Source of the DNA: a virus
Strand: one strand, 5' to 3'
DNA length: 64,000 bases
Virus record (IMG/VR): IMGVR_UViG_3300013723_000002
Below the pieces are notes generated by a model that ran no database searches, was not told the origin of the DNA, and saw nothing but the letters and a program-made list of their open reading frames with translations. How positions within the stretch are numbered: the first letter of the stretch is position 1; the number at the start of each line of letters is the position of its first letter. Below, in pieces: positions 1-64,000 of this stretch. Made by a program: the position numbers and the translations under genes.

Positions 1-103
1 TGACAATATCCGGGCAAAGCTGGGTTATGACCCAACCAATAAAGATTACGTGGCCGTAGAAGATGCCTTGGCCAGTGGTGCACCATTTGTCTGGGTAATG
101 CGG
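1..103. repeat. Inverted-repeat copy A (continues beyond the window edge)
   Basis: Nt 1-103 equal the reverse complement of 28828-28930 with no mismatch. Identity breaks at nt 104/28827. Confidence 0.95.
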
Positions 104-508
104 GTAAAATCTGGGCCAGCATTGCCGAAAATCACATGCGCGGATGCTACAAATTCTGTGGGAATTAAAAACTTCATATTTACACCTAACGGCATTGAAC
201 AAAATGGTTCTTATACTAACTTTGCAGTTGAGGTTAATGATAAATGGTATAACGAAGATTTTAGTCAGAACAATTTACAAGACGTATTTGTCCAAAATAA
301 TATTCCGCTTAGAGTTTTTGAAGCTGAAGAGAGTTATTTTGGGGTTTATGCTAACGTTAGTATTGGTGAATGGCGTGTACGTTTAAAACCATCCCCGGAG
401 CAATCTAAATACTCAACTGGATATTCAGAAAGACTATTTAACCCCTGCCAGGCCTATGAAAATGGTATTTTTAGTTTCTGTTTGGCAAATGACCGTATTC
501 CAACATAA
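2..508 (+). CDS. Virion protein paralogue, 5' end cut by window edge: constant N-terminal segment shared with the 376-aa protein at 27955-29085, then a divergent C-terminal domain
   Basis: Frame is open from nt 2 (DNIRAKLGYDPTNKDYVAVEDALASGAPFVWVMR) to the stop at 508. Nt 1-103 are the exact reverse complement of 28828-28930. The downstream part diverges but keeps an I(S/T)C..AT.S motif. Confidence 0.6.
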   Translation, partial: DNIRAKLGYDPTNKDYVAVEDALASGAPFVWVMRVKSGPALPKITCADATNSVGIKNFIFTPNGIEQNGSYTNFAVEVNDKWYNEDFSQNNLQDVFVQNNIPLRVFEAEESYFGVYANVSIGEWRVRLKPSPEQSKYSTGYSERLFNPCQAYENGIFSFCLANDRIPT

Positions 509-520
509 AAGGAGTTAAAT

Positions 521-967
521 GTGGATTTAAAAGAAGCATTCACTTATTTAAGTGAAAATTATCAAGCACTAATTAAAACTAATGCTACAGTTTTGGGTGT
601 GGCTTATACGCCTGATGATAGTGATGCTGAGTTTTATATCATTGAGCTTTCACTTGATCAAGAAGCTAAAGAAGGGGAAGGTATTGATTATTACATCGTT
701 CATCTTGAAGGCGGTAATCTATTAAGTTCAGAAGGAGTTGAGGATCATTTCGGTAATGAAGATATTGATAGCTTGATTCAAGAATTGCCTGAATTTACCC
801 AAAATATTCAATATCAAGTGTATCAATTAGAGAATAGTCCATTTGGAGATGAAAGCTCATTTGCTTTAAAAACTATTTTCCCTGAACTACCTGATCCGGA
901 TGATTTTGAACTAACCACTTTTAAGTCAGAGGCGATTACTTTAATCACAAAATTGAACAAGCAATAA
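521..967 (+). CDS. Hypothetical strongly acidic 148-aa protein
   Basis: GTG start 6 nt after an AAGGAG RBS, immediately downstream of the previous + strand ORF. Followed by a hairpin terminator at 1037-1067. No recognisable motif. Confidence 0.5.
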   Translation: MDLKEAFTYLSENYQALIKTNATVLGVAYTPDDSDAEFYIIELSLDQEAKEGEGIDYYIVHLEGGNLLSSEGVEDHFGNEDIDSLIQELPEFTQNIQYQVYQLENSPFGDESSFALKTIFPELPDPDDFELTTFKSEAITLITKLNKQ

Positions 968-1036
968 ACTTGTAAAATATTAAAGTTAGTAATGCTCTAT
1001 TTGACCGGTGATAAAACTGTCTTATATAGCTAGTAT

Positions 1037-1067
1037 AAAAAAGCCCTATGTCAAATAGGGCTTTTTT
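1037..1067. terminator. Bidirectional intrinsic terminator between the + strand pair and the endolysin
   Basis: AAAAAAGCCCTAtgtcaaaTAGGGCTTTTTT. Confidence 0.7.
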
Positions 1068-1070
1068 AAT

Positions 1071-1122
1071 ACTCTTTTATGTTTTTACTCTTTAAAGTAA
1101 AAGAGAAAATACGCTTTTACAA
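1071..1122. promoter_or_regulatory. TTTAC(G/T)CTTT box cluster (with 8-bp inverted repeat CTCTTTTA/TAAAAGAG)
   Basis: actcttttatgtttttactctttaaagtaaaagagaaaatacgcttttac, immediately 3' of the endolysin stop. Confidence 0.3.
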
Positions 1123-1956
1123 TTAAAGCAATACTGCCCAAGCACGTACAAACAGTGTATTCGCTTCAGCTAAACCGATGGTGCCATTATTTATAGACTC
1201 ACGTAAGGCTGTTAATTGAAGGCCATCAGCATGGCGACCGCAACCGTTACTTTGCCAGTAATACATAGCAGCTTTAACCGCCGTTTCTGGCTCTGTAATC
1301 TTATTGGGAAAGTTTATTAGGTCTACATTAATAGCTTTTCCGGTTGCAGAAAAGTTATTTCTACCTGTGGTCTGAATCGCTCCACCACCCCGATACCGCC
1401 AGCCATCCCCATTATGTACACCGTTACCCATCCGACCGCCATATACACGGTTTGCAATAGCTTCAGGGCCTAAAGCGGCATACTTGATAGCATCAGCTTG
1501 ATTAAAATATTTTTTGAACGTTTTTAATAGGCCTTTTGCACTATAGTTAAGGTTTTCACGTAAAACACGGAATCCGTTAGATTCATGAATAGTCTGTGCA
1601 AGAAAACCACATAACTGGGCTTTAGTAGTAATACCGTATTGCGCGGCATATTGATTGATAAATGCGACAAATTTTGTATCCGCATTGGGATAGATAGCTT
1701 TTAAACGGGCAATATTTAGAACTGGTGCAGGCAGTAAACTGTTAAAAGCTCGGTTGCTGGCTGGTCCGAAAATACCGTCTATTTCCCCCTTATATACACT
1801 TAATTCTGCTAAAAAACGCTGTAGATCTGCAGCTGTCGCCTTATCCATATTCTGAATAGCTTTTAGCGTCCCAGCGCCCATAAAGGCGTCGATATTGCCC
1901 GTATAACAGCCACGATTCTTTAAGATCTTTTGAATTTTTTTGAGATTATCAATCAT
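1123..1956 (-). CDS. Endolysin: two peptidoglycan-binding (PG_binding_1-like) repeats + GH19/chitinase-like catalytic domain
   Basis: N-terminal repeats GNIDAFMGAGTLKAIQ and GEIDGIFGPASNRAFN. C-terminal FLAQTIHESNGF...YGGRMGNG...GDGWRYRGGGAIQTTGRNNF is typical of GH19-type phage lysins. Last gene of the late region, after membrane proteins. Confidence 0.85.
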   Translation of the reverse strand: MIDNLKKIQKILKNRGCYTGNIDAFMGAGTLKAIQNMDKATAADLQRFLAELSVYKGEIDGIFGPASNRAFNSLLPAPVLNIARLKAIYPNADTKFVAFINQYAAQYGITTKAQLCGFLAQTIHESNGFRVLRENLNYSAKGLLKTFKKYFNQADAIKYAALGPEAIANRVYGGRMGNGVHNGDGWRYRGGGAIQTTGRNNFSATGKAINVDLINFPNKITEPETAVKAAMYYWQSNGCGRHADGLQLTALRESINNGTIGLAEANTLFVRAWAVLL

Positions 1957-2267
1957 TAATCAACTCGCTTGTAAAATGGATGATCTTGTAAGATCTGTTC
2001 TGTTTTGATGGTCCGTAACTTCTGTTTTTCAGCCAGGTAGATCCTCAAGTAATGTATTGCTGCAGCGGCAGAAATGATGGCCAATATAATTAAGGCGATA
2101 GCGATATGCTGGCGTAGGCCAAACATGCCGCTAATAATGATCAGAACAGCTATAAGATTGCGGTTAAAACTGCTGGTATCGATCAAGTCATTAGGTAGAG
2201 CAATGGCCAGAATAGCCAGGTTGATATAGAAAACAGCCAAGAATGGGTAAATTTCTGATAGTGTCAT
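1956..2267 (-). CDS. Small 3-TM membrane protein, holin/antiholin candidate
   Basis: Three hydrophobic segments. ATG at 2267 follows a GAGGGGG RBS (the ORF track offers GTG at 2282). The stop overlaps the endolysin start (ATGA-type coupling at 1956). Confidence 0.55.
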   Translation of the reverse strand: MTLSEIYPFLAVFYINLAILAIALPNDLIDTSSFNRNLIAVLIIISGMFGLRQHIAIALIILAIISAAAAIHYLRIYLAEKQKLRTIKTEQILQDHPFYKRVD

Positions 2268-2365
2268 ATTAGACCCCCTCACACAGCCATAAGGCTTTGT
2301 ATCGATTCAATTTAAATTGGGTGAAAAACCATGCTTGTGAGGCGGTTAAATATAAATTTTTCATA

Positions 2366-2839
2366 TTATGGCCCGTCTATAGAATCCGCGGCCGCAGGTT
2401 CTAACATTTCTTCAGACAAGCCAAACTTCATACCGAAATGTTTGATTAAAACCGCATGGATTAGATGGATAATAGCTGGCGCAATAAATGAACCACAGCC
2501 AACGTAAATAGGTGTAATCAGCGTTAGGGCTTGATCTTGATGTAAACAGAATAAGAAGGCACAAAAGCCCCCAGTTATACAGATAGGTAGTTTTAAAGCA
2601 CGTGGTAAAGGTTTACCCCCATAAACGGGCGTTCGATAAAAAACGCCAATAATTGAACTTGTAACTAATAGAAAAATACACGCCGCAACGATTAATTCAT
2701 CCGCATAATAGGTTGCGTACGCACGTAACCCATGTGTATTTTTATTAGTCCCCACTGTTGCCAGCGCTTTGGCTGGCTCAAATGCCAAAAGTGAGGCTGA
2801 TACCAGCTTTACTTTCGGACTAAATAAAGATATTTCCAC
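2366..2839 (-). CDS. 4-TM membrane protein, holin candidate
   Basis: 157 aa with about four hydrophobic helices, lying directly upstream of the small membrane protein and the endolysin. Confidence 0.5.
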   Translation of the reverse strand: MEISLFSPKVKLVSASLLAFEPAKALATVGTNKNTHGLRAYATYYADELIVAACIFLLVTSSIIGVFYRTPVYGGKPLPRALKLPICITGGFCAFLFCLHQDQALTLITPIYVGCGSFIAPAIIHLIHAVLIKHFGMKFGLSEEMLEPAAADSIDGP

Positions 2840-2845
2840 TCTTTG

Positions 2846-3133
2846 CTATCTTCCACTTAGAAGTTTTAAAACGTTATCAATCCGGGCAAATAGCCCTTTA
2901 ATTATTGTTTCATGGTTCTCAGTACGCACTTTGGAATCGTTCCACGCTTCAGTTTTGTAATATTCAAAGATGAAGTTAAACGGCATGTCCAACGCCTCAC
3001 TCAGACTCATTTTCGCATTGTGTTGTAAGCTCTGTGCTTCTTGCAGCCAGCTCTTCCAGAAGCTGTCTGGCGAATCCGTAGAAAGCGGAATTGCACGAAA
3101 ATCGGGCCGGTATACTGCCGGCACCTCCTTCAC
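2846..3133 (-). CDS. Hypothetical small protein (start uncertain: 3133 or internal ATG 3010)
   Basis: ORF overlaps the 3' end of the 248-aa ORF in another frame. An internal ATG at 3010 would reduce the overlap to 14 nt. Confidence 0.4.
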   Translation of the reverse strand: MKEVPAVYRPDFRAIPLSTDSPDSFWKSWLQEAQSLQHNAKMSLSEALDMPFNFIFEYYKTEAWNDSKVRTENHETIIKGLFARIDNVLKLLSGR

Positions 3134-3743
3134 TTTCGTAAATGACTACGCCTTGATGGTCAAAACCCAGAAAAAGCAAGCTGGCCAGCTGCTCTTCAGC
3201 CTCGATATACACTTCACGTAATTGGTTATATTTATCCTGGTCAAGCTCACAAAATGCTTTATAACGCTCAAGTAAAGCATCAGCCGCCGCACGTGCATCA
3301 GTGAATGGACCAACTGCAGGATAATCAGGCGTACCCATTTGTAGGGCCATAGCGCCGATAATCCAGTCCTCAAGATCTTCTGCAAGTTTCTCTAATGCTT
3401 CAAGCTCCAAGCCATTTAGCTGGCGTACTGATATATCGCCAATTTGTATGCTGTCTTGATAGGGTCGTGGCTCATTGATCAGGTAATCATTGATATTTAC
3501 CTCTACTGCCAGGTCATTTTTCTCTTGAGCGGACAGATACTGCAGTAAGCAGTAATACCGCTGCTGACCGTGCATTGTTAGAGGCTTAATAGGGTCATCT
3601 GTAATACAACGTAGAAAAGCACTTAATTGATGTTCTAAAAGATTGGGATTGAGTTTGCCCACGCTAATGGCATCACCCAATTTAAGCTCTCGAACGGTTA
3701 GTTTTTCAGTCCCAATATCAATTGGTGGAAAAAGTTGCTGCAT
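2997..3743 (-). CDS. Hypothetical acidic 248-aa late protein
   Basis: Long ORF in the late operon, 9 nt downstream of the preceding gene. No recognisable motif. Confidence 0.6.
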   Translation of the reverse strand: MQQLFPPIDIGTEKLTVRELKLGDAISVGKLNPNLLEHQLSAFLRCITDDPIKPLTMHGQQRYYCLLQYLSAQEKNDLAVEVNINDYLINEPRPYQDSIQIGDISVRQLNGLELEALEKLAEDLEDWIIGAMALQMGTPDYPAVGPFTDARAAADALLERYKAFCELDQDKYNQLREVYIEAEEQLASLLFLGFDHQGVVIYESEGGAGSIPARFSCNSAFYGFARQLLEELAARSTELTTQCENESE

Positions 3744-3752
3744 CTTAAATCC

Positions 3753-4535
3753 TTATTTATACAAAGCGGCCAGGTCGTTTTTGTCCCAGCTGTTACGCGA
3801 AATAAATGAAACGGTCACTTCAACTAAAATCCGGTTTCCGTTTTTGTCCATCGGTGCAACCAACGGTGCCCCAACATTGACTAGAAATAACGGTGCATAG
3901 CGTTTCTTGGCATAGGAGAACGATACGAACGGCGGAATTTTGGAAGGGAATAGTGATTCAATTGAAGTGTCCTGAATAACACCACTGACAAGAGATTTAT
4001 CTGATAAGTAAGCGGGTAAAGCCCATTGCTGTAATAGGGCAAGTTGATTTTCTACTTCATGTAGAGCATCGGCCCAAGCCTCAAAAAATAGCGTGGCATT
4101 AATCTTGACTGGCTGATTAGAGAGATAGATCTGTGTACTATTTATTTTGGTAAAGTTTGAGCGTCCTTCCAGGCTGTTTAATTTATTTTTAGTTTCTTCA
4201 CTTAATGACAGTCCCAAAGCACTACCTAAATTATTATCTAGTGAGTTCACCCAGTCACCAGCCTGGACCATGCCCATAAGCGTGGGTAGCTTGTTTTCAG
4301 GGTTAGAATTTTCAAATGGCGTACTGTAATCAGCTTCAATGGCCATATCCCCCTCTGTCACAATTGATGTGACTGAAGAAGATCCAGAAATAGCTTTCCC
4401 CTCTTTATCGCATAGGGCAACACGTCCTAGAAAAATAGGATTAAGTAGGCCCCAATCTGAGGTTTTAGTTTTCGTATGGTACTCATAACTTGCATCTACT
4501 TTGGGCGCGTTATCAGTTTTAGAGAGTTCTTTCAT
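3753..4535 (-). CDS. Hypothetical late (virion-module) protein, 260 aa
   Basis: First ORF behind late box 4585-4600 (GGAAC lies 65 nt upstream of the ATG). Function not recognisable. Confidence 0.6.
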   Translation of the reverse strand: MKELSKTDNAPKVDASYEYHTKTKTSDWGLLNPIFLGRVALCDKEGKAISGSSSVTSIVTEGDMAIEADYSTPFENSNPENKLPTLMGMVQAGDWVNSLDNNLGSALGLSLSEETKNKLNSLEGRSNFTKINSTQIYLSNQPVKINATLFFEAWADALHEVENQLALLQQWALPAYLSDKSLVSGVIQDTSIESLFPSKIPPFVSFSYAKKRYAPLFLVNVGAPLVAPMDKNGNRILVEVTVSFISRNSWDKNDLAALYK

Positions 4536-4584
4536 TGCAATGCCTTAAATGAATAAGGCTTAGTGTAGGGAGGCTAAAATCTTC

Positions 4585-4600
4585 TTATTTTTTTTGTTCC
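4585..4600 (-). promoter_or_regulatory. Late box (minus strand GGAACAAAAAAAATAAG) upstream of 3753-4535
   Basis: GGAAC lies 65 nt upstream of ATG 4535. Confidence 0.5.
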
Positions 4601-4636
4601 AGTTCAGGACTACGCTAAAGTTAGATTTATTTTAAA

Positions 4637-4697
4637 TACGGCATTGACGTATATAGATATAAACACTAACATAGCTTTACAAAGTACGGCATTGACG
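4637..4697 (+). promoter_or_regulatory. Two direct 13-bp repeats TACGGCATTGACG (48 bp apart), each supplying a TTGACG -35; tandem promoters/operators of the TA pair
   Basis: 4637-4649 and 4685-4697. TTGACG-17nt-TAACAT and TTGACG-17nt-CAAAAT. Confidence 0.45.
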
Positions 4698-4733
4698 GAC
4701 TTTACTAAAAGGAACAAAATACTTAGGTGCTGT

Positions 4734-5057
4734 ATGACAAATATGAGAACCATAGTCGAAACAGAACCATTTAAGAGGGTTGTGGATGACTATTTCCCCA
4801 AAAGGGAAGACTTTGAAGAGTTAAAAACGTTTCTAGCTCACTTCCCTTTCGCTGGAAATAAGATTCCAAAAGGTGAAGGGACAAGAAAACTAAGATGGCC
4901 AGCAAAGCTTAAAGGTGCTGGAAAATCGGGGGGTTATAGAATTATCTATTTATATGATTCAAATGAAGATGAAGTCTGGCTCTTATCTATTTATGCTAAA
5001 AGTGTTACTGAAAATGTAGATAGTAAGAAATTGAAGGAGCTAAAGAAACATAAGTAA
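4734..5057 (+). CDS. RelE/ParE-superfamily toxin, HigB2-like (toxin-first TA pair)
   Basis: KLRWPAKLKGAGKSGGYRIIYLYDSNEDEVWLLSIYAKSVTENV matches the G-K-S-G-G-[YF]-R-[IV]-I-Y ... LL.IY.K core of COG4737/HigB2-type toxins. ATG 4734 follows AGGTG. The ORF-track start 4644 lies inside the promoter repeats. Confidence 0.7.
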   Translation: MTNMRTIVETEPFKRVVDDYFPKREDFEELKTFLAHFPFAGNKIPKGEGTRKLRWPAKLKGAGKSGGYRIIYLYDSNEDEVWLLSIYAKSVTENVDSKKLKELKKHK

Positions 5058-5182
5058 TCTGGAGGCCTTTAATAACCGAAAGTTTCTTAAAGGCCCCTGA
5101 AATTAATGAAGATAGTATTAGTAATAACTTTTTATTAAACAATCGCGATTCAATAACAGTATTGATTTTATAGGAAATATAT

Positions 5183-5497
5183 ATGAACTACTCTGATTTA
5201 GAGTTGCGGGACCAATCTCGCAATATTGAAGATGAGGTTCAAGCAGGCTTAGCTGAATATAAAGCCCGCCGTAAGGCACGTGTAACACAAGTGCCATTAA
5301 ATGAAGTTAAAGAAGCCCGTGCCAAGGTCGGATTAACTCAAGGGGACTTTGCTGCTTTGATGGGAGTATCTGTAAGAACTCTTCAAGAATGGGAACAAGA
5401 CCGCCGTGAACCCAATAAAGCCGCAAAAACATTAGTAAAAATCGCCTTAGTTCACCCAGAAGTATTGCGTGAAGTTAATGAAACATGCCCAGCATAA
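5183..5497 (+). CDS. HTH (XRE/NadS-COG2944 type) antitoxin, HigA2-like
   Basis: GLTQGDFAALMGVSVRTLQEWEQDRREPNKAAKTLVKI is the typical C-terminal HTH. The N-terminal part is charged and disordered-looking. Sits downstream of the toxin. Confidence 0.75.
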   Translation: MNYSDLELRDQSRNIEDEVQAGLAEYKARRKARVTQVPLNEVKEARAKVGLTQGDFAALMGVSVRTLQEWEQDRREPNKAAKTLVKIALVHPEVLREVNETCPA

Positions 5498-5520
5498 AAA
5501 TATATTTAAAGTTGAAATAG

Positions 5521-5546
5521 AAAAGGGCCACTTGTGGCCCTTTTAT
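5521..5546. terminator. Bidirectional terminator between the antitoxin and the 2184-aa gene
   Basis: AAAAGGGCCACttgtGGCCCTTTTATTT. Confidence 0.7.
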
Positions 5547-5553
5547 TTATTGA

Positions 5554-8500
5554 TTATCTAGCGAGTGATAACTCTGCCAGATCATCAAGCACTTCATAAA
5601 GATTACTTGCAAAGACTTCCGGATCGAGCTGGTGCGGCGTCTTTTTATAGGCTTCAATGATCGCCTCACGGCTTATCCCTTCTGCATTATCGGTCACAAT
5701 CGCTGGGATAAAGTGTTCCTTTACTTTCATGGCCAGCTTGTAACGTTCATAGCCCACAATCAAACGATAATCATGCCCTTCTTTAACAACTACAATTGGC
5801 GTTTTCATCGTTGGCTTTTTCTCTAACCGGACATACTTTTTAAGGTCTACCTTAATTTGGTCTACCCCGATCCGGTCAAACATTCCATCATGCTTCCAAG
5901 AGTCAAAAGCATGGACCAGATTTTCCTGGATCTTCGATACACCCGCTTCTTTTAAAGAGGCCAAAACCGACTTAATATTTCGGGCTGCACATTCCAGACT
6001 ATCCGGATCATTGGTAACTGTATAAACAAAACGATTAGCCAGTAATGCTTCACGGATTGCCGGATCTTGTATACCTATGCCAGATAGAATATGAGTATTA
6101 CGATACGGCGAAAGGATCAGGCCATATTCCAGTAATGCTTCATCCTGACGTAACTTACGTGGATTAAAGCCTAAATGCTCAATCTTCTCGAAAAGCTCTT
6201 CTACACTTGCCACATACGAAAGGTCAATGTTTCGCATGTATGGTGCATCTTCAGGTAAAGCATGGCGCTCTAAAATAATAATGCGCGTACTGACTGAAGT
6301 ATTAGCATTACTAAACGTAGAAGCCGGGAGATTAATGCTGGCCACTGTATAAAACTCTTGGCCTTCTTGTGCCTGCCATTTCTCAAGTCCTTTATCGAGA
6401 TTTGGCGAGTTCGGAACCAGGGCTACAACACGTCCACCTTCCCGCAAATGTGCACAGGCTTTTTTCAAATGCTCAAGCGCTAAAGATCCAGCATGACCAA
6501 ACGGCGGATTCATCACAATGGCATCATATTTGATCATGGTATTGTGTGATTCAAAGCTGCCCATCACCACGTTTGCATTCGGGCTGCTTAGCTGGGCACG
6601 GCTGGCCAGTTCACTTGATGGCTCAATCATGGTTGTATTTGTATCATTCGGGAACCAGCGGCCAATGGCGCCGTCACCTGCAGATGGCTCTAATACATCA
6701 TCACCATTATGGGCACCCGACCATTCAACCATTTTCATGCCCAGCGGTTCAGGCGTGGCGTACCAATCTTTACCGATCTTATTTGCCCGGTTGTCGCGGT
6801 TTTTACCCTTGTTGTAATAATACGTTTTAGCCTTATCAAATGCAGATAGACGGGCTATACGTGCATTCTCTTCATCATAGGCTTTGCCGCCTATCCCGTC
6901 CAAAAGGCTAGGTTCTGAATATTCAGCCGCATTGTACGCACTAATGATTGCGTCCCGGATACTGACCACAGCATCATCACCCTTGGCTAAGTTATCAACC
7001 GTTTCTGCGCGCTGGGCAATCACATTCGCAAAGGCTGAAGTTTCCCATTTTGTACCGGTAGTTAAATAACGCTGGATTGCATTAGAAGCCTGGCCAAAAC
7101 GGTAAATACGGCCTTCAGTCTGGCGTAATTTTGCCGGGCGTTTTGGTAGACCTAAATTGATGATAACGCGCTGGTGTACCCCAGTAGTGTCATGAAAACT
7201 AATACCTGTTGCGCCTGCATCGGACTGGACCATAATTACATCACGGCCACTATTGTCTGTATTGAACAGATCCGCATTCTTGGCGCGTTCAGCCTTGGAA
7301 ACACGGCCGTTAAACAGTAGAACGTCCGGGAAATGTGCCTTAATCATTTGAATAGGTGAAGGGAATTGTAGATCCAGGGCAACCAGATCCGGATGCTCCT
7401 GGGCAAACTGATCATATTCAATTTGTACCTGGTCAGCATTTCGATCTTCTTTAAATTTATTGGTGAATTTAAAAGGACTAAATCCTCCACCCTCATTGTA
7501 ATCATGAAAGACTACGATTTTACGGCCCAGCTGCAGATGCAAGTTAATTTGATCAATTGCAGCATCGGCTTTAATGGCTTCTAACAAACGTTCTTTAGAT
7601 AAGTAATCAAAACGGCTGTTTACTGCACGTGAAAGATTTGAATAGATCCGTTCATCTGCTTCATTTTTACTTTCCCATAGAATATCCAGGCCGCGGTCAA
7701 TCTCTTGGCCAGCAGCAGATTTAATCAAAATAAATTTTCGGTCATAGTCAAAAGGTACATCTAGCTCACGTCCAGACATAGCCCCAGCGGTTTTTAATTT
7801 CTCTGCAAAATTCCGCTCATTTACGCCACTATCAATTTTCCCATCTGGGCGGTTCAGCTTGTTATAGCGCATGGTATAGCCGAAATTCAGCATGAAGAAT
7901 TTAGAACGGTCATTACCTGAATTGTAGCGTAGGCCTTCGCTGGCATGTTCTGACGACCACATTTTGGCCGGTTCGGTGTAATCAAATAAATAGCCTTCGG
8001 CCCATTCGATACTTTTGACATAGCTAAACGGCGTAGCACTTAAAAAGATAACTTTTGTACGGCCGGCTGGCTGTTCACGCCAGTTTTGATGCCAGATCTC
8101 ACGCTCTTCACTACGCTTGGCCATCCATTTATCTGTAGCTTCGCCAGGGATAAAGGGACCATCTGCGAACTGGGTTACAGTAACGTTGCCGTCATCATCT
8201 ACAGAACGCTCTTCACGTGTTTCACGTGGGGGCATTTCCTCAGAAAAATGGTCATCGTACCAATCATAAAAGCCGTCATGGTGCCCAGACAAGGCTCTTA
8301 ATTTGCGTAATGCAGCAGTAACATTACCGTCTTGTGACTGCATAAGGTTATGTGATTCATCAACAACAATCAGATCCCATTTTTTCTTGGCCAAGTTAAT
8401 ATTTTGGGCAAAATTGGCATAGGTTGTGGCCACAATATTGTGTTCTTCCCCGCCGTTGTCTGTAATGCCGTCCAGCTGGTGAATGTCCAGGTTGAGTGGT

Positions 8501-11500
8501 ACACCGCTTTTCACAAAGTCCCGAACAATCTTATCGTTCATGGATACGATTAAAATATTTTTCAGTCCAGCGTTTACAAAGCGCTTAACTGCACCCAGTC
8601 CGGTAAATGTTTTACCGGTACCCGTACCATTGGTAAATAACATGCCATTAGCATTTTTCCCAAAAAGGTGCGTTTCGGCTTTTAATACATCTTCTTGCTG
8701 TTCAGGTGATAGATACGGCAAGGCGGTTTGAATACTGTGTAAATCTCCCCATTCCGTAGCTGTACCTTCAGCTTCTAATTGTAGTAATGCTTTTCCGGTT
8801 AATTCTGCTCGAATTGACTTAGCAAGCTGAACAATTTTTCTATCTCGTTTGCTGCGAGTAGATGATCCTGAGCTGCTAGATATGTTGCTTGTGCTGCTGT
8901 CAGCGGTTGCAAGACCTGTTGAAGTGATACGGCGTTTTCGCTGGCCAGCATGACTGCTATCGCGTCCAGTTCCGCTACCTGCAGCATGTAATTCTGAAAC
9001 GCCAGGATTACTGTTTCCGTTATTCCCTCCGCCGCTAGTTCCTTCGCCTGATTGTCCAGCCATACTTCCAGCTGTTGATCCTCCATCATGAGCACTTGTT
9101 GGGTTTCCTGATCCGTCACGTACTTGGCCAAGGTTGTGCGAATCTGAAGAGGTAGCTGTTGCATTTGTTAAATCTCTTTTTAAGTTAAGTTGAGCTGGCG
9201 TTAATAGATTATCTGGAATTGTGGCCAAATGTTTTAAACGAACATACCAGCCGGATTGATCATAATAGAAAGTAAACGGGTCATACTCTTGAGCTTCGGT
9301 TTTACGTTTTACTAGGTTCGGATCTAGCACGATACCTTCTAACACTTTGCCCTTTTTAGTCGTATAAAGAACAATAGGATTATCCTGGATAAATGCTGGC
9401 TCTACGCCATCGGCCAGTAATGCCGCTGCTGCCAGCTTTAGTGCTTCAATCGGCCGAGCTTGGGCATCTATCGCCTTTAGTGCATCTAGTGGGGTGCTAT
9501 CCGGAGAAAGACCAGGTGAAGAAATCAGAGGAAATTGTTGCATCATTTCCTGATAAACATCTCTTACTTGGCCAGGGTTAATATTTGGCATGGCTGAATC
9601 AAAAGCAGTCCAGGTTTTACTTAATTTAGCCTTGAGCTGCTCAATATTAATTTCATGAAGTGACTCTAAACCTTTCCAGCCAGCTTCGTAATTTGAAAGA
9701 TAAATTTGACGGGCCTCTTCAACATCATCGGCGCCAATAATCAGCTTATGTTCATCAAAAACCTTAGTATCCGGATCAACCTGGTAAATAACGAAAATCT
9801 TATTATTGAGCTTGGTTAAGCCACGTTTAATGAATACGTCTAGTTCATCACCATCAGCACCTTGGGTATTTTCGATAAAACCGTAGTGATGCTGCATAAC
9901 AGACTGCCAGGTATTTCCCTTTTCATCTGTTCCGGATCTGATAGATCCAGCCGGATTTTCGATACTAATATCCAAGCCATATAACTGGATTTTAGCTTTT
10001 GGATAGTTTCCACTTAACTTCTGCTCTTCAGTAGGTTCAGGAATAGCATTTAAAGGCGAAGTGGCGGCGTCATGGGCTATGGTATCGATAGCTGTCACAG
10101 GTGTATCTTCTTGATGTGCTGAGTCAAACATAGCAATTTGTGAGGTATCGCCGTATTGCTCACTGAGTACCGTATTTGCAAATACCAAGGCATCTTTAAT
10201 ACTGACTGGTTCAGGTTCTCCAAACAGGCCAAAGTTTTGGCTATCCGTTGCATTGCGCTCAACAAACTGGGCCATAGCTTTAAAGGCAAGACTGAGTTTC
10301 TTGGCGCTACGTGCGTTTTTTGAGATAAAAACGGCCAGTTCTGCTACGCCTTCAGGTAAATCACCAAATAGGCCTAACTGCTCAACATATTCAGTGACTG
10401 CCTGGTTAGAAAGTTTTGCTTTTTCTATGACATTGGTAGCATCCAGAATTGCATTAATCACCAGGTCATCCAGGGACTTTTCAATACCGTCTACCATCTG
10501 GCTAGACAGATCCTCTAACTGCCCTTTGACTTGGCCAGAAATAGCCTGGGCTTCAATAAATTTTGGTGCTGATAATGACAAGGCATTTAATACATTTTGC
10601 AGATCCGGTTTAGTCTGATCCGCGACCATTTCTAAAAGCCGGTCATCGTTATAGGCTTTACTGAAAATAGCGCACTTAATCCGGTTGACGAGAGCCTGAG
10701 TAGGTTTACCGTCTGTAGTCGTATATTGGGCCGCTTCATGTTCTCCCAGGCTCTTTAAAAAGCCCTGGATAAACTTAATATTACTCGCCGCCATAAAATC
10801 GCCGTCATCACTTGGATTAAACAATTCAAGTAATGCACCGGTAATACGTCCAGCATCGGTTTTGGCGCGTTCTGTAGCACTAGAACTGAGCTTATCATCC
10901 TGATTAGCTTCTACCGCAAATTGAACCCGGTCAACTTCGGTTTTACGCACTCGGACTAATACCGGTTCTTTTAACTGAGCTACTTTTTCAGGATCTACTC
11001 CAAAGTATTCTGCATTCTCTAGGATCCATTCACGGTACTCTTCAGCCTTACCTTGGGAATAAGCCAGTTTAAGGGCGATAGTCCGGCCGTTGCCTGATTC
11101 AACCACTAAATCCTGGCCAATAATTGGTGCACCCGAATCGGCACGGTTGGATCGGCCTAGGCTGTCCGGGTCTAGGTCATTGGCTATATTGTGGATCTGC
11201 TGCTGGCTTGATTGCCGCGAACGGTCACGTGGCTGGATTTCGGCCGGGTAATCTGGATTTGCATTGCCCAAGGCATCATGGGAGGCAATTAGATCCGCCG
11301 CTTCGATGACAGCCAAGTTAGTGTCTAGGCGTGTCCCCTTGGCTGTTTTAACTTTATTCTGGCGTCCTTCTAAGATTAAAGGACTATCTTCAAGATTTTT
11401 TACAGATTCTAAAATCTGAATATTGAATATTGTTTGATCATCGTCTACACTTGAATCATAAAGGGCGGTTCTTTGATCCAAAGTCGATATAGACACTGAT

Positions 11501-12108
11501 GGCGGATTAACAGGAACTGCCTTTTTTAATGCGTCCAGTTTTCCTTCTAGTTGTCCAATCGGATCTTCAAGTAAGTTATAAACAAACTTACCGCGCTCAT
11601 ATTCAATAACCGACAAACTAACAGTATAAATTTTCCCTTCTAAATTAACTTTCGCACCCAAGTAAAAGAATTGTTTGGCGTCATCCTTGCGGCCTGTTTT
11701 GGGTTCTTCTTTCCCTAGAAATATACCTTTAGCCAGAATATCCAAAATAGCTGGGATCAGCTTTGCATGAATTAAACTGCCATGTGCATAGCCGCCAGTT
11801 TTATGCCAGGAAACTTTTTTACTAACCTTAATTTCACCGATAATGGGATGATTGGCCACTTGATCCCGTAAATGAGCCTCAAAATATTTCTTTGCTGCAG
11901 TAACTAGATCCTTTCCATGAGTAATAGGATTGCCGGCCTCATCTACTGGACTGTCTAATAGACTTGTTACTTCATCCCCTTTAAGAGTGGCCACAACTGG
12001 AAAGTTTTTGCCTTTTTGCTTTAAATCCTGAATTGCTATTGCAAGTTTTTCAGCCTGCTCAAGCACATCTTTGGGGTTCTGTGCCTGAACCAAATCTGTA
12101 ATGCTCAT
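5554..12108 (-). CDS. Polyvalent virion-associated anti-restriction-type protein (P1 DarB-like): ParB-like + pyrophosphatase-signature + SNF2 helicase + N6-adenine methyltransferase + C-terminal ParB-like domains
   Basis: Motifs read from the DNA: EIQPRDRS (11217-11241) and VVESGNGRTI (11077-11106); ADGDELDVFI (9830-9859); S/G/T-rich linker (~8830-9170). Helicase and methylase motifs: TNGTGTGKT (~8609-8635), DLIVVDESH (8350-8376), QTEGRIYRFGQ (7090-7122), VLEPSAGDGAIG (6661-6696), AIVMNPPFG (6495-6521). C-terminal PIVVVKEGHDYRLIVGYERYKLA. Confidence 0.85.
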   Translation of the reverse strand: MSITDLVQAQNPKDVLEQAEKLAIAIQDLKQKGKNFPVVATLKGDEVTSLLDSPVDEAGNPITHGKDLVTAAKKYFEAHLRDQVANHPIIGEIKVSKKVSWHKTGGYAHGSLIHAKLIPAILDILAKGIFLGKEEPKTGRKDDAKQFFYLGAKVNLEGKIYTVSLSVIEYERGKFVYNLLEDPIGQLEGKLDALKKAVPVNPPSVSISTLDQRTALYDSSVDDDQTIFNIQILESVKNLEDSPLILEGRQNKVKTAKGTRLDTNLAVIEAADLIASHDALGNANPDYPAEIQPRDRSRQSSQQQIHNIANDLDPDSLGRSNRADSGAPIIGQDLVVESGNGRTIALKLAYSQGKAEEYREWILENAEYFGVDPEKVAQLKEPVLVRVRKTEVDRVQFAVEANQDDKLSSSATERAKTDAGRITGALLELFNPSDDGDFMAASNIKFIQGFLKSLGEHEAAQYTTTDGKPTQALVNRIKCAIFSKAYNDDRLLEMVADQTKPDLQNVLNALSLSAPKFIEAQAISGQVKGQLEDLSSQMVDGIEKSLDDLVINAILDATNVIEKAKLSNQAVTEYVEQLGLFGDLPEGVAELAVFISKNARSAKKLSLAFKAMAQFVERNATDSQNFGLFGEPEPVSIKDALVFANTVLSEQYGDTSQIAMFDSAHQEDTPVTAIDTIAHDAATSPLNAIPEPTEEQKLSGNYPKAKIQLYGLDISIENPAGSIRSGTDEKGNTWQSVMQHHYGFIENTQGADGDELDVFIKRGLTKLNNKIFVIYQVDPDTKVFDEHKLIIGADDVEEARQIYLSNYEAGWKGLESLHEINIEQLKAKLSKTWTAFDSAMPNINPGQVRDVYQEMMQQFPLISSPGLSPDSTPLDALKAIDAQARPIEALKLAAAALLADGVEPAFIQDNPIVLYTTKKGKVLEGIVLDPNLVKRKTEAQEYDPFTFYYDQSGWYVRLKHLATIPDNLLTPAQLNLKRDLTNATATSSDSHNLGQVRDGSGNPTSAHDGGSTAGSMAGQSGEGTSGGGNNGNSNPGVSELHAAGSGTGRDSSHAGQRKRRITSTGLATADSSTSNISSSSGSSTRSKRDRKIVQLAKSIRAELTGKALLQLEAEGTATEWGDLHSIQTALPYLSPEQQEDVLKAETHLFGKNANGMLFTNGTGTGKTFTGLGAVKRFVNAGLKNILIVSMNDKIVRDFVKSGVPLNLDIHQLDGITDNGGEEHNIVATTYANFAQNINLAKKKWDLIVVDESHNLMQSQDGNVTAALRKLRALSGHHDGFYDWYDDHFSEEMPPRETREERSVDDDGNVTVTQFADGPFIPGEATDKWMAKRSEEREIWHQNWREQPAGRTKVIFLSATPFSYVKSIEWAEGYLFDYTEPAKMWSSEHASEGLRYNSGNDRSKFFMLNFGYTMRYNKLNRPDGKIDSGVNERNFAEKLKTAGAMSGRELDVPFDYDRKFILIKSAAGQEIDRGLDILWESKNEADERIYSNLSRAVNSRFDYLSKERLLEAIKADAAIDQINLHLQLGRKIVVFHDYNEGGGFSPFKFTNKFKEDRNADQVQIEYDQFAQEHPDLVALDLQFPSPIQMIKAHFPDVLLFNGRVSKAERAKNADLFNTDNSGRDVIMVQSDAGATGISFHDTTGVHQRVIINLGLPKRPAKLRQTEGRIYRFGQASNAIQRYLTTGTKWETSAFANVIAQRAETVDNLAKGDDAVVSIRDAIISAYNAAEYSEPSLLDGIGGKAYDEENARIARLSAFDKAKTYYYNKGKNRDNRANKIGKDWYATPEPLGMKMVEWSGAHNGDDVLEPSAGDGAIGRWFPNDTNTTMIEPSSELASRAQLSSPNANVVMGSFESHNTMIKYDAIVMNPPFGHAGSLALEHLKKACAHLREGGRVVALVPNSPNLDKGLEKWQAQEGQEFYTVASINLPASTFSNANTSVSTRIIILERHALPEDAPYMRNIDLSYVASVEELFEKIEHLGFNPRKLRQDEALLEYGLILSPYRNTHILSGIGIQDPAIREALLANRFVYTVTNDPDSLECAARNIKSVLASLKEAGVSKIQENLVHAFDSWKHDGMFDRIGVDQIKVDLKKYVRLEKKPTMKTPIVVVKEGHDYRLIVGYERYKLAMKVKEHFIPAIVTDNAEGISREAIIEAYKKTPHQLDPEVFASNLYEVLDDLAELSLAR

Positions 12109-12158
12109 ATAACACCTGTCATGTATGATCAGATGCAGTCTAAGTTTAAGAAATGGGC

Positions 12159-12175
12159 CTAAATTTTTTTGTTCC
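12159..12175 (-). promoter_or_regulatory. Late box (GGAACAAAAAAATTTAG) upstream of the 2184-aa gene
   Basis: GGAAC lies 67 nt upstream of ATG 12108. Confidence 0.5.
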
Positions 12176-12228
12176 AGCTGTCAAAAGTTGAAAGGCTATA
12201 CTCAAAACTTCATTAAATAAAAATATTT

Positions 12229-12684
12229 TTATTCTCGGCGGTGTATAAATTCAACTTTTCCATTATGTAGAGTAATACTACCCAAACTTCTATAGTCCCA
12301 AGTTTCGCTTATTCCATATTTGCTTTCCGTACTTCTCTTAGAAAAAGGCTTACCCCAAGTAGATTCCAAAAGTTCACTCGCGGTCATACCGACTTTTGGA
12401 ATTTTTTTATTAAGAAAAGATGAACCTTTATAAGTTCCATCTTTATCAAATTTTTCAGGATATTTTTGCTTATATGCTTCTATATCAGCCTTTCTATTTT
12501 CTACGCCAATTGCTCCACTATAAAGAGAGCGGTCATTATCAGGAATGGTAATTGTAGTAGTTGATTTTGCAATTTCTTCAGAATGATTAGTTTCTATGGA
12601 CAGTGGAATGCTTACAATCTCTACTTGTTTTGCATAAGCTGTTGAAGATATTAAACCTAGTGAAATTAATAAAATTTTATTCAT
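12229..12684 (-). CDS. Secreted (Sec signal peptide) 151-aa protein, moron candidate
   Basis: N-terminal MNKILLISLGLISSTAYA|KQ signal peptide with no lipobox Cys. The gene is AT-richer than its neighbours and sits between terminator 12753-12780 and late box 12159-12175. Confidence 0.6.
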   Translation of the reverse strand: MNKILLISLGLISSTAYAKQVEIVSIPLSIETNHSEEIAKSTTTITIPDNDRSLYSGAIGVENRKADIEAYKQKYPEKFDKDGTYKGSSFLNKKIPKVGMTASELLESTWGKPFSKRSTESKYGISETWDYRSLGSITLHNGKVEFIHRRE

Positions 12685-12752
12685 TTAGATATGTCCAAAC
12701 TAAGGTCTGAATATCTTAGCTTAAATCCACAATTAGAATTCTGTAGATCTAT

Positions 12753-12780
12753 GAAAAAAGGCCCTCAAGGGGCCTTTTTG
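12753..12780 (-). terminator. Intrinsic terminator after 12781-13551
   Basis: Minus strand AGGCCCCttgaGGGCCT followed by TTTTTT. Confidence 0.7.
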
Positions 12781-13551
12781 TTATGTTGCCATGAGTATGA
12801 CTTTTTCTTGTACCACCTTAGCGGCGGCCGGTAATAAATAATGTTCCGGATCTTCTTCAGCATACCCCAGTGCTTGTGCGATTAGTGCCTGGTCTACTTC
12901 TGCCCCATCGATGATAGATTGATAAAATGCGCCAGCTGCATCAATCGGCGGATCTTCCCTATTATCCTGGGCTTCTGTTTCAAAATCTTCATCTGCCGTT
13001 GTACTATCATCATCAATTGCCACACTACTAAATAGATCATTCGGGTTATGATGCTTGACCGCTTTATCACCAGTTATAAATAGATCCTGAATATATGCCC
13101 ACTCAATAAAGGGCCAGATCGCATTTTTAGGCTTGATATAGTCATCAATTGCCATGCCGCCGTCTTTTTTCTGGATATATAAACCTTCTGCTAAATCAGT
13201 AAATAACCGGGCACGAACAAATGGCTGGCCCTTTTCATCATGCAAGTTGGCATTTAAAGCAAGAAGAATAGGAGTTATTAAGTCAGTCTGGCCCTTATGT
13301 TCTGCGACAAAATTATGTAACTGTTTTTCCAGGTCTACATGCGGTTTAAGTCGTACACCTAAACGGCCCTTTTCCTGGACAATTTCACTTAAAGTTTTGC
13401 CTGCAATATCACCACCAGTAAGGTCCTTAATAATTTCATCAATACGGCGTACTTTCTCAATACGTTCCATTAATGGCAAGGTACCACCGAGTACCAGGTT
13501 AGCTAGGTTGTCCAGTTCCTGAGTCAGTTTTAGCTTAGTAATTAGATCCAT
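12781..13551 (-). CDS. Hypothetical 256-aa late protein
   Basis: Tightly follows the 890-aa ORF with a 3-nt gap. Followed by an intrinsic terminator. Confidence 0.6.
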   Translation of the reverse strand: MDLITKLKLTQELDNLANLVLGGTLPLMERIEKVRRIDEIIKDLTGGDIAGKTLSEIVQEKGRLGVRLKPHVDLEKQLHNFVAEHKGQTDLITPILLALNANLHDEKGQPFVRARLFTDLAEGLYIQKKDGGMAIDDYIKPKNAIWPFIEWAYIQDLFITGDKAVKHHNPNDLFSSVAIDDDSTTADEDFETEAQDNREDPPIDAAGAFYQSIIDGAEVDQALIAQALGYAEEDPEHYLLPAAAKVVQEKVILMAT

Positions 13552-13554
13552 GTC

Positions 13555-16227
13555 TTAAACTCCCTGCGCCTTGGCAACTTTAGCTTTAGTTACAGTGTTT
13601 AAGGCTTCTTCTAATTTCGCATAAATTGGCTGATCCGGCTCACTGGCATATTTTTGGGCTACGTTCATAAAATCGTCCATATTTAACGTGGTCGCATCAA
13701 TTTCGCCTCCAATAATCTGGTCTAGCCAGGCTTCATCTGGATTCATTTCATTACCCTGTATTGGATCTGTTTGTTCGGCTAAAAGCCCATGTTGCTGTAA
13801 ATAGATTTTGCTCTTTTCCATACGGTCTTGGGTCACACTTAAACCTACATCGTCCAGATTGCCGCGTTCAATTTTACCCTGGTAGAGTTCATAAAGTTTT
13901 TCATGAGCAAAGTTTATCTCTGCTTCAGATAGTTTCCCTGCATCTTTTAATTTGTTGGCCAGTAAATCAATATGACGGTTGGCCAGATCTGCTGGATCTA
14001 CACTATCTGTTTTATTTAAAAACTTGATCCAGTTTTCTTCGTGGTCGTAACGTTCAAAAAGATTCATTTCTTCATTAGCCCGGACTCGCTCCATAGGATT
14101 ATCAGACAGTGGATTGAGCTTGCCGTTTTCATCCCGTAATTGATCCAGCTGGGCATTTAAATCTAATTTTTTCTGTTCAGAGGCAAGTTGTTTTTTTGCT
14201 TTAATAACTTCAATCGGCTGAGCTTCACGGCCTTGGGCTATATCCGCTGCGAGCTTTGAATCATAGCTATTCATGGCTTTGATTAGGCCACTTGCAAAGA
14301 GTTCAGCTTTACTCATTTTTTCAAGTGTGGCCAGCGCTGCATCATGAGCCTGTTTAACACTGGCATAGAAGAAAACATCATTGCCCTTTTCATCTTTAGA
14401 CGGAATAGACAAATGAGATTTTGAATATATGACTTCTAAGCCTTTCGCCGTACCTTGGAATGAATCAACCACATAGAACGTTTCCCCATGCACCTGGAAA
14501 ATTAAACGCGGTTCGGCTTCTGTCACCATTTCGCTATATTTCGGATGGCCAACGATTACTTTACCGGTCGCTTTAAAATGTTCATCTTCTAGCTCATGTA
14601 GAACATAGCCTTCCTCTGTTTTCATAGGTATGTAGCTAGAAAGGTTATGTGTATTCTTAAATCGATTGGTCATCGATAAAACGCTAAAAGGTTTACCCTT
14701 GGGCAAAGTCAAAATATTACCGGCCTTGTCGGTCTTAAAGCCTGCTGCTTTTGCTGCTTCAGCACCAGGACTAACTACCGGATTGTCTTTACGATACTGA
14801 TTTAAGTATTCAATTCCTTCCTCTTTCCATTCTGCCTGGGTCGTAGAAATGCGGTAGGCCCAGCCTTGTGTTACGGCGTAATTGATCGGCTTGTAAACTT
14901 CTGGCGTGTTGTACCATAGTCCACCCCCTGTAAACTGCCGTTCCATTTCAGTTTTACGTCTAAACGCTGTGGCCACCTCTTCAATGGTGTACGCTTCTTT
15001 ATCAGTTTTATCAGCATCAGGCTCTATTACTGGCTCATTTTCAGGATCTTGCTGTGCTGGTATTGGTTCTTGGGCAGCTTCTGTTTTTACTTCTGGTGTT
15101 ATAACTGCTGCACTTAATGGCTGGTCCAGCTGCTCTTGTAGAGCTGCAATTTCTTGATCTAACAGCTGCTCTTCCTGGATCTTCGCCTGTTCATCTTTTT
15201 CTAGGTCTACCAATACTTGTTCAGCCTGGGCTTTTCTGGCTAGGCCTTTCATAAAACGAGCACTATTGCCTTCAACAATAAGCATCATACGCTTGGCCAA
15301 GGTTTGAATATTTACGTTTTTACCGCTCTTGGGTTGCAATACTGCAGTTACATCACGCTTATTTAATAAAAACTTCCAGCTGGTTAGTGTATCTGTTGCA
15401 TCAAGACGTTTTGGCGTAGCATCTGGGTTGTGATAAATAATACTGACGCTCTGGCCATCACTCATGGTAAAAACAGTCGCAATATTGACTACGCCGTTTT
15501 TCTTAAATGGATCTGAGGTAGTCACCTCAACCGGCTTCACTTTTTCACCTGCAGCTTTACCCATAGCCACCAGTACCCGTTTAGAAAGGGCTTCTAATCG
15601 GGAATATTGGGAGATAACTGCATCGAAACCTTCTATTTCAGCGCCATCCATAACTTCTTGAATAATCGCTTCCGGTTTAACCGGTAATAGCAATTCACGT
15701 GATTCATCATAGGTCGAAATATCGCGTATCAAATGTGAAGCGCTTGCATGTGAAGTGCAATTATTTTCTTCCCATACAACTGGGTTACCGGTAATTTGAG
15801 CGCGTAATGTATCAATCTCTTGTTGAGTAATACGCCCCTGGTAATTTTCTCGTGAAGCATGATTAACCAGGCGCTCTAAAACGAATGTAGGCGCTTCTAT
15901 TACGTCATAAGCATTAATCTGAGCAATTGCCCCATAATCATAATTAAACATCCGTAGCGCGAAATTAGCGGCTTGCTCGTCACTGATTGCACCCAGAACG
16001 GCGACTGAGGTTAAAAACACATTGTTCTGGTCCACCAAATTAGTAATACGCCATGTATCACGTTGGGTATAACCAGGAATTGCGAGTGCTTTAAGGGCAG
16101 TATATTGGCCATAAATATACCCAACATCGGCAATACAAATTGCCTCACCTTTTGAACCATCCTGATTGTTATATGGTCGGCTAGTTCCCTTATAAAAACT
16201 CACCGTTAAAATTGAATCATTTTTCAT
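13555..16227 (-). CDS. Large (890 aa) late protein with central coiled-coil/Glu-Pro-rich linker; possible second ejected/polyvalent-type protein
   Basis: Headed by late box 16279-16296. Multi-domain look, with several globular blocks separated by QEEQLLDQEIAALQEQL and PE-rich linkers. No catalytic motif recognised. Confidence 0.55.
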   Translation of the reverse strand: MKNDSILTVSFYKGTSRPYNNQDGSKGEAICIADVGYIYGQYTALKALAIPGYTQRDTWRITNLVDQNNVFLTSVAVLGAISDEQAANFALRMFNYDYGAIAQINAYDVIEAPTFVLERLVNHASRENYQGRITQQEIDTLRAQITGNPVVWEENNCTSHASASHLIRDISTYDESRELLLPVKPEAIIQEVMDGAEIEGFDAVISQYSRLEALSKRVLVAMGKAAGEKVKPVEVTTSDPFKKNGVVNIATVFTMSDGQSVSIIYHNPDATPKRLDATDTLTSWKFLLNKRDVTAVLQPKSGKNVNIQTLAKRMMLIVEGNSARFMKGLARKAQAEQVLVDLEKDEQAKIQEEQLLDQEIAALQEQLDQPLSAAVITPEVKTEAAQEPIPAQQDPENEPVIEPDADKTDKEAYTIEEVATAFRRKTEMERQFTGGGLWYNTPEVYKPINYAVTQGWAYRISTTQAEWKEEGIEYLNQYRKDNPVVSPGAEAAKAAGFKTDKAGNILTLPKGKPFSVLSMTNRFKNTHNLSSYIPMKTEEGYVLHELEDEHFKATGKVIVGHPKYSEMVTEAEPRLIFQVHGETFYVVDSFQGTAKGLEVIYSKSHLSIPSKDEKGNDVFFYASVKQAHDAALATLEKMSKAELFASGLIKAMNSYDSKLAADIAQGREAQPIEVIKAKKQLASEQKKLDLNAQLDQLRDENGKLNPLSDNPMERVRANEEMNLFERYDHEENWIKFLNKTDSVDPADLANRHIDLLANKLKDAGKLSEAEINFAHEKLYELYQGKIERGNLDDVGLSVTQDRMEKSKIYLQQHGLLAEQTDPIQGNEMNPDEAWLDQIIGGEIDATTLNMDDFMNVAQKYASEPDQPIYAKLEEALNTVTKAKVAKAQGV

Positions 16228-16278
16228 GCAGAAAAACCTTATTGAACGTATGCCGCAAGATTAATTCTTTTAAAAAAT

Positions 16279-16296
16279 GCTAAATTTTATTGTTCC
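16279..16296 (-). promoter_or_regulatory. Late box (GGAACAATAAAATTTAGC) upstream of the 890-aa gene
   Basis: GGAAC lies 69 nt upstream of ATG 16227. Terminator hairpin immediately upstream. Confidence 0.5.
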
Positions 16297-16327
16297 AAGA
16301 AAATAACAAGGCCCATAAAAGGGCCTG
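16297..16327 (-). terminator. Terminator after 16332-17021, abutting a late box
   Basis: Minus strand AGGCCCttttatGGGCCT followed by a T-rich tract, then GGAACAAT. Confidence 0.6.
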
Positions 16328-16331
16328 AGCA

Positions 16332-17021
16332 TCACAATGGCATAAACGGTCGGGCTTGGGAAAAAGTGATTGGAATAGTTAGGGCTGATCCTTCTGACGC
16401 TGCCAGTTCTAGTGAGGCTTGGGTCGCCTTAACCAAATATCGGGATTTAAAAGATGGAGCGGCAAGGCCCTTGTCACGGTTATAAAGCCATAGATCCATC
16501 CACATAACATATTCAGCCGGTAATCCATAACTGCCATCTACATGACAAACTAGCTGAGCATATTGCATCAAACTGTGAGCCACATAATTATTTTTCGTTT
16601 CAATCATTGTTAAAGTAATCTCAGGCGACTGGCTACCTGTGATGTGATTAGCGTTGTAATGGCCCATGCGTTTACTATCAGTATCAAACTGAAGTAATGG
16701 CACAGATAGCTCGGTAGCTAACCAAGGCATAAGATTATTAGTAACAAGTTCTAAATTGCGGGTTGCATTATTTCTGTAAGCTGAAAACTGCACTAAATAA
16801 AAGGATTTATGCTGAATACCCAATTTATAAAGATCTCGATATAGACCCACAAATCTATCTCTAGGCATACCGCCCCAATTTAGGTTTACTGGTCCATTTC
16901 CTGTAGCCGTGGTACCAAGATCAAGGCCTCCCATATTAGGCAATCGGTCACTGATAAAACCTTTCGCAGCTGTTTTAGCTTTACCGGCCGCTTTTTGTTT
17001 AAGCTGATTTATGTCGAGCAT
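16332..17021 (-). CDS. Virion structural protein (possible tail-tube/gp19-like fold), 229 aa
   Basis: Start overlaps the stop of the portal-like gene. The pattern SFYLVQF...ATELSVPLLQFDT...EITLTMIE resembles T4 gp19-type tube proteins, but the resemblance is weak and by eye only. Confidence 0.45.
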   Translation of the reverse strand: MLDINQLKQKAAGKAKTAAKGFISDRLPNMGGLDLGTTATGNGPVNLNWGGMPRDRFVGLYRDLYKLGIQHKSFYLVQFSAYRNNATRNLELVTNNLMPWLATELSVPLLQFDTDSKRMGHYNANHITGSQSPEITLTMIETKNNYVAHSLMQYAQLVCHVDGSYGLPAEYVMWMDLWLYNRDKGLAAPSFKSRYLVKATQASLELAASEGSALTIPITFSQARPFMPL

Positions 17022-18628
17022 TAGTAATCCTCTTCATTATCATTGAAACCTGTGCCATTAGCTGCTGGCTCTTCATAATCACCAGGATTATCCTCACCAG
17101 ATAAATCAGTCTGCGGCTTACCCTTTTCTAAAGCATTCACATAGATCTCGGCCTCTTCATCATCACAACCGCCGATTTTAGTAAGTACAGTAAAGTTACT
17201 TTCTCTGTCCAGATTAAGTTCTTTAAGCGTACCCAATGCACTACCAAACATGGCCATTGTATTGGATCTCGTTTGCTTGTTTGTCAGTGCTTCAGTTGAG
17301 GCCGCTGAAATATCAGAATAAAACTCGAATTGCCAAGGCAGATCTTGAGGATCAAACATATAGCCGTATTTATAGCCAATATGAACATTGGCAATATGAT
17401 TAAAGGCTTTCGTTGTTGCGGCACGAACATGAACGGAGCGTTGGGCAACTTGCGCCGATGTATGAAAAAAACCACCATCACCAAGACCACCAGACAATTG
17501 TTCAGCCCATCCCAAAAGTGATAAGTCTGTACCCAGTGCCCCTGCCATACGGCGAACATTGATCATGAGCGGTTCAGGATTCACTGGTGCGGATCTGCGA
17601 CTCATATCACCAATTGCATTAAGCACTTGCTTGTCACCCCACACGGGTAAAATATGCCAGGCTTTAGACCAAATCGCGTCCCCACCTTTTAAGGCATCCC
17701 GGACATTGTTTTTATGGGATTGCAACATTTGAGTGAGGCCGGCTTTATATTTTTTCCGTTGTTCTGGCGGCATACCCGATACGTCAAATGTTAAAAATGC
17801 TTGCTCTACACTATCTGCAATCTGTTGTGAGTTTAATGCTTGTAGCAGCAGCTGAACGTTTGCCCAAGGTTCTTCGGCGTCATACAGAATAGATCCGCCA
17901 ATCTCACTGGCCACAATCGGAAGTTTATTAATATCATTCTCAGACAGCATATTTTTATGCAAATACGGATTAATTGAGAATTGCGGCACTGGTGTGTAAC
18001 GTGGCATTTTCATACGTGCCATCTGAAAAGTAGTGAGCTTGGTGAGCTTTCGCATTTCCAGATCATTTTTTTCTAAAATATGATAACCAATTGTTCGCCC
18101 GCCCTGCTCATAAGACTGAATTAACGGCGGTTCAGTATATTCATTACAAATAAGCTGCAGCAGTCCTGCACCTTTGGCCCCATACATACGCACATAACTA
18201 TCGCCGTAAGATACGCCGTAACGTGCCATTGGGAATGCAATTTCATTGAAAAGCGGCATCAATAGCCGGGCTTCTCTCTCAACCAACTGTCTTAAATGTC
18301 GTGCTCGTTTTCCGCCATTCCTTAGTTTTTGAGAAGGTGTCATAAAAACCACATCACCACGGGATTCATGGCCCCCTAAAGCTGCTGTGGTCTGCAAGTT
18401 AAGAGCAGCTGCAATGGTCGGATCATGTTGCATTACCGCCCACGTGGTATAGATCGTTTTACGGTCACGTTTGCGAAGTTCGCTGTTTTCATAGGTGCCC
18501 AGTGAAAACATTTCAAAATTATCGTACCGGCTATCTACTTCACCGATATTGGCCTGTATTTGTCCGGCAGATGCCGCACGTTCGGCATGAATAAACTGGC
18601 CCAAGAAATTACCAAATAACGATTTCAT
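17021..18628 (-). CDS. Portal-like protein (535 aa)
   Basis: Size, acidic C-terminal tail and an HDPTIAAALNL-type segment fit portals. Headed by late box 18680-18698. Assignment not verified. Confidence 0.5.
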   Translation of the reverse strand: MKSLFGNFLGQFIHAERAASAGQIQANIGEVDSRYDNFEMFSLGTYENSELRKRDRKTIYTTWAVMQHDPTIAAALNLQTTAALGGHESRGDVVFMTPSQKLRNGGKRARHLRQLVEREARLLMPLFNEIAFPMARYGVSYGDSYVRMYGAKGAGLLQLICNEYTEPPLIQSYEQGGRTIGYHILEKNDLEMRKLTKLTTFQMARMKMPRYTPVPQFSINPYLHKNMLSENDINKLPIVASEIGGSILYDAEEPWANVQLLLQALNSQQIADSVEQAFLTFDVSGMPPEQRKKYKAGLTQMLQSHKNNVRDALKGGDAIWSKAWHILPVWGDKQVLNAIGDMSRRSAPVNPEPLMINVRRMAGALGTDLSLLGWAEQLSGGLGDGGFFHTSAQVAQRSVHVRAATTKAFNHIANVHIGYKYGYMFDPQDLPWQFEFYSDISAASTEALTNKQTRSNTMAMFGSALGTLKELNLDRESNFTVLTKIGGCDDEEAEIYVNALEKGKPQTDLSGEDNPGDYEEPAANGTGFNDNEEDY

Positions 18629-18679
18629 TAATTTTCACTAATCTGTTCTATTTGACAGCATTTTGAAGCAGCAAAAATA

Positions 18680-18698
18680 GGGTATTTTTTTTAGTTCC
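18680..18698 (-). promoter_or_regulatory. Late box (GGAACTAAAAAAAATACCC) upstream of the portal-like gene
   Basis: GGAAC lies 70 nt upstream of ATG 18628. Terminator hairpin immediately upstream. Confidence 0.5.
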
Positions 18699-18699
18699 A

Positions 18700-18726
18700 G
18701 AAAAAAATAAGGCCCTATTCGGGCCA
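18700..18726 (-). terminator. Terminator abutting the portal late box
   Basis: Minus strand GGCCCgaataGGGCC followed by TTATTTTTTT, then CTGGAAC. Confidence 0.6.
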
Positions 18727-18892
18727 GATTATTTGATTTAAATTATTTTGCTTTATGCAGATCTATCATAAAAATATTCACTTTCAGCAATAAATTATGC
18801 AAAAAAAGCGGATTTTCTTGCAGTTTTTATTAGTTTTTGATGAAGAAAATTGAAAAATAAAAACAGGTGATTTGATCTGTCTTGATTAAAGA

Positions 18893-18920
18893 ATAAAAAG
18901 CGCCTAGAAGGCGCTTTTTA
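18893..18920 (-). terminator. Terminator of the alcohol dehydrogenase gene
   Basis: AAAAAGCGCCtagaaGGCGCTTTTTA (symmetric A/T runs). Confidence 0.7.
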
Positions 18921-18934
18921 TTCTTTAAGTAAAT

Positions 18935-20098
18935 TTACGGCGTTAGAATGACTTTACGACAGTCTTCTTCCTTTTTATCAAAAATACGGTAACCTTCCGC
19001 AGCATCTTCCAGTTTCATGCGATGGGTAATAATCACATCCGGAGACAGATCTCCATTTTCGATATGTTCGAGTAACTGCGGCAAGTATTTATGCACATGG
19101 GTTTGTCCCATTTTAAAAGTTAAACCTTTGTCAAAGGCATCACCAAACAGAAAGCCATGAATTGGACCGGCATAAATCCCAGGTACACTCACCACACCGC
19201 CGCGTCGGACTGCTGCAATACATTGTCTTAGTGCTGAACCACTCGAACCTTCTAATTTCAGGTTGGTCATTACTGTTTCCAGAACACTCCCTTTGGCTTC
19301 GAAACCAACGGCATCAATAACTGCATCAACACCACGATAACCTGCTGTATTTTGAATAATAAATTCAGCTGCATCGACTTCATCAAAGTTGACCGGAATG
19401 ACCCCATAGGTTTGATGAGCAAATTGCAAGCGATAAGGGTGATGGTCGACCATGAAGATCTGTTCGGCACCGAGCATCCGTGCACAAGCGGCAGCCATCA
19501 GACCGACTGGACCAGCACCATAAATTGCCACTGTAGAACCACGGGTGACTTGAGCATTGGTTACTGCCTGCCAGGCTGTTGGCAGAATATCGGTCAGGAA
19601 TAATACTTTTTCATCAGGCAAGGAGCCGGGAACCTTAAACGGTCCGACATTGCCTTTGGGAATCCGCACATATTCGGCCTGACCACCCGGAACACCACCA
19701 AACAGGTGGCTAAAGCCAAACAAGGCCGCTCCTGGTGGAATCTGTTTTTTATTGAGAATTGCACCACGACCCGTATTGGTATTTTCACAGGCAGCCATCA
19801 GTTCATGTTCACAGAAAAAACAGTGACCGCATGCAATGACAAAGGGAATGATCACCCGGTCACCTTTTTTGACTTCTGTCACTGCAGGGCCGACTTCTTC
19901 TACAACTCCCATAAATTCATGGCCGAAAATATCACCGTCTTCAGTGGCCGGGATTTTACCCCGGTATAGATGTAGGTCTGAGCCACAGATGGCAGTGGCT
20001 GTCACCCTTAAAATAACGTCATCTGGTTCCTGAATCACTGGATCTGGAACAGATTCAACTCGTACATCCCGAGCACCATGATAGGTAAGAGCACGCAT
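18935..20098 (-). CDS. Zn-dependent alcohol dehydrogenase (MDR family, glutathione-independent formaldehyde-dehydrogenase-like)
   Basis: ICGSDLH, GHEFMG (catalytic Zn), [15 protein letters not shown] (structural Zn), GAGPVG (NAD fold). GAGAGGAAA RBS and its own terminator at 18893-18920. Confidence 0.9.
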
Positions 20099-20299
20099 GC
20101 GGATTTCCTCTCTAGTTCAACATAAATAGTCTCAAATAAGGCTGCTGATTATTAATAAGCCTTTTTATTAGAGCCTTATAACCTGACCTAGAGCTGTAAA
20201 TTAATGTATGAAATAAGGGAGCCGAGTGTTTAAAAAATAAATTTATATAGTACTTGCGTAATTCACTAAAAAATATGTCAAAAATCGAGTAAATGATTA

Positions 20300-21157
20300 G
20301 GGTCTGTTGATACTTACTGTTCATAATTAACCCTATAAAGGTAGCCATAAAAATATACAGGCTAAGGCAACAGAACTTTGATAATTTCTTTTGAGCTTGT
20401 CATATCGAGTAGCTATTTCTCTAAATTGCTTTAATCTACAAAACATATTTTCAACTAAATGCCTGATTTTATATAAATACCAGTCCATATGGTCATTGTT
20501 CGATTGGCTATTCGTTTTCTTTGGTATATTCGCTTTAGTCCCTGTTTTCCTGATCTGTTCACGCAGTGGTTCTGAATCATAGCCTTTATCTGCGCATACC
20601 ACTTTTGTCTCTTTTAAATCTAATGTTGATATTAAATCAGGCGCAACTTTAACATCATGTGTGGTTCCATCGGTAATCATGAAATCAATAGGATTGCTAT
20701 GTGCATCAACAATCAAATGTATTTTTGAGGAGTTTCCTCCTACACTTTTAGAAATAGATTGATTCGCTATGCCGGCAGAATGTTGATGAGCACGTACATG
20801 AGAGCCATCAATAAAAATCCACTCCATATCGGGGCATGAGGCTAGTAATTTGAATAATCTAAGTAACTTACCGCTGCTTGACCAACGATTAAAACGTTTG
20901 AAAATAGAGTTTGAATGACCAAAACAAGAAGGAATATCTCGCCACGGACAGCCTGTTCTAATTCTATAGAGAATAGCTTCAATAAAATTGCGTAAATTTG
21001 AGTTGTGGTGAATGGATAAATTACGCTGAATAACTTTCAACTTTTGCCAGTGTTGATCTGTCAGCATGGTACGAGGCATAGCGAATAGTAAAATTGGGTT
21101 TGGTGATTTGATTTTACTACTTCGCTATTTTTTTAAGCTAAAAGTGTCAACACACCC
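20300..21157 (-). mobile_element. IS5-family insertion sequence (IS427/ISL2-like size), single-ORF transposase
   Basis: Terminal inverted repeats GGGTCTGTTGATACTT (20300-) and GGGTGTGTTGACACTT (rc, -21157), 14/16 identical. Flanking TA/TA. Inserted a few nt after the stop of the spike gene. Confidence 0.8.
20333..21079 (-). CDS. IS5-family DDE transposase
   Basis: LTDQHWQKLK...ILYRIRTGCPWRDIP..FG...SIFKRFNRW is the canonical IS5/IS4 N-terminal DUF4096-type motif. DGSHVRAHQH and ADKGYDS are DDE blocks. Confidence 0.9.
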   Translation of the reverse strand: MPRTMLTDQHWQKLKVIQRNLSIHHNSNLRNFIEAILYRIRTGCPWRDIPSCFGHSNSIFKRFNRWSSSGKLLRLFKLLASCPDMEWIFIDGSHVRAHQHSAGIANQSISKSVGGNSSKIHLIVDAHSNPIDFMITDGTTHDVKVAPDLISTLDLKETKVVCADKGYDSEPLREQIRKTGTKANIPKKTNSQSNNDHMDWYLYKIRHLVENMFCRLKQFREIATRYDKLKRNYQSSVALACIFLWLPL

Positions 21158-21165
21158 TAGTTTTT

Positions 21166-22368
21166 TCATATTCCTATCACAAAAATATCAATCTGGCCCC
21201 CTGGAATAGAATGGCTAGAATGGCCGTGACATTCAGTTAGACTCGCATTTAGTGAATCTACGTGAACAATAAAAGGCTCTGTTCCCACTGGGCTAGCCAT
21301 TATCATTGGTCTGGTTGTAAAGCCGGCGCTGGAATAATCACATGACCAATTTTCTGCTGAAGGTATCACGTCCCGCCAGATCTTCATTGATCCGGTCGCT
21401 AGTAAACCTGCTTGATTGTAAACCGTCACTTTAGGCTCTAGGCTTTTCACCCATTCAGCCTGGGTTCCTTGGAAACCTTCTAAAACGGCAGATTGATAAG
21501 CAGAAAGGCCATTTTTACCATTTTTACCCGGTTGGCCATCCTTCCCCGGTGCGCCGTCTTTACCTGGCTGGCCATCTTTCCCCGGCGTACCATCTTTACC
21601 GGGTTGGCCATCTCTTCCGGGTAATCCTGGCAAGCCTGGCACACCTATACCATCTTTCCCCGGTGCGCCGTTCTTACCCGGTTGGCCATCTTTCCCCGGT
21701 GCGCCGTCTTTACCTGGCTGGCCGTCCTTCCCCGGTGCGCCGTCTTTACCTGGCTGGCCGTCCTTCCCCGGTGCGCCATCTTTACCGGGTTGGCCATCTT
21801 TCCCCGGTGGCCCTGGTGGACCAGGAGGGCCAGGCTCTCCCGGTACTGTTGCACCACCTTCCCCAGTTCCTGGATCTGTTGCACCACCTTCCCCAGTTCC
21901 TGGATTGCCGGCTGTTCCCCCGACTGGTGGCCCACTATTATCTGGTCCAGCTTTTACGTTTGAATGGGGGTGTGACATAAGAGATACGCCGCCTGCAACC
22001 ACATCACCGGTACTTTTTACGTCTTTTGTGACGATAACTTTTGCATCCAGTAGGATCTCTTCTGCAATAAGTTCGATTTTCTTATGACGTAAACGGCGAA
22101 TATCTGTAAGACTGCCTTCGCCGTGTGTCCTGAAAAAAGCAATGACGGGATCACTAAATTGGCCATTTTCAAAAAATACCCAAATATCTGGCTGGCCATT
22201 AATTGAAAGTTCTGTGTCTAAATCATCATCACCTACTGGATATGCCAGCCTTGCGGTTACACCTTCATCTGAACCTTTTGTAAAAGGCGGAATACTAACC
22301 TGTGCGCGTTTGGTATTTTTGTTATAGCTCAGCAGCTTGCCAGGGAAAAAGCCAAGTAAATTATCCAT
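21166..22368 (-). CDS. gpV-like baseplate central spike with internal collagen-like (G-X-Y) tract and C-terminal globular domain
   Basis: The N-terminus ([19 protein letters not shown]...[22 protein letters not shown]) resembles the P2 gpV/Mu gp45 OB-fold. Aa ~177-287 are uninterrupted [15 protein letters not shown] triplets. Confidence 0.7.
21508..21900 (-). repeat. Tandem coding repeats: collagen-like GKDG(Q/A)P units (18/36-nt periodicity) preceded by a duplicated GTGEGGAT(D/V)P unit
   Basis: Direct reading of 21508-21840 (G-X-Y triplets) and 21841-21900 (a 30-nt unit repeated twice). Confidence 0.85.
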
Positions 22369-22369
22369 A

Positions 22370-23266
22370 TTATTCCCCGCTTAACGTGGCAAGCCACATG
22401 ACTGTGGCATGAGCTGTAGCGCCACCCACGGCGCCAGACTCAAAGTGATGGGCTGCGGTCAAAATGATGTATTTAGTATCATTAATAAGCACAATATCCC
22501 CAGCATTTAGATTCATGCTTAGCGCACGGGTAATCATGCCACGGGTAACTAGAACGGTTCTAAGATTCTTCAGGCGGCGAGCATCAAGGCCCGGATAATA
22601 ATAACCAGGTGCATTGTTCTTTAAACTATCTTCAATGATCTGCCCGTCCTCACTTACGCTTACAAATGACGGTACTTCTCTTTGTTCAATTTTCGGGTTA
22701 TCAATCCAGGATACGGCGCCGCTATCCAGCATGGTTACTGGCTCTTGCTTGAAAAGTTGTTGTAATCGCATGATATTGAGTTTCTTATCACGGTAAACAA
22801 TTACAGCGGCTTCTTCTTGCAAGCGCTTAGCAATTTCATACGTTGCAAAAACGCCGTAAGGACTAGAAAACTTCATCAAAGAAATATTATTGCCCACCGG
22901 CACTTTACAGCCACATGCTTTATATACAGCTGCAAAACTTGAATCTTCCAGGCTGATTAATTTGCTTTGAGGATCTATTAAAGATTCACAGCCTTGTAAA
23001 ACTGCAATAATCGAGAAGTATTTTAGGCGAGTATCATCCTGGATTGTTTGTGTCCGGATCTCATTTAACTTAACGATAGTCACTGGAATATGTTGGTCAC
23101 TTACCAGTAAAACTGCGCCGTTATGAATCAGATCCTTAATATCATTTTCAACTTTTATTGTAGCTTCCAAGGTTACGGGTACGGGGATTAAATCCGTTCG
23201 TAACGTTGCCGCTATAATATTTTGCATACCAATAGATTGGCCATTTTTCGCGATCTGGATAAGCAT
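22370..23266 (-). CDS. Baseplate/tail-module protein (298 aa), possibly hub (gpD-like)
   Basis: Lies directly upstream of the gpV-like spike with a 1-nt gap. Function inferred from position only. Confidence 0.45.
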
Positions 23267-23275
23267 AATTTTCCC

Positions 23276-23716
23276 TTAATCAAGTTCTAGGGAAAAAGGA
23301 GGCTCAATACATGCCAGTTGTGGCAGTTTTGCACGTTCCTCTAAATACAATTGGCTCGCTTCACTGGCACTTAAACCAAATTCAGCACCACCCAGGCTTT
23401 TTAGCGCCTCGATCCGCTGCGCCTCGACTACATTACAATGAGCACGTATAACTGGCTCAAGTATGGACCATTCAAAACACTCAATTGTCAGGCTGGAATC
23501 TAATGCTACTTTTGCTTTTTCTTGGGCTTGAAAAGCTGCCCATCCCGCATAGTAACGGCACTCAGCCAGGATAAGAGTTTCAATCTCGTCCTGGCTCAGT
23601 GAATAGCCCGACAATGTGAGCAGATCAAATAACCCTAGGGCTAGTTCTTGTATAGTACCCGCCTGGCTTGATGGGTAAATATTCAAAACATCGATCTGGC
23701 TTAACATTGTCGTCAT
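23276..23716 (-). CDS. Hypothetical tail-module protein (146 aa)
   Basis: ORF in the baseplate operon. No motif recognised. Confidence 0.5.
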   Translation of the reverse strand: MTTMLSQIDVLNIYPSSQAGTIQELALGLFDLLTLSGYSLSQDEIETLILAECRYYAGWAAFQAQEKAKVALDSSLTIECFEWSILEPVIRAHCNVVEAQRIEALKSLGGAEFGLSASEASQLYLEERAKLPQLACIEPPFSLELD

Positions 23717-23727
23717 AATTAACTCAC

Positions 23728-24357
23728 TTAAAATAAATTCTTAACTGAGTTGGATACGTCTACACCGGTTTTAACCAGATTTAAGAGGTTTTGGGCTTTC
23801 GTCAGCAATTCACTATTTCCTGTGCCTTGGATCTGGATACCACCAGCCACGGCATTAGAAACAATACCTGCAGATGAAGATTGGCCAAAGAACATATAGC
23901 TCATGTTTCCGCTGATAGTCATAATTTGTGACCGGCTTTCTGCATCAACTTCGCCTGGTTCTAAAGTCAAAGCACAATCAGTTAATTCGTGTACTTTGGT
24001 CCAACGATCATAACGTCCATCGTAAACCAGACAGTTTGTAGTGCCGTTATTGGCGGCAAGTAGGTCAGCAAAATCAGACACTATGCCCTTTTCGGTTTCA
24101 ATGATAGTATATGCGCCCTCATAAGAAGTTTTAATAGTGCCAGGAACATGCGCTGCTAGACCACCTGCATAGGCCACTTCTGCCTTATCGTTATTGGTCA
24201 ATATTGGTCGGGGATAGCTTTTAAAAAGTAGTCGTAATTCTGGTGCAATTTCTGGTACCAGCATGGCATTACACTGTAGCATGGGTGCGCCCAGACCTTT
24301 GGCCACTTCATAATCACGGCGTAATTCGGCTGGGGTGGAGTAAAATTTTTGACGCAT
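23728..24357 (-). CDS. Tail-module protein (209 aa), possible tail tube
   Basis: First ORF behind late box 24409-24428, which suggests an abundant product. Size is compatible with tube proteins. Unverified. Confidence 0.45.
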   Translation of the reverse strand: MRQKFYSTPAELRRDYEVAKGLGAPMLQCNAMLVPEIAPELRLLFKSYPRPILTNNDKAEVAYAGGLAAHVPGTIKTSYEGAYTIIETEKGIVSDFADLLAANNGTTNCLVYDGRYDRWTKVHELTDCALTLEPGEVDAESRSQIMTISGNMSYMFFGQSSSAGIVSNAVAGGIQIQGTGNSELLTKAQNLLNLVKTGVDVSNSVKNLF

Positions 24358-24408
24358 GATTGATCTCGGTTAGTTAAATCATGCGTAAAGTGTGAAGGCT
24401 AAAAAAGG

Positions 24409-24428
24409 GGCTAATTTTTTTCGTTCCC
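24409..24428 (-). promoter_or_regulatory. Late box (GGGAACGAAAAAAATTAGCC) upstream of 23728-24357
   Basis: GGAAC lies 70 nt upstream of ATG 24357. Terminator hairpin immediately upstream. Confidence 0.5.
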
Positions 24429-24456
24429 AAAAACAAAAAAGGGCTTAAAGCCCTTT
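24429..24456 (-). terminator. Terminator after the gpI-like gene, abutting a late box
   Basis: Minus strand AAAGGGCTttaAGCCCTTT followed by TTTGTTTTT, then GGGAAC. Confidence 0.65.
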
Positions 24457-24473
24457 GGTAAACTGCCGGCAAC

Positions 24474-25079
24474 TTACCACTCTTCTGGTTCAAAATTACC
24501 AATAAGAGCAGGCTGTACACCGGCAGCAAGTTTTAATTCTATATCATTCACTTCAAGTTCAATTGCTACACTGGGTACCAGATTTGCAGGGACTAATTTT
24601 GCCAGTGTCGGGGCAAGTTCGGCCAGCTCTTCTAAATCAATATCTGGACTCATTGAAACGTGTAAACGTGAAGTGAGAAACGTATCGCTAGACTGCGTAT
24701 AAGTCAGGCGGGCTGGGTAACTGCTGGCATACACTTTAGAGTGATATAAGCGCCGTAATTTGTACTGTCCGGGCCAAATCATTTTTAAAACAAACTCTAA
24801 AAATGCCAGGCCACGCTTAGACCCTAATGCTTTCCAGTTTGCATAAATGACCCGCATGATGGCTTCACTGGTTCCCGGACGACGCAACACCACCAGCCCA
24901 TCCTGTTTGGTGAACCGTTCTACAACACTGGGACCGGCCATGTGGGGCACGCTGTAGTCAAATAAGCTCTTTAAATCTTCTTCAAAAAGCTCTAAAAATG
25001 TTTTGCTATAGATACTCTGCAGGGCTTCTTCGAGCTCATTTGCAGTATGTGAATGAACAAGCGGCGCTAATAAGTCCAT
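24474..25079 (-). CDS. Baseplate protein, P2 gpI-like
   Basis: The N-terminal LLAPLVHSHTANELEEAL resembles the gpI LLP..s..E.AL signature. Follows the J-like gene with overlap. Confidence 0.5.
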   Translation of the reverse strand: MDLLAPLVHSHTANELEEALQSIYSKTFLELFEEDLKSLFDYSVPHMAGPSVVERFTKQDGLVVLRRPGTSEAIMRVIYANWKALGSKRGLAFLEFVLKMIWPGQYKLRRLYHSKVYASSYPARLTYTQSSDTFLTSRLHVSMSPDIDLEELAELAPTLAKLVPANLVPSVAIELEVNDIELKLAAGVQPALIGNFEPEEW

Positions 25080-26518
25080 AATGCCTCTCCCGATGAAGCA
25101 CTACGCTGAATCTTAATCTCGATACTGCTATCAGTCATAAATACCCATTCATGCGGTTTAATCGGGTTCCTGGCCAGATCCTCAATGTCGAGTCGGAAAT
25201 CAGCAATTCGGTCCTGAAATGCAGCGACTTTCTCCCGGATCAGCTTAGAAATTTCTTGCGAATTAAACCCATCTGCAATGAAATAAGAGCTTGCGATTGT
25301 CTCTTGGCCATATTTTGAAAGTAGAAGATTTTTTATTTCCTGCTTCACTGATTCAACGTTATGTACTGGGGCCAGCTTTGCATTAATGGTGATCTGAAAG
25401 GGCCGCTGCTGTACGGGCCTTTCTTTAACTTTTCCATCGTACAAGCCATCTAAATGGGCAATATGATTTTTTATATCCTGGGCCAGTTGAACGGCTTCAG
25501 CTGTCACTCTAGGTACAAAAGCAATATTTAAGTGATTAATATCGTCCAGCGTGGCGCCGTAATATTTCTCTTGCTGTGCTTCATTCCAGACTGCAATGTA
25601 GTGACAGCGGCTCATAAAGGCTTTTTGGACTGCATAGTTAAAATCAGATAAGAAGACGGCGTTATCATCATGTGTCGGATAACTTGCCAAAAGCTTTAGC
25701 TGAGCGATGCTCAGCGGATTTGCACCGGCACGGACCAGGCCGCCTGCTTTAAATAGAATCTGGATCTTTCCTTCATCTGCTGTAACCAGCTCAGATAAAG
25801 CGGCTTCACGTAATACGCTGGTATCAATATAGCCGTCGGTTTCAGTGAGCTCAAAATTTAATACTGTGTTGGCCTGTATCGTGGTACCGCAACGCTGGGC
25901 ATCTCCAAATTCGGCAGTAATCCGCTGCATTGAATCTGTTTTTAACGTATAGGCCGCTTCACCTGCAGGTGCATTCATCCAGCGCCGGCGGTGGATAAAA
26001 TTAGTTCCACTTTCATCGTAAACCCGGATAGCCGCCAGATAATAATCATCCAGAATATTGAGCGTCACCTGGTGAAAGGCTTCTGTAAAAATAGCTTTAT
26101 ATTTCTCAGTTCTGACTTGGCTCTGTTCAGCCAGGACTTCCGTTGTTTCTCCTGCGATCATATTAGCGGTCTGCAGTAGCCGCCAGATCCGGCCCTGCAT
26201 ATCTTCAATTAAGCGTCCGGCAGAAATGGTAACGGTCCGCTCTCCCTTATTTTTAAATTCTAAATAATGCTGGCACGGCGTAGCAACCGGCAAGATCCCC
26301 TTATTTGTAGCATCAGCTAAAATCGTGCTATCCCGACTTTTAATAAAGGGCTCAATTATAGCAATAGCCATATCGCTAGACAGATCAGCCATAAAACTTG
26401 CCTGCGCTTTAAGTGGGGCGGCTACGGTGGGTTCACCGGCTTCAAACCGGGCGGAAATTTCAGGATAATCCTGCAGATTAATTCGCAGACGCTGGTTAAT
26501 TTCATTGAGCGAACGCAT
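25067..26518 (-). CDS. Baseplate wedge protein, gpJ/gp47-like (483 aa)
   Basis: Size and position between the W-like and I-like genes, with overlapping starts and stops. Confidence 0.5.
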   Translation of the reverse strand: MRSLNEINQRLRINLQDYPEISARFEAGEPTVAAPLKAQASFMADLSSDMAIAIIEPFIKSRDSTILADATNKGILPVATPCQHYLEFKNKGERTVTISAGRLIEDMQGRIWRLLQTANMIAGETTEVLAEQSQVRTEKYKAIFTEAFHQVTLNILDDYYLAAIRVYDESGTNFIHRRRWMNAPAGEAAYTLKTDSMQRITAEFGDAQRCGTTIQANTVLNFELTETDGYIDTSVLREAALSELVTADEGKIQILFKAGGLVRAGANPLSIAQLKLLASYPTHDDNAVFLSDFNYAVQKAFMSRCHYIAVWNEAQQEKYYGATLDDINHLNIAFVPRVTAEAVQLAQDIKNHIAHLDGLYDGKVKERPVQQRPFQITINAKLAPVHNVESVKQEIKNLLLSKYGQETIASSYFIADGFNSQEISKLIREKVAAFQDRIADFRLDIEDLARNPIKPHEWVFMTDSSIEIKIQRSASSGEALWTY

Positions 26519-26843
26519 TGTAAGTTTCCCCCGTTAAATTGCTTTCTTGTTTAGTCCCCAGTGGAATCACGATAGAGCCCAGCTGGATATAAAAGTGCTT
26601 TTTATCATGATCAATATCTTCTGAAACAATGCTGAGTGCATTGCTATCGAGATCAGCTAACAGCGGAATATCTTCCTTCATTTTGTCTAAAAAGCTGTCA
26701 GCTGCTTCGGTGTGCATTGGCACAAATAGGAGCTTTCTTAAATCGGCGCCGTAGCTACTGCCGTAATAGGCATTGGCTGGTGTATCTAGCCAGTGTTCAA
26801 TCATGGCCTGTATCTGCTCTACTCTAAGATTTACTACGCTCAA
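26502..26843 (-). CDS. Baseplate protein, gpW/gp25-like (113 aa from TTG start)
   Basis: TTG at 26843 is preceded by a GGAGGG RBS and overlaps the TGA of the upstream gene (TTGA). The ORF-track start 26930 would overlap the upstream gene by 90 nt. Confidence 0.5.
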   Translation of the reverse strand: MSVVNLRVEQIQAMIEHWLDTPANAYYGSSYGADLRKLLFVPMHTEAADSFLDKMKEDIPLLADLDSNALSIVSEDIDHDKKHFYIQLGSIVIPLGTKQESNLTGETYNAFAQ

Positions 26844-27214
26844 TGTGACCCTCCTAGAGCACCGTAGCGCTCTTCTGCAACTTCGACCATAGACACAGTG
26901 ACTTGATACCAAAAAAGGCAATACAGACAATATAGGCTGCTTAGAATTGCAGTAAGCCAGCTTACATACGGCGCTATATCTAAACTTAATAAAAAATCAG
27001 CAGTACGCCAGCCAATAAATAGCACCACAATTAATAAAAATGAGATATGAGTAATAATCTTGGTACGACATTGGCCAAACAAAAATGCCATGCTGGTCTG
27101 TCGTAATGCTATGCCCAAATTCTTTTTAACTTTTTTAAAAACAAGCTTGGAATAACCCAGGTAGATAAACAGCACCAAGATCAACAAAAGATCAAAATAT
27201 TGAGGTAGATTCAT
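26840..27214 (-). CDS. Small 3-4-TM membrane protein inside the tail module
   Basis: 124 aa and strongly hydrophobic. Its start overlaps the stop of the upstream gene at 27214. Confidence 0.5.
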   Translation of the reverse strand: MNLPQYFDLLLILVLFIYLGYSKLVFKKVKKNLGIALRQTSMAFLFGQCRTKIITHISFLLIVVLFIGWRTADFLLSLDIAPYVSWLTAILSSLYCLYCLFWYQVTVSMVEVAEERYGALGGSH

Positions 27215-27843
27215 TAGGCATTACCCACTGGGGTATTAATTAAGTCGGCTTGTTGTTGACGAGTAGATAATTGCTGCTGCAGGTCATCACGTAATGCTTT
27301 CTTTTGTGTAATGCGTTCATCAATTGAACTGATCCGGAGTTTTACTTCCTTACTTTGCGCTGTAACAGATCCGCCCGAACGTTGCCCAGCCGGTTTAGGA
27401 ATATTAACTTTCTGGCCAGCCATTCTTTTATCAAAAGCGGCTTGATTAGCACGAACACGCTCAGCAATTTCATTAACTGCCTTTGCAAAGACGGAGGCAT
27501 GACTAAAACGATCCTGGTTATTCATGGGAAGGCCCATAGTAGGTGTGCTGGCCGTGAATTGATAAGAGTCCGGGCTAAAATGCCAAAGCTCATTTTTAAG
27601 AGGTAGATCTTTGCCATTTAATTTAACGCGCACAATGTCGCCATCTGTACGCACGACTAAAGTAACAGCTTGGCCATTCTCAAGCTGGAAATCCAGATCC
27701 TTGGTTGCCTCTCCTGCTATTTTCTTAATCTTTCCTGGAATAACAGCAACGACTTGCTGCCCAGTCGCTTTCTGAAACGCCGTTTTAAACTGTTGTGCCA
27801 GGGAATGATCTTCATTTACTTTGTTTAGCTCAAAATTAGCCAT
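27214..27843 (-). CDS. Hypothetical late protein (209 aa) with C-terminal coiled coil
   Basis: First ORF behind late box 27895-27914. Confidence 0.55.
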   Translation of the reverse strand: MANFELNKVNEDHSLAQQFKTAFQKATGQQVVAVIPGKIKKIAGEATKDLDFQLENGQAVTLVVRTDGDIVRVKLNGKDLPLKNELWHFSPDSYQFTASTPTMGLPMNNQDRFSHASVFAKAVNEIAERVRANQAAFDKRMAGQKVNIPKPAGQRSGGSVTAQSKEVKLRISSIDERITQKKALRDDLQQQLSTRQQQADLINTPVGNA

Positions 27844-27894
27844 TTTCGGTATTTCCGTAACTAGGTTTTGGCCTATTTTGAAGTTGTAGAAAGA

Positions 27895-27914
27895 CTCTAA
27901 TTTTTATTGTTCCC
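27895..27914 (-). promoter_or_regulatory. Late box (GGGAACAATAAAAATTAGAG) upstream of 27214-27843
   Basis: GGAAC lies 70 nt upstream of ATG 27843. Terminator hairpin immediately upstream. Confidence 0.5.
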
Positions 27915-27943
27915 AAAAAAAAGTCCTGGCTTGCAGGACTTTT
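27915..27943 (-). terminator. Terminator after the 376-aa gene, abutting a late box
   Basis: Minus strand GTCCTGCaagcCAGGAC followed by TTTTTTTT, then GGGAAC. Confidence 0.7.
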
Positions 27944-27954
27944 CTGAAGAGAAG

Positions 27955-29085
27955 TTAGCTTTTTACATTGACGCTGGTCCAGACCTGGGCACCACATGAA
28001 CGCAACACATAATCACCACCAAAGGCCTTAGTCACAATACAGTTATCAACACCAGGCGTTGCCCACAATTCAACGGTCATGGGTGCACCACTTCCAGCTG
28101 GCGCGCCTTGGATTGGATAATCATAGGAAACTAAGAAATTTCGCGGCTCAGCATCATTAAGAGTCTTAGCGGCTTCTAGGTTTATAAATGCTGGACTATA
28201 AGCTAATAAATTAACTAAAACTGTTTGAACCGTTGCATTACGATCAGTATTTTCTTCATGGGTATAAATGCCGCCGCCATTAACACTGAATCTAAAAGTT
28301 AGATTATCAACACCCATTTTCTGATTCAGCATAGGTACAACTGATGGTGTACATTGAATAGGCTCAGGTATTTCTCCATTTGAAGGTGAAAGACATGCAC
28401 TGGCAACTAATCCATCTGAATTAAGAATTGCAGGATTATTTCCTAGCGCAAAAACCTTTATTAATCCTGGATTGTTTGCTGAACAATCATATTTAATGCG
28501 AATATTTGAGCTGCTGATATTTGTAAATTTAGAAAGAAGTGACAAGGCCATACCAGATGGTGAAGGTAGAAGAACATCAATAGGCGGGTTATTAATATCG
28601 AGATCTTGCAATTTAAGCAGTCCATCAAAAGATACTACATCATTTGGATTAAATACCTGATCATTGATCTCTAACTTCATACTTAACATTGCAGATTGTA
28701 GTTGATCCATTGGCTTAGAGGTGTCCATAAACATGGCCAGATAGATACTTTCTGTTGCACCCGTACAGCTGATAGTGCTGCCGCTACCAGGTCCACCACC
28801 TGGGCCAGTATCCACCTTGGCGAGTATCCGCATTACCCAGACAAATGGTGCACCACTGGCCAAGGCATCTTCTACGGCCACGTAATCTTTATTGGTTGGG
28901 TCATAACCCAGCTTTGCCCGGATATTGTCACTTGTCACTTTAAACGGTTTATCAAAACGACCACGCTTAAACTGGCCAAAGACCACGCTGTTGAGCAGCT
29001 GGACAGTTGGATCTGCCTCAGATTTATCGCTTACACCTGAATATTGAATACCAGCCTGAGCGCCTAATACTTTTGTTACTGTCAT
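27955..29085 (-). CDS. Virion structural protein with tail-sheath-like N-terminal segment (376 aa); full-length paralogue of the truncated ORF at 2-508
   Basis: VFGQFKRGRFDKPFKVTS..IRAKLGY...VAVEDALASGAPFVWVMRI follows the sheath N-terminal pattern (G..rG..n.P..v.s...f...G ... ff.nGg...yVvRv). Headed by late box 29134-29152. Confidence 0.55.
   Translation of the reverse strand: MTVTKVLGAQAGIQYSGVSDKSEADPTVQLLNSVVFGQFKRGRFDKPFKVTSDNIRAKLGYDPTNKDYVAVEDALASGAPFVWVMRILAKVDTGPGGGPGSGSTISCTGATESIYLAMFMDTSKPMDQLQSAMLSMKLEINDQVFNPNDVVSFDGLLKLQDLDINNPPIDVLLPSPSGMALSLLSKFTNISSSNIRIKYDCSANNPGLIKVFALGNNPAILNSDGLVASACLSPSNGEIPEPIQCTPSVVPMLNQKMGVDNLTFRFSVNGGGIYTHEENTDRNATVQTVLVNLLAYSPAFINLEAAKTLNDAEPRNFLVSYDYPIQGAPAGSGAPMTVELWATPGVDNCIVTKAFGGDYVLRSCGAQVWTSVNVKS
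28828..28930. repeat. Inverted-repeat copy B (inside the 376-aa gene, codons ~52-86)
   Basis: Exact reverse complement of nt 1-103. Confidence 0.95.
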
Positions 29086-29133
29086 GGATCTATACCACTA
29101 TTTGAAAAGTGATATTTTGCAGCCTGGCCAAAA

Positions 29134-29152
29134 TGCTTTTTTTTATTGTTCC
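29134..29152 (-). promoter_or_regulatory. Late box (GGAACAATAAAAAAAAGCA) upstream of the 376-aa gene
   Basis: GGAAC lies 67 nt upstream of ATG 29085. Terminator hairpin immediately upstream. Confidence 0.5.
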
Positions 29153-29155
29153 AAG

Positions 29156-29188
29156 ATAAAAAAATACTGCCCGGAGGCAGTATTTTTT
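29156..29188 (-). terminator. Terminator after 29208-30029, abutting a late box
   Basis: Minus strand TACTGCCtccgGGCAGTA followed by TTTTTTTATCTT, then GGAAC. Confidence 0.7.
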
Positions 29189-29207
29189 AAACTATAGAAT
29201 AGAGCGA

Positions 29208-30029
29208 TTACATAGCACGATTTTGTTTATAGATGCCACGTTTATGGCCGATGGCCAAGGATTTTACACGGCGCTTAATAGCGTTTGGTGCAATCGCTTT
29301 AGCTGCAGCTTTGCGTAGAGCAGCTTTTTGTTTTGGTGAAAGTTTAATTTTACCGGTACTGCCGATACGCTTATTCACTACTGTAATTTTCCCTTTCCGG
29401 ACAGCTTTAATTCCGCGGTACACCAGCGTCTGGCCAGCTTTGTTTTTACGAACTGTATTTTTACCCAGCTGTGCAGCATCATACTCTTCAGTAATCTGGC
29501 CAATCACATCTTCATCTTCGCCGTAAATGAGATCTTGGATAAAATCATCCAAAGCATCGCCTTGAGGTAGATTGCTAATTACCGTTTCTGCAATTTCAGA
29601 AATGGCCAGATCAGCATTATCAATATCTGAACCAAAGGCATCTGCAATCGTATCTTCATCTACACCTAGGGCAATAAACAGATCTGACATATTAGCGGCC
29701 ATAATCTGAGCCATTTGCTTGTTCAGCAGGCTAGATTCTTCATCGTCATCATCTGGCAGATCAGCTGTTAAATACATATCCAGGCGGTCACTTGGAATTT
29801 CTGCATCTTCCAGATTATCTTCAAGAATATCGTCTACCAGCTGTAGGCCATACATGATGGCATTTTTACGCATGGCCAAAAGCTCAGAATTAAATGCTTT
29901 GTCATCTAATGTCATAACCTTTTTAGCCGCTTCAGCTGCTGCACTATCAAAACCGTTTACGATTGTTTGTTTGGTTACTTCGTTCTGGCGTTTTACTTGC
30001 TGAATGAAGCCGAAATTTAATTTAGTCAT
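29208..30029 (-). CDS. Hypothetical late protein (273 aa): acidic core, strongly basic C-terminal tail
   Basis: Runs of D/E (DLPDDDDEESS, GEDEDV), then KRIGSTGKIKLSPKQKAALRKAAAKA..KRRVKSLAIGHKRGIYKQNR. Confidence 0.55.
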   Translation of the reverse strand: MTKLNFGFIQQVKRQNEVTKQTIVNGFDSAAAEAAKKVMTLDDKAFNSELLAMRKNAIMYGLQLVDDILEDNLEDAEIPSDRLDMYLTADLPDDDDEESSLLNKQMAQIMAANMSDLFIALGVDEDTIADAFGSDIDNADLAISEIAETVISNLPQGDALDDFIQDLIYGEDEDVIGQITEEYDAAQLGKNTVRKNKAGQTLVYRGIKAVRKGKITVVNKRIGSTGKIKLSPKQKAALRKAAAKAIAPNAIKRRVKSLAIGHKRGIYKQNRAM

Positions 30030-30042
30030 ATATCACCTGATA

Positions 30043-31446
30043 TTACTTGTGAACACTTGTATTTAAGTAAACTGCACGTACCGCACCTTCAGGCCGGTAG
30101 CCGCTATTAAGTTCGATTGCATCATGCGGACGGTCTGCACGGTCACTAATTGAAAGTACATACTTTCCACCAAGATCTTCAGACTCGACTAATAGCCCAG
30201 CTTGAGGACTTGCACACGCTTCCATAAATGATTGGCACTCACGCAGGGCATCTGCCTTATAAGTGGTTTTACCTTTGAGTAAATGACGTCCACAGATTTC
30301 AATAAGCCGTTTATCAATGAACATTGAAATTTCAGAAGCATTTGTTAAGCGTAATACACTGGTTTTACTGTCATATTGGGTTAAACAGTCACCCACTACA
30401 AAACGGATACCTGTATCGTATTTCTTCCGCATAACTGGATTGATTTTGGCCTTGGCCAAACGATCTAATGCTTCATCATTTAGCTTAATATCACTACGCA
30501 TTTCCATTCCGCCCCAAGGCATCGGGAAATAGTGCCCAGCAACAGGATTTTGCAACGGCGGCAGGCCCTGTGCGTTGGTATTGGAGTTACGAAGCAGCAT
30601 GTAGCCCAGAATCGCGCCTAACGCATAACGCGGCTTTTTCCGGCCACGTAATGTCTGGGCATTGTTCGGCCGAGAAAGTACCAAATTCCAGTAGATCCAA
30701 ACTAAATGACTTTTTGCACTTAACTCTTCTGCAATCTGACAAGCCTGGTCTAAGGACAAGGTAGGATCTAGCTCAACCAGAAGTGGAGTATTTAGCTTTT
30801 CAGCAGCACGTAAAGCTGTTTGGAACTGCGGTAAATTATTGTTATAGAACATCACCAGATAATTAGGTGTGTCATCAAACTCAACAATTGCATCAAACAG
30901 ATTCTGTCCGTCTAACGCCGTTTTTTCTGTATCCGGAGCAAGAGGCAAAGATACAAATTTACGGCCTAATGTGTTTACTTCATTGTAAGCATCAACAATG
31001 GGTTTAACACCAGGCGGAGGCCCATCAAGTGAAGCCATTGTCTTTGACTCGACCGGTACACCCCCACTCATAAACTCTTCAAAGAATTTACCAATCACCA
31101 GGTCAAAAGTTGCAAACTCTTCAGTAGCATCAGCGACGCTTAGAATGCTGGCATAATCTTCCGGGTCAGGATTTAAGGTACCCATCACACTTAGCACTAC
31201 ATCATTATGATAAGTGTCACGCCAGGTTAGCTTTATAACGGTATCTTCTGGCTTTTTAGAAATAGAGCTTTTCTGAAAAAGTGCGACTTCTAACTGAACA
31301 TTATCATCCATGACTGAATGTGTATCGATCAACAGCGCGAACGCCATTGGTTGATTTTGTACTTGCTCAAAAGCTTCCTCTATTTGATCTTGAGGCATAC
31401 CTATACAGCCGAGATAGCCGTCTGACGCGGCTAAGATATAGCTCAT
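30043..31446 (-). CDS. Tail sheath protein
   Basis: The C-terminal half follows the sheath consensus: PRYALGAILGY...PLQNPVAG...LDRLAKAKINPV...GIRFVVGDCLT...LRLTNASEISMFIDKRL...SGYRPEGAVRAVYLN. Confidence 0.75.
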   Translation of the reverse strand: MSYILAASDGYLGCIGMPQDQIEEAFEQVQNQPMAFALLIDTHSVMDDNVQLEVALFQKSSISKKPEDTVIKLTWRDTYHNDVVLSVMGTLNPDPEDYASILSVADATEEFATFDLVIGKFFEEFMSGGVPVESKTMASLDGPPPGVKPIVDAYNEVNTLGRKFVSLPLAPDTEKTALDGQNLFDAIVEFDDTPNYLVMFYNNNLPQFQTALRAAEKLNTPLLVELDPTLSLDQACQIAEELSAKSHLVWIYWNLVLSRPNNAQTLRGRKKPRYALGAILGYMLLRNSNTNAQGLPPLQNPVAGHYFPMPWGGMEMRSDIKLNDEALDRLAKAKINPVMRKKYDTGIRFVVGDCLTQYDSKTSVLRLTNASEISMFIDKRLIEICGRHLLKGKTTYKADALRECQSFMEACASPQAGLLVESEDLGGKYVLSISDRADRPHDAIELNSGYRPEGAVRAVYLNTSVHK

Positions 31447-31449
31447 ACA

Positions 31450-32064
31450 TTAATCCTCAATAACATAGCGGTTGGCACCCGCAAATTTATTTAACGTATT
31501 TAATTTAGAAACAATTAAGTCACGCTGGCGCAAGCTGGTACACGTGATAGTCGTGACCTGGCCAGCTGGCAATGCTGTTCGCGTGTACAATTCAAAGCTG
31601 GCCGCACCATTGTTTTTAATTTTAAGAATCAGGGAGTCATGACTCTTAGATTGCTGTTGATTAAACTGGCCGAATTGAAAAAAGTGGCCAGGCTTTACTG
31701 TAGGAGTTTCAGCTGGGCTTTCAGCTTGAATTTCAGATACCGATGCAGGCGGCTCGCCGCTTTGTGCTTCAAGCGCCGGATCTGGCTGAGTTGTTGCTGA
31801 GTCTGCCACTGTCTGTACTGCTGCTTCAGTTTCTGATGTTTCTGCCACATCGTTAGCTGCTTTCGCTGCCTCTTCAGCCGCTTTTGCTGCTTTTGCTGCT
31901 GCGGATTTCGCGGCTTTAGATTGAGTAGCTTTTTTGGGTGTATCTGCCGGAGTTTCTGCCGGTACTACCACTTCAGTTGGTTCCGGAGCTGTATTAACAG
32001 CCTCATTTACAGTTTCTGTTGCTGCATTTTCTGTTGTATTGGTATCAGGCATCGTATATTCCAA
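31450..32064 (-). CDS. Ala/Glu/Pro/Thr-rich protein (decoration or scaffold-like candidate); start 32064 (TTG) or ATG 32052
   Basis: Low-complexity N-terminal 130 aa followed by a compact C-terminal domain. Sits between the capsid candidate and the sheath. Confidence 0.5.
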   Translation of the reverse strand: MEYTMPDTNTTENAATETVNEAVNTAPEPTEVVVPAETPADTPKKATQSKAAKSAAAKAAKAAEEAAKAANDVAETSETEAAVQTVADSATTQPDPALEAQSGEPPASVSEIQAESPAETPTVKPGHFFQFGQFNQQQSKSHDSLILKIKNNGAASFELYTRTALPAGQVTTITCTSLRQRDLIVSKLNTLNKFAGANRYVIED

Positions 32065-32084
32065 AATTTAGAAAAAGAGGGAGT

Positions 32085-32108
32085 AACGGCGCACCAGAGT
32101 GCGCCGTT
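32085..32108 (-). terminator. Hairpin (attenuator-type) immediately after the capsid-candidate gene
   Basis: AACGGCGCAccagagTGCGCCGTT. The following T-tract is weak, so termination is probably partial. Confidence 0.45.
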
Positions 32109-32115
32109 ATAAAAC

Positions 32116-33921
32116 TTATTTTTTGATTAAAGAGGCAGGCAGATTAACTACTTCGATTACTACAATTTGATCAGCGAAGCGTTCAAGCGGGTTAAGTTCT
32201 GCTGCAACACGGGTCTGTGCAGTTACACCCTGTTCAAAGTCAACCGTGTTCGATTCACGTATTGTTAAAGGCCGTGCTACAAAGCCGGTGAATGCGTTAC
32301 GAACAGGTATTGTGCTGCGACCAATAACCATGATTTCTGCTGCATCGTCATGTTCATCAAGCAAGTTGGCAGAAGTCGGAACGTGATACACATTCGTGCC
32401 GCCAGGGAATGAACCGATACGGGTAATCTGGTTAGGGGCACCTACAGAAACGCCCGCTTTTTTGTAATGTGTGTCGTCAGCTAACTGGTCAAATAACACA
32501 GCCATTGTGTCACCAATGTAAATGTCATGGCCAGACGGCACTACATCAAGCAGCTTGTTAATATCCAGTTTTGCCGCACTAATCGTTACCGTTAGTTCGC
32601 GGGCTAAATCAGAGGTATTGTTGAATGCTGCTGCATCAGTTACGCCACGTCCCAGATCTGCAACAAGTACACGCTTAAAGCCTTTTGCACGACGTTTACC
32701 ACGGCGTAGCAACCGGATATTAGACTCAAGCAGCTGTTTAGAGGCTACGATTGCGGTAAATGCACCACGCGGATCTAAGCCGAGTTCATTTTGTGCCTGG
32801 CTGATTGCATCATCAGTTGCACGATATAGAGCACGAATTGAATAGGCATGAAGAGAACGGGCTTTTAACACCATATCGACGCCTGGTGCGTCTAGCACTG
32901 GGGCTTTACCATTTTTACGTTCAAAGTCAGCAATCAGGTTCACTGATACTTCTGTACCTGCTGGCAGTTCTTCAGCGAAGGTTACTGTAATCTCGCCTTT
33001 ATCCAGATCAGCTTCACCAGATTGCAATTTGACTTTAATGCCGTCCAGTACCAGGCCATGGTCATTTAAGCCAATAATTGTACTTAGACCTGAAAATTTC
33101 GCATGATCAGTTGTTGCATCATGGCCGACTTCCACACCATTAACCATGACACGTACACGGCCACCAATAAACGGTAATACCGGCTGATTTGGGTCAGGCA
33201 AATGGCTGATATTGTCTTTATAGGCAATTGTTGGTTTCAGGGTATAAATACGAGGATTAGCGTCATCCTGGGTTGCCTGGAATTCAAATTGTGAATCGAA
33301 ATACTGGCAGGTTGCGGCCGGTCCATCGATAAAGTCATTTGCTTTAGTTTCCCCCCAGGTTGTATTGGCCACAGTACGTGCATACACCAGTGGTAAAGCA
33401 TTAGAGCCGGTCGGATTCGGCAAATACGCTACGATTGGCAAAGCATTAGCGATTTGCGTTGAAATGGTGACAATCGCTTGTGTTGGAATGACAGCAAGCG
33501 CTTCATGTCCCCCTGCACTTAACTGAGTGCCGATTGCCCCGGCAGAGTCAAATTCTGCTTTAATGGCTTGTAGACCAGAGGAAAGAGCAGCTGCAACCAT
33601 GTCAGCGCGCGGTGCTTCGCCATCATGACGATCTTTATAGCCCTTAATTCCTGTTTCAATGGCGGACAAAAGATATTCACGATTTTCCGGAACAACACTG
33701 TCAAACATTGCCACTAAGCTAGCTGGGATGGCTTCAGGTAAACTTTGATTTACTTCTGCAGTAGCATGAACACTGTCATAAGCCTGAATTACTTGCACAC
33801 CCTCATTACGGCGCGCTTCAAAACTTTTTAAAAAATTCGCGGTCGCTTGGATCTCGGCAGTTTGCAGAGAATGTTGGTCACGCTGTTCTTTATTTAATTG
33901 ATCACTCATGGATTGCCTCAT
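32116..33921 (-). CDS. Putative major capsid protein (601 aa, N-terminal helical extension, Ig-like insertion)
   Basis: Headed by late box 33971-33990 (GGAAC-equivalent lies 69 nt from ATG 33921). Followed by hairpin 32085-32108 (attenuator-like). Fold assignment unverified. Confidence 0.45.
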   Translation of the reverse strand: MRQSMSDQLNKEQRDQHSLQTAEIQATANFLKSFEARRNEGVQVIQAYDSVHATAEVNQSLPEAIPASLVAMFDSVVPENREYLLSAIETGIKGYKDRHDGEAPRADMVAAALSSGLQAIKAEFDSAGAIGTQLSAGGHEALAVIPTQAIVTISTQIANALPIVAYLPNPTGSNALPLVYARTVANTTWGETKANDFIDGPAATCQYFDSQFEFQATQDDANPRIYTLKPTIAYKDNISHLPDPNQPVLPFIGGRVRVMVNGVEVGHDATTDHAKFSGLSTIIGLNDHGLVLDGIKVKLQSGEADLDKGEITVTFAEELPAGTEVSVNLIADFERKNGKAPVLDAPGVDMVLKARSLHAYSIRALYRATDDAISQAQNELGLDPRGAFTAIVASKQLLESNIRLLRRGKRRAKGFKRVLVADLGRGVTDAAAFNNTSDLARELTVTISAAKLDINKLLDVVPSGHDIYIGDTMAVLFDQLADDTHYKKAGVSVGAPNQITRIGSFPGGTNVYHVPTSANLLDEHDDAAEIMVIGRSTIPVRNAFTGFVARPLTIRESNTVDFEQGVTAQTRVAAELNPLERFADQIVVIEVVNLPASLIKK

Positions 33922-33970
33922 AAGCCCTTACGGGCTGGTTTAGATGAGGCAATTGTGCAAGCACAAAAAA

Positions 33971-33990
33971 GGGCTAAATTTTTTTGTTCG
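33971..33990 (-). promoter_or_regulatory. Late box variant (CGAACAAAAAAATTTAGCCC) upstream of the capsid candidate
   Basis: Box lies 69 nt upstream of ATG 33921. Confidence 0.5.
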
Positions 33991-33995
33991 CATAC

Positions 33996-34559
33996 TTACG
34001 CGCTATCTATTTTTGGTCTTTCCTGAAAAGCAGCTAAATAAGCCAGGTCATCACGCTTATTTAATAAATATTTCACTCCAAAATCTGCATGAATCGATTG
34101 TCCTTGCTGGCCTACGTTTTCTACCCATACTACATAATCCTTAGAAATAAGCAGGCATAGCACATCCCCACTTTCCGGATACCATCCTGTACTATTCTGT
34201 AACTGCTGCCCCAGTTCTATATCCGGATCAAAGGGTTCAATTTGGGCAAAAAAAGCAGCATCCGCACTATCTACCCCAATTAGTCCTTTATTAAGTGCCG
34301 CCCCGGTGAATTGATCCAGCATGACCATAGCGAAACCTTTTTCTTTATAGTCAATTGCCTGTTCATCTTCATCAGTTAAGACGCCTAGCCCGCCCCAAAC
34401 TAGCTCTTCACGGTCGGCTGTTTCTCCTGGTACTTGATCAATAGTTTTATAGAACACGACTGCAGGTATGCTGGCCAAACCGTTTAAAACCACTTTTCTG
34501 GCCAGCTGTTTACGTCCTGCGGCCACACGGTTAGCAATTGGATTAATATTTCCGAGCAC
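33996..34559 (-). CDS. Hypothetical head-module protein (187 aa)
   Basis: ORF overlaps the stop of the upstream gene. No motif recognised. Confidence 0.55.
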   Translation of the reverse strand: MLGNINPIANRVAAGRKQLARKVVLNGLASIPAVVFYKTIDQVPGETADREELVWGGLGVLTDEDEQAIDYKEKGFAMVMLDQFTGAALNKGLIGVDSADAAFFAQIEPFDPDIELGQQLQNSTGWYPESGDVLCLLISKDYVVWVENVGQQGQSIHADFGVKYLLNKRDDLAYLAAFQERPKIDSA

Positions 34560-35595
34560 GTTCTACCCCCATATAAAAATTAAAATCCTCTTTACTGATT
34601 AAGCCAGCTTTGAAATTGGCCTCAAGCCGGGCAATACGGCGCCGTTTTTCATCAATCTTGGCATTATTTTGTTCTAAACGTTCAGTTGCTGATTTGACCT
34701 TATCATGTAGTTTTTTAAGTTCACGCGCCGTAGCCGGTTTAATCTTTTGTCTGGCCTTTCCGATGCTCTGCAATTGCTTGTCTAGCATTTCCACCATATC
34801 AGCTGGGGATTCACTATAACGGCGGCCATGTTGCTTGATACGATCCTGATTAACGATCTTTTCTAAATAACTTTGGCCAAGTGGCCCCTTGGCCACCGCG
34901 ACAGCGCGTAAAATATGCTTACATGCAATACCGGTTAATTCCGGGTTTTTTTCCTTGGGAAAGCCGGCCTCTTTGCGACCATTCACAAAATTTCCGACTG
35001 TGGCAATGTAGCGATACCAGAAGCGAAAACGACCACAATCACATTCAATATGAACCTTACCATTGGCCAGGCGGTTTTTAATCGTTGTTTTGGTCTGCTT
35101 CTCAATATCCAGCACAACACTCGAAAAAGCTAAAAACTTAATTTTGACGGTATGATTGGACACGTCACTATTGGGGCCGGCATTGGTTATAAACGTCACT
35201 TCTCCGGCTTTGTGTGATACCGGCATGGCTGTGTGGATCTCTTTATTCGCCCGGTCAATATCAGCCTGTCTGGATAAGCTAATAATTTGTGGAATAGTAA
35301 TACCGCCCTTATAAGCGGCGGCCAGTGTCTGAATATTTTTCTGAAAGGCCTTTAAATCTTCCAGTTCAATTTCACGGGCTTCACCGCCTAGTGTCGTTAT
35401 CAGGGCCTTACTAAAATCATAATCGCCGGATATATCACTTGGCCTTAGAAATACTGGCCAAGTTTTATCTTGCTGCTCAGCAATACGGCGGGCATCTTTA
35501 TCAAATTTAATCGATTGGTTAGCCTGCTTATGCAGGCTATTTGCTTCACTAAACTGCTGTCTAAGTCTGTCAGCATCAAAAATACGTTTGGCCAT
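34543..35595 (-). CDS. SWIM zinc-finger-containing late protein (350 aa from ATG 35595)
   Basis: CDCGRFRFWYRYIATVGNF...GIACKHILRAV matches CxCx(n)CxH (SWIM). ATG 35595 overlaps the stop of the upstream 91-aa ORF (TAATG). Basic coiled-coil C-terminus. Confidence 0.6.
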   Translation of the reverse strand: MAKRIFDADRLRQQFSEANSLHKQANQSIKFDKDARRIAEQQDKTWPVFLRPSDISGDYDFSKALITTLGGEAREIELEDLKAFQKNIQTLAAAYKGGITIPQIISLSRQADIDRANKEIHTAMPVSHKAGEVTFITNAGPNSDVSNHTVKIKFLAFSSVVLDIEKQTKTTIKNRLANGKVHIECDCGRFRFWYRYIATVGNFVNGRKEAGFPKEKNPELTGIACKHILRAVAVAKGPLGQSYLEKIVNQDRIKQHGRRYSESPADMVEMLDKQLQSIGKARQKIKPATARELKKLHDKVKSATERLEQNNAKIDEKRRRIARLEANFKAGLISKEDFNFYMGVERARKY

Positions 35596-35870
35596 TAGAC
35601 AACCCCGTATTTCTTTTTCAGCTTCAAAATGTCCCCAATGACGGGCAAGTAGATTGCCCGTATCGGTAAAGGTTGACTTACATAGGATACGCCACACGCT
35701 ACACGTACCACATCGGCATAGATACGTGCACCGTACACTCGCTGGCTGACCAGCGTTGCATCGTGGATCTCGTCCTCATTTACCTGGTAAAAATGTAACT
35801 GATCCGATTTTCCCCGGCGTTTGGCCAGATCAATAGTCTGCCGGATTGCATTGTGATACTCGTTTAGCAT
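35595..35870 (-). CDS. Hypothetical 91-aa late protein
   Basis: ORF between the Ig-repeat gene and the SWIM gene, translationally coupled. Confidence 0.5.
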   Translation of the reverse strand: MLNEYHNAIRQTIDLAKRRGKSDQLHFYQVNEDEIHDATLVSQRVYGARIYADVVRVACGVSYVSQPLPIRAIYLPVIGDILKLKKKYGVV

Positions 35871-35883
35871 GACTTATCCCCGC

Positions 35884-37539
35884 TTATTCAGCATAAAGCT
35901 CTTTAGCGGTCTGAACACCGTGAGTATTAATACATGCAACAACAACGGCTTGGCCAGCAGCTAAATTGCGTCCTAGGGCTACGCTGTATGGGCCACTTAC
36001 CTGTTGTTCGATGGTGCTGTTGTCATCCAGGATAATCCGCAATAAACAGTCTGGATCTGTTATCCCTTCTAAGACACTATTTTCAGAAGTCAGAAAAGCT
36101 GTAAATTTTTGGATTTCAGTGAATGTCAAAGTCTTTAATGCTCCATTATGGCCAATTGTTACCAGCTCGCCTGGATTTAGTGCGGTATCCAAGGCTAATT
36201 TCCATTCGTAATCTATAACCTGGACTGTTTTGGCATCTTGGCCAGGTAAAGTAATCGTTACTTCTGGTCCATTCGCTGTACCAAATACACTTAATCCATC
36301 ATTGGCCAGATAGCCTTCAAACGGCATAATATAAGTTGCTTCTAAAGACTCACGTATTGTTGAAACTTTAACTATTTCGCCTGGTACCAATGCAGTTGGT
36401 AAGGTGTACTGCCAATCTCCATTTGAGTCTGGGAAGGTACTAGATGACGCGCCGTTTATTTCAATATGAACCTCAAGATCTGGGCGGGCTTTACCTGCTA
36501 AATGTCGGTTATCCAAGATTTGAAAAGAAAGGGGATAGCTAGGTGCACTTTGGCCCGTATATGTGACTTTTGCAGCATCTACCGTATTAATTAATATTGT
36601 GACCACTTCGTTATGCTGTAGACCGTATGGCAATGCAATAGTCCAGTTGCCGGTTAAATCTGCAACATCAGAAAGTATGTTATTACTGTCTGTCACAATA
36701 CTGACTTGAGCGTGTGGCTCAGGTGCGGTACCTGACACAAAATAGCCCGCTTCATCCAAAAGATAGCTGAATTTAAAACAGGTCAGTTCTTTAGCTTCAC
36801 TTCGTTCTTCAGTATTTGCGATATAGACCTGAATCTTATCCCCGTGAATAAATTCTTCTTCAGACGTCCAAGACCAGGATAAATCTGGACCAGGTTGAGC
36901 GGTAACATTCCCCAGGCGTGAAGTGATATATACCTTGGCGCGGCTATCTTCTACCATACCTGAAACTGTCTTATTGTCTTGGCCCAAAATGGCCGTAAAA
37001 TCTTTATCTAGCTGCACATACGGCGCGGCCTTCTCAACGTTGATAATGACCATATCTTGTGGCTTGGTGCCTATAAAGATAATGATATTGTTTGTACCAA
37101 CTTGAAGGTTATTTTCATCTAGTGAATATTGCCAGTTGCCCAGTTCATCTGGCTCAGCGTTTGTATTTGTACCATCTTCAAACACAATCCGAACCACGGA
37201 TTTTAACGGCGCTGTGCCGCGTAATATCATCGTTTCAACATCATAAGCCGCAGCAAATGTAATATTGTCGGTATCGGTTGCCTGGTTAGTGTTGGTAAAT
37301 TTAAATACGTTCTGGCCAACCAGATTATTAGCCAGGTTTAATGAACGGCGGATAGAGTCTGCATTAATATCGCCGCTCACTTGAATATCGTATTCAGCGC
37401 CTATTGGCAGATTAATTTCATTAACAGCAGATAAAATAATTTCACCGCCTTCAGTGAAAACGGTTTCATTGCGTACTGTCTGGACTGTACTGGTAATCTC
37501 AGTTGAAACGGTATGCTTCAACGTTTGATCTTGGTTCAT
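35884..37539 (-). CDS. Ig-like/beta-sandwich repeat protein (551 aa), surface decoration or fibre-associated
   Basis: About five to six repeated ~85-aa modules with recurring G(T/N)A.P...V.I......(D/G).(G/L)(N/D)W motifs. Headed by late box 37588-37607. Confidence 0.55.
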   Translation of the reverse strand: MNQDQTLKHTVSTEITSTVQTVRNETVFTEGGEIILSAVNEINLPIGAEYDIQVSGDINADSIRRSLNLANNLVGQNVFKFTNTNQATDTDNITFAAAYDVETMILRGTAPLKSVVRIVFEDGTNTNAEPDELGNWQYSLDENNLQVGTNNIIIFIGTKPQDMVIINVEKAAPYVQLDKDFTAILGQDNKTVSGMVEDSRAKVYITSRLGNVTAQPGPDLSWSWTSEEEFIHGDKIQVYIANTEERSEAKELTCFKFSYLLDEAGYFVSGTAPEPHAQVSIVTDSNNILSDVADLTGNWTIALPYGLQHNEVVTILINTVDAAKVTYTGQSAPSYPLSFQILDNRHLAGKARPDLEVHIEINGASSSTFPDSNGDWQYTLPTALVPGEIVKVSTIRESLEATYIMPFEGYLANDGLSVFGTANGPEVTITLPGQDAKTVQVIDYEWKLALDTALNPGELVTIGHNGALKTLTFTEIQKFTAFLTSENSVLEGITDPDCLLRIILDDNSTIEQQVSGPYSVALGRNLAAGQAVVVACINTHGVQTAKELYAE

Positions 37540-37587
37540 AGCGTTATCTCACTCTAAAGATAACGCTATTTTGTCTGCTCCTGAAAA

Positions 37588-37607
37588 GTGCTTATTTTAT
37601 TGTTCCC
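37588..37607 (-). promoter_or_regulatory. Late box (GGGAACAATAAAATAAGCAC) upstream of the Ig-repeat gene
   Basis: GGAAC lies 67 nt upstream of ATG 37539. Confidence 0.5.
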
Positions 37608-37612
37608 AAGTT

Positions 37613-39664
37613 TTAAAGCGCCGTAATCTGAACGGTCGCACAACCGGCTTCACCAATTTTTCCGTTATTCAGCTCAGGTGTAATGCTGTCCGGCCGGCCA
37701 TAATTTCCAACTTGAATAGTGCCCTTGACCGGCTGATTTGACGTATTTTCAAAAACAAGATGAATATGAGCACCAGATCCACCGCCAGCGCCATAACAAC
37801 GATGCTTGCGTGTTTCCACTGTATAGCCCCCTTCACCACCTTGGCCAAACATATAACGTGTTAAGCCGCCGCGTGTATCACGGTTACACCAGTCATGGGC
37901 AGTTTCCAGATAGGCTTTTTCACCATTGGTCTGGCTAATTAATTTAGCTTGGCCAAGATTTACCAAGTTTACTGTTCCACCCTCACCCGCTACACCTTGG
38001 ATGTAAGCACTACCATTGTTCCAGACTCCACGGTAGCCCCCTTTCCCGCCGCCAGCGATTAAATGAGTATCGCCCAAGTCTAAAATAGTATCGTTGCCAG
38101 CATCCATTTTTAACCAGGCGGCGCTGATATTTGAGGCCCATAAGGAACCTGCACCCGATCCACCCGCCCCTACAAGGTGTATTTCAGCACGTGATTTGGC
38201 CGGGATAGTAATTTCATGAGTTCCTGCACGATACAAGTCATAGCCGCCGTCCAGCTCAAAGACAGCCCAGCTGACTGGTCCCGTATAAGCAATCGGATTA
38301 CTGCCAGACCGGTCATATACATCAATATCAAAAGACTTACTGTTACGTTTGATCTGCCAGGCTTCATGAGCACCTTCCGGGGTAATCTGCAACATATAGT
38401 TCGGACTCGTAAAGTCCCATTTCTGGCCAGATGGTACCTGCACCTTAAACGTCCCGCTACTCGATACGCCAGACATTAACAGCCGTGGATTAACTGCCCC
38501 TTTTTCTAATATATTCTGGCCATCATTTGGCTGGAAAACTGCATAACTGACCTGGCCAACATAGCCCACGCGACTGGTACCCGAACGATTAAAAAGATTT
38601 ACCGTAAGTTCTTTATCAGTTTTAGAAATGATCCAGGCTTCATGAGCGCCTTCCGGGGTAATCAATACGGTGCACTTTGATATATCGATATTACTATCAG
38701 CTGGACGTGAAATTTTCATCGTACCGCTCACTGGTACACAACCTGACATGACTAAACCAGGCATGGCCTGAGCTGTCATTTCATCACGTTCTTGGCCATC
38801 AATTATGGCCCAGTTAATTTTTCCGGAATAACCAACGCGACTGGTACCCGAACGGTTATAGACTGAAAGACTAAAAGCCTTCGCCTGGCGGCTGAGATTC
38901 CAACCCTCATGAGCACCTTCAGGCGTTACCAGGATACTGTAACGTTGATCAGTCAAAACGCCGTTAAATGTATCATTCATGAGCACGTTATTTGAAGATT
39001 GGCCAAGCTGCAAAATGCCGCCATATAAGCGTTTGGGCAACATGGATAAGAATACTTCATTCAGACGGCGCACTTGATCGATATAGCCCTGAATAATAGA
39101 TCTTACGTCAAACTTAGTTGCATATTGCGGGTGTGGATCTGCATGGTTGATATGGGCCTTGAAGATCTCTTGAATGAAATAAATATATTGCGGATGGGGA
39201 TTTTTATGTTGTAGGTGCATTTTCATAAGTGCCGACAAAATCATATCTTGTGGGCTAAAACTTAATTTGATCTTTTTCCCAACAATATTCTGGTCCAGTG
39301 CTACCGCAAAAAACAGACTGAAGAATGAGCCTGGTTCTGTAGTAAAAAATTGTCCTGCTTCCAGGCTGGCCACGGCGAATAGAACGCCGTTACGGTCAAA
39401 TAGGCCTATCTCACTGATTTGAATTTCCTGATTGACCTGACCAGATGAAATAAAGCGAAGTATCTGATTATCTGTATCAATATGACCATTAACAAGCGGA
39501 AATTCAGCCCATTTGCTGCTTAAACTTAGAATAGCTGGATCTGTTTTATAATGGCCAGTACCCAATTGAATGCTGCCAAATTCAAGTTGAAAACCGCTAT
39601 TTAAAACAGAAGTCATGGCTGCTTTTCCGGCAGCGGTCATAGTTAAAAAAATAGTTTTAGACAT
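37613..39664 (-). CDS. Tail fibre protein 2 (P2 gpH-like N-terminus, 3 internal repeats, Gly-rich C-terminal domain)
   Basis: TAAGKAAMTSVL...IGLFDRNGVLFAVAS is a gpH-type N-terminus. Two H..(N/D)PHPQY motifs. Three PEGAHE(G/A)W...NRSG(T/S)..(V/I).Y.G...WA(I/V) repeats. GAGGSGAG/GGGKGG tracts. Start ATG 39664 (MSKTIF). Confidence 0.75.
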   Translation of the reverse strand: MSKTIFLTMTAAGKAAMTSVLNSGFQLEFGSIQLGTGHYKTDPAILSLSSKWAEFPLVNGHIDTDNQILRFISSGQVNQEIQISEIGLFDRNGVLFAVASLEAGQFFTTEPGSFFSLFFAVALDQNIVGKKIKLSFSPQDMILSALMKMHLQHKNPHPQYIYFIQEIFKAHINHADPHPQYATKFDVRSIIQGYIDQVRRLNEVFLSMLPKRLYGGILQLGQSSNNVLMNDTFNGVLTDQRYSILVTPEGAHEGWNLSRQAKAFSLSVYNRSGTSRVGYSGKINWAIIDGQERDEMTAQAMPGLVMSGCVPVSGTMKISRPADSNIDISKCTVLITPEGAHEAWIISKTDKELTVNLFNRSGTSRVGYVGQVSYAVFQPNDGQNILEKGAVNPRLLMSGVSSSGTFKVQVPSGQKWDFTSPNYMLQITPEGAHEAWQIKRNSKSFDIDVYDRSGSNPIAYTGPVSWAVFELDGGYDLYRAGTHEITIPAKSRAEIHLVGAGGSGAGSLWASNISAAWLKMDAGNDTILDLGDTHLIAGGGKGGYRGVWNNGSAYIQGVAGEGGTVNLVNLGQAKLISQTNGEKAYLETAHDWCNRDTRGGLTRYMFGQGGEGGYTVETRKHRCYGAGGGSGAHIHLVFENTSNQPVKGTIQVGNYGRPDSITPELNNGKIGEAGCATVQITAL
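38249..39037 (-). repeat. Three tandem ~90-aa coding repeats inside tail fibre 2
   Basis: The repeated PEGAHE.W...(Y/F)NRSGTSRVGY.G...(W/Y)A block occurs at aa ~265, ~354 and ~447 of the ORF-track protein. Confidence 0.7.
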
Positions 39665-39738
39665 AATAAAAAAAGGTTCCAGAATTACTTTCATTATGGG
39701 AAAGTTCCTGGAACCCAATTTTTTTTATTACCAGATTA

Positions 39739-41814
39739 TTAGACTTCAAAACTCAAGATAGCAAAACCAACACCGCCGTCATCACCAGGATTACCATTAG
39801 TCTGAGCAGTTGGTGCTTTCCAGCCAGCACCTTTTTTCCCTACATTCAAACTAAGATTAACGGCCTCTTGACTGGTATTAATAAACTCAAGCCTCATATA
39901 AGCACCAGATCCGCCGCCGCCGCCATAAGACCACTTTTCATCCCCGATACCCCAGGCCCCTTGGCCACCCGCATTATTAACCTGCAAGCCTGAAATTAAT
40001 GAAGTGGCCACGCCGCCTGGTTGCCGCACCCATCGTTCAACACGTATAGCATCATTACCATTTTGGCTTTCAAGTAATTTAAATGACCCTAGTTCATTAA
40101 TGGTATTTTTACCACCCGGACCTGGTGCACCATTAGTAAATGATGACCCGTTCCCCCAGTTTGCACCGCCCCCACCTTTACCACCGCCGGCAGTTAGTAA
40201 AGCTGGTCCATACTGAAGAACAATATCTCCACCGTCCCCCCCATTGGATGGAATATTCCAGATCTGACTTGAATAGTTATGAATTGATCCGCCGCCGCCG
40301 CCCCCAGCTGCGAATAAATCAATCGTGACTTTTTGCCCAGGTTTTATAGCTACCTGATGTTGTCCTTCGTAATAAATTACCCGCTTAATTGGCCGTTTAA
40401 TCGCGAATACCGCCCAGTTTACCCGGCCGCTATAAGCACTCTGGTTTGTTCCGGAACGGTTATACACGGCGACATTAAAGCGCTCACTTGAGCGGCCAAT
40501 TGTCCAGCCTTCATTTTGATTATCTGGCGTAACAAAGACTGCATAGTTAGGATCTGTAAAATCCATATCCGTTGGTGCATTAATAGAAAAATTAGCACCG
40601 TCAGCAGTACCAGCTAAGACCAGTTTAGGATAACTTCCCGCCAGATCTGGCGGCACGGCTTTAGCCTTCATTAAAGACCAGTTAATGCGTCCCGTGTACG
40701 GAATCCGGTTTGTTCCGGAGCGTTCATAAACGTTAATACTGATTTCTGCATCAGTCCGGGTAATTTCCCAGCCTTCATGAGCGCCTTCAGGTGAAATAAG
40801 CAAGACTACTCTAGGATCTGTATATCTGAGTTCTTCCCAGCTTTCCCGGATAATTTTTGTAGTCTGGCCAACATTAAAAACACCGGATTTAATTTCATTA
40901 TCAAACTGATTACCTGGTGCAATAAAACCCTTATTACTTAATGTCCGTATAGTATCCAGGACTAACCAGTTACCGCGTCCCGTGCTGTCAATTCGATTTG
41001 TGCCAGAACGGTTATAAGCATAGGTTTTAATCTGGTTAGCCTCTCGCGTAGTGGACCAACCTTCATGTTGTGATTCTTGGCAGTACATATAGACCAGCCC
41101 GGCATCTTGTAAGCTGTAATGCGCGCCTGGTGGCAACGTAGCTATACTATTTGCCCCCATATCACTACCCATTCGCAAAAGTGGCGGAAAAAAGACCTGT
41201 GTAATACCGATTAGATTTTTAATCTGGTCATCGAGCTTCTTAGTTTCATCATTTAAGAATGTCTTTAATGCGTATTGCGGGTGTGGATCTGCTGCGTCTA
41301 AGTGCGCTTGCATCATAGCGTTTGCTAGAGCGGTATATTGCGGGTGTGGATCTTCGGCCAAGCTGTGTGCCTGCATCAATGTAGCAGCTAATGGCGCCGT
41401 ACCATCAGTGACGACCTCAATATTATTCGGACTGAGCGCATTTTCGATAGGTAGACCAAAATTCGCCACATAATCCAGACTTGGATATAAACGGAAATAA
41501 TAGCCTTGTGGTTTAGAGGCCACGGCAAATAGAACACCGGTAGAGGTATAAATCCCAATCTCTGTAACGTTTTTCTCTAGCGTATGGGACATGATCATCG
41601 TGAAGCGTAAAGATCCGGTTGTTTCTTCTACGCCACCTGCGGATATACCTTTATCAGTAAATTTCGCGGCCATTTCGGTACGATCCGCCGTGGGTATGTA
41701 TTGACCAGATCCCAGCCCCACTTTACTTAAAGTTAATTTGATCCCAATGGCGGCGGCGTCTATTGCTGCCAGCCGGCCTACTTTGGTCACTATAAAATTA
41801 ATTGGTTCAGACAT
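39739..41814 (-). CDS. Tail fibre protein 1 (paralogue of fibre 2)
   Basis: Same architecture: gpH-like N-terminus (IGIYTSTGVLFAVAS), two DPHPQY motifs, three (E/N)EGW...YNRSGTN...G..NW repeats and a poly-Gly C-terminal domain. ATG 41814 (MSEPINF) gives the canonical 66-nt spacing from late box 41864-41880. The ORF-track start is 41829. Confidence 0.75.
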   Translation of the reverse strand: MSEPINFIVTKVGRLAAIDAAAIGIKLTLSKVGLGSGQYIPTADRTEMAAKFTDKGISAGGVEETTGSLRFTMIMSHTLEKNVTEIGIYTSTGVLFAVASKPQGYYFRLYPSLDYVANFGLPIENALSPNNIEVVTDGTAPLAATLMQAHSLAEDPHPQYTALANAMMQAHLDAADPHPQYALKTFLNDETKKLDDQIKNLIGITQVFFPPLLRMGSDMGANSIATLPPGAHYSLQDAGLVYMYCQESQHEGWSTTREANQIKTYAYNRSGTNRIDSTGRGNWLVLDTIRTLSNKGFIAPGNQFDNEIKSGVFNVGQTTKIIRESWEELRYTDPRVVLLISPEGAHEGWEITRTDAEISINVYERSGTNRIPYTGRINWSLMKAKAVPPDLAGSYPKLVLAGTADGANFSINAPTDMDFTDPNYAVFVTPDNQNEGWTIGRSSERFNVAVYNRSGTNQSAYSGRVNWAVFAIKRPIKRVIYYEGQHQVAIKPGQKVTIDLFAAGGGGGGSIHNYSSQIWNIPSNGGDGGDIVLQYGPALLTAGGGKGGGGANWGNGSSFTNGAPGPGGKNTINELGSFKLLESQNGNDAIRVERWVRQPGGVATSLISGLQVNNAGGQGAWGIGDEKWSYGGGGGSGAYMRLEFINTSQEAVNLSLNVGKKGAGWKAPTAQTNGNPGDDGGVGFAILSFEV
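40399..41187 (-). repeat. Three tandem ~90-aa coding repeats inside tail fibre 1
   Basis: Repeats QHEGWSTTRE..YAYNRSGTNRIDSTGRGNW, PEGAHEGWEITR..VYERSGTNRIPYTGRINW and PDNQNEGWTIGR..VYNRSGTNQSAYSGRVNW. Confidence 0.7.
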
Positions 41815-41863
41815 AAGAAAGCCCATCATTAGAATGGGCTTATTATTGGCTGGCCAGAATATT

Positions 41864-41880
41864 GCCTAATTTTTTGTTCG
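41864..41880 (-). promoter_or_regulatory. Late box variant (CGAACAAAAAATTAGGC) upstream of tail fibre 1
   Basis: Starts right after the terminase stop. Lies 66 nt upstream of ATG 41814. Confidence 0.45.
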
Positions 41881-43464
41881 CTAATCAATATCATCAGCAA
41901 TAGCAGCCAATTCCTCAAAACTTCCAGTTGGCGGCGCCGTTTCTGCGGCTTGTTCATTTTCCCCGACCTTTTCAGCTTGATCCGGTTCATCCCAGTTTGA
42001 CTTGGCAGGTGTATAGTGAATGTTCTCCATATAGATAAATGCCAAGGTATCTGACATATCCGGGGACTTAATCCCTTTGCGCCGCATTTCCTCTTTTGAC
42101 AGCACTTTATAACGGCTCTGGTCATCAAATGTATAAGCAATCCGGGTAATTTGCTCTTCCATCTTGGCTTTATATTTTTTAGTTAAAATTTTGATACGTC
42201 CTGCCTTAATCGCCCTGGCTAGAGTGACGTTAGCTTGAGCACGGCGGTTGACGAATTGTTTTTTATTATCATTGTCAAAGCAAGCTCCACCCCAGTGGAT
42301 CTCTTTAAAGTAGATTCCTTTTGACTTTAAGTTTTGTGCCAGACCACGGCCCGCGCCGTTAGCATCCAGTAAAATTGTCAGGTTCGGATATGTCAGTAAA
42401 CACTCTTCAAGAATACCGGTTGTTTCATGCAGATCTTCGGTATTTTTGCACATCGGTATATCGATTACTTCAACACGGCGGGCACGATCTCCCCACTGTG
42501 CCTCACCCCATACCCTAGCAATCGTGACTACCGTATCATCACGGCCCACGCCGCCGCCCACGTCCACCGATGCAATATAACCATAGTCCGCATGTTTCTT
42601 ACGGCTAATTGCTTTTTTACCATTGTATAGGCGAGCAGCTTGCGCCCTGGTCACTAGAAATTCTTTGGCCAGATCTGGAAATAGTCCACGAATCCGGATC
42701 ATGTACTGCGGATCATTTCTTGATCCATATTGCATTAAAGATTCTTTAAGTTTCTTTAAAGAAACAATAGGCGACAGCTCACCATTAAAGGTTAAAGCAT
42801 TCCAGATCCCACCAGCCGCTTTAGAAAGTTTATGATGTGTGTCATGAAAAAAGCCGTTTGCACGGGCAGGCTGTGACGTTAGACAAGCCCGGTTATTTGC
42901 ATGGGTTAATGCACCCATAGCAACGTCCATTGCCGCGTCATCAATACCGCAGGCTTCATCACCCCATAGGAAATAGTTATCGCCGTGCTGACCGGCTAGG
43001 TTAGTAGGTTGGTTTTTTGGTGCAGTTTTAGCGATTACATGCCAGGTTTTATCGTGGCCTTTGATATAAACCGTTTCAGCCAGAATCGTTACATAATCAG
43101 CAAGCCAGGCTAAATGGGTTGTCTTTAACCGTGCTAGACAGATGGCAATTTCTTTCCAGACTAATTTACGCAACTGGTCAATTTGCGGCGCCGTAAACAT
43201 CATTACTGAATCGGGAAAGAATAGAAGATGCCAAAGCGCAATAATGGCCGCGGATCTGGTTTTACCCGTACCGTGCCCAGATGCAACAGTCGTCCGGCTA
43301 CCGTCCTGAGCGACTGACAAGAATAAAAGGTGCTGCTGCCAAGTTACCTCCTGACCCGCCTCCTTTGTCATATTCAGACCTTCAACGGCGAATCGGGTAA
43401 TATCGTAGCGGTAGCGCAAACAAGCCTCTTCCCATTCCGGTAAAGACTTTAAATCTTTAAGCAT
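41881..43464 (-). CDS. Terminase large subunit
   Basis: Walker A-like SGHGTGKTRSAA, Walker B/coupling motif YFLWGDEACGI, and a C-terminal RNaseH-like nuclease region (ASVDVGGGVGRDDTV...LLDANGAG). Headed by late box 43514-43532. Confidence 0.85.
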   Translation of the reverse strand: MLKDLKSLPEWEEACLRYRYDITRFAVEGLNMTKEAGQEVTWQQHLLFLSVAQDGSRTTVASGHGTGKTRSAAIIALWHLLFFPDSVMMFTAPQIDQLRKLVWKEIAICLARLKTTHLAWLADYVTILAETVYIKGHDKTWHVIAKTAPKNQPTNLAGQHGDNYFLWGDEACGIDDAAMDVAMGALTHANNRACLTSQPARANGFFHDTHHKLSKAAGGIWNALTFNGELSPIVSLKKLKESLMQYGSRNDPQYMIRIRGLFPDLAKEFLVTRAQAARLYNGKKAISRKKHADYGYIASVDVGGGVGRDDTVVTIARVWGEAQWGDRARRVEVIDIPMCKNTEDLHETTGILEECLLTYPNLTILLDANGAGRGLAQNLKSKGIYFKEIHWGGACFDNDNKKQFVNRRAQANVTLARAIKAGRIKILTKKYKAKMEEQITRIAYTFDDQSRYKVLSKEEMRRKGIKSPDMSDTLAFIYMENIHYTPAKSNWDEPDQAEKVGENEQAAETAPPTGSFEELAAIADDID

Positions 43465-43513
43465 TAAAAAAGACCTACAACCACGTGGCTGTAAGTCTAT
43501 GGGCAGAAAAAAT

Positions 43514-43532
43514 AGCTAAATTTTTTTGTTCC
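43514..43532 (-). promoter_or_regulatory. Late box (GGAACAAAAAAATTTAGCT) upstream of the large terminase
   Basis: GGAAC lies 68 nt upstream of ATG 43464. Confidence 0.5.
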
Positions 43533-43540
43533 AGACTCCT

Positions 43541-44092
43541 TTAAAGGCAAAATGGAGCGTCAAAATCATCACTATCACTTTGTTGATAGGTCGGATCTGG
43601 CTCATTAATAATTTCAGCTGATATATCATTACTAATCAATTTAGCCGCACACCAGCAGGCCAGGAGAATACAGATATTCCCGTTTTCTGTTTCTGTTGAT
43701 AGTTCCCATACCGAACCTGCAACCACATCGAGCTTACGCTGCTGTAAGACGCCATCTGGCCGGTAGCGCATAACTGAATCAGCCATCTTTAACAAGCCAT
43801 TCTTATGCTTGTCATGATATGCCTTAATAGCCTGTTCCAAATGTTCCCGCTCATTGAAAGCAATATCCCAATTAGCCAGGGTGTTGGGGGAATCTGTCAC
43901 AACTACACGGCGTTCGTTAAGTATGATCTCTTTTAAGCGTTCCGCAGCGGTTTTATCCTTTTTAGGCGGATTATAAGGTTTTTCAGCACTAATATAGATC
44001 CGGCCACTGAGCGAGTCACAAGTGGCAATAAGCCGGGTAGGATTACCTTGATAATTATTCACACGAATATCAATAATCAGTGTTTTACTCAT
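43541..44092 (-). CDS. Hypothetical head-module protein (183 aa from ATG 44092)
   Basis: ATG 44092 overlaps the stop of the upstream gene (ATGAGTAA). The ORF-track start 44140 would overlap it by 56 nt. Confidence 0.55.
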   Translation of the reverse strand: MSKTLIIDIRVNNYQGNPTRLIATCDSLSGRIYISAEKPYNPPKKDKTAAERLKEIILNERRVVVTDSPNTLANWDIAFNEREHLEQAIKAYHDKHKNGLLKMADSVMRYRPDGVLQQRKLDVVAGSVWELSTETENGNICILLACWCAAKLISNDISAEIINEPDPTYQQSDSDDFDAPFCL

Positions 44093-44948
44093 GATTAGGT
44101 ACTCGCTCAATATGCCGTTCACCCGTTTCCGGATCTGCAATAGCCCGGAATATTTCTGACTCTGTTCTGTCCTTATGGTGTAAATCGGCCTCTACAATGA
44201 CGGACCACTCTTGCTGTATTGGCGGTTTAATTTCTTCACCCGTATCCGGGTTATATTCTCCTGGTATCTCTACAGGATCGCGGCCGTCCATATCTACATG
44301 TTCTTCATCTTCATCACCCAGGCCGACGACTTGCGGTAATAGTCCAACAAACTGAAAGTCTACAGTGACCAAGGACAGGTTATTTTGACCAGACGGCACA
44401 CTATCCGGATAAAGTGAATTTTCAAGGACTGTCATTTCCCAGTCATCTTTTACGCCGTTACCCAGGTCATAAGTAACCTTAAAACGGCGCTTGTAGTCGT
44501 CCCCCATATAAGCCACAAACTGATTAATAACGCTTTGGGTAGTATCAGCATCGGCACTGACCATGAGCAGCTGGACACGGTACTGTCGTGCAATTGTGCG
44601 TAACTTGATTGGTGTGTTTTTGGGATCTGTAGGAATAACCGTATCCAGCCAGTAAGGTGTATTGCGTAGACTAGATATATCTGGCGGACTAACCATAGGT
44701 GCTAGGGCTACTAACATTATGGGCAAAGGCCCGGTAAAGTCTTTTTCAGGAGCTTGCTGGCGGTATTTGGCCAGCATAGCATCTGCATCATCAATCATGC
44801 GTCCAGCCACAACCTGGATTGCGTGACGTGCCTCCAAGCGTTTCCAGTGCCGGAAAGGTTTTGTATCAGGCTTAGTCCACTTCTTAAAATCAATCAGAAG
44901 GCGCCCTACGGCGGATTTGACACATTCTAAATTAGATAATTCTTGCAT
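44085..44948 (-). CDS. Hypothetical head-module protein (287 aa)
   Basis: ORF 3 nt downstream of the 289-aa gene. No motif recognised. Confidence 0.55.
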   Translation of the reverse strand: MQELSNLECVKSAVGRLLIDFKKWTKPDTKPFRHWKRLEARHAIQVVAGRMIDDADAMLAKYRQQAPEKDFTGPLPIMLVALAPMVSPPDISSLRNTPYWLDTVIPTDPKNTPIKLRTIARQYRVQLLMVSADADTTQSVINQFVAYMGDDYKRRFKVTYDLGNGVKDDWEMTVLENSLYPDSVPSGQNNLSLVTVDFQFVGLLPQVVGLGDEDEEHVDMDGRDPVEIPGEYNPDTGEEIKPPIQQEWSVIVEADLHHKDRTESEIFRAIADPETGERHIERVPNHE

Positions 44949-44951
44949 GGT

Positions 44952-45821
44952 TTAGCCCCGTCCACCGCCTATGAATTTCCCTAAAAGTCCCATCATCTTG
45001 TCGGCTTGCTGGGCTTGCTTTGTTTTCGGGCTTTCCGCTTCATTAATTTGAGCAATCAGGAAGTTATTAGCCTGGTTAAATTGATACTGAAAATCTGTTT
45101 CCGGACATAGAGCGCTATCAAATTCATTCTGAATAATCTCACCCTCTTTTTCGGCGCGCCGTTTATCTTTCTTACGTTGTAATTCAAGTTTACGCTCTGC
45201 TTTTCTGGCACGGGCTAAAGCGGCCTCACTCATATCATGTAATTGTGCTATTTCACCGATACTGTCATAAAGCTGTACAATTTCTAGCTCTAAACGCTGT
45301 TCTAAAAGCTCCTTTTCTTCATCAGCGTGAATTGAGTCAAAGAGTGCATAGCCAACGTTATCAACAAAGTTCGGCTGAAGAACATAGTCATAGCCGGCAA
45401 AATTCCGCGGTACCAATATGCCGCCTGGTTGCACGAAATAATCACATGCTGTTGAGAAGCCGCCCACATTGGCCATGTACTGACGCATAGCATGATTACC
45501 AGCATCATTCTCTAAAAACTCAGTCTTATGCGTTACGTTGCCATCTGGATCTGCTCTTAAATAAATGGTTCGGATTGCTGGCTCTAAGCGAATGATCTTA
45601 TCGCCAATCATTACGGTTTCGGGTGGATTCATGCCATAACGCTGGCGGATCTGGTGCCCGTAATAACCAATCAGCTGGCCATTTTTCACAAACTCTTGTA
45701 CTTCAGCTGAATTGATCTTATGAATCATGCTTTGAGCGTCTACATTAGAACGGTCTTTACCGGTCACATTGCGACCACGGTTATGTAGACTATAGGTAAT
45801 TTCCTGGGTAATACGTGACAT
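44952..45821 (-). CDS. Head-assembly protein candidate (protease/scaffold-like: globular N-half, charged coiled-coil C-half)
   Basis: Headed by late box 45873-45891. The C-terminal KAERKLELQRKKDKRRAEKEGE coiled coil is scaffold-like. No catalytic triad confirmed. Confidence 0.4.
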   Translation of the reverse strand: MSRITQEITYSLHNRGRNVTGKDRSNVDAQSMIHKINSAEVQEFVKNGQLIGYYGHQIRQRYGMNPPETVMIGDKIIRLEPAIRTIYLRADPDGNVTHKTEFLENDAGNHAMRQYMANVGGFSTACDYFVQPGGILVPRNFAGYDYVLQPNFVDNVGYALFDSIHADEEKELLEQRLELEIVQLYDSIGEIAQLHDMSEAALARARKAERKLELQRKKDKRRAEKEGEIIQNEFDSALCPETDFQYQFNQANNFLIAQINEAESPKTKQAQQADKMMGLLGKFIGGGRG

Positions 45822-45872
45822 GGGATTGCCTTAAAAATAATGCTCAGGCTTATTCTGCTATGGTTAAAAACG

Positions 45873-45891
45873 GCGCTTTTTTATTGTTCCC
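45873..45891 (-). promoter_or_regulatory. Late box (GGGAACAATAAAAAAGCGC) upstream of 44952-45821
   Basis: GGAAC lies 69 nt upstream of ATG 45821. Confidence 0.5.
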
Positions 45892-45943
45892 ATAAATGAA
45901 AAGGCTAGCATTTAAGCCAGCCTTTCACGTTTTAATAGTTAGG

Positions 45944-53963: not shown

Positions 53964-54034
53964 TGAGCGCTTTCCTCATTACCAAATATTGTTATATACG
54001 GTTCGGGGAACCCCGAACATTTCCGGCCTTTATT

Positions 54035-54110
54035 GGCTTGCCTATAATTTTATAGTCTATTTTTATAATTTAATAGGTTTATTTCACTATTCACCTATAT
54101 TTTTATAGGT
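54035..54110 (-). promoter_or_regulatory. Second copy of the operator/promoter block, upstream of early operon 2
   Basis: GGCTTGCCTATAATTTTATAGTCT (54035-54058) matches GGCTTGCCTATAGTTTTATAGTTT (62236-62259) at 22/24 positions. Further TAATAGGTTTA/TTATAGGTTTA repeats extend to 54113. Confidence 0.5.
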
Positions 54111-54166
54111 TTAATAAGATAAAGCTAGGATATTCCTAGCTTTATTTTTTTCGATTTGTCTATTGT

Positions 54167-56383
54167 TTATACAAGAGTGGTTTTCATACCTAGACCGCCA
54201 GTTAAAGCATGAGCTAAGGATCTGTCTTGAACATTCTGGCTAACTTTTTGTGGCTGACTACTCACTGCTACTTGCTTTTGCTGAGGTGCACTATTTTGTT
54301 TTTTCAGCATAGGTGGCACTACGGGCACTTTAAAAGGATTGGCCAGCGGTGCGCCTGTAGCCTGCGGTGCTTTTTGGCTGGTGGCTTTTGCACTTGGGCT
54401 AACCTTTTGTGCCTGTTTCGGCTTAGCGGCTGGTGCAGTTTGGCCAGTCGTTTGTGTGGTCGCCGTTTGTCCTGGTTTCCATTCCTTGGTTGCAGGTTTA
54501 AGTACAGTGACTTTCCCAGGCTTAATGCTTCCCTCCTGGCGTTCGATGGCAGCCATAATTTTGGCCCGTTCTGCTGGCGTATATTCTGACATACGCTTAT
54601 TACTACCTACGGCCGACAACACGGCGCGCTGGTAGGCTGCTGTGTTATTTTCATGCGGCGGCGCATATTTATAAATAGCATCATTTAGAGTCAGGTTTTT
54701 ATAATTTTTACCAGAAAAAATAAGATTCTCTTTTGCCTTCCTTCCCGCTTCAATCGTTGGAAAAGCTGCAAAGCGTTTAGAACCCTTATCCCCGGTTGTA
54801 CTATCTAAACTTAAATGGCCTTGGCTTTTTGTGAAATTACCCCGTTCAATATTACCTACATTTCGGTTACGCCAGTTCCAGTTACCCTGTTGTTTTATGA
54901 CTGAGCCATCTGCCAGTTCTACAATGTTATAACCCTTGCCTGCTTCCAGGACTTTAGTAATGGGGATTTCATTTTTAGGATTATAGGTAGACGGCGTGGC
55001 ACTACCGCCATCACTATAGCCCCCGCCAGATCCGCCGTAGGCTGGTGAGCCATCTGCATACTGGCGGTACTGTGGCAAAAGTACCCCTGCCCCTGTCTTA
55101 TAGCCTGCCAATGTAGCCAAAGAAGGGGAGGTCATCAGACCTTTCCAGCTATCCTGGGTATATTTATTAATACCGTCCAGTGTTTTATTCCAGCTACCAA
55201 TAATCTGACCCCCTAAATCCTGCTGTTGTAAACCTGCTGTCCAGCCTCCTACCTTCTCACCAATGGTTGCGCCGATAGTCGCGCCAGCAATACTACCTAC
55301 TGGGCCAAGTAAGGACCCGACTAATCCACCTGCAGTACCACCAATTAATCCACCTACACCGGAGGCCTTCTGTTCCTTATTTAGATTTCCCCATTCAGAT
55401 GCCAGTAAGCCGCCACCTACCAGTAAACCGATACCAGGGATCTTTCTGGTTAATTTAGTGAGTACGCCACCTTTACCCCGTCCACGGGTATTGTCTGTAG
55501 GTACTGGAATAACTGGACCATTGCGGCCCCCTCCCCCACCACCACGGCGGCTATTTTTAGCCCCTCCCCTACCTAAATTACTTAATAAACCAGCACCGGC
55601 CAGCAGCTTACCCAATAAGCTATTTTGATCCCGGTTCAATGCCTCTAGCATTTTTCTTAAAATACGCCGTTGTTCAGTCTGGTGCCGCTCTACCTGTGTG
55701 TAGTGCTCTGCCTGTTCAGTCGGTAACTGTTCATCCTTTTTAGGCTTAGCACGGCGATATAGCCATAAAGCGCCCCTGCCCATACTTTTAAATGCGCGGC
55801 CAGCTGGACTAACAATAGTATTTAATTCATGAAGTGCATCCAGTGTTGGATCTACGCCAGTTGTATCTGCATTTAAGCCTAAATTAGATCCATTTATCCC
55901 CTTACGGATACTATCTAAAAAACTCTTATCGTTTACGCCTGGTGCCCGACTAACAAAACGCCCAGCTGCATCCCTGGTTGCATTGATTGGATCATTAGAG
56001 ATAGTGGTAGATCTTGTTGGGGGATTAACTTCATGTTGGCCAGTCTGACGGGTACCGCCGCTATTACGTGTTATCTGCTTGCCCTGCCCGCCAGCACTTA
56101 CCACTGGATCTAATTTGGTAGTAGACCGGGTAACACTTCGACCATCTGTATTTACTGTCACTTTAACTGTTGGCCGGATCTGTCCAATCTTGCCAATTTT
56201 TTTTTCAATCCGGGCTACTTGGTTATAGCCGCGATTACTTTCTTCAGATCGCCGTACTAATAGGTTTTTTAAAATATTCAGGATCTCTGTTGTGTCTGTA
56301 TTGACACTACTAACCCCTTGCTGAAGCTCTTTCATGCGCCGTTCCCCTATGAGAAAGCCGGCACTGTCAAATTGAAGTTGCAT
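54167..56383 (-). CDS. Gly-rich membrane-spanning virion protein (738 aa), tape-measure-like or ejection protein with C-terminal NNPGNIR-type domain
   Basis: Headed by late box 56434-56453. N-terminal coiled coil, then basic Gly-rich tracts (RGGGGGGRNG), then a GxxxG-rich hydrophobic block (GLLVGGGLLA...GGLIGGTAGGLVGSLLGPVGSIAGATIGATIG). C-terminal RNRNVGNIE...FAAFPTIEAGR...YAPPHENNTAAY. Confidence 0.5.
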   Translation of the reverse strand: MQLQFDSAGFLIGERRMKELQQGVSSVNTDTTEILNILKNLLVRRSEESNRGYNQVARIEKKIGKIGQIRPTVKVTVNTDGRSVTRSTTKLDPVVSAGGQGKQITRNSGGTRQTGQHEVNPPTRSTTISNDPINATRDAAGRFVSRAPGVNDKSFLDSIRKGINGSNLGLNADTTGVDPTLDALHELNTIVSPAGRAFKSMGRGALWLYRRAKPKKDEQLPTEQAEHYTQVERHQTEQRRILRKMLEALNRDQNSLLGKLLAGAGLLSNLGRGGAKNSRRGGGGGGRNGPVIPVPTDNTRGRGKGGVLTKLTRKIPGIGLLVGGGLLASEWGNLNKEQKASGVGGLIGGTAGGLVGSLLGPVGSIAGATIGATIGEKVGGWTAGLQQQDLGGQIIGSWNKTLDGINKYTQDSWKGLMTSPSLATLAGYKTGAGVLLPQYRQYADGSPAYGGSGGGYSDGGSATPSTYNPKNEIPITKVLEAGKGYNIVELADGSVIKQQGNWNWRNRNVGNIERGNFTKSQGHLSLDSTTGDKGSKRFAAFPTIEAGRKAKENLIFSGKNYKNLTLNDAIYKYAPPHENNTAAYQRAVLSAVGSNKRMSEYTPAERAKIMAAIERQEGSIKPGKVTVLKPATKEWKPGQTATTQTTGQTAPAAKPKQAQKVSPSAKATSQKAPQATGAPLANPFKVPVVPPMLKKQNSAPQQKQVAVSSQPQKVSQNVQDRSLAHALTGGLGMKTTLV

Positions 56384-56433
56384 TACTTAAAACCTGTGCT
56401 ATTTATCCTGGTAAATGTTGGCACGGCGTATGA

Positions 56434-56453
56434 GAGCGATTTTTAATTGTTCC
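56434..56453 (-). promoter_or_regulatory. Late box (GGAACAATTAAAAATCGCTC) upstream of the 738-aa gene, inside the early arm
   Basis: GGAAC lies 70 nt upstream of ATG 56383, directly after the T-run of terminator 56458-56490. Confidence 0.5.
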
Positions 56454-56457
56454 AGGC

Positions 56458-56530
56458 AAAAAAAACCAGGTACTAAAATGGTGTACCTGGCCTTATTCAA
56501 GATCTGATACCGGGGAAAGTGGCATCAGGA
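56458..56530 (-). ncRNA. Candidate sRNA 2 (~70 nt)
   Basis: Minus strand TTGTGT (56560-56565)-17nt-TATATT (56537-56542). Hairpin CTGATGCC..GGTATCAG, then terminator CCAGGTAC..GTACCTGG+T8. Confidence 0.3.
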
Positions 56531-56568
56531 AAACAAAATATACGTTATTTAACGCTATTACACAATTA

Positions 56569-56600
56569 CATTTTTACGCTTTAGCGTCTTTACACCATAG
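56569..56600. promoter_or_regulatory. TTTACGCTTTAG box pair between the two candidate sRNAs
   Basis: catttttacgctttagcgtctttacaccatag. Confidence 0.3.
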
Positions 56601-56604
56601 ACCA

Positions 56605-56695
56605 AAAGAAAAAGGCTGGACCTATGAATAGATCCAGCCTTCTCTCGCCAATGCTCGCCTTGGAAGAAATCCCCGCAGATTTCTTATCTCGCCAC
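56605..56695 (-). ncRNA. Candidate sRNA 1 (~90 nt) with its own sigma70-type promoter and intrinsic terminator
   Basis: Minus strand TTTACA (56726-56731)-18nt-TATAAT (56702-56707). The transcript contains three GGCGAG motifs, the hairpin AGAAATC/GATTTCT and the terminator GGCTGGATC..GGTCCAGCC+T-run (56604-56638). No ORF. Confidence 0.4.
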
Positions 56696-56726
56696 CTGGC
56701 CATTATAAAATTAAAAACATTTTAAT

Positions 56727-56757
56727 GTAAATACACCTTTTCTCTTTTACGCTTAAC
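56727..56757. promoter_or_regulatory. TTTACGCTT box next to the sRNA-1 promoter
   Basis: gtaaatacaccttttctcttttacgcttaac. Confidence 0.3.
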
Positions 56758-56779
56758 AAAAACCCGTTCACTACGGGCC
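56757..56779 (-). terminator. Terminator of early operon 1
   Basis: Minus strand CCCGTagtgaACGGG followed by TTTTTG. Confidence 0.65.
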
Positions 56780-56798
56780 TTTTGTACTACATAAGGGA

Positions 56799-57122
56799 TT
56801 AAGAAGGGTCGTGAGTTTTAAGGGCCAGCTCTATATGCTTGATACGTTCCAATAGCGCTGGTGTTGGAGAATCAGCAGCCAAAGTACGATAGTAATGAAG
56901 CAGGGCACCTAAAAGATTTTCACTTTTAATGCCGTCATTATCTATCTGTATAGATTGCTGACTTCCATCTTCTGATAAAAACTCGTAACTACCTGGGCTT
57001 ACATAAATATGCTGTCCCTCCTGAACGCCGGTCACATTTACATAAACTTTTTGATTATCCCTTTCAAATATCTTTAGTCCTCTTACGTGTTCTGCTGTTT
57101 GTACATACACATCGAATGGCAT
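56799..57122 (-). CDS. Hypothetical early protein (107 aa), last gene of early operon 1
   Basis: Followed by intrinsic terminator 56757-56779. Confidence 0.5.
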   Translation of the reverse strand: MPFDVYVQTAEHVRGLKIFERDNQKVYVNVTGVQEGQHIYVSPGSYEFLSEDGSQQSIQIDNDGIKSENLLGALLHYYRTLAADSPTPALLERIKHIELALKTHDPS

Positions 57123-57293
57123 AAAACTACCCTACTTTTTTCTTAAATTAACGGCGCTTTCAAGGACTTTTTTCGCTGCAGCCGCACCGTTTTAGCTCAC
57201 GGATAATACAGTGCTAAACTGTCCTTTTCACGCAAAATTTGGTTACATGAAGCTAACATACGCATAAATAATTGAAACATATTGACCTATTTT

Positions 57294-58172
57294 TTAGTCG
57301 TTAATCTCCTCAACTTCGTCCAGGTCATCCAGGTCCTGATTCTGTTCAATTTCCATTTCTTCCAATGCTATACGGCGCTTCATTTCTTCTTCTACCTCAG
57401 CTTCAAACGTGCCGCTATTGATGTACTGTGTACGTTCTGTCATTGCCTTGTACTGTTCGCTCAAGCCAAGACGTGCCTGATCGAAAACAGTGTCATCGTT
57501 TAGCTTGCTCATGCGTGTTGATGTGACAGCTTCTTTCGTGTCATCCGGAGTAATGCCAAATAGGGCAATATCCATTTTCATTAATTTCAACGCCGTGTTA
57601 GATAGGCTATCTACATGGCTCACAATATCGGCCACCATCCTGTATTTACGGTGTGCTATTTCTTGCTCTTCACTTGTTAAATCAATTCTAAATGCGGCTT
57701 CTTTACTTTCGTATAGCCACTCCATTGTTTCCTCTGTCAGCTGGCCAATACGTCCAGCTCTACGCCGATGCTCCTGGATCACACCCGCCGTAGTTCTATT
57801 TTTATAGGCAATGTCATTTATAGCGGAGATATGTGGGTTGGATACATCCGAAAAGACTATAAGTTTACCGTATTGATCCATTTCGCCAATAACATTATCC
57901 GCCTGATATTTTTCATATTCTTTTTTTAATTCTTCAAAAAGCTCTCTTTGGGTTTTCTGCAAATTTCTATCGCTATTTCTGCAATATGCGCGTTTATTCT
58001 TAATCCATTTTTCTGATTTAGCTTTTTTTGCTACATAAGCGGGTGACGGCGTTTCTTGGCCAAGCAGTTGAGAAACAAGTTCACATAGATCCGCGTATGA
58101 AATTTTGTCATAAGCCTCCCAAAATTTACGCAAGAACCACCAAATTATGGGATCAAAACTTTTACCACTCAT
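57294..58172 (-). CDS. Hypothetical early protein (292 aa), acidic C-terminus; small-terminase-like or regulatory (unresolved)
   Basis: Start overlaps the stop of the HTH gene (ATGA). Charged helical protein. No firm motif. Confidence 0.5.
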   Translation of the reverse strand: MSGKSFDPIIWWFLRKFWEAYDKISYADLCELVSQLLGQETPSPAYVAKKAKSEKWIKNKRAYCRNSDRNLQKTQRELFEELKKEYEKYQADNVIGEMDQYGKLIVFSDVSNPHISAINDIAYKNRTTAGVIQEHRRRAGRIGQLTEETMEWLYESKEAAFRIDLTSEEQEIAHRKYRMVADIVSHVDSLSNTALKLMKMDIALFGITPDDTKEAVTSTRMSKLNDDTVFDQARLGLSEQYKAMTERTQYINSGTFEAEVEEEMKRRIALEEMEIEQNQDLDDLDEVEEIND

Positions 58173-58855
58173 ATATCTGCTTGGTCCTCTTCTAAAAATG
58201 GAGTATGCGGAATTTGTTGACCCTTCTCAGCGCGTATATCCGTGGCATATTTCACTGTTATCTCTCTATCCATACGCTCAATATGGTCAAAGATATTTAA
58301 TTCCATAATCCGGTTATGTCTGGCAACAGAAGTAGACAGCTGACGGCTATTTTCATCAAGTGCGGTGATGGCCTCTTTTAAATCGTCACTTGTAGAGCTA
58401 TGAAAAACCATATCGTTCTGATTTTCCCTAAAACGCTTAATCACCTCCAAGGCTGCATCTAATAAGAGTGTTGCCTGCATTTTAGGCATAACAGACACCT
58501 GTTTAGCCAACGTGTGGCCAATACGTTCAACAATTTCAAGTGCAGTTTCCCGTAGACCCTGAACAACAATACCGGCGCGTGAACATTCCAGATCTCTTTC
58601 TATGTCATTAGACATACCAAAGATAAAATCTAAACTTACGCCATATAAGATAGAAAATTTTAGTAGCTGGTAGACCGTAGGCATACGTGCCCCAGTTTCT
58701 ATTTCGCTTAGACGGCTTTTTTTGTTTCTATCTCCCCAGATCTCCTGGCAGACCTCTTGCATTGACATACGGGCGACTCTTTGCCGCGCACTCTTCAAGT
58801 TAAGTCCTATTACTCGCTGTAGCTGAAGTTCTGTATATTCTCTATTGCTTTCCAT
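58169..58855 (-). CDS. XRE-type HTH DNA-binding protein (228 aa) with extra C-terminal domain
   Basis: LKSARQRVARMSMQEVCQEIWG......LSEIETGARMPTVYQLLKFSILYGVSLDFIFG is an XRE-type HTH. Preceded by the TTTACGCTTT box cluster at 58883-58938. Confidence 0.65.
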   Translation of the reverse strand: MESNREYTELQLQRVIGLNLKSARQRVARMSMQEVCQEIWGDRNKKSRLSEIETGARMPTVYQLLKFSILYGVSLDFIFGMSNDIERDLECSRAGIVVQGLRETALEIVERIGHTLAKQVSVMPKMQATLLLDAALEVIKRFRENQNDMVFHSSTSDDLKEAITALDENSRQLSTSVARHNRIMELNIFDHIERMDREITVKYATDIRAEKGQQIPHTPFLEEDQADI

Positions 58856-58882
58856 ACATACCTACAAATAAAACACTTAAAA

Positions 58883-58938
58883 GCATTTACGCTTTTACTC
58901 TTAAAAGTATCAGCGTAAATACATTTTTACTCTTTAAC
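58883..58938. promoter_or_regulatory. TTTACGCTTT box cluster with perfect 9-bp inverted repeat ATTTACGCT/AGCGTAAAT, upstream of the HTH gene
   Basis: gcatttacgcttttactcttaaaagtatcagcgtaaatacatttttactctttaa. Confidence 0.35.
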
Positions 58939-59359
58939 GGCGATTAAGATAGGATTTTATGACGTTCATCACACCGATTGCGCTATAACACGTTTGAATG
59001 CGATAGCCATTTCTAGCAAGTGCAAAATGGTGAGGCAAGGTTACTGATTTTATACTTTCTCCCTTGGCCATTAAATCAATATGCAAACCATTAAAAGGTT
59101 CACTTCTTAAATTTAATCTTACATTTGCCATGTTTGAATCATGGCTAAACTCTAAATGATTTAATAAATGTTTCCCCTGGTGACGCTCAGCCTTAGCCCA
59201 GGCATGTACTAAATTTTGCTCATGATTCAAGTTAAATTTAGCTGTTGATCTCACTGGCTGTTTTTTAGTCTTACTTAGGCTAATAGCCTGCTTTTCCCCT
59301 GATTGCTTTTTCCCAGGATCTTTGTTTATCTCAGCAGGTTTATTTTTACGGCGGCTCAT
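58934..59359 (-). CDS. Hypothetical early protein (141 aa), basic N-terminus
   Basis: ORF in early operon 1. Confidence 0.5.
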   Translation of the reverse strand: MSRRKNKPAEINKDPGKKQSGEKQAISLSKTKKQPVRSTAKFNLNHEQNLVHAWAKAERHQGKHLLNHLEFSHDSNMANVRLNLRSEPFNGLHIDLMAKGESIKSVTLPHHFALARNGYRIQTCYSAIGVMNVIKSYLNRR

Positions 59360-59361
59360 AC

Positions 59362-59607
59362 TTATGACTCTAAGGCTGTATTCTTAACATGGGCTTTTGC
59401 AGCATGTATAGCATCATCTTCCAAGCTACTTACACGATCCTCCAACTGCACTAAAACACGGCCTTCTAATACTTTAATACGTTCATCATTTTTAACATTC
59501 TGACGGCGCTGATTTGAATAGAGCACCAATAGCAAAACACTGATGACCAGGCTTAAAAAAAGTAGCCCAATGAAAATTACCAATGTATTTAAATCTTCAA
59601 CCTGCAT
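59362..59607 (-). CDS. Small single-TM protein (81 aa)
   Basis: N-terminal hydrophobic helix LVIFIGLLFLSLVISVLLLVLY, followed by a charged helix. Confidence 0.5.
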   Translation of the reverse strand: MQVEDLNTLVIFIGLLFLSLVISVLLLVLYSNQRRQNVKNDERIKVLEGRVLVQLEDRVSSLEDDAIHAAKAHVKNTALES

Positions 59608-59656
59608 TTAAATATCCCCTAAAGTTGAAACCCGATTGTAGGCCAGATAAAAAAAC

Positions 59657-60082
59657 TCATGTTGCTAGTACGTCCACTTTATTTTTTGTGGCCAAACTAA
59701 CGCGCTTTTTAATATGCTCTAGCAAGACTAATTTCTTCAGCTGATTAGGCTCATAAATCTTTAATGAGCCCCTATCGTGAATTTCATAGAATTGGCCTCT
59801 ATCTTCAGTAATGTATTTACCATTATGTAGGCTGAAAAAAAGGGCCGGAGCTGGTGCCTGGTTCAAGATCTCGACAAGCCTTGCAATATCTATTTCTTCT
59901 ATACGGCGCTGGCTATCCAGTTCACGTAAAAAGTTCAATGCCACATAACCAGGTGCATTACCTGATCCCATATTTACAAAGCAATCTTGTTCAATATTCC
60001 AATGGGTACTGCATAATGGCGAGCGACTTAATACATGACGGCTCATAATTTTCAGTTCGTTTATAAGTTCTATAAAATCCAT
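59657..60082 (-). CDS. Hypothetical early protein (141 aa)
   Basis: AAGAGG RBS. Preceded by the box cluster at 60091-60152. Confidence 0.5.
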   Translation of the reverse strand: MDFIELINELKIMSRHVLSRSPLCSTHWNIEQDCFVNMGSGNAPGYVALNFLRELDSQRRIEEIDIARLVEILNQAPAPALFFSLHNGKYITEDRGQFYEIHDRGSLKIYEPNQLKKLVLLEHIKKRVSLATKNKVDVLAT

Positions 60083-60090
60083 GGTTACCT

Positions 60091-60152
60091 CTTTTTCTCT
60101 TTTACTATTAAGCGTATTTACTCTTTTACTTTAAAAAGCAAATACGCTTTTG
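60091..60152. promoter_or_regulatory. TTTAC(T/G)CTTT box cluster with perfect 10-bp inverted repeat AAGCGTATTT/AAATACGCTT, upstream of 59657-60082
   Basis: ctttttctcttttactattaagcgtatttactcttttactttaaaaagcaaatacgcttttg. Confidence 0.35.
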
Positions 60153-60154
60153 CA

Positions 60155-60418
60155 CTATTCAATTAACTTCTTTAAATCGCTTAACTTAATAAATCTATCT
60201 GTCATGTCATCTAGCTCACTGTTATAGCGGGTAGCAGTTTGCCAAGTGTCAGCTGTTACATGCAGCCGCGCATTATTACGGCGGCCCTGGGTAAAGTATT
60301 TGTCTATGCCAAAGTGCCAATAAATTTCTTTGGCTATCGCATCTGGACAAGCTGGTGCATTCTTAATGATGAATTTAGCCTGCTTAACCGTTATTTTTAA
60401 ACTCTCTAAAGTTTGCAT
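60155..60418 (-). CDS. Hypothetical early protein (87 aa)
   Basis: Coupled ORF (ATGxxTAA-type overlap at 60418). Confidence 0.5.
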   Translation of the reverse strand: MQTLESLKITVKQAKFIIKNAPACPDAIAKEIYWHFGIDKYFTQGRRNNARLHVTADTWQTATRYNSELDDMTDRFIKLSDLKKLIE

Positions 60419-60600
60419 TAGGCTGATTTTCCTTTTTTAAGGTTGGTATAGCGTTTATTGCGAATAGCTTTACAGTTCACACATTCCAGCTTATTCACAT
60501 AATGCAATTGATCCGGGCCACACTTTTTACAGGTCGCTTTAAACTGGGTTTTATTTTCAGCTACAGCTTCTAGTGCTAACTGGGTTTTGGTTTTAGACAT
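60418..60600 (-). CDS. Small zinc-ribbon protein (60 aa; CxxC-x14-CxxC)
   Basis: CKKCGPDQLHYVNKLECVNCK. The size and class resemble small phage Zn-finger regulators (Ogr/TraR class), but with no sequence-level proof. Confidence 0.5.
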   Translation of the reverse strand: MSKTKTQLALEAVAENKTQFKATCKKCGPDQLHYVNKLECVNCKAIRNKRYTNLKKGKSA

Positions 60601-61006
60601 TTTTAACTGCTCTCAATACAACATTTACTTCATCCGCATACAGCGCCAAGGCTTCAAGTTCAGGCTGAATATCCTTTAACCAGATCTGGTTAGCCTGCAC
60701 AATGGCATCAGTCGCGAATACTGGACTGTTAAACTTAAAATTCATTACATGCGGGGTAGGGCTTCTTACTTGATCCAACGTTTTAGCTTGTGTGGTGATA
60801 GTCACGCTCCAAGGTAATGGCTTATTACGGCCACGGCTTAGTAGTAGCTCTACACCGTTGCCTTTATAAAAACGTCTATAAGCCGCCTGGTTCGTGCTAT
60901 ATGAAAACTCGCTGCTACCCACATACTTGATAAACTTTTGCACTTCCAGCAGTTCATAACTAATCGTGATTAGCTTTCTTTGGGGCTTTGACACTTTACG
61001 CTTCAT
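60593..61006 (-). CDS. Hypothetical early protein (137 aa)
   Basis: Coupled ORF in early operon 1. Confidence 0.5.
   Translation of the reverse strand: MKRKVSKPQRKLITISYELLEVQKFIKYVGSSEFSYSTNQAAYRRFYKGNGVELLLSRGRNKPLPWSVTITTQAKTLDQVRSPTPHVMNFKFNSPVFATDAIVQANQIWLKDIQPELEALALYADEVNVVLRAVKNV

Positions 61007-64000: not shown

Follow-up and report, generated by a model that had tools for sequence, protein, structure and literature searches.

A recurrent GGAAC box as the probable upstream half of -35-less late promoters in a temperate Acinetobacter myovirus

The window (the whole 64,000-nt stretch of viral DNA analysed here) carries late genes for, among others, the large terminase, the major capsid protein and a tail fibre, many of which are preceded by a box consisting of GGAAC, an A-tract and TTAG. 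An earlier note, made from the letters alone, had listed 14 such boxes, and all of them were recovered, every one on the minus strand (Table 1). Searching for GGAACWAWAAAA with at most one mismatch gave 18 matches, as compared to 3.4 ± 1.9 (maximum 8) in dinucleotide shuffles. The minus strand of the window holds 15 copies of the composite GGAAC-N28/29-nAnA[ACT]T and the plus strand 0 (shuffles 3.6 ± 1.8, both strands summed). When the 14 sites are used to build a position weight matrix (PWM), they score 25–50 bits, values that are circular because the boxes are the training set; the best match beyond them reaches 17, against a 99.9th percentile of -13. Two further candidates were found. One is a degenerate box recovered by the PWM, in which GTAAT replaces GGAAC, with CATAAT at positions 34–39 and an ATG at +68, and which is the ortholog of a canonical box (L001:3783). 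The other is the intragenic match scoring 17, an uncertain candidate with no start codon at the usual distance and no counterpart found in the relative L202.

The boxes follow gene class. Of the 19 upstream gaps in the late region that measure 35 nt or more, 15 are occupied, by the 14 canonical boxes and the degenerate one, and only one of 13 such gaps in the early arm holds a box. Their reported absence from cargo was borne out, with none before the ADH, IS, lipoprotein-like or TA genes and none in the island. The early arm had been described as free of boxes except before the gene for a 738-aa protein; this gene is no exception, being a late virion-type gene. The homolog of its product in phage vB_AbaM_ABMM1 (ABMM1) is annotated 'tail tip lysozyme', and the gene is syntenic and boxed in relatives.

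Spacing to the start codon is nearly fixed when position 1 is taken as the first G of GGAAC. The claimed distance of 65–70 nt holds in 13 of the 14 cases, where the A of the ATG falls at position 66–71, and fails for the capsid gene. This gene probably starts at the ATG at +82 (window position 33909) and not at the one at +70, judging from a GAGG Shine-Dalgarno (SD) sequence and from homology, the alignment with the homolog starting only at residue 9. The starts previously chosen at 41814 and 46465 obey the rule, and the former also matches the N-terminus of its ortholog. The -10-like hexamer noticed some 30–35 nt downstream of the box is real, with its register corrected to YAnAMT at positions 34–39 (35–40 in two sites); it is of the cAnAAT type, also written (C/T)AnA(A/C)T, and lies 28 nt downstream of GGAAC. 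Alignment of 21 sites anchored on the hexamer (the window sites and their orthologs in the A. chengduensis prophage, L001) places A-11 and T-7 in 21/21 and A-9 and A/C-8 in 20/21 each. Six nucleotides past the hexamer, Y-1 and R+1 are each found in 18/21 (R+1 is A in 15), followed by T/A+2 in 20/21. This pattern is characteristic of how sigma70-family factors recognise a -10 and select a start site; that position -12 is mostly C, not T, counts against such a reading. Scanning for TTGACA-N16–18-TATAAT returned no box, and the -35 window is occupied by the A-tract. The RNA runs inspected consisted of contigs running through boxes or of uninduced lysogens at too low a depth.

The same architecture is present in three relatives, namely an A. 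chengduensis prophage (55% capsid identity to the window), an A. pittii element and ABMM1 (35% capsid identity). ABMM1 has 14 boxes on the coding strand and one on the other, with T-GGAAC-Y, N29, CAAAAT-type hexamers and Y-R starts, and its boxed genes include those for capsid, sheath, tube, holin, baseplate and the 'tail tip lysozyme'. Across 76 ABMM1-type prophages, box positions 1–21 and 33–50 are conserved and 24–32 are variable, as expected of a spacer. Orthologous promoter pairs (versus L001 and L202) show a two-block footprint, in which GGAAC (identity 0.92), the A-tract (0.79), the -10 (0.77) and +1/+2 (0.70) stand out against 0.29–0.52 elsewhere.

Table 1. Predicted late promoter units, terminators, leader hairpins and candidate regulator genes in the window
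Feature	Span	Strand	Box	-10 hexamer	Gene start and remarks
Unit 1, 738-aa virion/lysozyme-like gene	56407..56453	-	56434-56453	AACATT 56414-56419	ATG 56383; predicted TSS ~56407; ortholog L202:12371
Intragenic candidate (uncertain), DUF6283 gene	52143..52189	-	52170-52189	AATAAT at box positions 35-40	GGAACAAAAAAATAAGCAGC
Unit, 173-aa gene	46486..46532	-	46513-46532	GAGAAT 46493-46498	ATG 46465; CGAAC variant
Unit, 289-aa gene	45845..45890	-	45873-45891	CAGAAT 45852-45857	ATG 45821; orthologs L202:16930, L005:20129
Unit, large terminase gene	43487..43532	-	43514-43532	TAGACT 43494-43499	ATG 43464; ortholog L202:19287
Unit, tail-fibre gene	41835..41880	-	41864-41880	AATAAT 41842-41847	ATG 41814; CGAAC variant; box begins at terminase stop codon; ortholog L001:1657
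Degenerate 15th unit	39686..39731	-	39712-39731	CATAAT 39693-39698	ATG 39664; GTAAT, then A-tract; ortholog L001:3783
Unit, 551-aa gene	37561..37606	-	37588-37607	CAAAAT 37568-37573	ATG 37539; ortholog L001:5884
Unit, major capsid gene	33945..33990	-	33971-33990	CACAAT 33952-33957	Probable ATG 33909; CGAAC variant; ortholog L001:9914
Unit, 376-aa gene	29107..29152	-	29134-29152	CAAAAT 29114-29119	ATG 29085
Unit, 209-aa gene	27868..27913	-	27895-27914	CAAAAT 27875-27880	ATG 27843; ortholog L001:14650
Unit, 209-aa gene	24382..24427	-	24409-24428	CACACT 24389-24394	ATG 24357; ortholog L001:18109
Unit, 535-aa gene	18653..18698	-	18680-18698	CAAAAT 18660-18665	ATG 18628; ortholog L001:21293
Unit, 890-aa DarA_N-domain gene	16251..16296	-	16279-16296	TAATCT 16258-16263	ATG 16227
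Unit, 2184-aa polyvalent (DarB-like) gene	12130..12175	-	12159-12175	TAGACT 12137-12142	ATG 12108
Unit, 260-aa gene	4555..4600	-	4585-4600	TACACT 4562-4567	ATG 4535
Intrinsic terminator	56458..56498	-			Hairpin + T8; before box at 56453
Intrinsic terminator	45896..45928	-			Before box at 45890; not in earlier list
Intrinsic terminator	29154..29193	-			Before box at 29152
Intrinsic terminator	27917..27945	-			Before box at 27913
Intrinsic terminator	24439..24455	-			Before box at 24427
Intrinsic terminator	18705..18734	-			Bidirectional-looking; before box at 18698
Intrinsic terminator	16309..16326	-			Before box at 16296
Terminase hairpin + U6, terminator-like	43465..43498	-			2 compensatory pairs; conserved in L202
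Leader hairpin, -10 hexamer end into start codon	37538..37569	-			Three compensatory pairs vs L001
Capsid leader hairpin, outer stem	33912..33953	-			Discriminator pairs with GAGG SD region; two compensatory pairs vs L001
Leader hairpin	24354..24384	-			Start codon pairs with CAT in discriminator/TSS region; one compensatory pair vs L001
228-aa XRE-type HTH protein	58169..58855	-			Candidate box-binding activator
292-aa protein	57294..58172	-			Candidate activator partner; start overlaps HTH gene stop by 4 nt

A GC hairpin and T-run directly precede seven of the boxes (those at 56.45, 45.89, 29.15, 27.9, 24.4, 18.7 and 16.3 kb), and the other half have no terminator; the fusion of box and terminator claimed earlier for at least six cases is thus real and its count is higher. 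Hairpins of a second kind, the leader hairpins, begin at box positions 38–44 and show eight compensatory pairs in total over four units. The 5' arm of the one before the terminase gene overlaps the -10 and the predicted start of its promoter. Hairpins tend to be stronger where the box has no preceding terminator, a trend that is suggestive only (one-sided Mann-Whitney p ~0.055–0.07), and predicted SD/AUG accessibility does not differ significantly overall between RNAs beginning at position 46 and at position 35 (0.52 vs 0.47, p = 0.23). A role of these hairpins as 5'-terminal stabilisers would need a start at or before about position 40, which does not agree with a -10 at 34–39 and counts against the promoter layout preferred below.

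Two candidate trans-acting factors had been proposed. The 60-aa Zn-ribbon protein has no homolog in any box-bearing relative examined, and the 228-aa HTH protein gains support from its phyletic co-occurrence with the box, being found also in L202, L005 and L007, all box-bearing. The genes for the 228-aa and 292-aa proteins form the last conserved pair of the early rightward operon, where the HTH gene follows the resolvase genes at the 'Q position', and the two genes overlap or adjoin one another in the window as well as in L202 and L005. L007 has box and HTH protein and no detectable 292-aa homolog within 10 kb. The non-structural proteins common to the window and ABMM1 are limited to these two and a Cro-like HTH segment, the 738-aa protein, found in both, being late virion-type. 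The pair is the best candidate factor because only these proteins co-occur with the box. In the 292-aa protein, a three-helix (HTH-like) domain at the N-terminus is accompanied by a coiled coil and an acidic tail. Apart from the generic XRE HTH, no similarity to any characterised activator was detected in either protein, and their structure models are of low confidence (pLDDT 56–58).

On balance, we favour the view that the boxes are the upstream halves of -35-less late promoters of a temperate Acinetobacter myovirus, with the 228-aa HTH protein as the most likely activator. Because of the -10 register, the Y-1/R+1 step and the missing -35, the box is read as a site for an activator, spanning about -45 to -28 of a sigma70-type promoter. 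The core promoter would comprise the hexamer at box positions 34–39, a 6-nt GC-rich discriminator and a pyrimidine-purine start near position 46, giving a leader of 20–25 nt that bears the SD sequence. T-GGAAC (about -45 to -41), the A-tract and (T)TAG(C) (to about -28) would form the putative binding site, from which a phage activator may recruit host RNA polymerase. The XRE-HTH protein probably acts with the translationally coupled 292-aa protein, and two different HTHs would suit the asymmetric, non-palindromic site. Insulation from upstream transcription may be achieved in two ways, by the intrinsic terminator abutting the box in seven units or by a hairpin with its 5' arm in the discriminator/start region and its 3' arm over the SD/start codon or before a U-run. 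Such a hairpin could form only in read-through RNA and not in box-initiated RNA. The lock to strand and gene start, the two-block footprint and the ABMM1 architecture support the original proposal of a phage-specific late promoter or activator site in terminator-promoter cassettes.

We consider it unlikely that the boxes are instead promoters for a different initiation apparatus, be it an unrecognised RNA polymerase, a sigma-appropriation complex or a cryptic sigma-like factor of the phage. GGAAC would then be -35-like, the start would fall at A35 (ECF geometry: GGAAC, 16–17 nt, -10, 6 nt, +1) or directly past the hexamer at ~40, and the conserved hairpins would be 5'-terminal stem-loops of late mRNAs. 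GGAAC is the classical ECF -35, the sigmaE-type promoter being GGAACTT-N16-TCAAA; this spacing would put the start exactly on the invariant A35, with a pyrimidine before it, and a T-rich block at positions 21–25 in the window lineage lies at the expected place of an ECF -10. Further, compensatory changes preserve the hairpins beginning at 38–44, and therefore some RNA must contain those positions. However, the resemblance noted earlier fails on spacing. ABMM1-type prophages vary at 24–32 in orthologous promoters and have no T-block; no ECF-distance -10 is conserved across lineages, and what is conserved downstream is a TATAAT-like hexamer at 28 nt. In line with what had been stated, searches of the early and large proteins detected no sigma70-family factor, no RNA polymerase and no member of a known sigma-like family. 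Full transcription of the terminase leader hairpin and its U6 would terminate the gene's own transcript, and strong hairpins over the capsid SD/AUG would hinder translation. The Acinetobacter host ECF sigma SigAb recognises a promoter different from the box, GTCAAC/CGTT, and is described by its authors as distinct from RpoE-like ECF sigmas (PMC12153292).

More improbable still is a scheme in which late transcription runs mainly by lambda-Q-like antitermination from a promoter at 56731-56702, the boxes being auxiliary sites for pausing, reloading or boosting. This near-consensus TTTACA-18-TATAAT promoter (11/12 matches) is situated between the candidate regulator genes, which end just before it, and the first late gene; it leads into a short structured RNA (~95 nt) and strong terminators, among them one of 16 bp. 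In lambda late control (Q, PR' and the 6S RNA), one late promoter serves with terminators read through. The likeness extends to regulator genes ending the early rightward operon after recombination/resolvase genes and, just downstream of them, to a strong promoter of constitutive appearance whose short RNA is terminated, and the numerous intrinsic terminators among the late genes would need read-through. Yet no Q-like protein or other antiterminator family was detected, and none of L202, ABMM1 and L005 conserves the sequence of the promoter/RNA unit. Each late unit has its own -10 and start signature at a fixed start-codon distance, none of which an auxiliary site needs, and boxes also stand at divergent junctions (46532 and 4600) without late transcription from upstream. 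The least probable reading takes the box not as a positive promoter element but as a repressor/operator site or as one of the host's generic repeats (REP- or terminator-associated). In its favour, terminators adjoin half of the boxes, and A/T-rich tracts beside hairpins are common in host intergenic repeats. The other half lack terminators, the site is asymmetric and fixed 28 nt upstream of the -10 in -35-less promoters, it is absent from cargo (ADH, IS, TA, island) and from the plus strand, and phages of four lineages keep it at the starts of orthologous genes.

Read as activator-dependent promoters, the late units resemble several known systems in part. The T4 late promoter is TATAAATA with gp55, and a MotA box, TGCTTtA, lies at -30; in T4 gene e, soc and I-TevI, a hairpin sequesters the ribosome-binding site (RBS) in upstream-derived transcripts, and the late promoter starts inside it, so that its own transcripts are translatable. 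The leader hairpins would match this arrangement, as suggested here by sequence and covariation, and a box in place of a -35 recalls MotA/AsiA, whereas the promoters are unrelated and one hairpin here is a terminator and not an RBS trap. Late promoters of P2, 186 and P4 are activated by the zinc-finger proteins Ogr, B and Delta, with the P2 site TGT-N12-ACA centred at ~-55. The likeness to P2 lies in a temperate myovirus switching a small set of -35-less late promoters with one phage protein; in contrast, the Zn-ribbon protein of the window is not an Ogr_Delta match.

In Mu, the middle and late promoters activated by Mor and C show a recognisable -10, lack a functional -35 and use host sigma70 RNA polymerase; their dyad-symmetric sites, bound by a Mor-family dimer, are centred near -43.5 and overlap or abut the -35 region. 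The window shares with Mu several late promoters with a -10 and no -35, a candidate activator gene ending the preceding temporal class and a proposed class-II-type arrangement. In comparison with the 4–5 promoters of Mu, there are 14–16 here, most fused to terminators, and the site is asymmetric with no Mor-family protein detectable. Overall, the late cassette most likely depends on an undescribed phage-encoded activator.

The earlier note read the GGAAC-type boxes of this Acinetobacter prophage as a phage-specific late promoter or activator site. That reading stands and can be refined: judged from sequence patterns, the boxes are probably family-specific, activator-dependent late promoters that lack a -35 element and are set in insulated cassettes, with both the start site and the dependence on an activator predicted. 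All 14 copies were recovered at their positions, every one on the minus strand. Counted from the first G as position 1, (G/C)GAAC opens all 14 sites in the window and GGAAC those in relatives. With at most one mismatch, GGAACWAWAAAA has 18 matches in the window versus 3.4 ± 1.9 in shuffled sequences, and the composite GGAAC-N28/29-nAnA[ACT]T matches the minus strand at 15 places and the plus strand at none (3.6 expected for the two combined). Of the 19 upstream gaps in the late region that measure 35 nt or more, 15 hold a box, one degenerate copy included. The early arm, previously described as free of boxes except before the 738-aa gene, is nearly so (one of 13 such gaps is boxed), and none precedes the alcohol dehydrogenase (ADH), IS and lipoprotein-like cargo genes. 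A perfect GGAACAAAAAAA box also lies inside the DUF6283 gene (52170-52189, minus strand), with AATAAT at positions 35-40 and the next gene start 324 nt downstream; this may be a promoter within the gene or have arisen by chance. When IMG/VR was scanned for GGAACAAWAAAAWTTAG, the matches in unrelated contigs were, among those listed, single and evidently due to chance.

The fixed spacing between box and gene start was confirmed in 13 of the 14 units, where the A of the start codon falls at box position 66-71, while the capsid gene, for which the same spacing had been claimed, probably deviates. The ATG at +82 (33909) is a likelier start for it than 33921, supported as it is by a GAGG Shine-Dalgarno (SD) sequence and by the beginning of homology. 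For the tail-fibre-like ORF, listed with TTG 39718 as its start, ATG 39664 is most likely the true first codon, since this codon lies at +68 from the degenerate box (39664-39731 region) and matches the ortholog.

The window (G+C 41.6%) is almost wholly a temperate myovirus prophage coding on the minus strand, in which the repressor and Cro-like genes are followed by an early operon and then by terminase, capsid, sheath, fibre and baseplate genes (see table); it is identical to a contig in IMG/VR. Its relatives include a prophage of A. chengduensis (L001), with a capsid 55% identical, an element of A. pittii (L202) and the phage vB_AbaM_ABMM1 (ABMM1), with a capsid 35.7% identical; at least 76 ABMM1-like prophage contigs are present in IMG/VR. 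Megablast with the late region gave no match among GenBank phages, and Rfam and tRNA scans of the window gave none. The 2184-aa and 890-aa proteins are not polymerases but a DarB-like polyvalent and a DarA_N protein; the pair resembles the DarA/DarB anti-restriction virion proteins of phage P1, and each gene has its own late box in front.

Coordinates of prophage features referred to in the text
Feature	Coordinates	Strand	Remarks
cI-like repressor	62414-63076	plus	
Cro-like protein	61792-62196		
Near-consensus sigma70 promoter	within 56600-56731 unit	minus	TTTACA-18-TATAAT, 11/12 matches
Leader hairpin	43465-43498	minus	conserved; overlaps -10/discriminator and SD/start codon
Leader hairpin	37538-37569	minus	conserved; overlaps -10/discriminator and SD/start codon
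Leader hairpin	33912-33953	minus	conserved; overlaps -10/discriminator and SD/start codon
Leader hairpin	24354-24384	minus	conserved; overlaps -10/discriminator and SD/start codon
890-aa protein	13555-16227	minus	DarA_N domain
2184-aa 'large polyvalent protein'	5554-12108	minus	LPD3, ddrB-ParB, InPase, SNF2-type helicase and methyltransferase domains

The minus-strand phage is interrupted by two plus-strand inserts, at 46601-49219 (an HNH_5 endonuclease-domain protein of 426 aa and a 283-aa protein) and at 4644-5497 (a RelE-like/MqsA-HTH toxin-antitoxin pair); both are flanked by late boxes pointing away from the insert. An ADH-like gene and an IS element, without a box, lie between two late units at 18935-21079. 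The ADH gene is the best-represented part of the prophage in RNA run X74 (contig depth 94-145) and therefore behaves as a lysogen-expressed moron. Other isolates with this prophage diverge abruptly across 28828-29164, which spans the 5' end of the 376-aa gene and its box; their contigs break at 28828 and 29164, and mosaic junctions therefore coincide with a terminator-box cassette. The A. pittii relative (L202/L203) may be a phage-plasmid, because a Rep3_N plasmid-type replication gene (783-2324) stands beside its repressor; its large terminase gene (19356-20861) contains an intein (Hom_end_hint).

Information content along the boxes peaks at T-GGAAC (0-5), the A-tract (6-13), G17/C18, a T-block (22-24) and a hexamer (34-39). 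Alignment of the 21 window and L001 sites on this hexamer showed A-11 and T-7 to be invariant and A-9 and A/C-8 to be present in 20 each, with a GC-rich discriminator of 6 nt following. The start region of the same sites has Y-1 in 18, R+1 in 18 (A in 15) and T/A+2 in 20. Hexamer and Y-R step together are, on the evidence of the alignment, the signature of -10 recognition and start choice by a sigma70-family holoenzyme. The Y-1/R+1 pattern predicts +1 at box position 46 and a leader of 20-25 nt; with this start, GGAAC would occupy -45 to -41. The -35 window is filled by the A-tract, positions 11-16 being an A/T tract, and a scan of the window for TTGACA/TATAAT-type consensus promoters returned none of the boxes. 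No inverted repeat was found within the box, which thus has no dyad symmetry. Inspection by eye rejected a sigma54 promoter (GG-to-GC offset of 16, not 12), TTTAGC as a -35 (spacer of just 15 nt), an extended -10 (no TG at -15/-14) and a promoter of the host sigma factor SigAb (different motif).

Comparison of ten orthologous promoter pairs, the window against L001 or L202, revealed a two-block footprint, with identities of 0.92 in GGAAC, 0.79 in the A-tract, 0.77 in the -10 and 0.70 at +1/+2, and of 0.29-0.52 in flanks, spacer, discriminator and leader. ABMM1 has the layout T-GGAAC-(C/T), N29, a CAAAAT-type hexamer and a Y-R start, its hexamer being likewise of A-11/T-7 type and at a fixed place. 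The composite matches 14 times on its coding strand and once on the opposite strand (4.2 expected), and the boxed late genes encode capsid, sheath, tube, holin, baseplate, 'tail tip lysozyme' and others. The ABMM1 cassettes have no conserved A-tract, and GGAAC and its spacing are therefore the family-wide features. Among orthologous promoters of ABMM1-type prophages, positions 1-21 and 33-50 are conserved and 24-32 variable. GGAAC-N28/29-(-10) also precedes late genes in the still more distant L005 and L007. The published description of ABMM1 makes no mention of promoters, and full-text literature searches found no description of the GGAAC-box motif.

The boxes could also be read as ECF-like promoters with GGAAC as the -35, a -10 at 22-27 and +1 at A35. 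The GGAAC-type sequence that such a -35 would need is indeed present and the numbers fit in the window lineage, but this reading fails in the ABMM1 lineage, where the -10 stretch is variable or absent; there is no conserved -10 16-17 nt after the -35, and the T-rich block is confined to the window lineage. No cognate sigma gene was detected in the element, and the boxes do not match the host ECF sigma SigAb, whose promoter is GTCAAC/CGTT (PMC12153292). Families of sigma factors, RNA polymerases, Mor/C, Ogr/Delta and Q were not detected in any early or large protein, and Sigma70_r2/r4 gave no match among them. Because the ECF-like reading fails in the ABMM1 lineage and no phage sigma factor or polymerase was found, we favour host sigma70 polymerase aided by a phage activator that would bind in place of a -35. 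Such boxes would share with the Mor/C-dependent promoters of Mu a -10 with the sigma70 key positions (A-11, T-7) and the want of a usable -35, whereas the dyad-symmetric site and Mor/C-family activator of Mu were not found. As to P2, the 60-aa Zn-ribbon protein gave no Ogr_Delta match, and no TGT-N12-ACA dyad (expected at about -55) was evident by eye in the aligned upstream flanks.

Late antitermination of the lambda Q type is a further rival, and it has a candidate promoter and short terminated RNA upstream of the late genes. This unit (56600-56731), between the early-operon terminator and the first late box, would yield an RNA of about 95 nt that is structured (MFE -39.6 kcal/mol, z = -3.7) and ends in a 16-bp terminator, a layout similar to PR'/6S RNA/tR' of lambda. 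A comparable set of promoter, short structured RNA and terminator occupies the gap 11470-11736 of L202. Nevertheless, the sequence of the unit itself is conserved in none of the relatives L202, ABMM1 and L005, no early or large protein matches the Q family, and the late genes have 14-15 promoter-like cassettes of their own. The unit, which has no Rfam match, may instead be a small regulatory RNA.

Which protein might act on the boxes was approached through gene content. Outside the virion genes, what the window has in common with ABMM1 is limited to the 228-aa XRE-HTH protein, the 292-aa protein and part of Cro; ABMM1 also has the 738-aa protein, but the gene for it is of the late virion type. 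Of the two factors proposed earlier, the 228-aa HTH protein gains support, being found also in L202, L005 and L007, all of which carry boxes, while the 60-aa Zn-ribbon protein loses it, with no homolog in L202, ABMM1, L005 or L007. Homologs of the 292-aa protein occur in L202, L005 and ABMM1. The two genes overlap or abut, close the early operon directly upstream of the first boxed late gene, and follow a RusA or VRR-NUC nuclease gene in ABMM1 and L202. Profile searches of PDB, Pfam and NCBIfam with the candidates gave only generic XRE HTH and coiled-coil noise, and an exhaustive HMM search placed the 292-aa family in 92 clusters, none annotated. AlphaFold models had pLDDT of 58 and 56; for the 292-aa protein, a three-helix bundle at the N-terminus is modelled with confidence, and the protein further has long helices and an acidic tail. 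An asymmetric box would be well matched by a pair of unlike HTH domains.

The earlier note also had boxes fused to upstream terminators; this is confirmed, with seven boxes, one more than it listed, directly after a GC hairpin and T-run. Half of the leaders (7 of 14) fold far more stably than shuffles do (z <= -2.3), and in four units the hairpins are kept in relatives, with eight compensatory pair changes in total. Their 5' arms lie at box positions 38-49, that is, the -10 end, discriminator and predicted +1, and the SD or start codon is covered by their 3' arms. The terminase leader differs in that a U6 run follows the 3' arm, and this hairpin therefore looks like an intrinsic terminator with the predicted promoter start within its 5' arm. 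RNA beginning at position 46 would be unable to form the leader hairpins, and RNA arriving from upstream would be able to; terminators and read-through-specific hairpins would thus insulate late units from upstream transcription. The likeness to T4 genes e and soc is an RBS-sequestering hairpin with the predicted late start (46) inside its 5' arm. Boxes without a preceding terminator tend to have the stronger hairpins (p about 0.055-0.07), as would be the case if the hairpins block read-through expression. Accessibility of the SD/AUG rises from 0.38 in read-through RNA to 0.52 in RNA from 46 (p = 1e-4), although longer RNAs pair more anyway, and RNAs from 35 and 46 did not differ significantly (p = 0.23). 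The calculation thus supports hairpin insulation in part, as a hypothesis. The conserved hairpins also provide the main case for the rival view, in which RNA synthesis begins at position 40 or earlier, upstream of the start that the Y-R step predicts.

Logan contigs from runs with the window phage or ABMM1-type prophages were flat or crossed the boxes and gave no transcript ends. Raw reads were taken from eight A. baumannii RNA runs from 2026, seven of them without the prophage. Runs X69 and X70 of one study, with the prophage present, showed no 5' pile-up at the capsid promoter at 3-40x depth.

We tentatively suggest, as a possibility that is doubtful as a whole, that the 228-aa XRE-HTH protein and the 292-aa protein (HTH, coiled coil, acidic tail) form an undescribed two-protein late activator or sigma-region-4 replacement. 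It would recognize the asymmetric GGAAC...TTAG (-45 to -28) and steer host sigma70 polymerase to 14-16 -35-less promoters; in combination with promoter-inside-terminator and anti-SD hairpins, this would restrict every late gene to its own promoter and prevent any expression by read-through. No concept would be overturned, because activator-dependent late promoters are already well known. If the two-protein activator and the hairpin reading are true, they would amount to a genome-wide scheme of modular insulation, which to our knowledge has not been described for temperate phages; the terminator-box-(-10)-leader cassettes and hairpin-embedded promoters would be a clear natural case of modular transcriptional and translational insulation. 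If this is correct, the boxes can be used at once to annotate transcription units and to locate true start codons, with three starts corrected, and an uncharacterised protein pair would be the late switch. Such a switch could provide a handle for locking prophages in or out of lytic growth and could be used for tight off/on expression cassettes in Acinetobacter. The boxes would then be the signal for late transcription throughout a widespread group of temperate Acinetobacter myoviruses, comprising the IMG/VR contigs and ABMM1, a phage studied for therapy.
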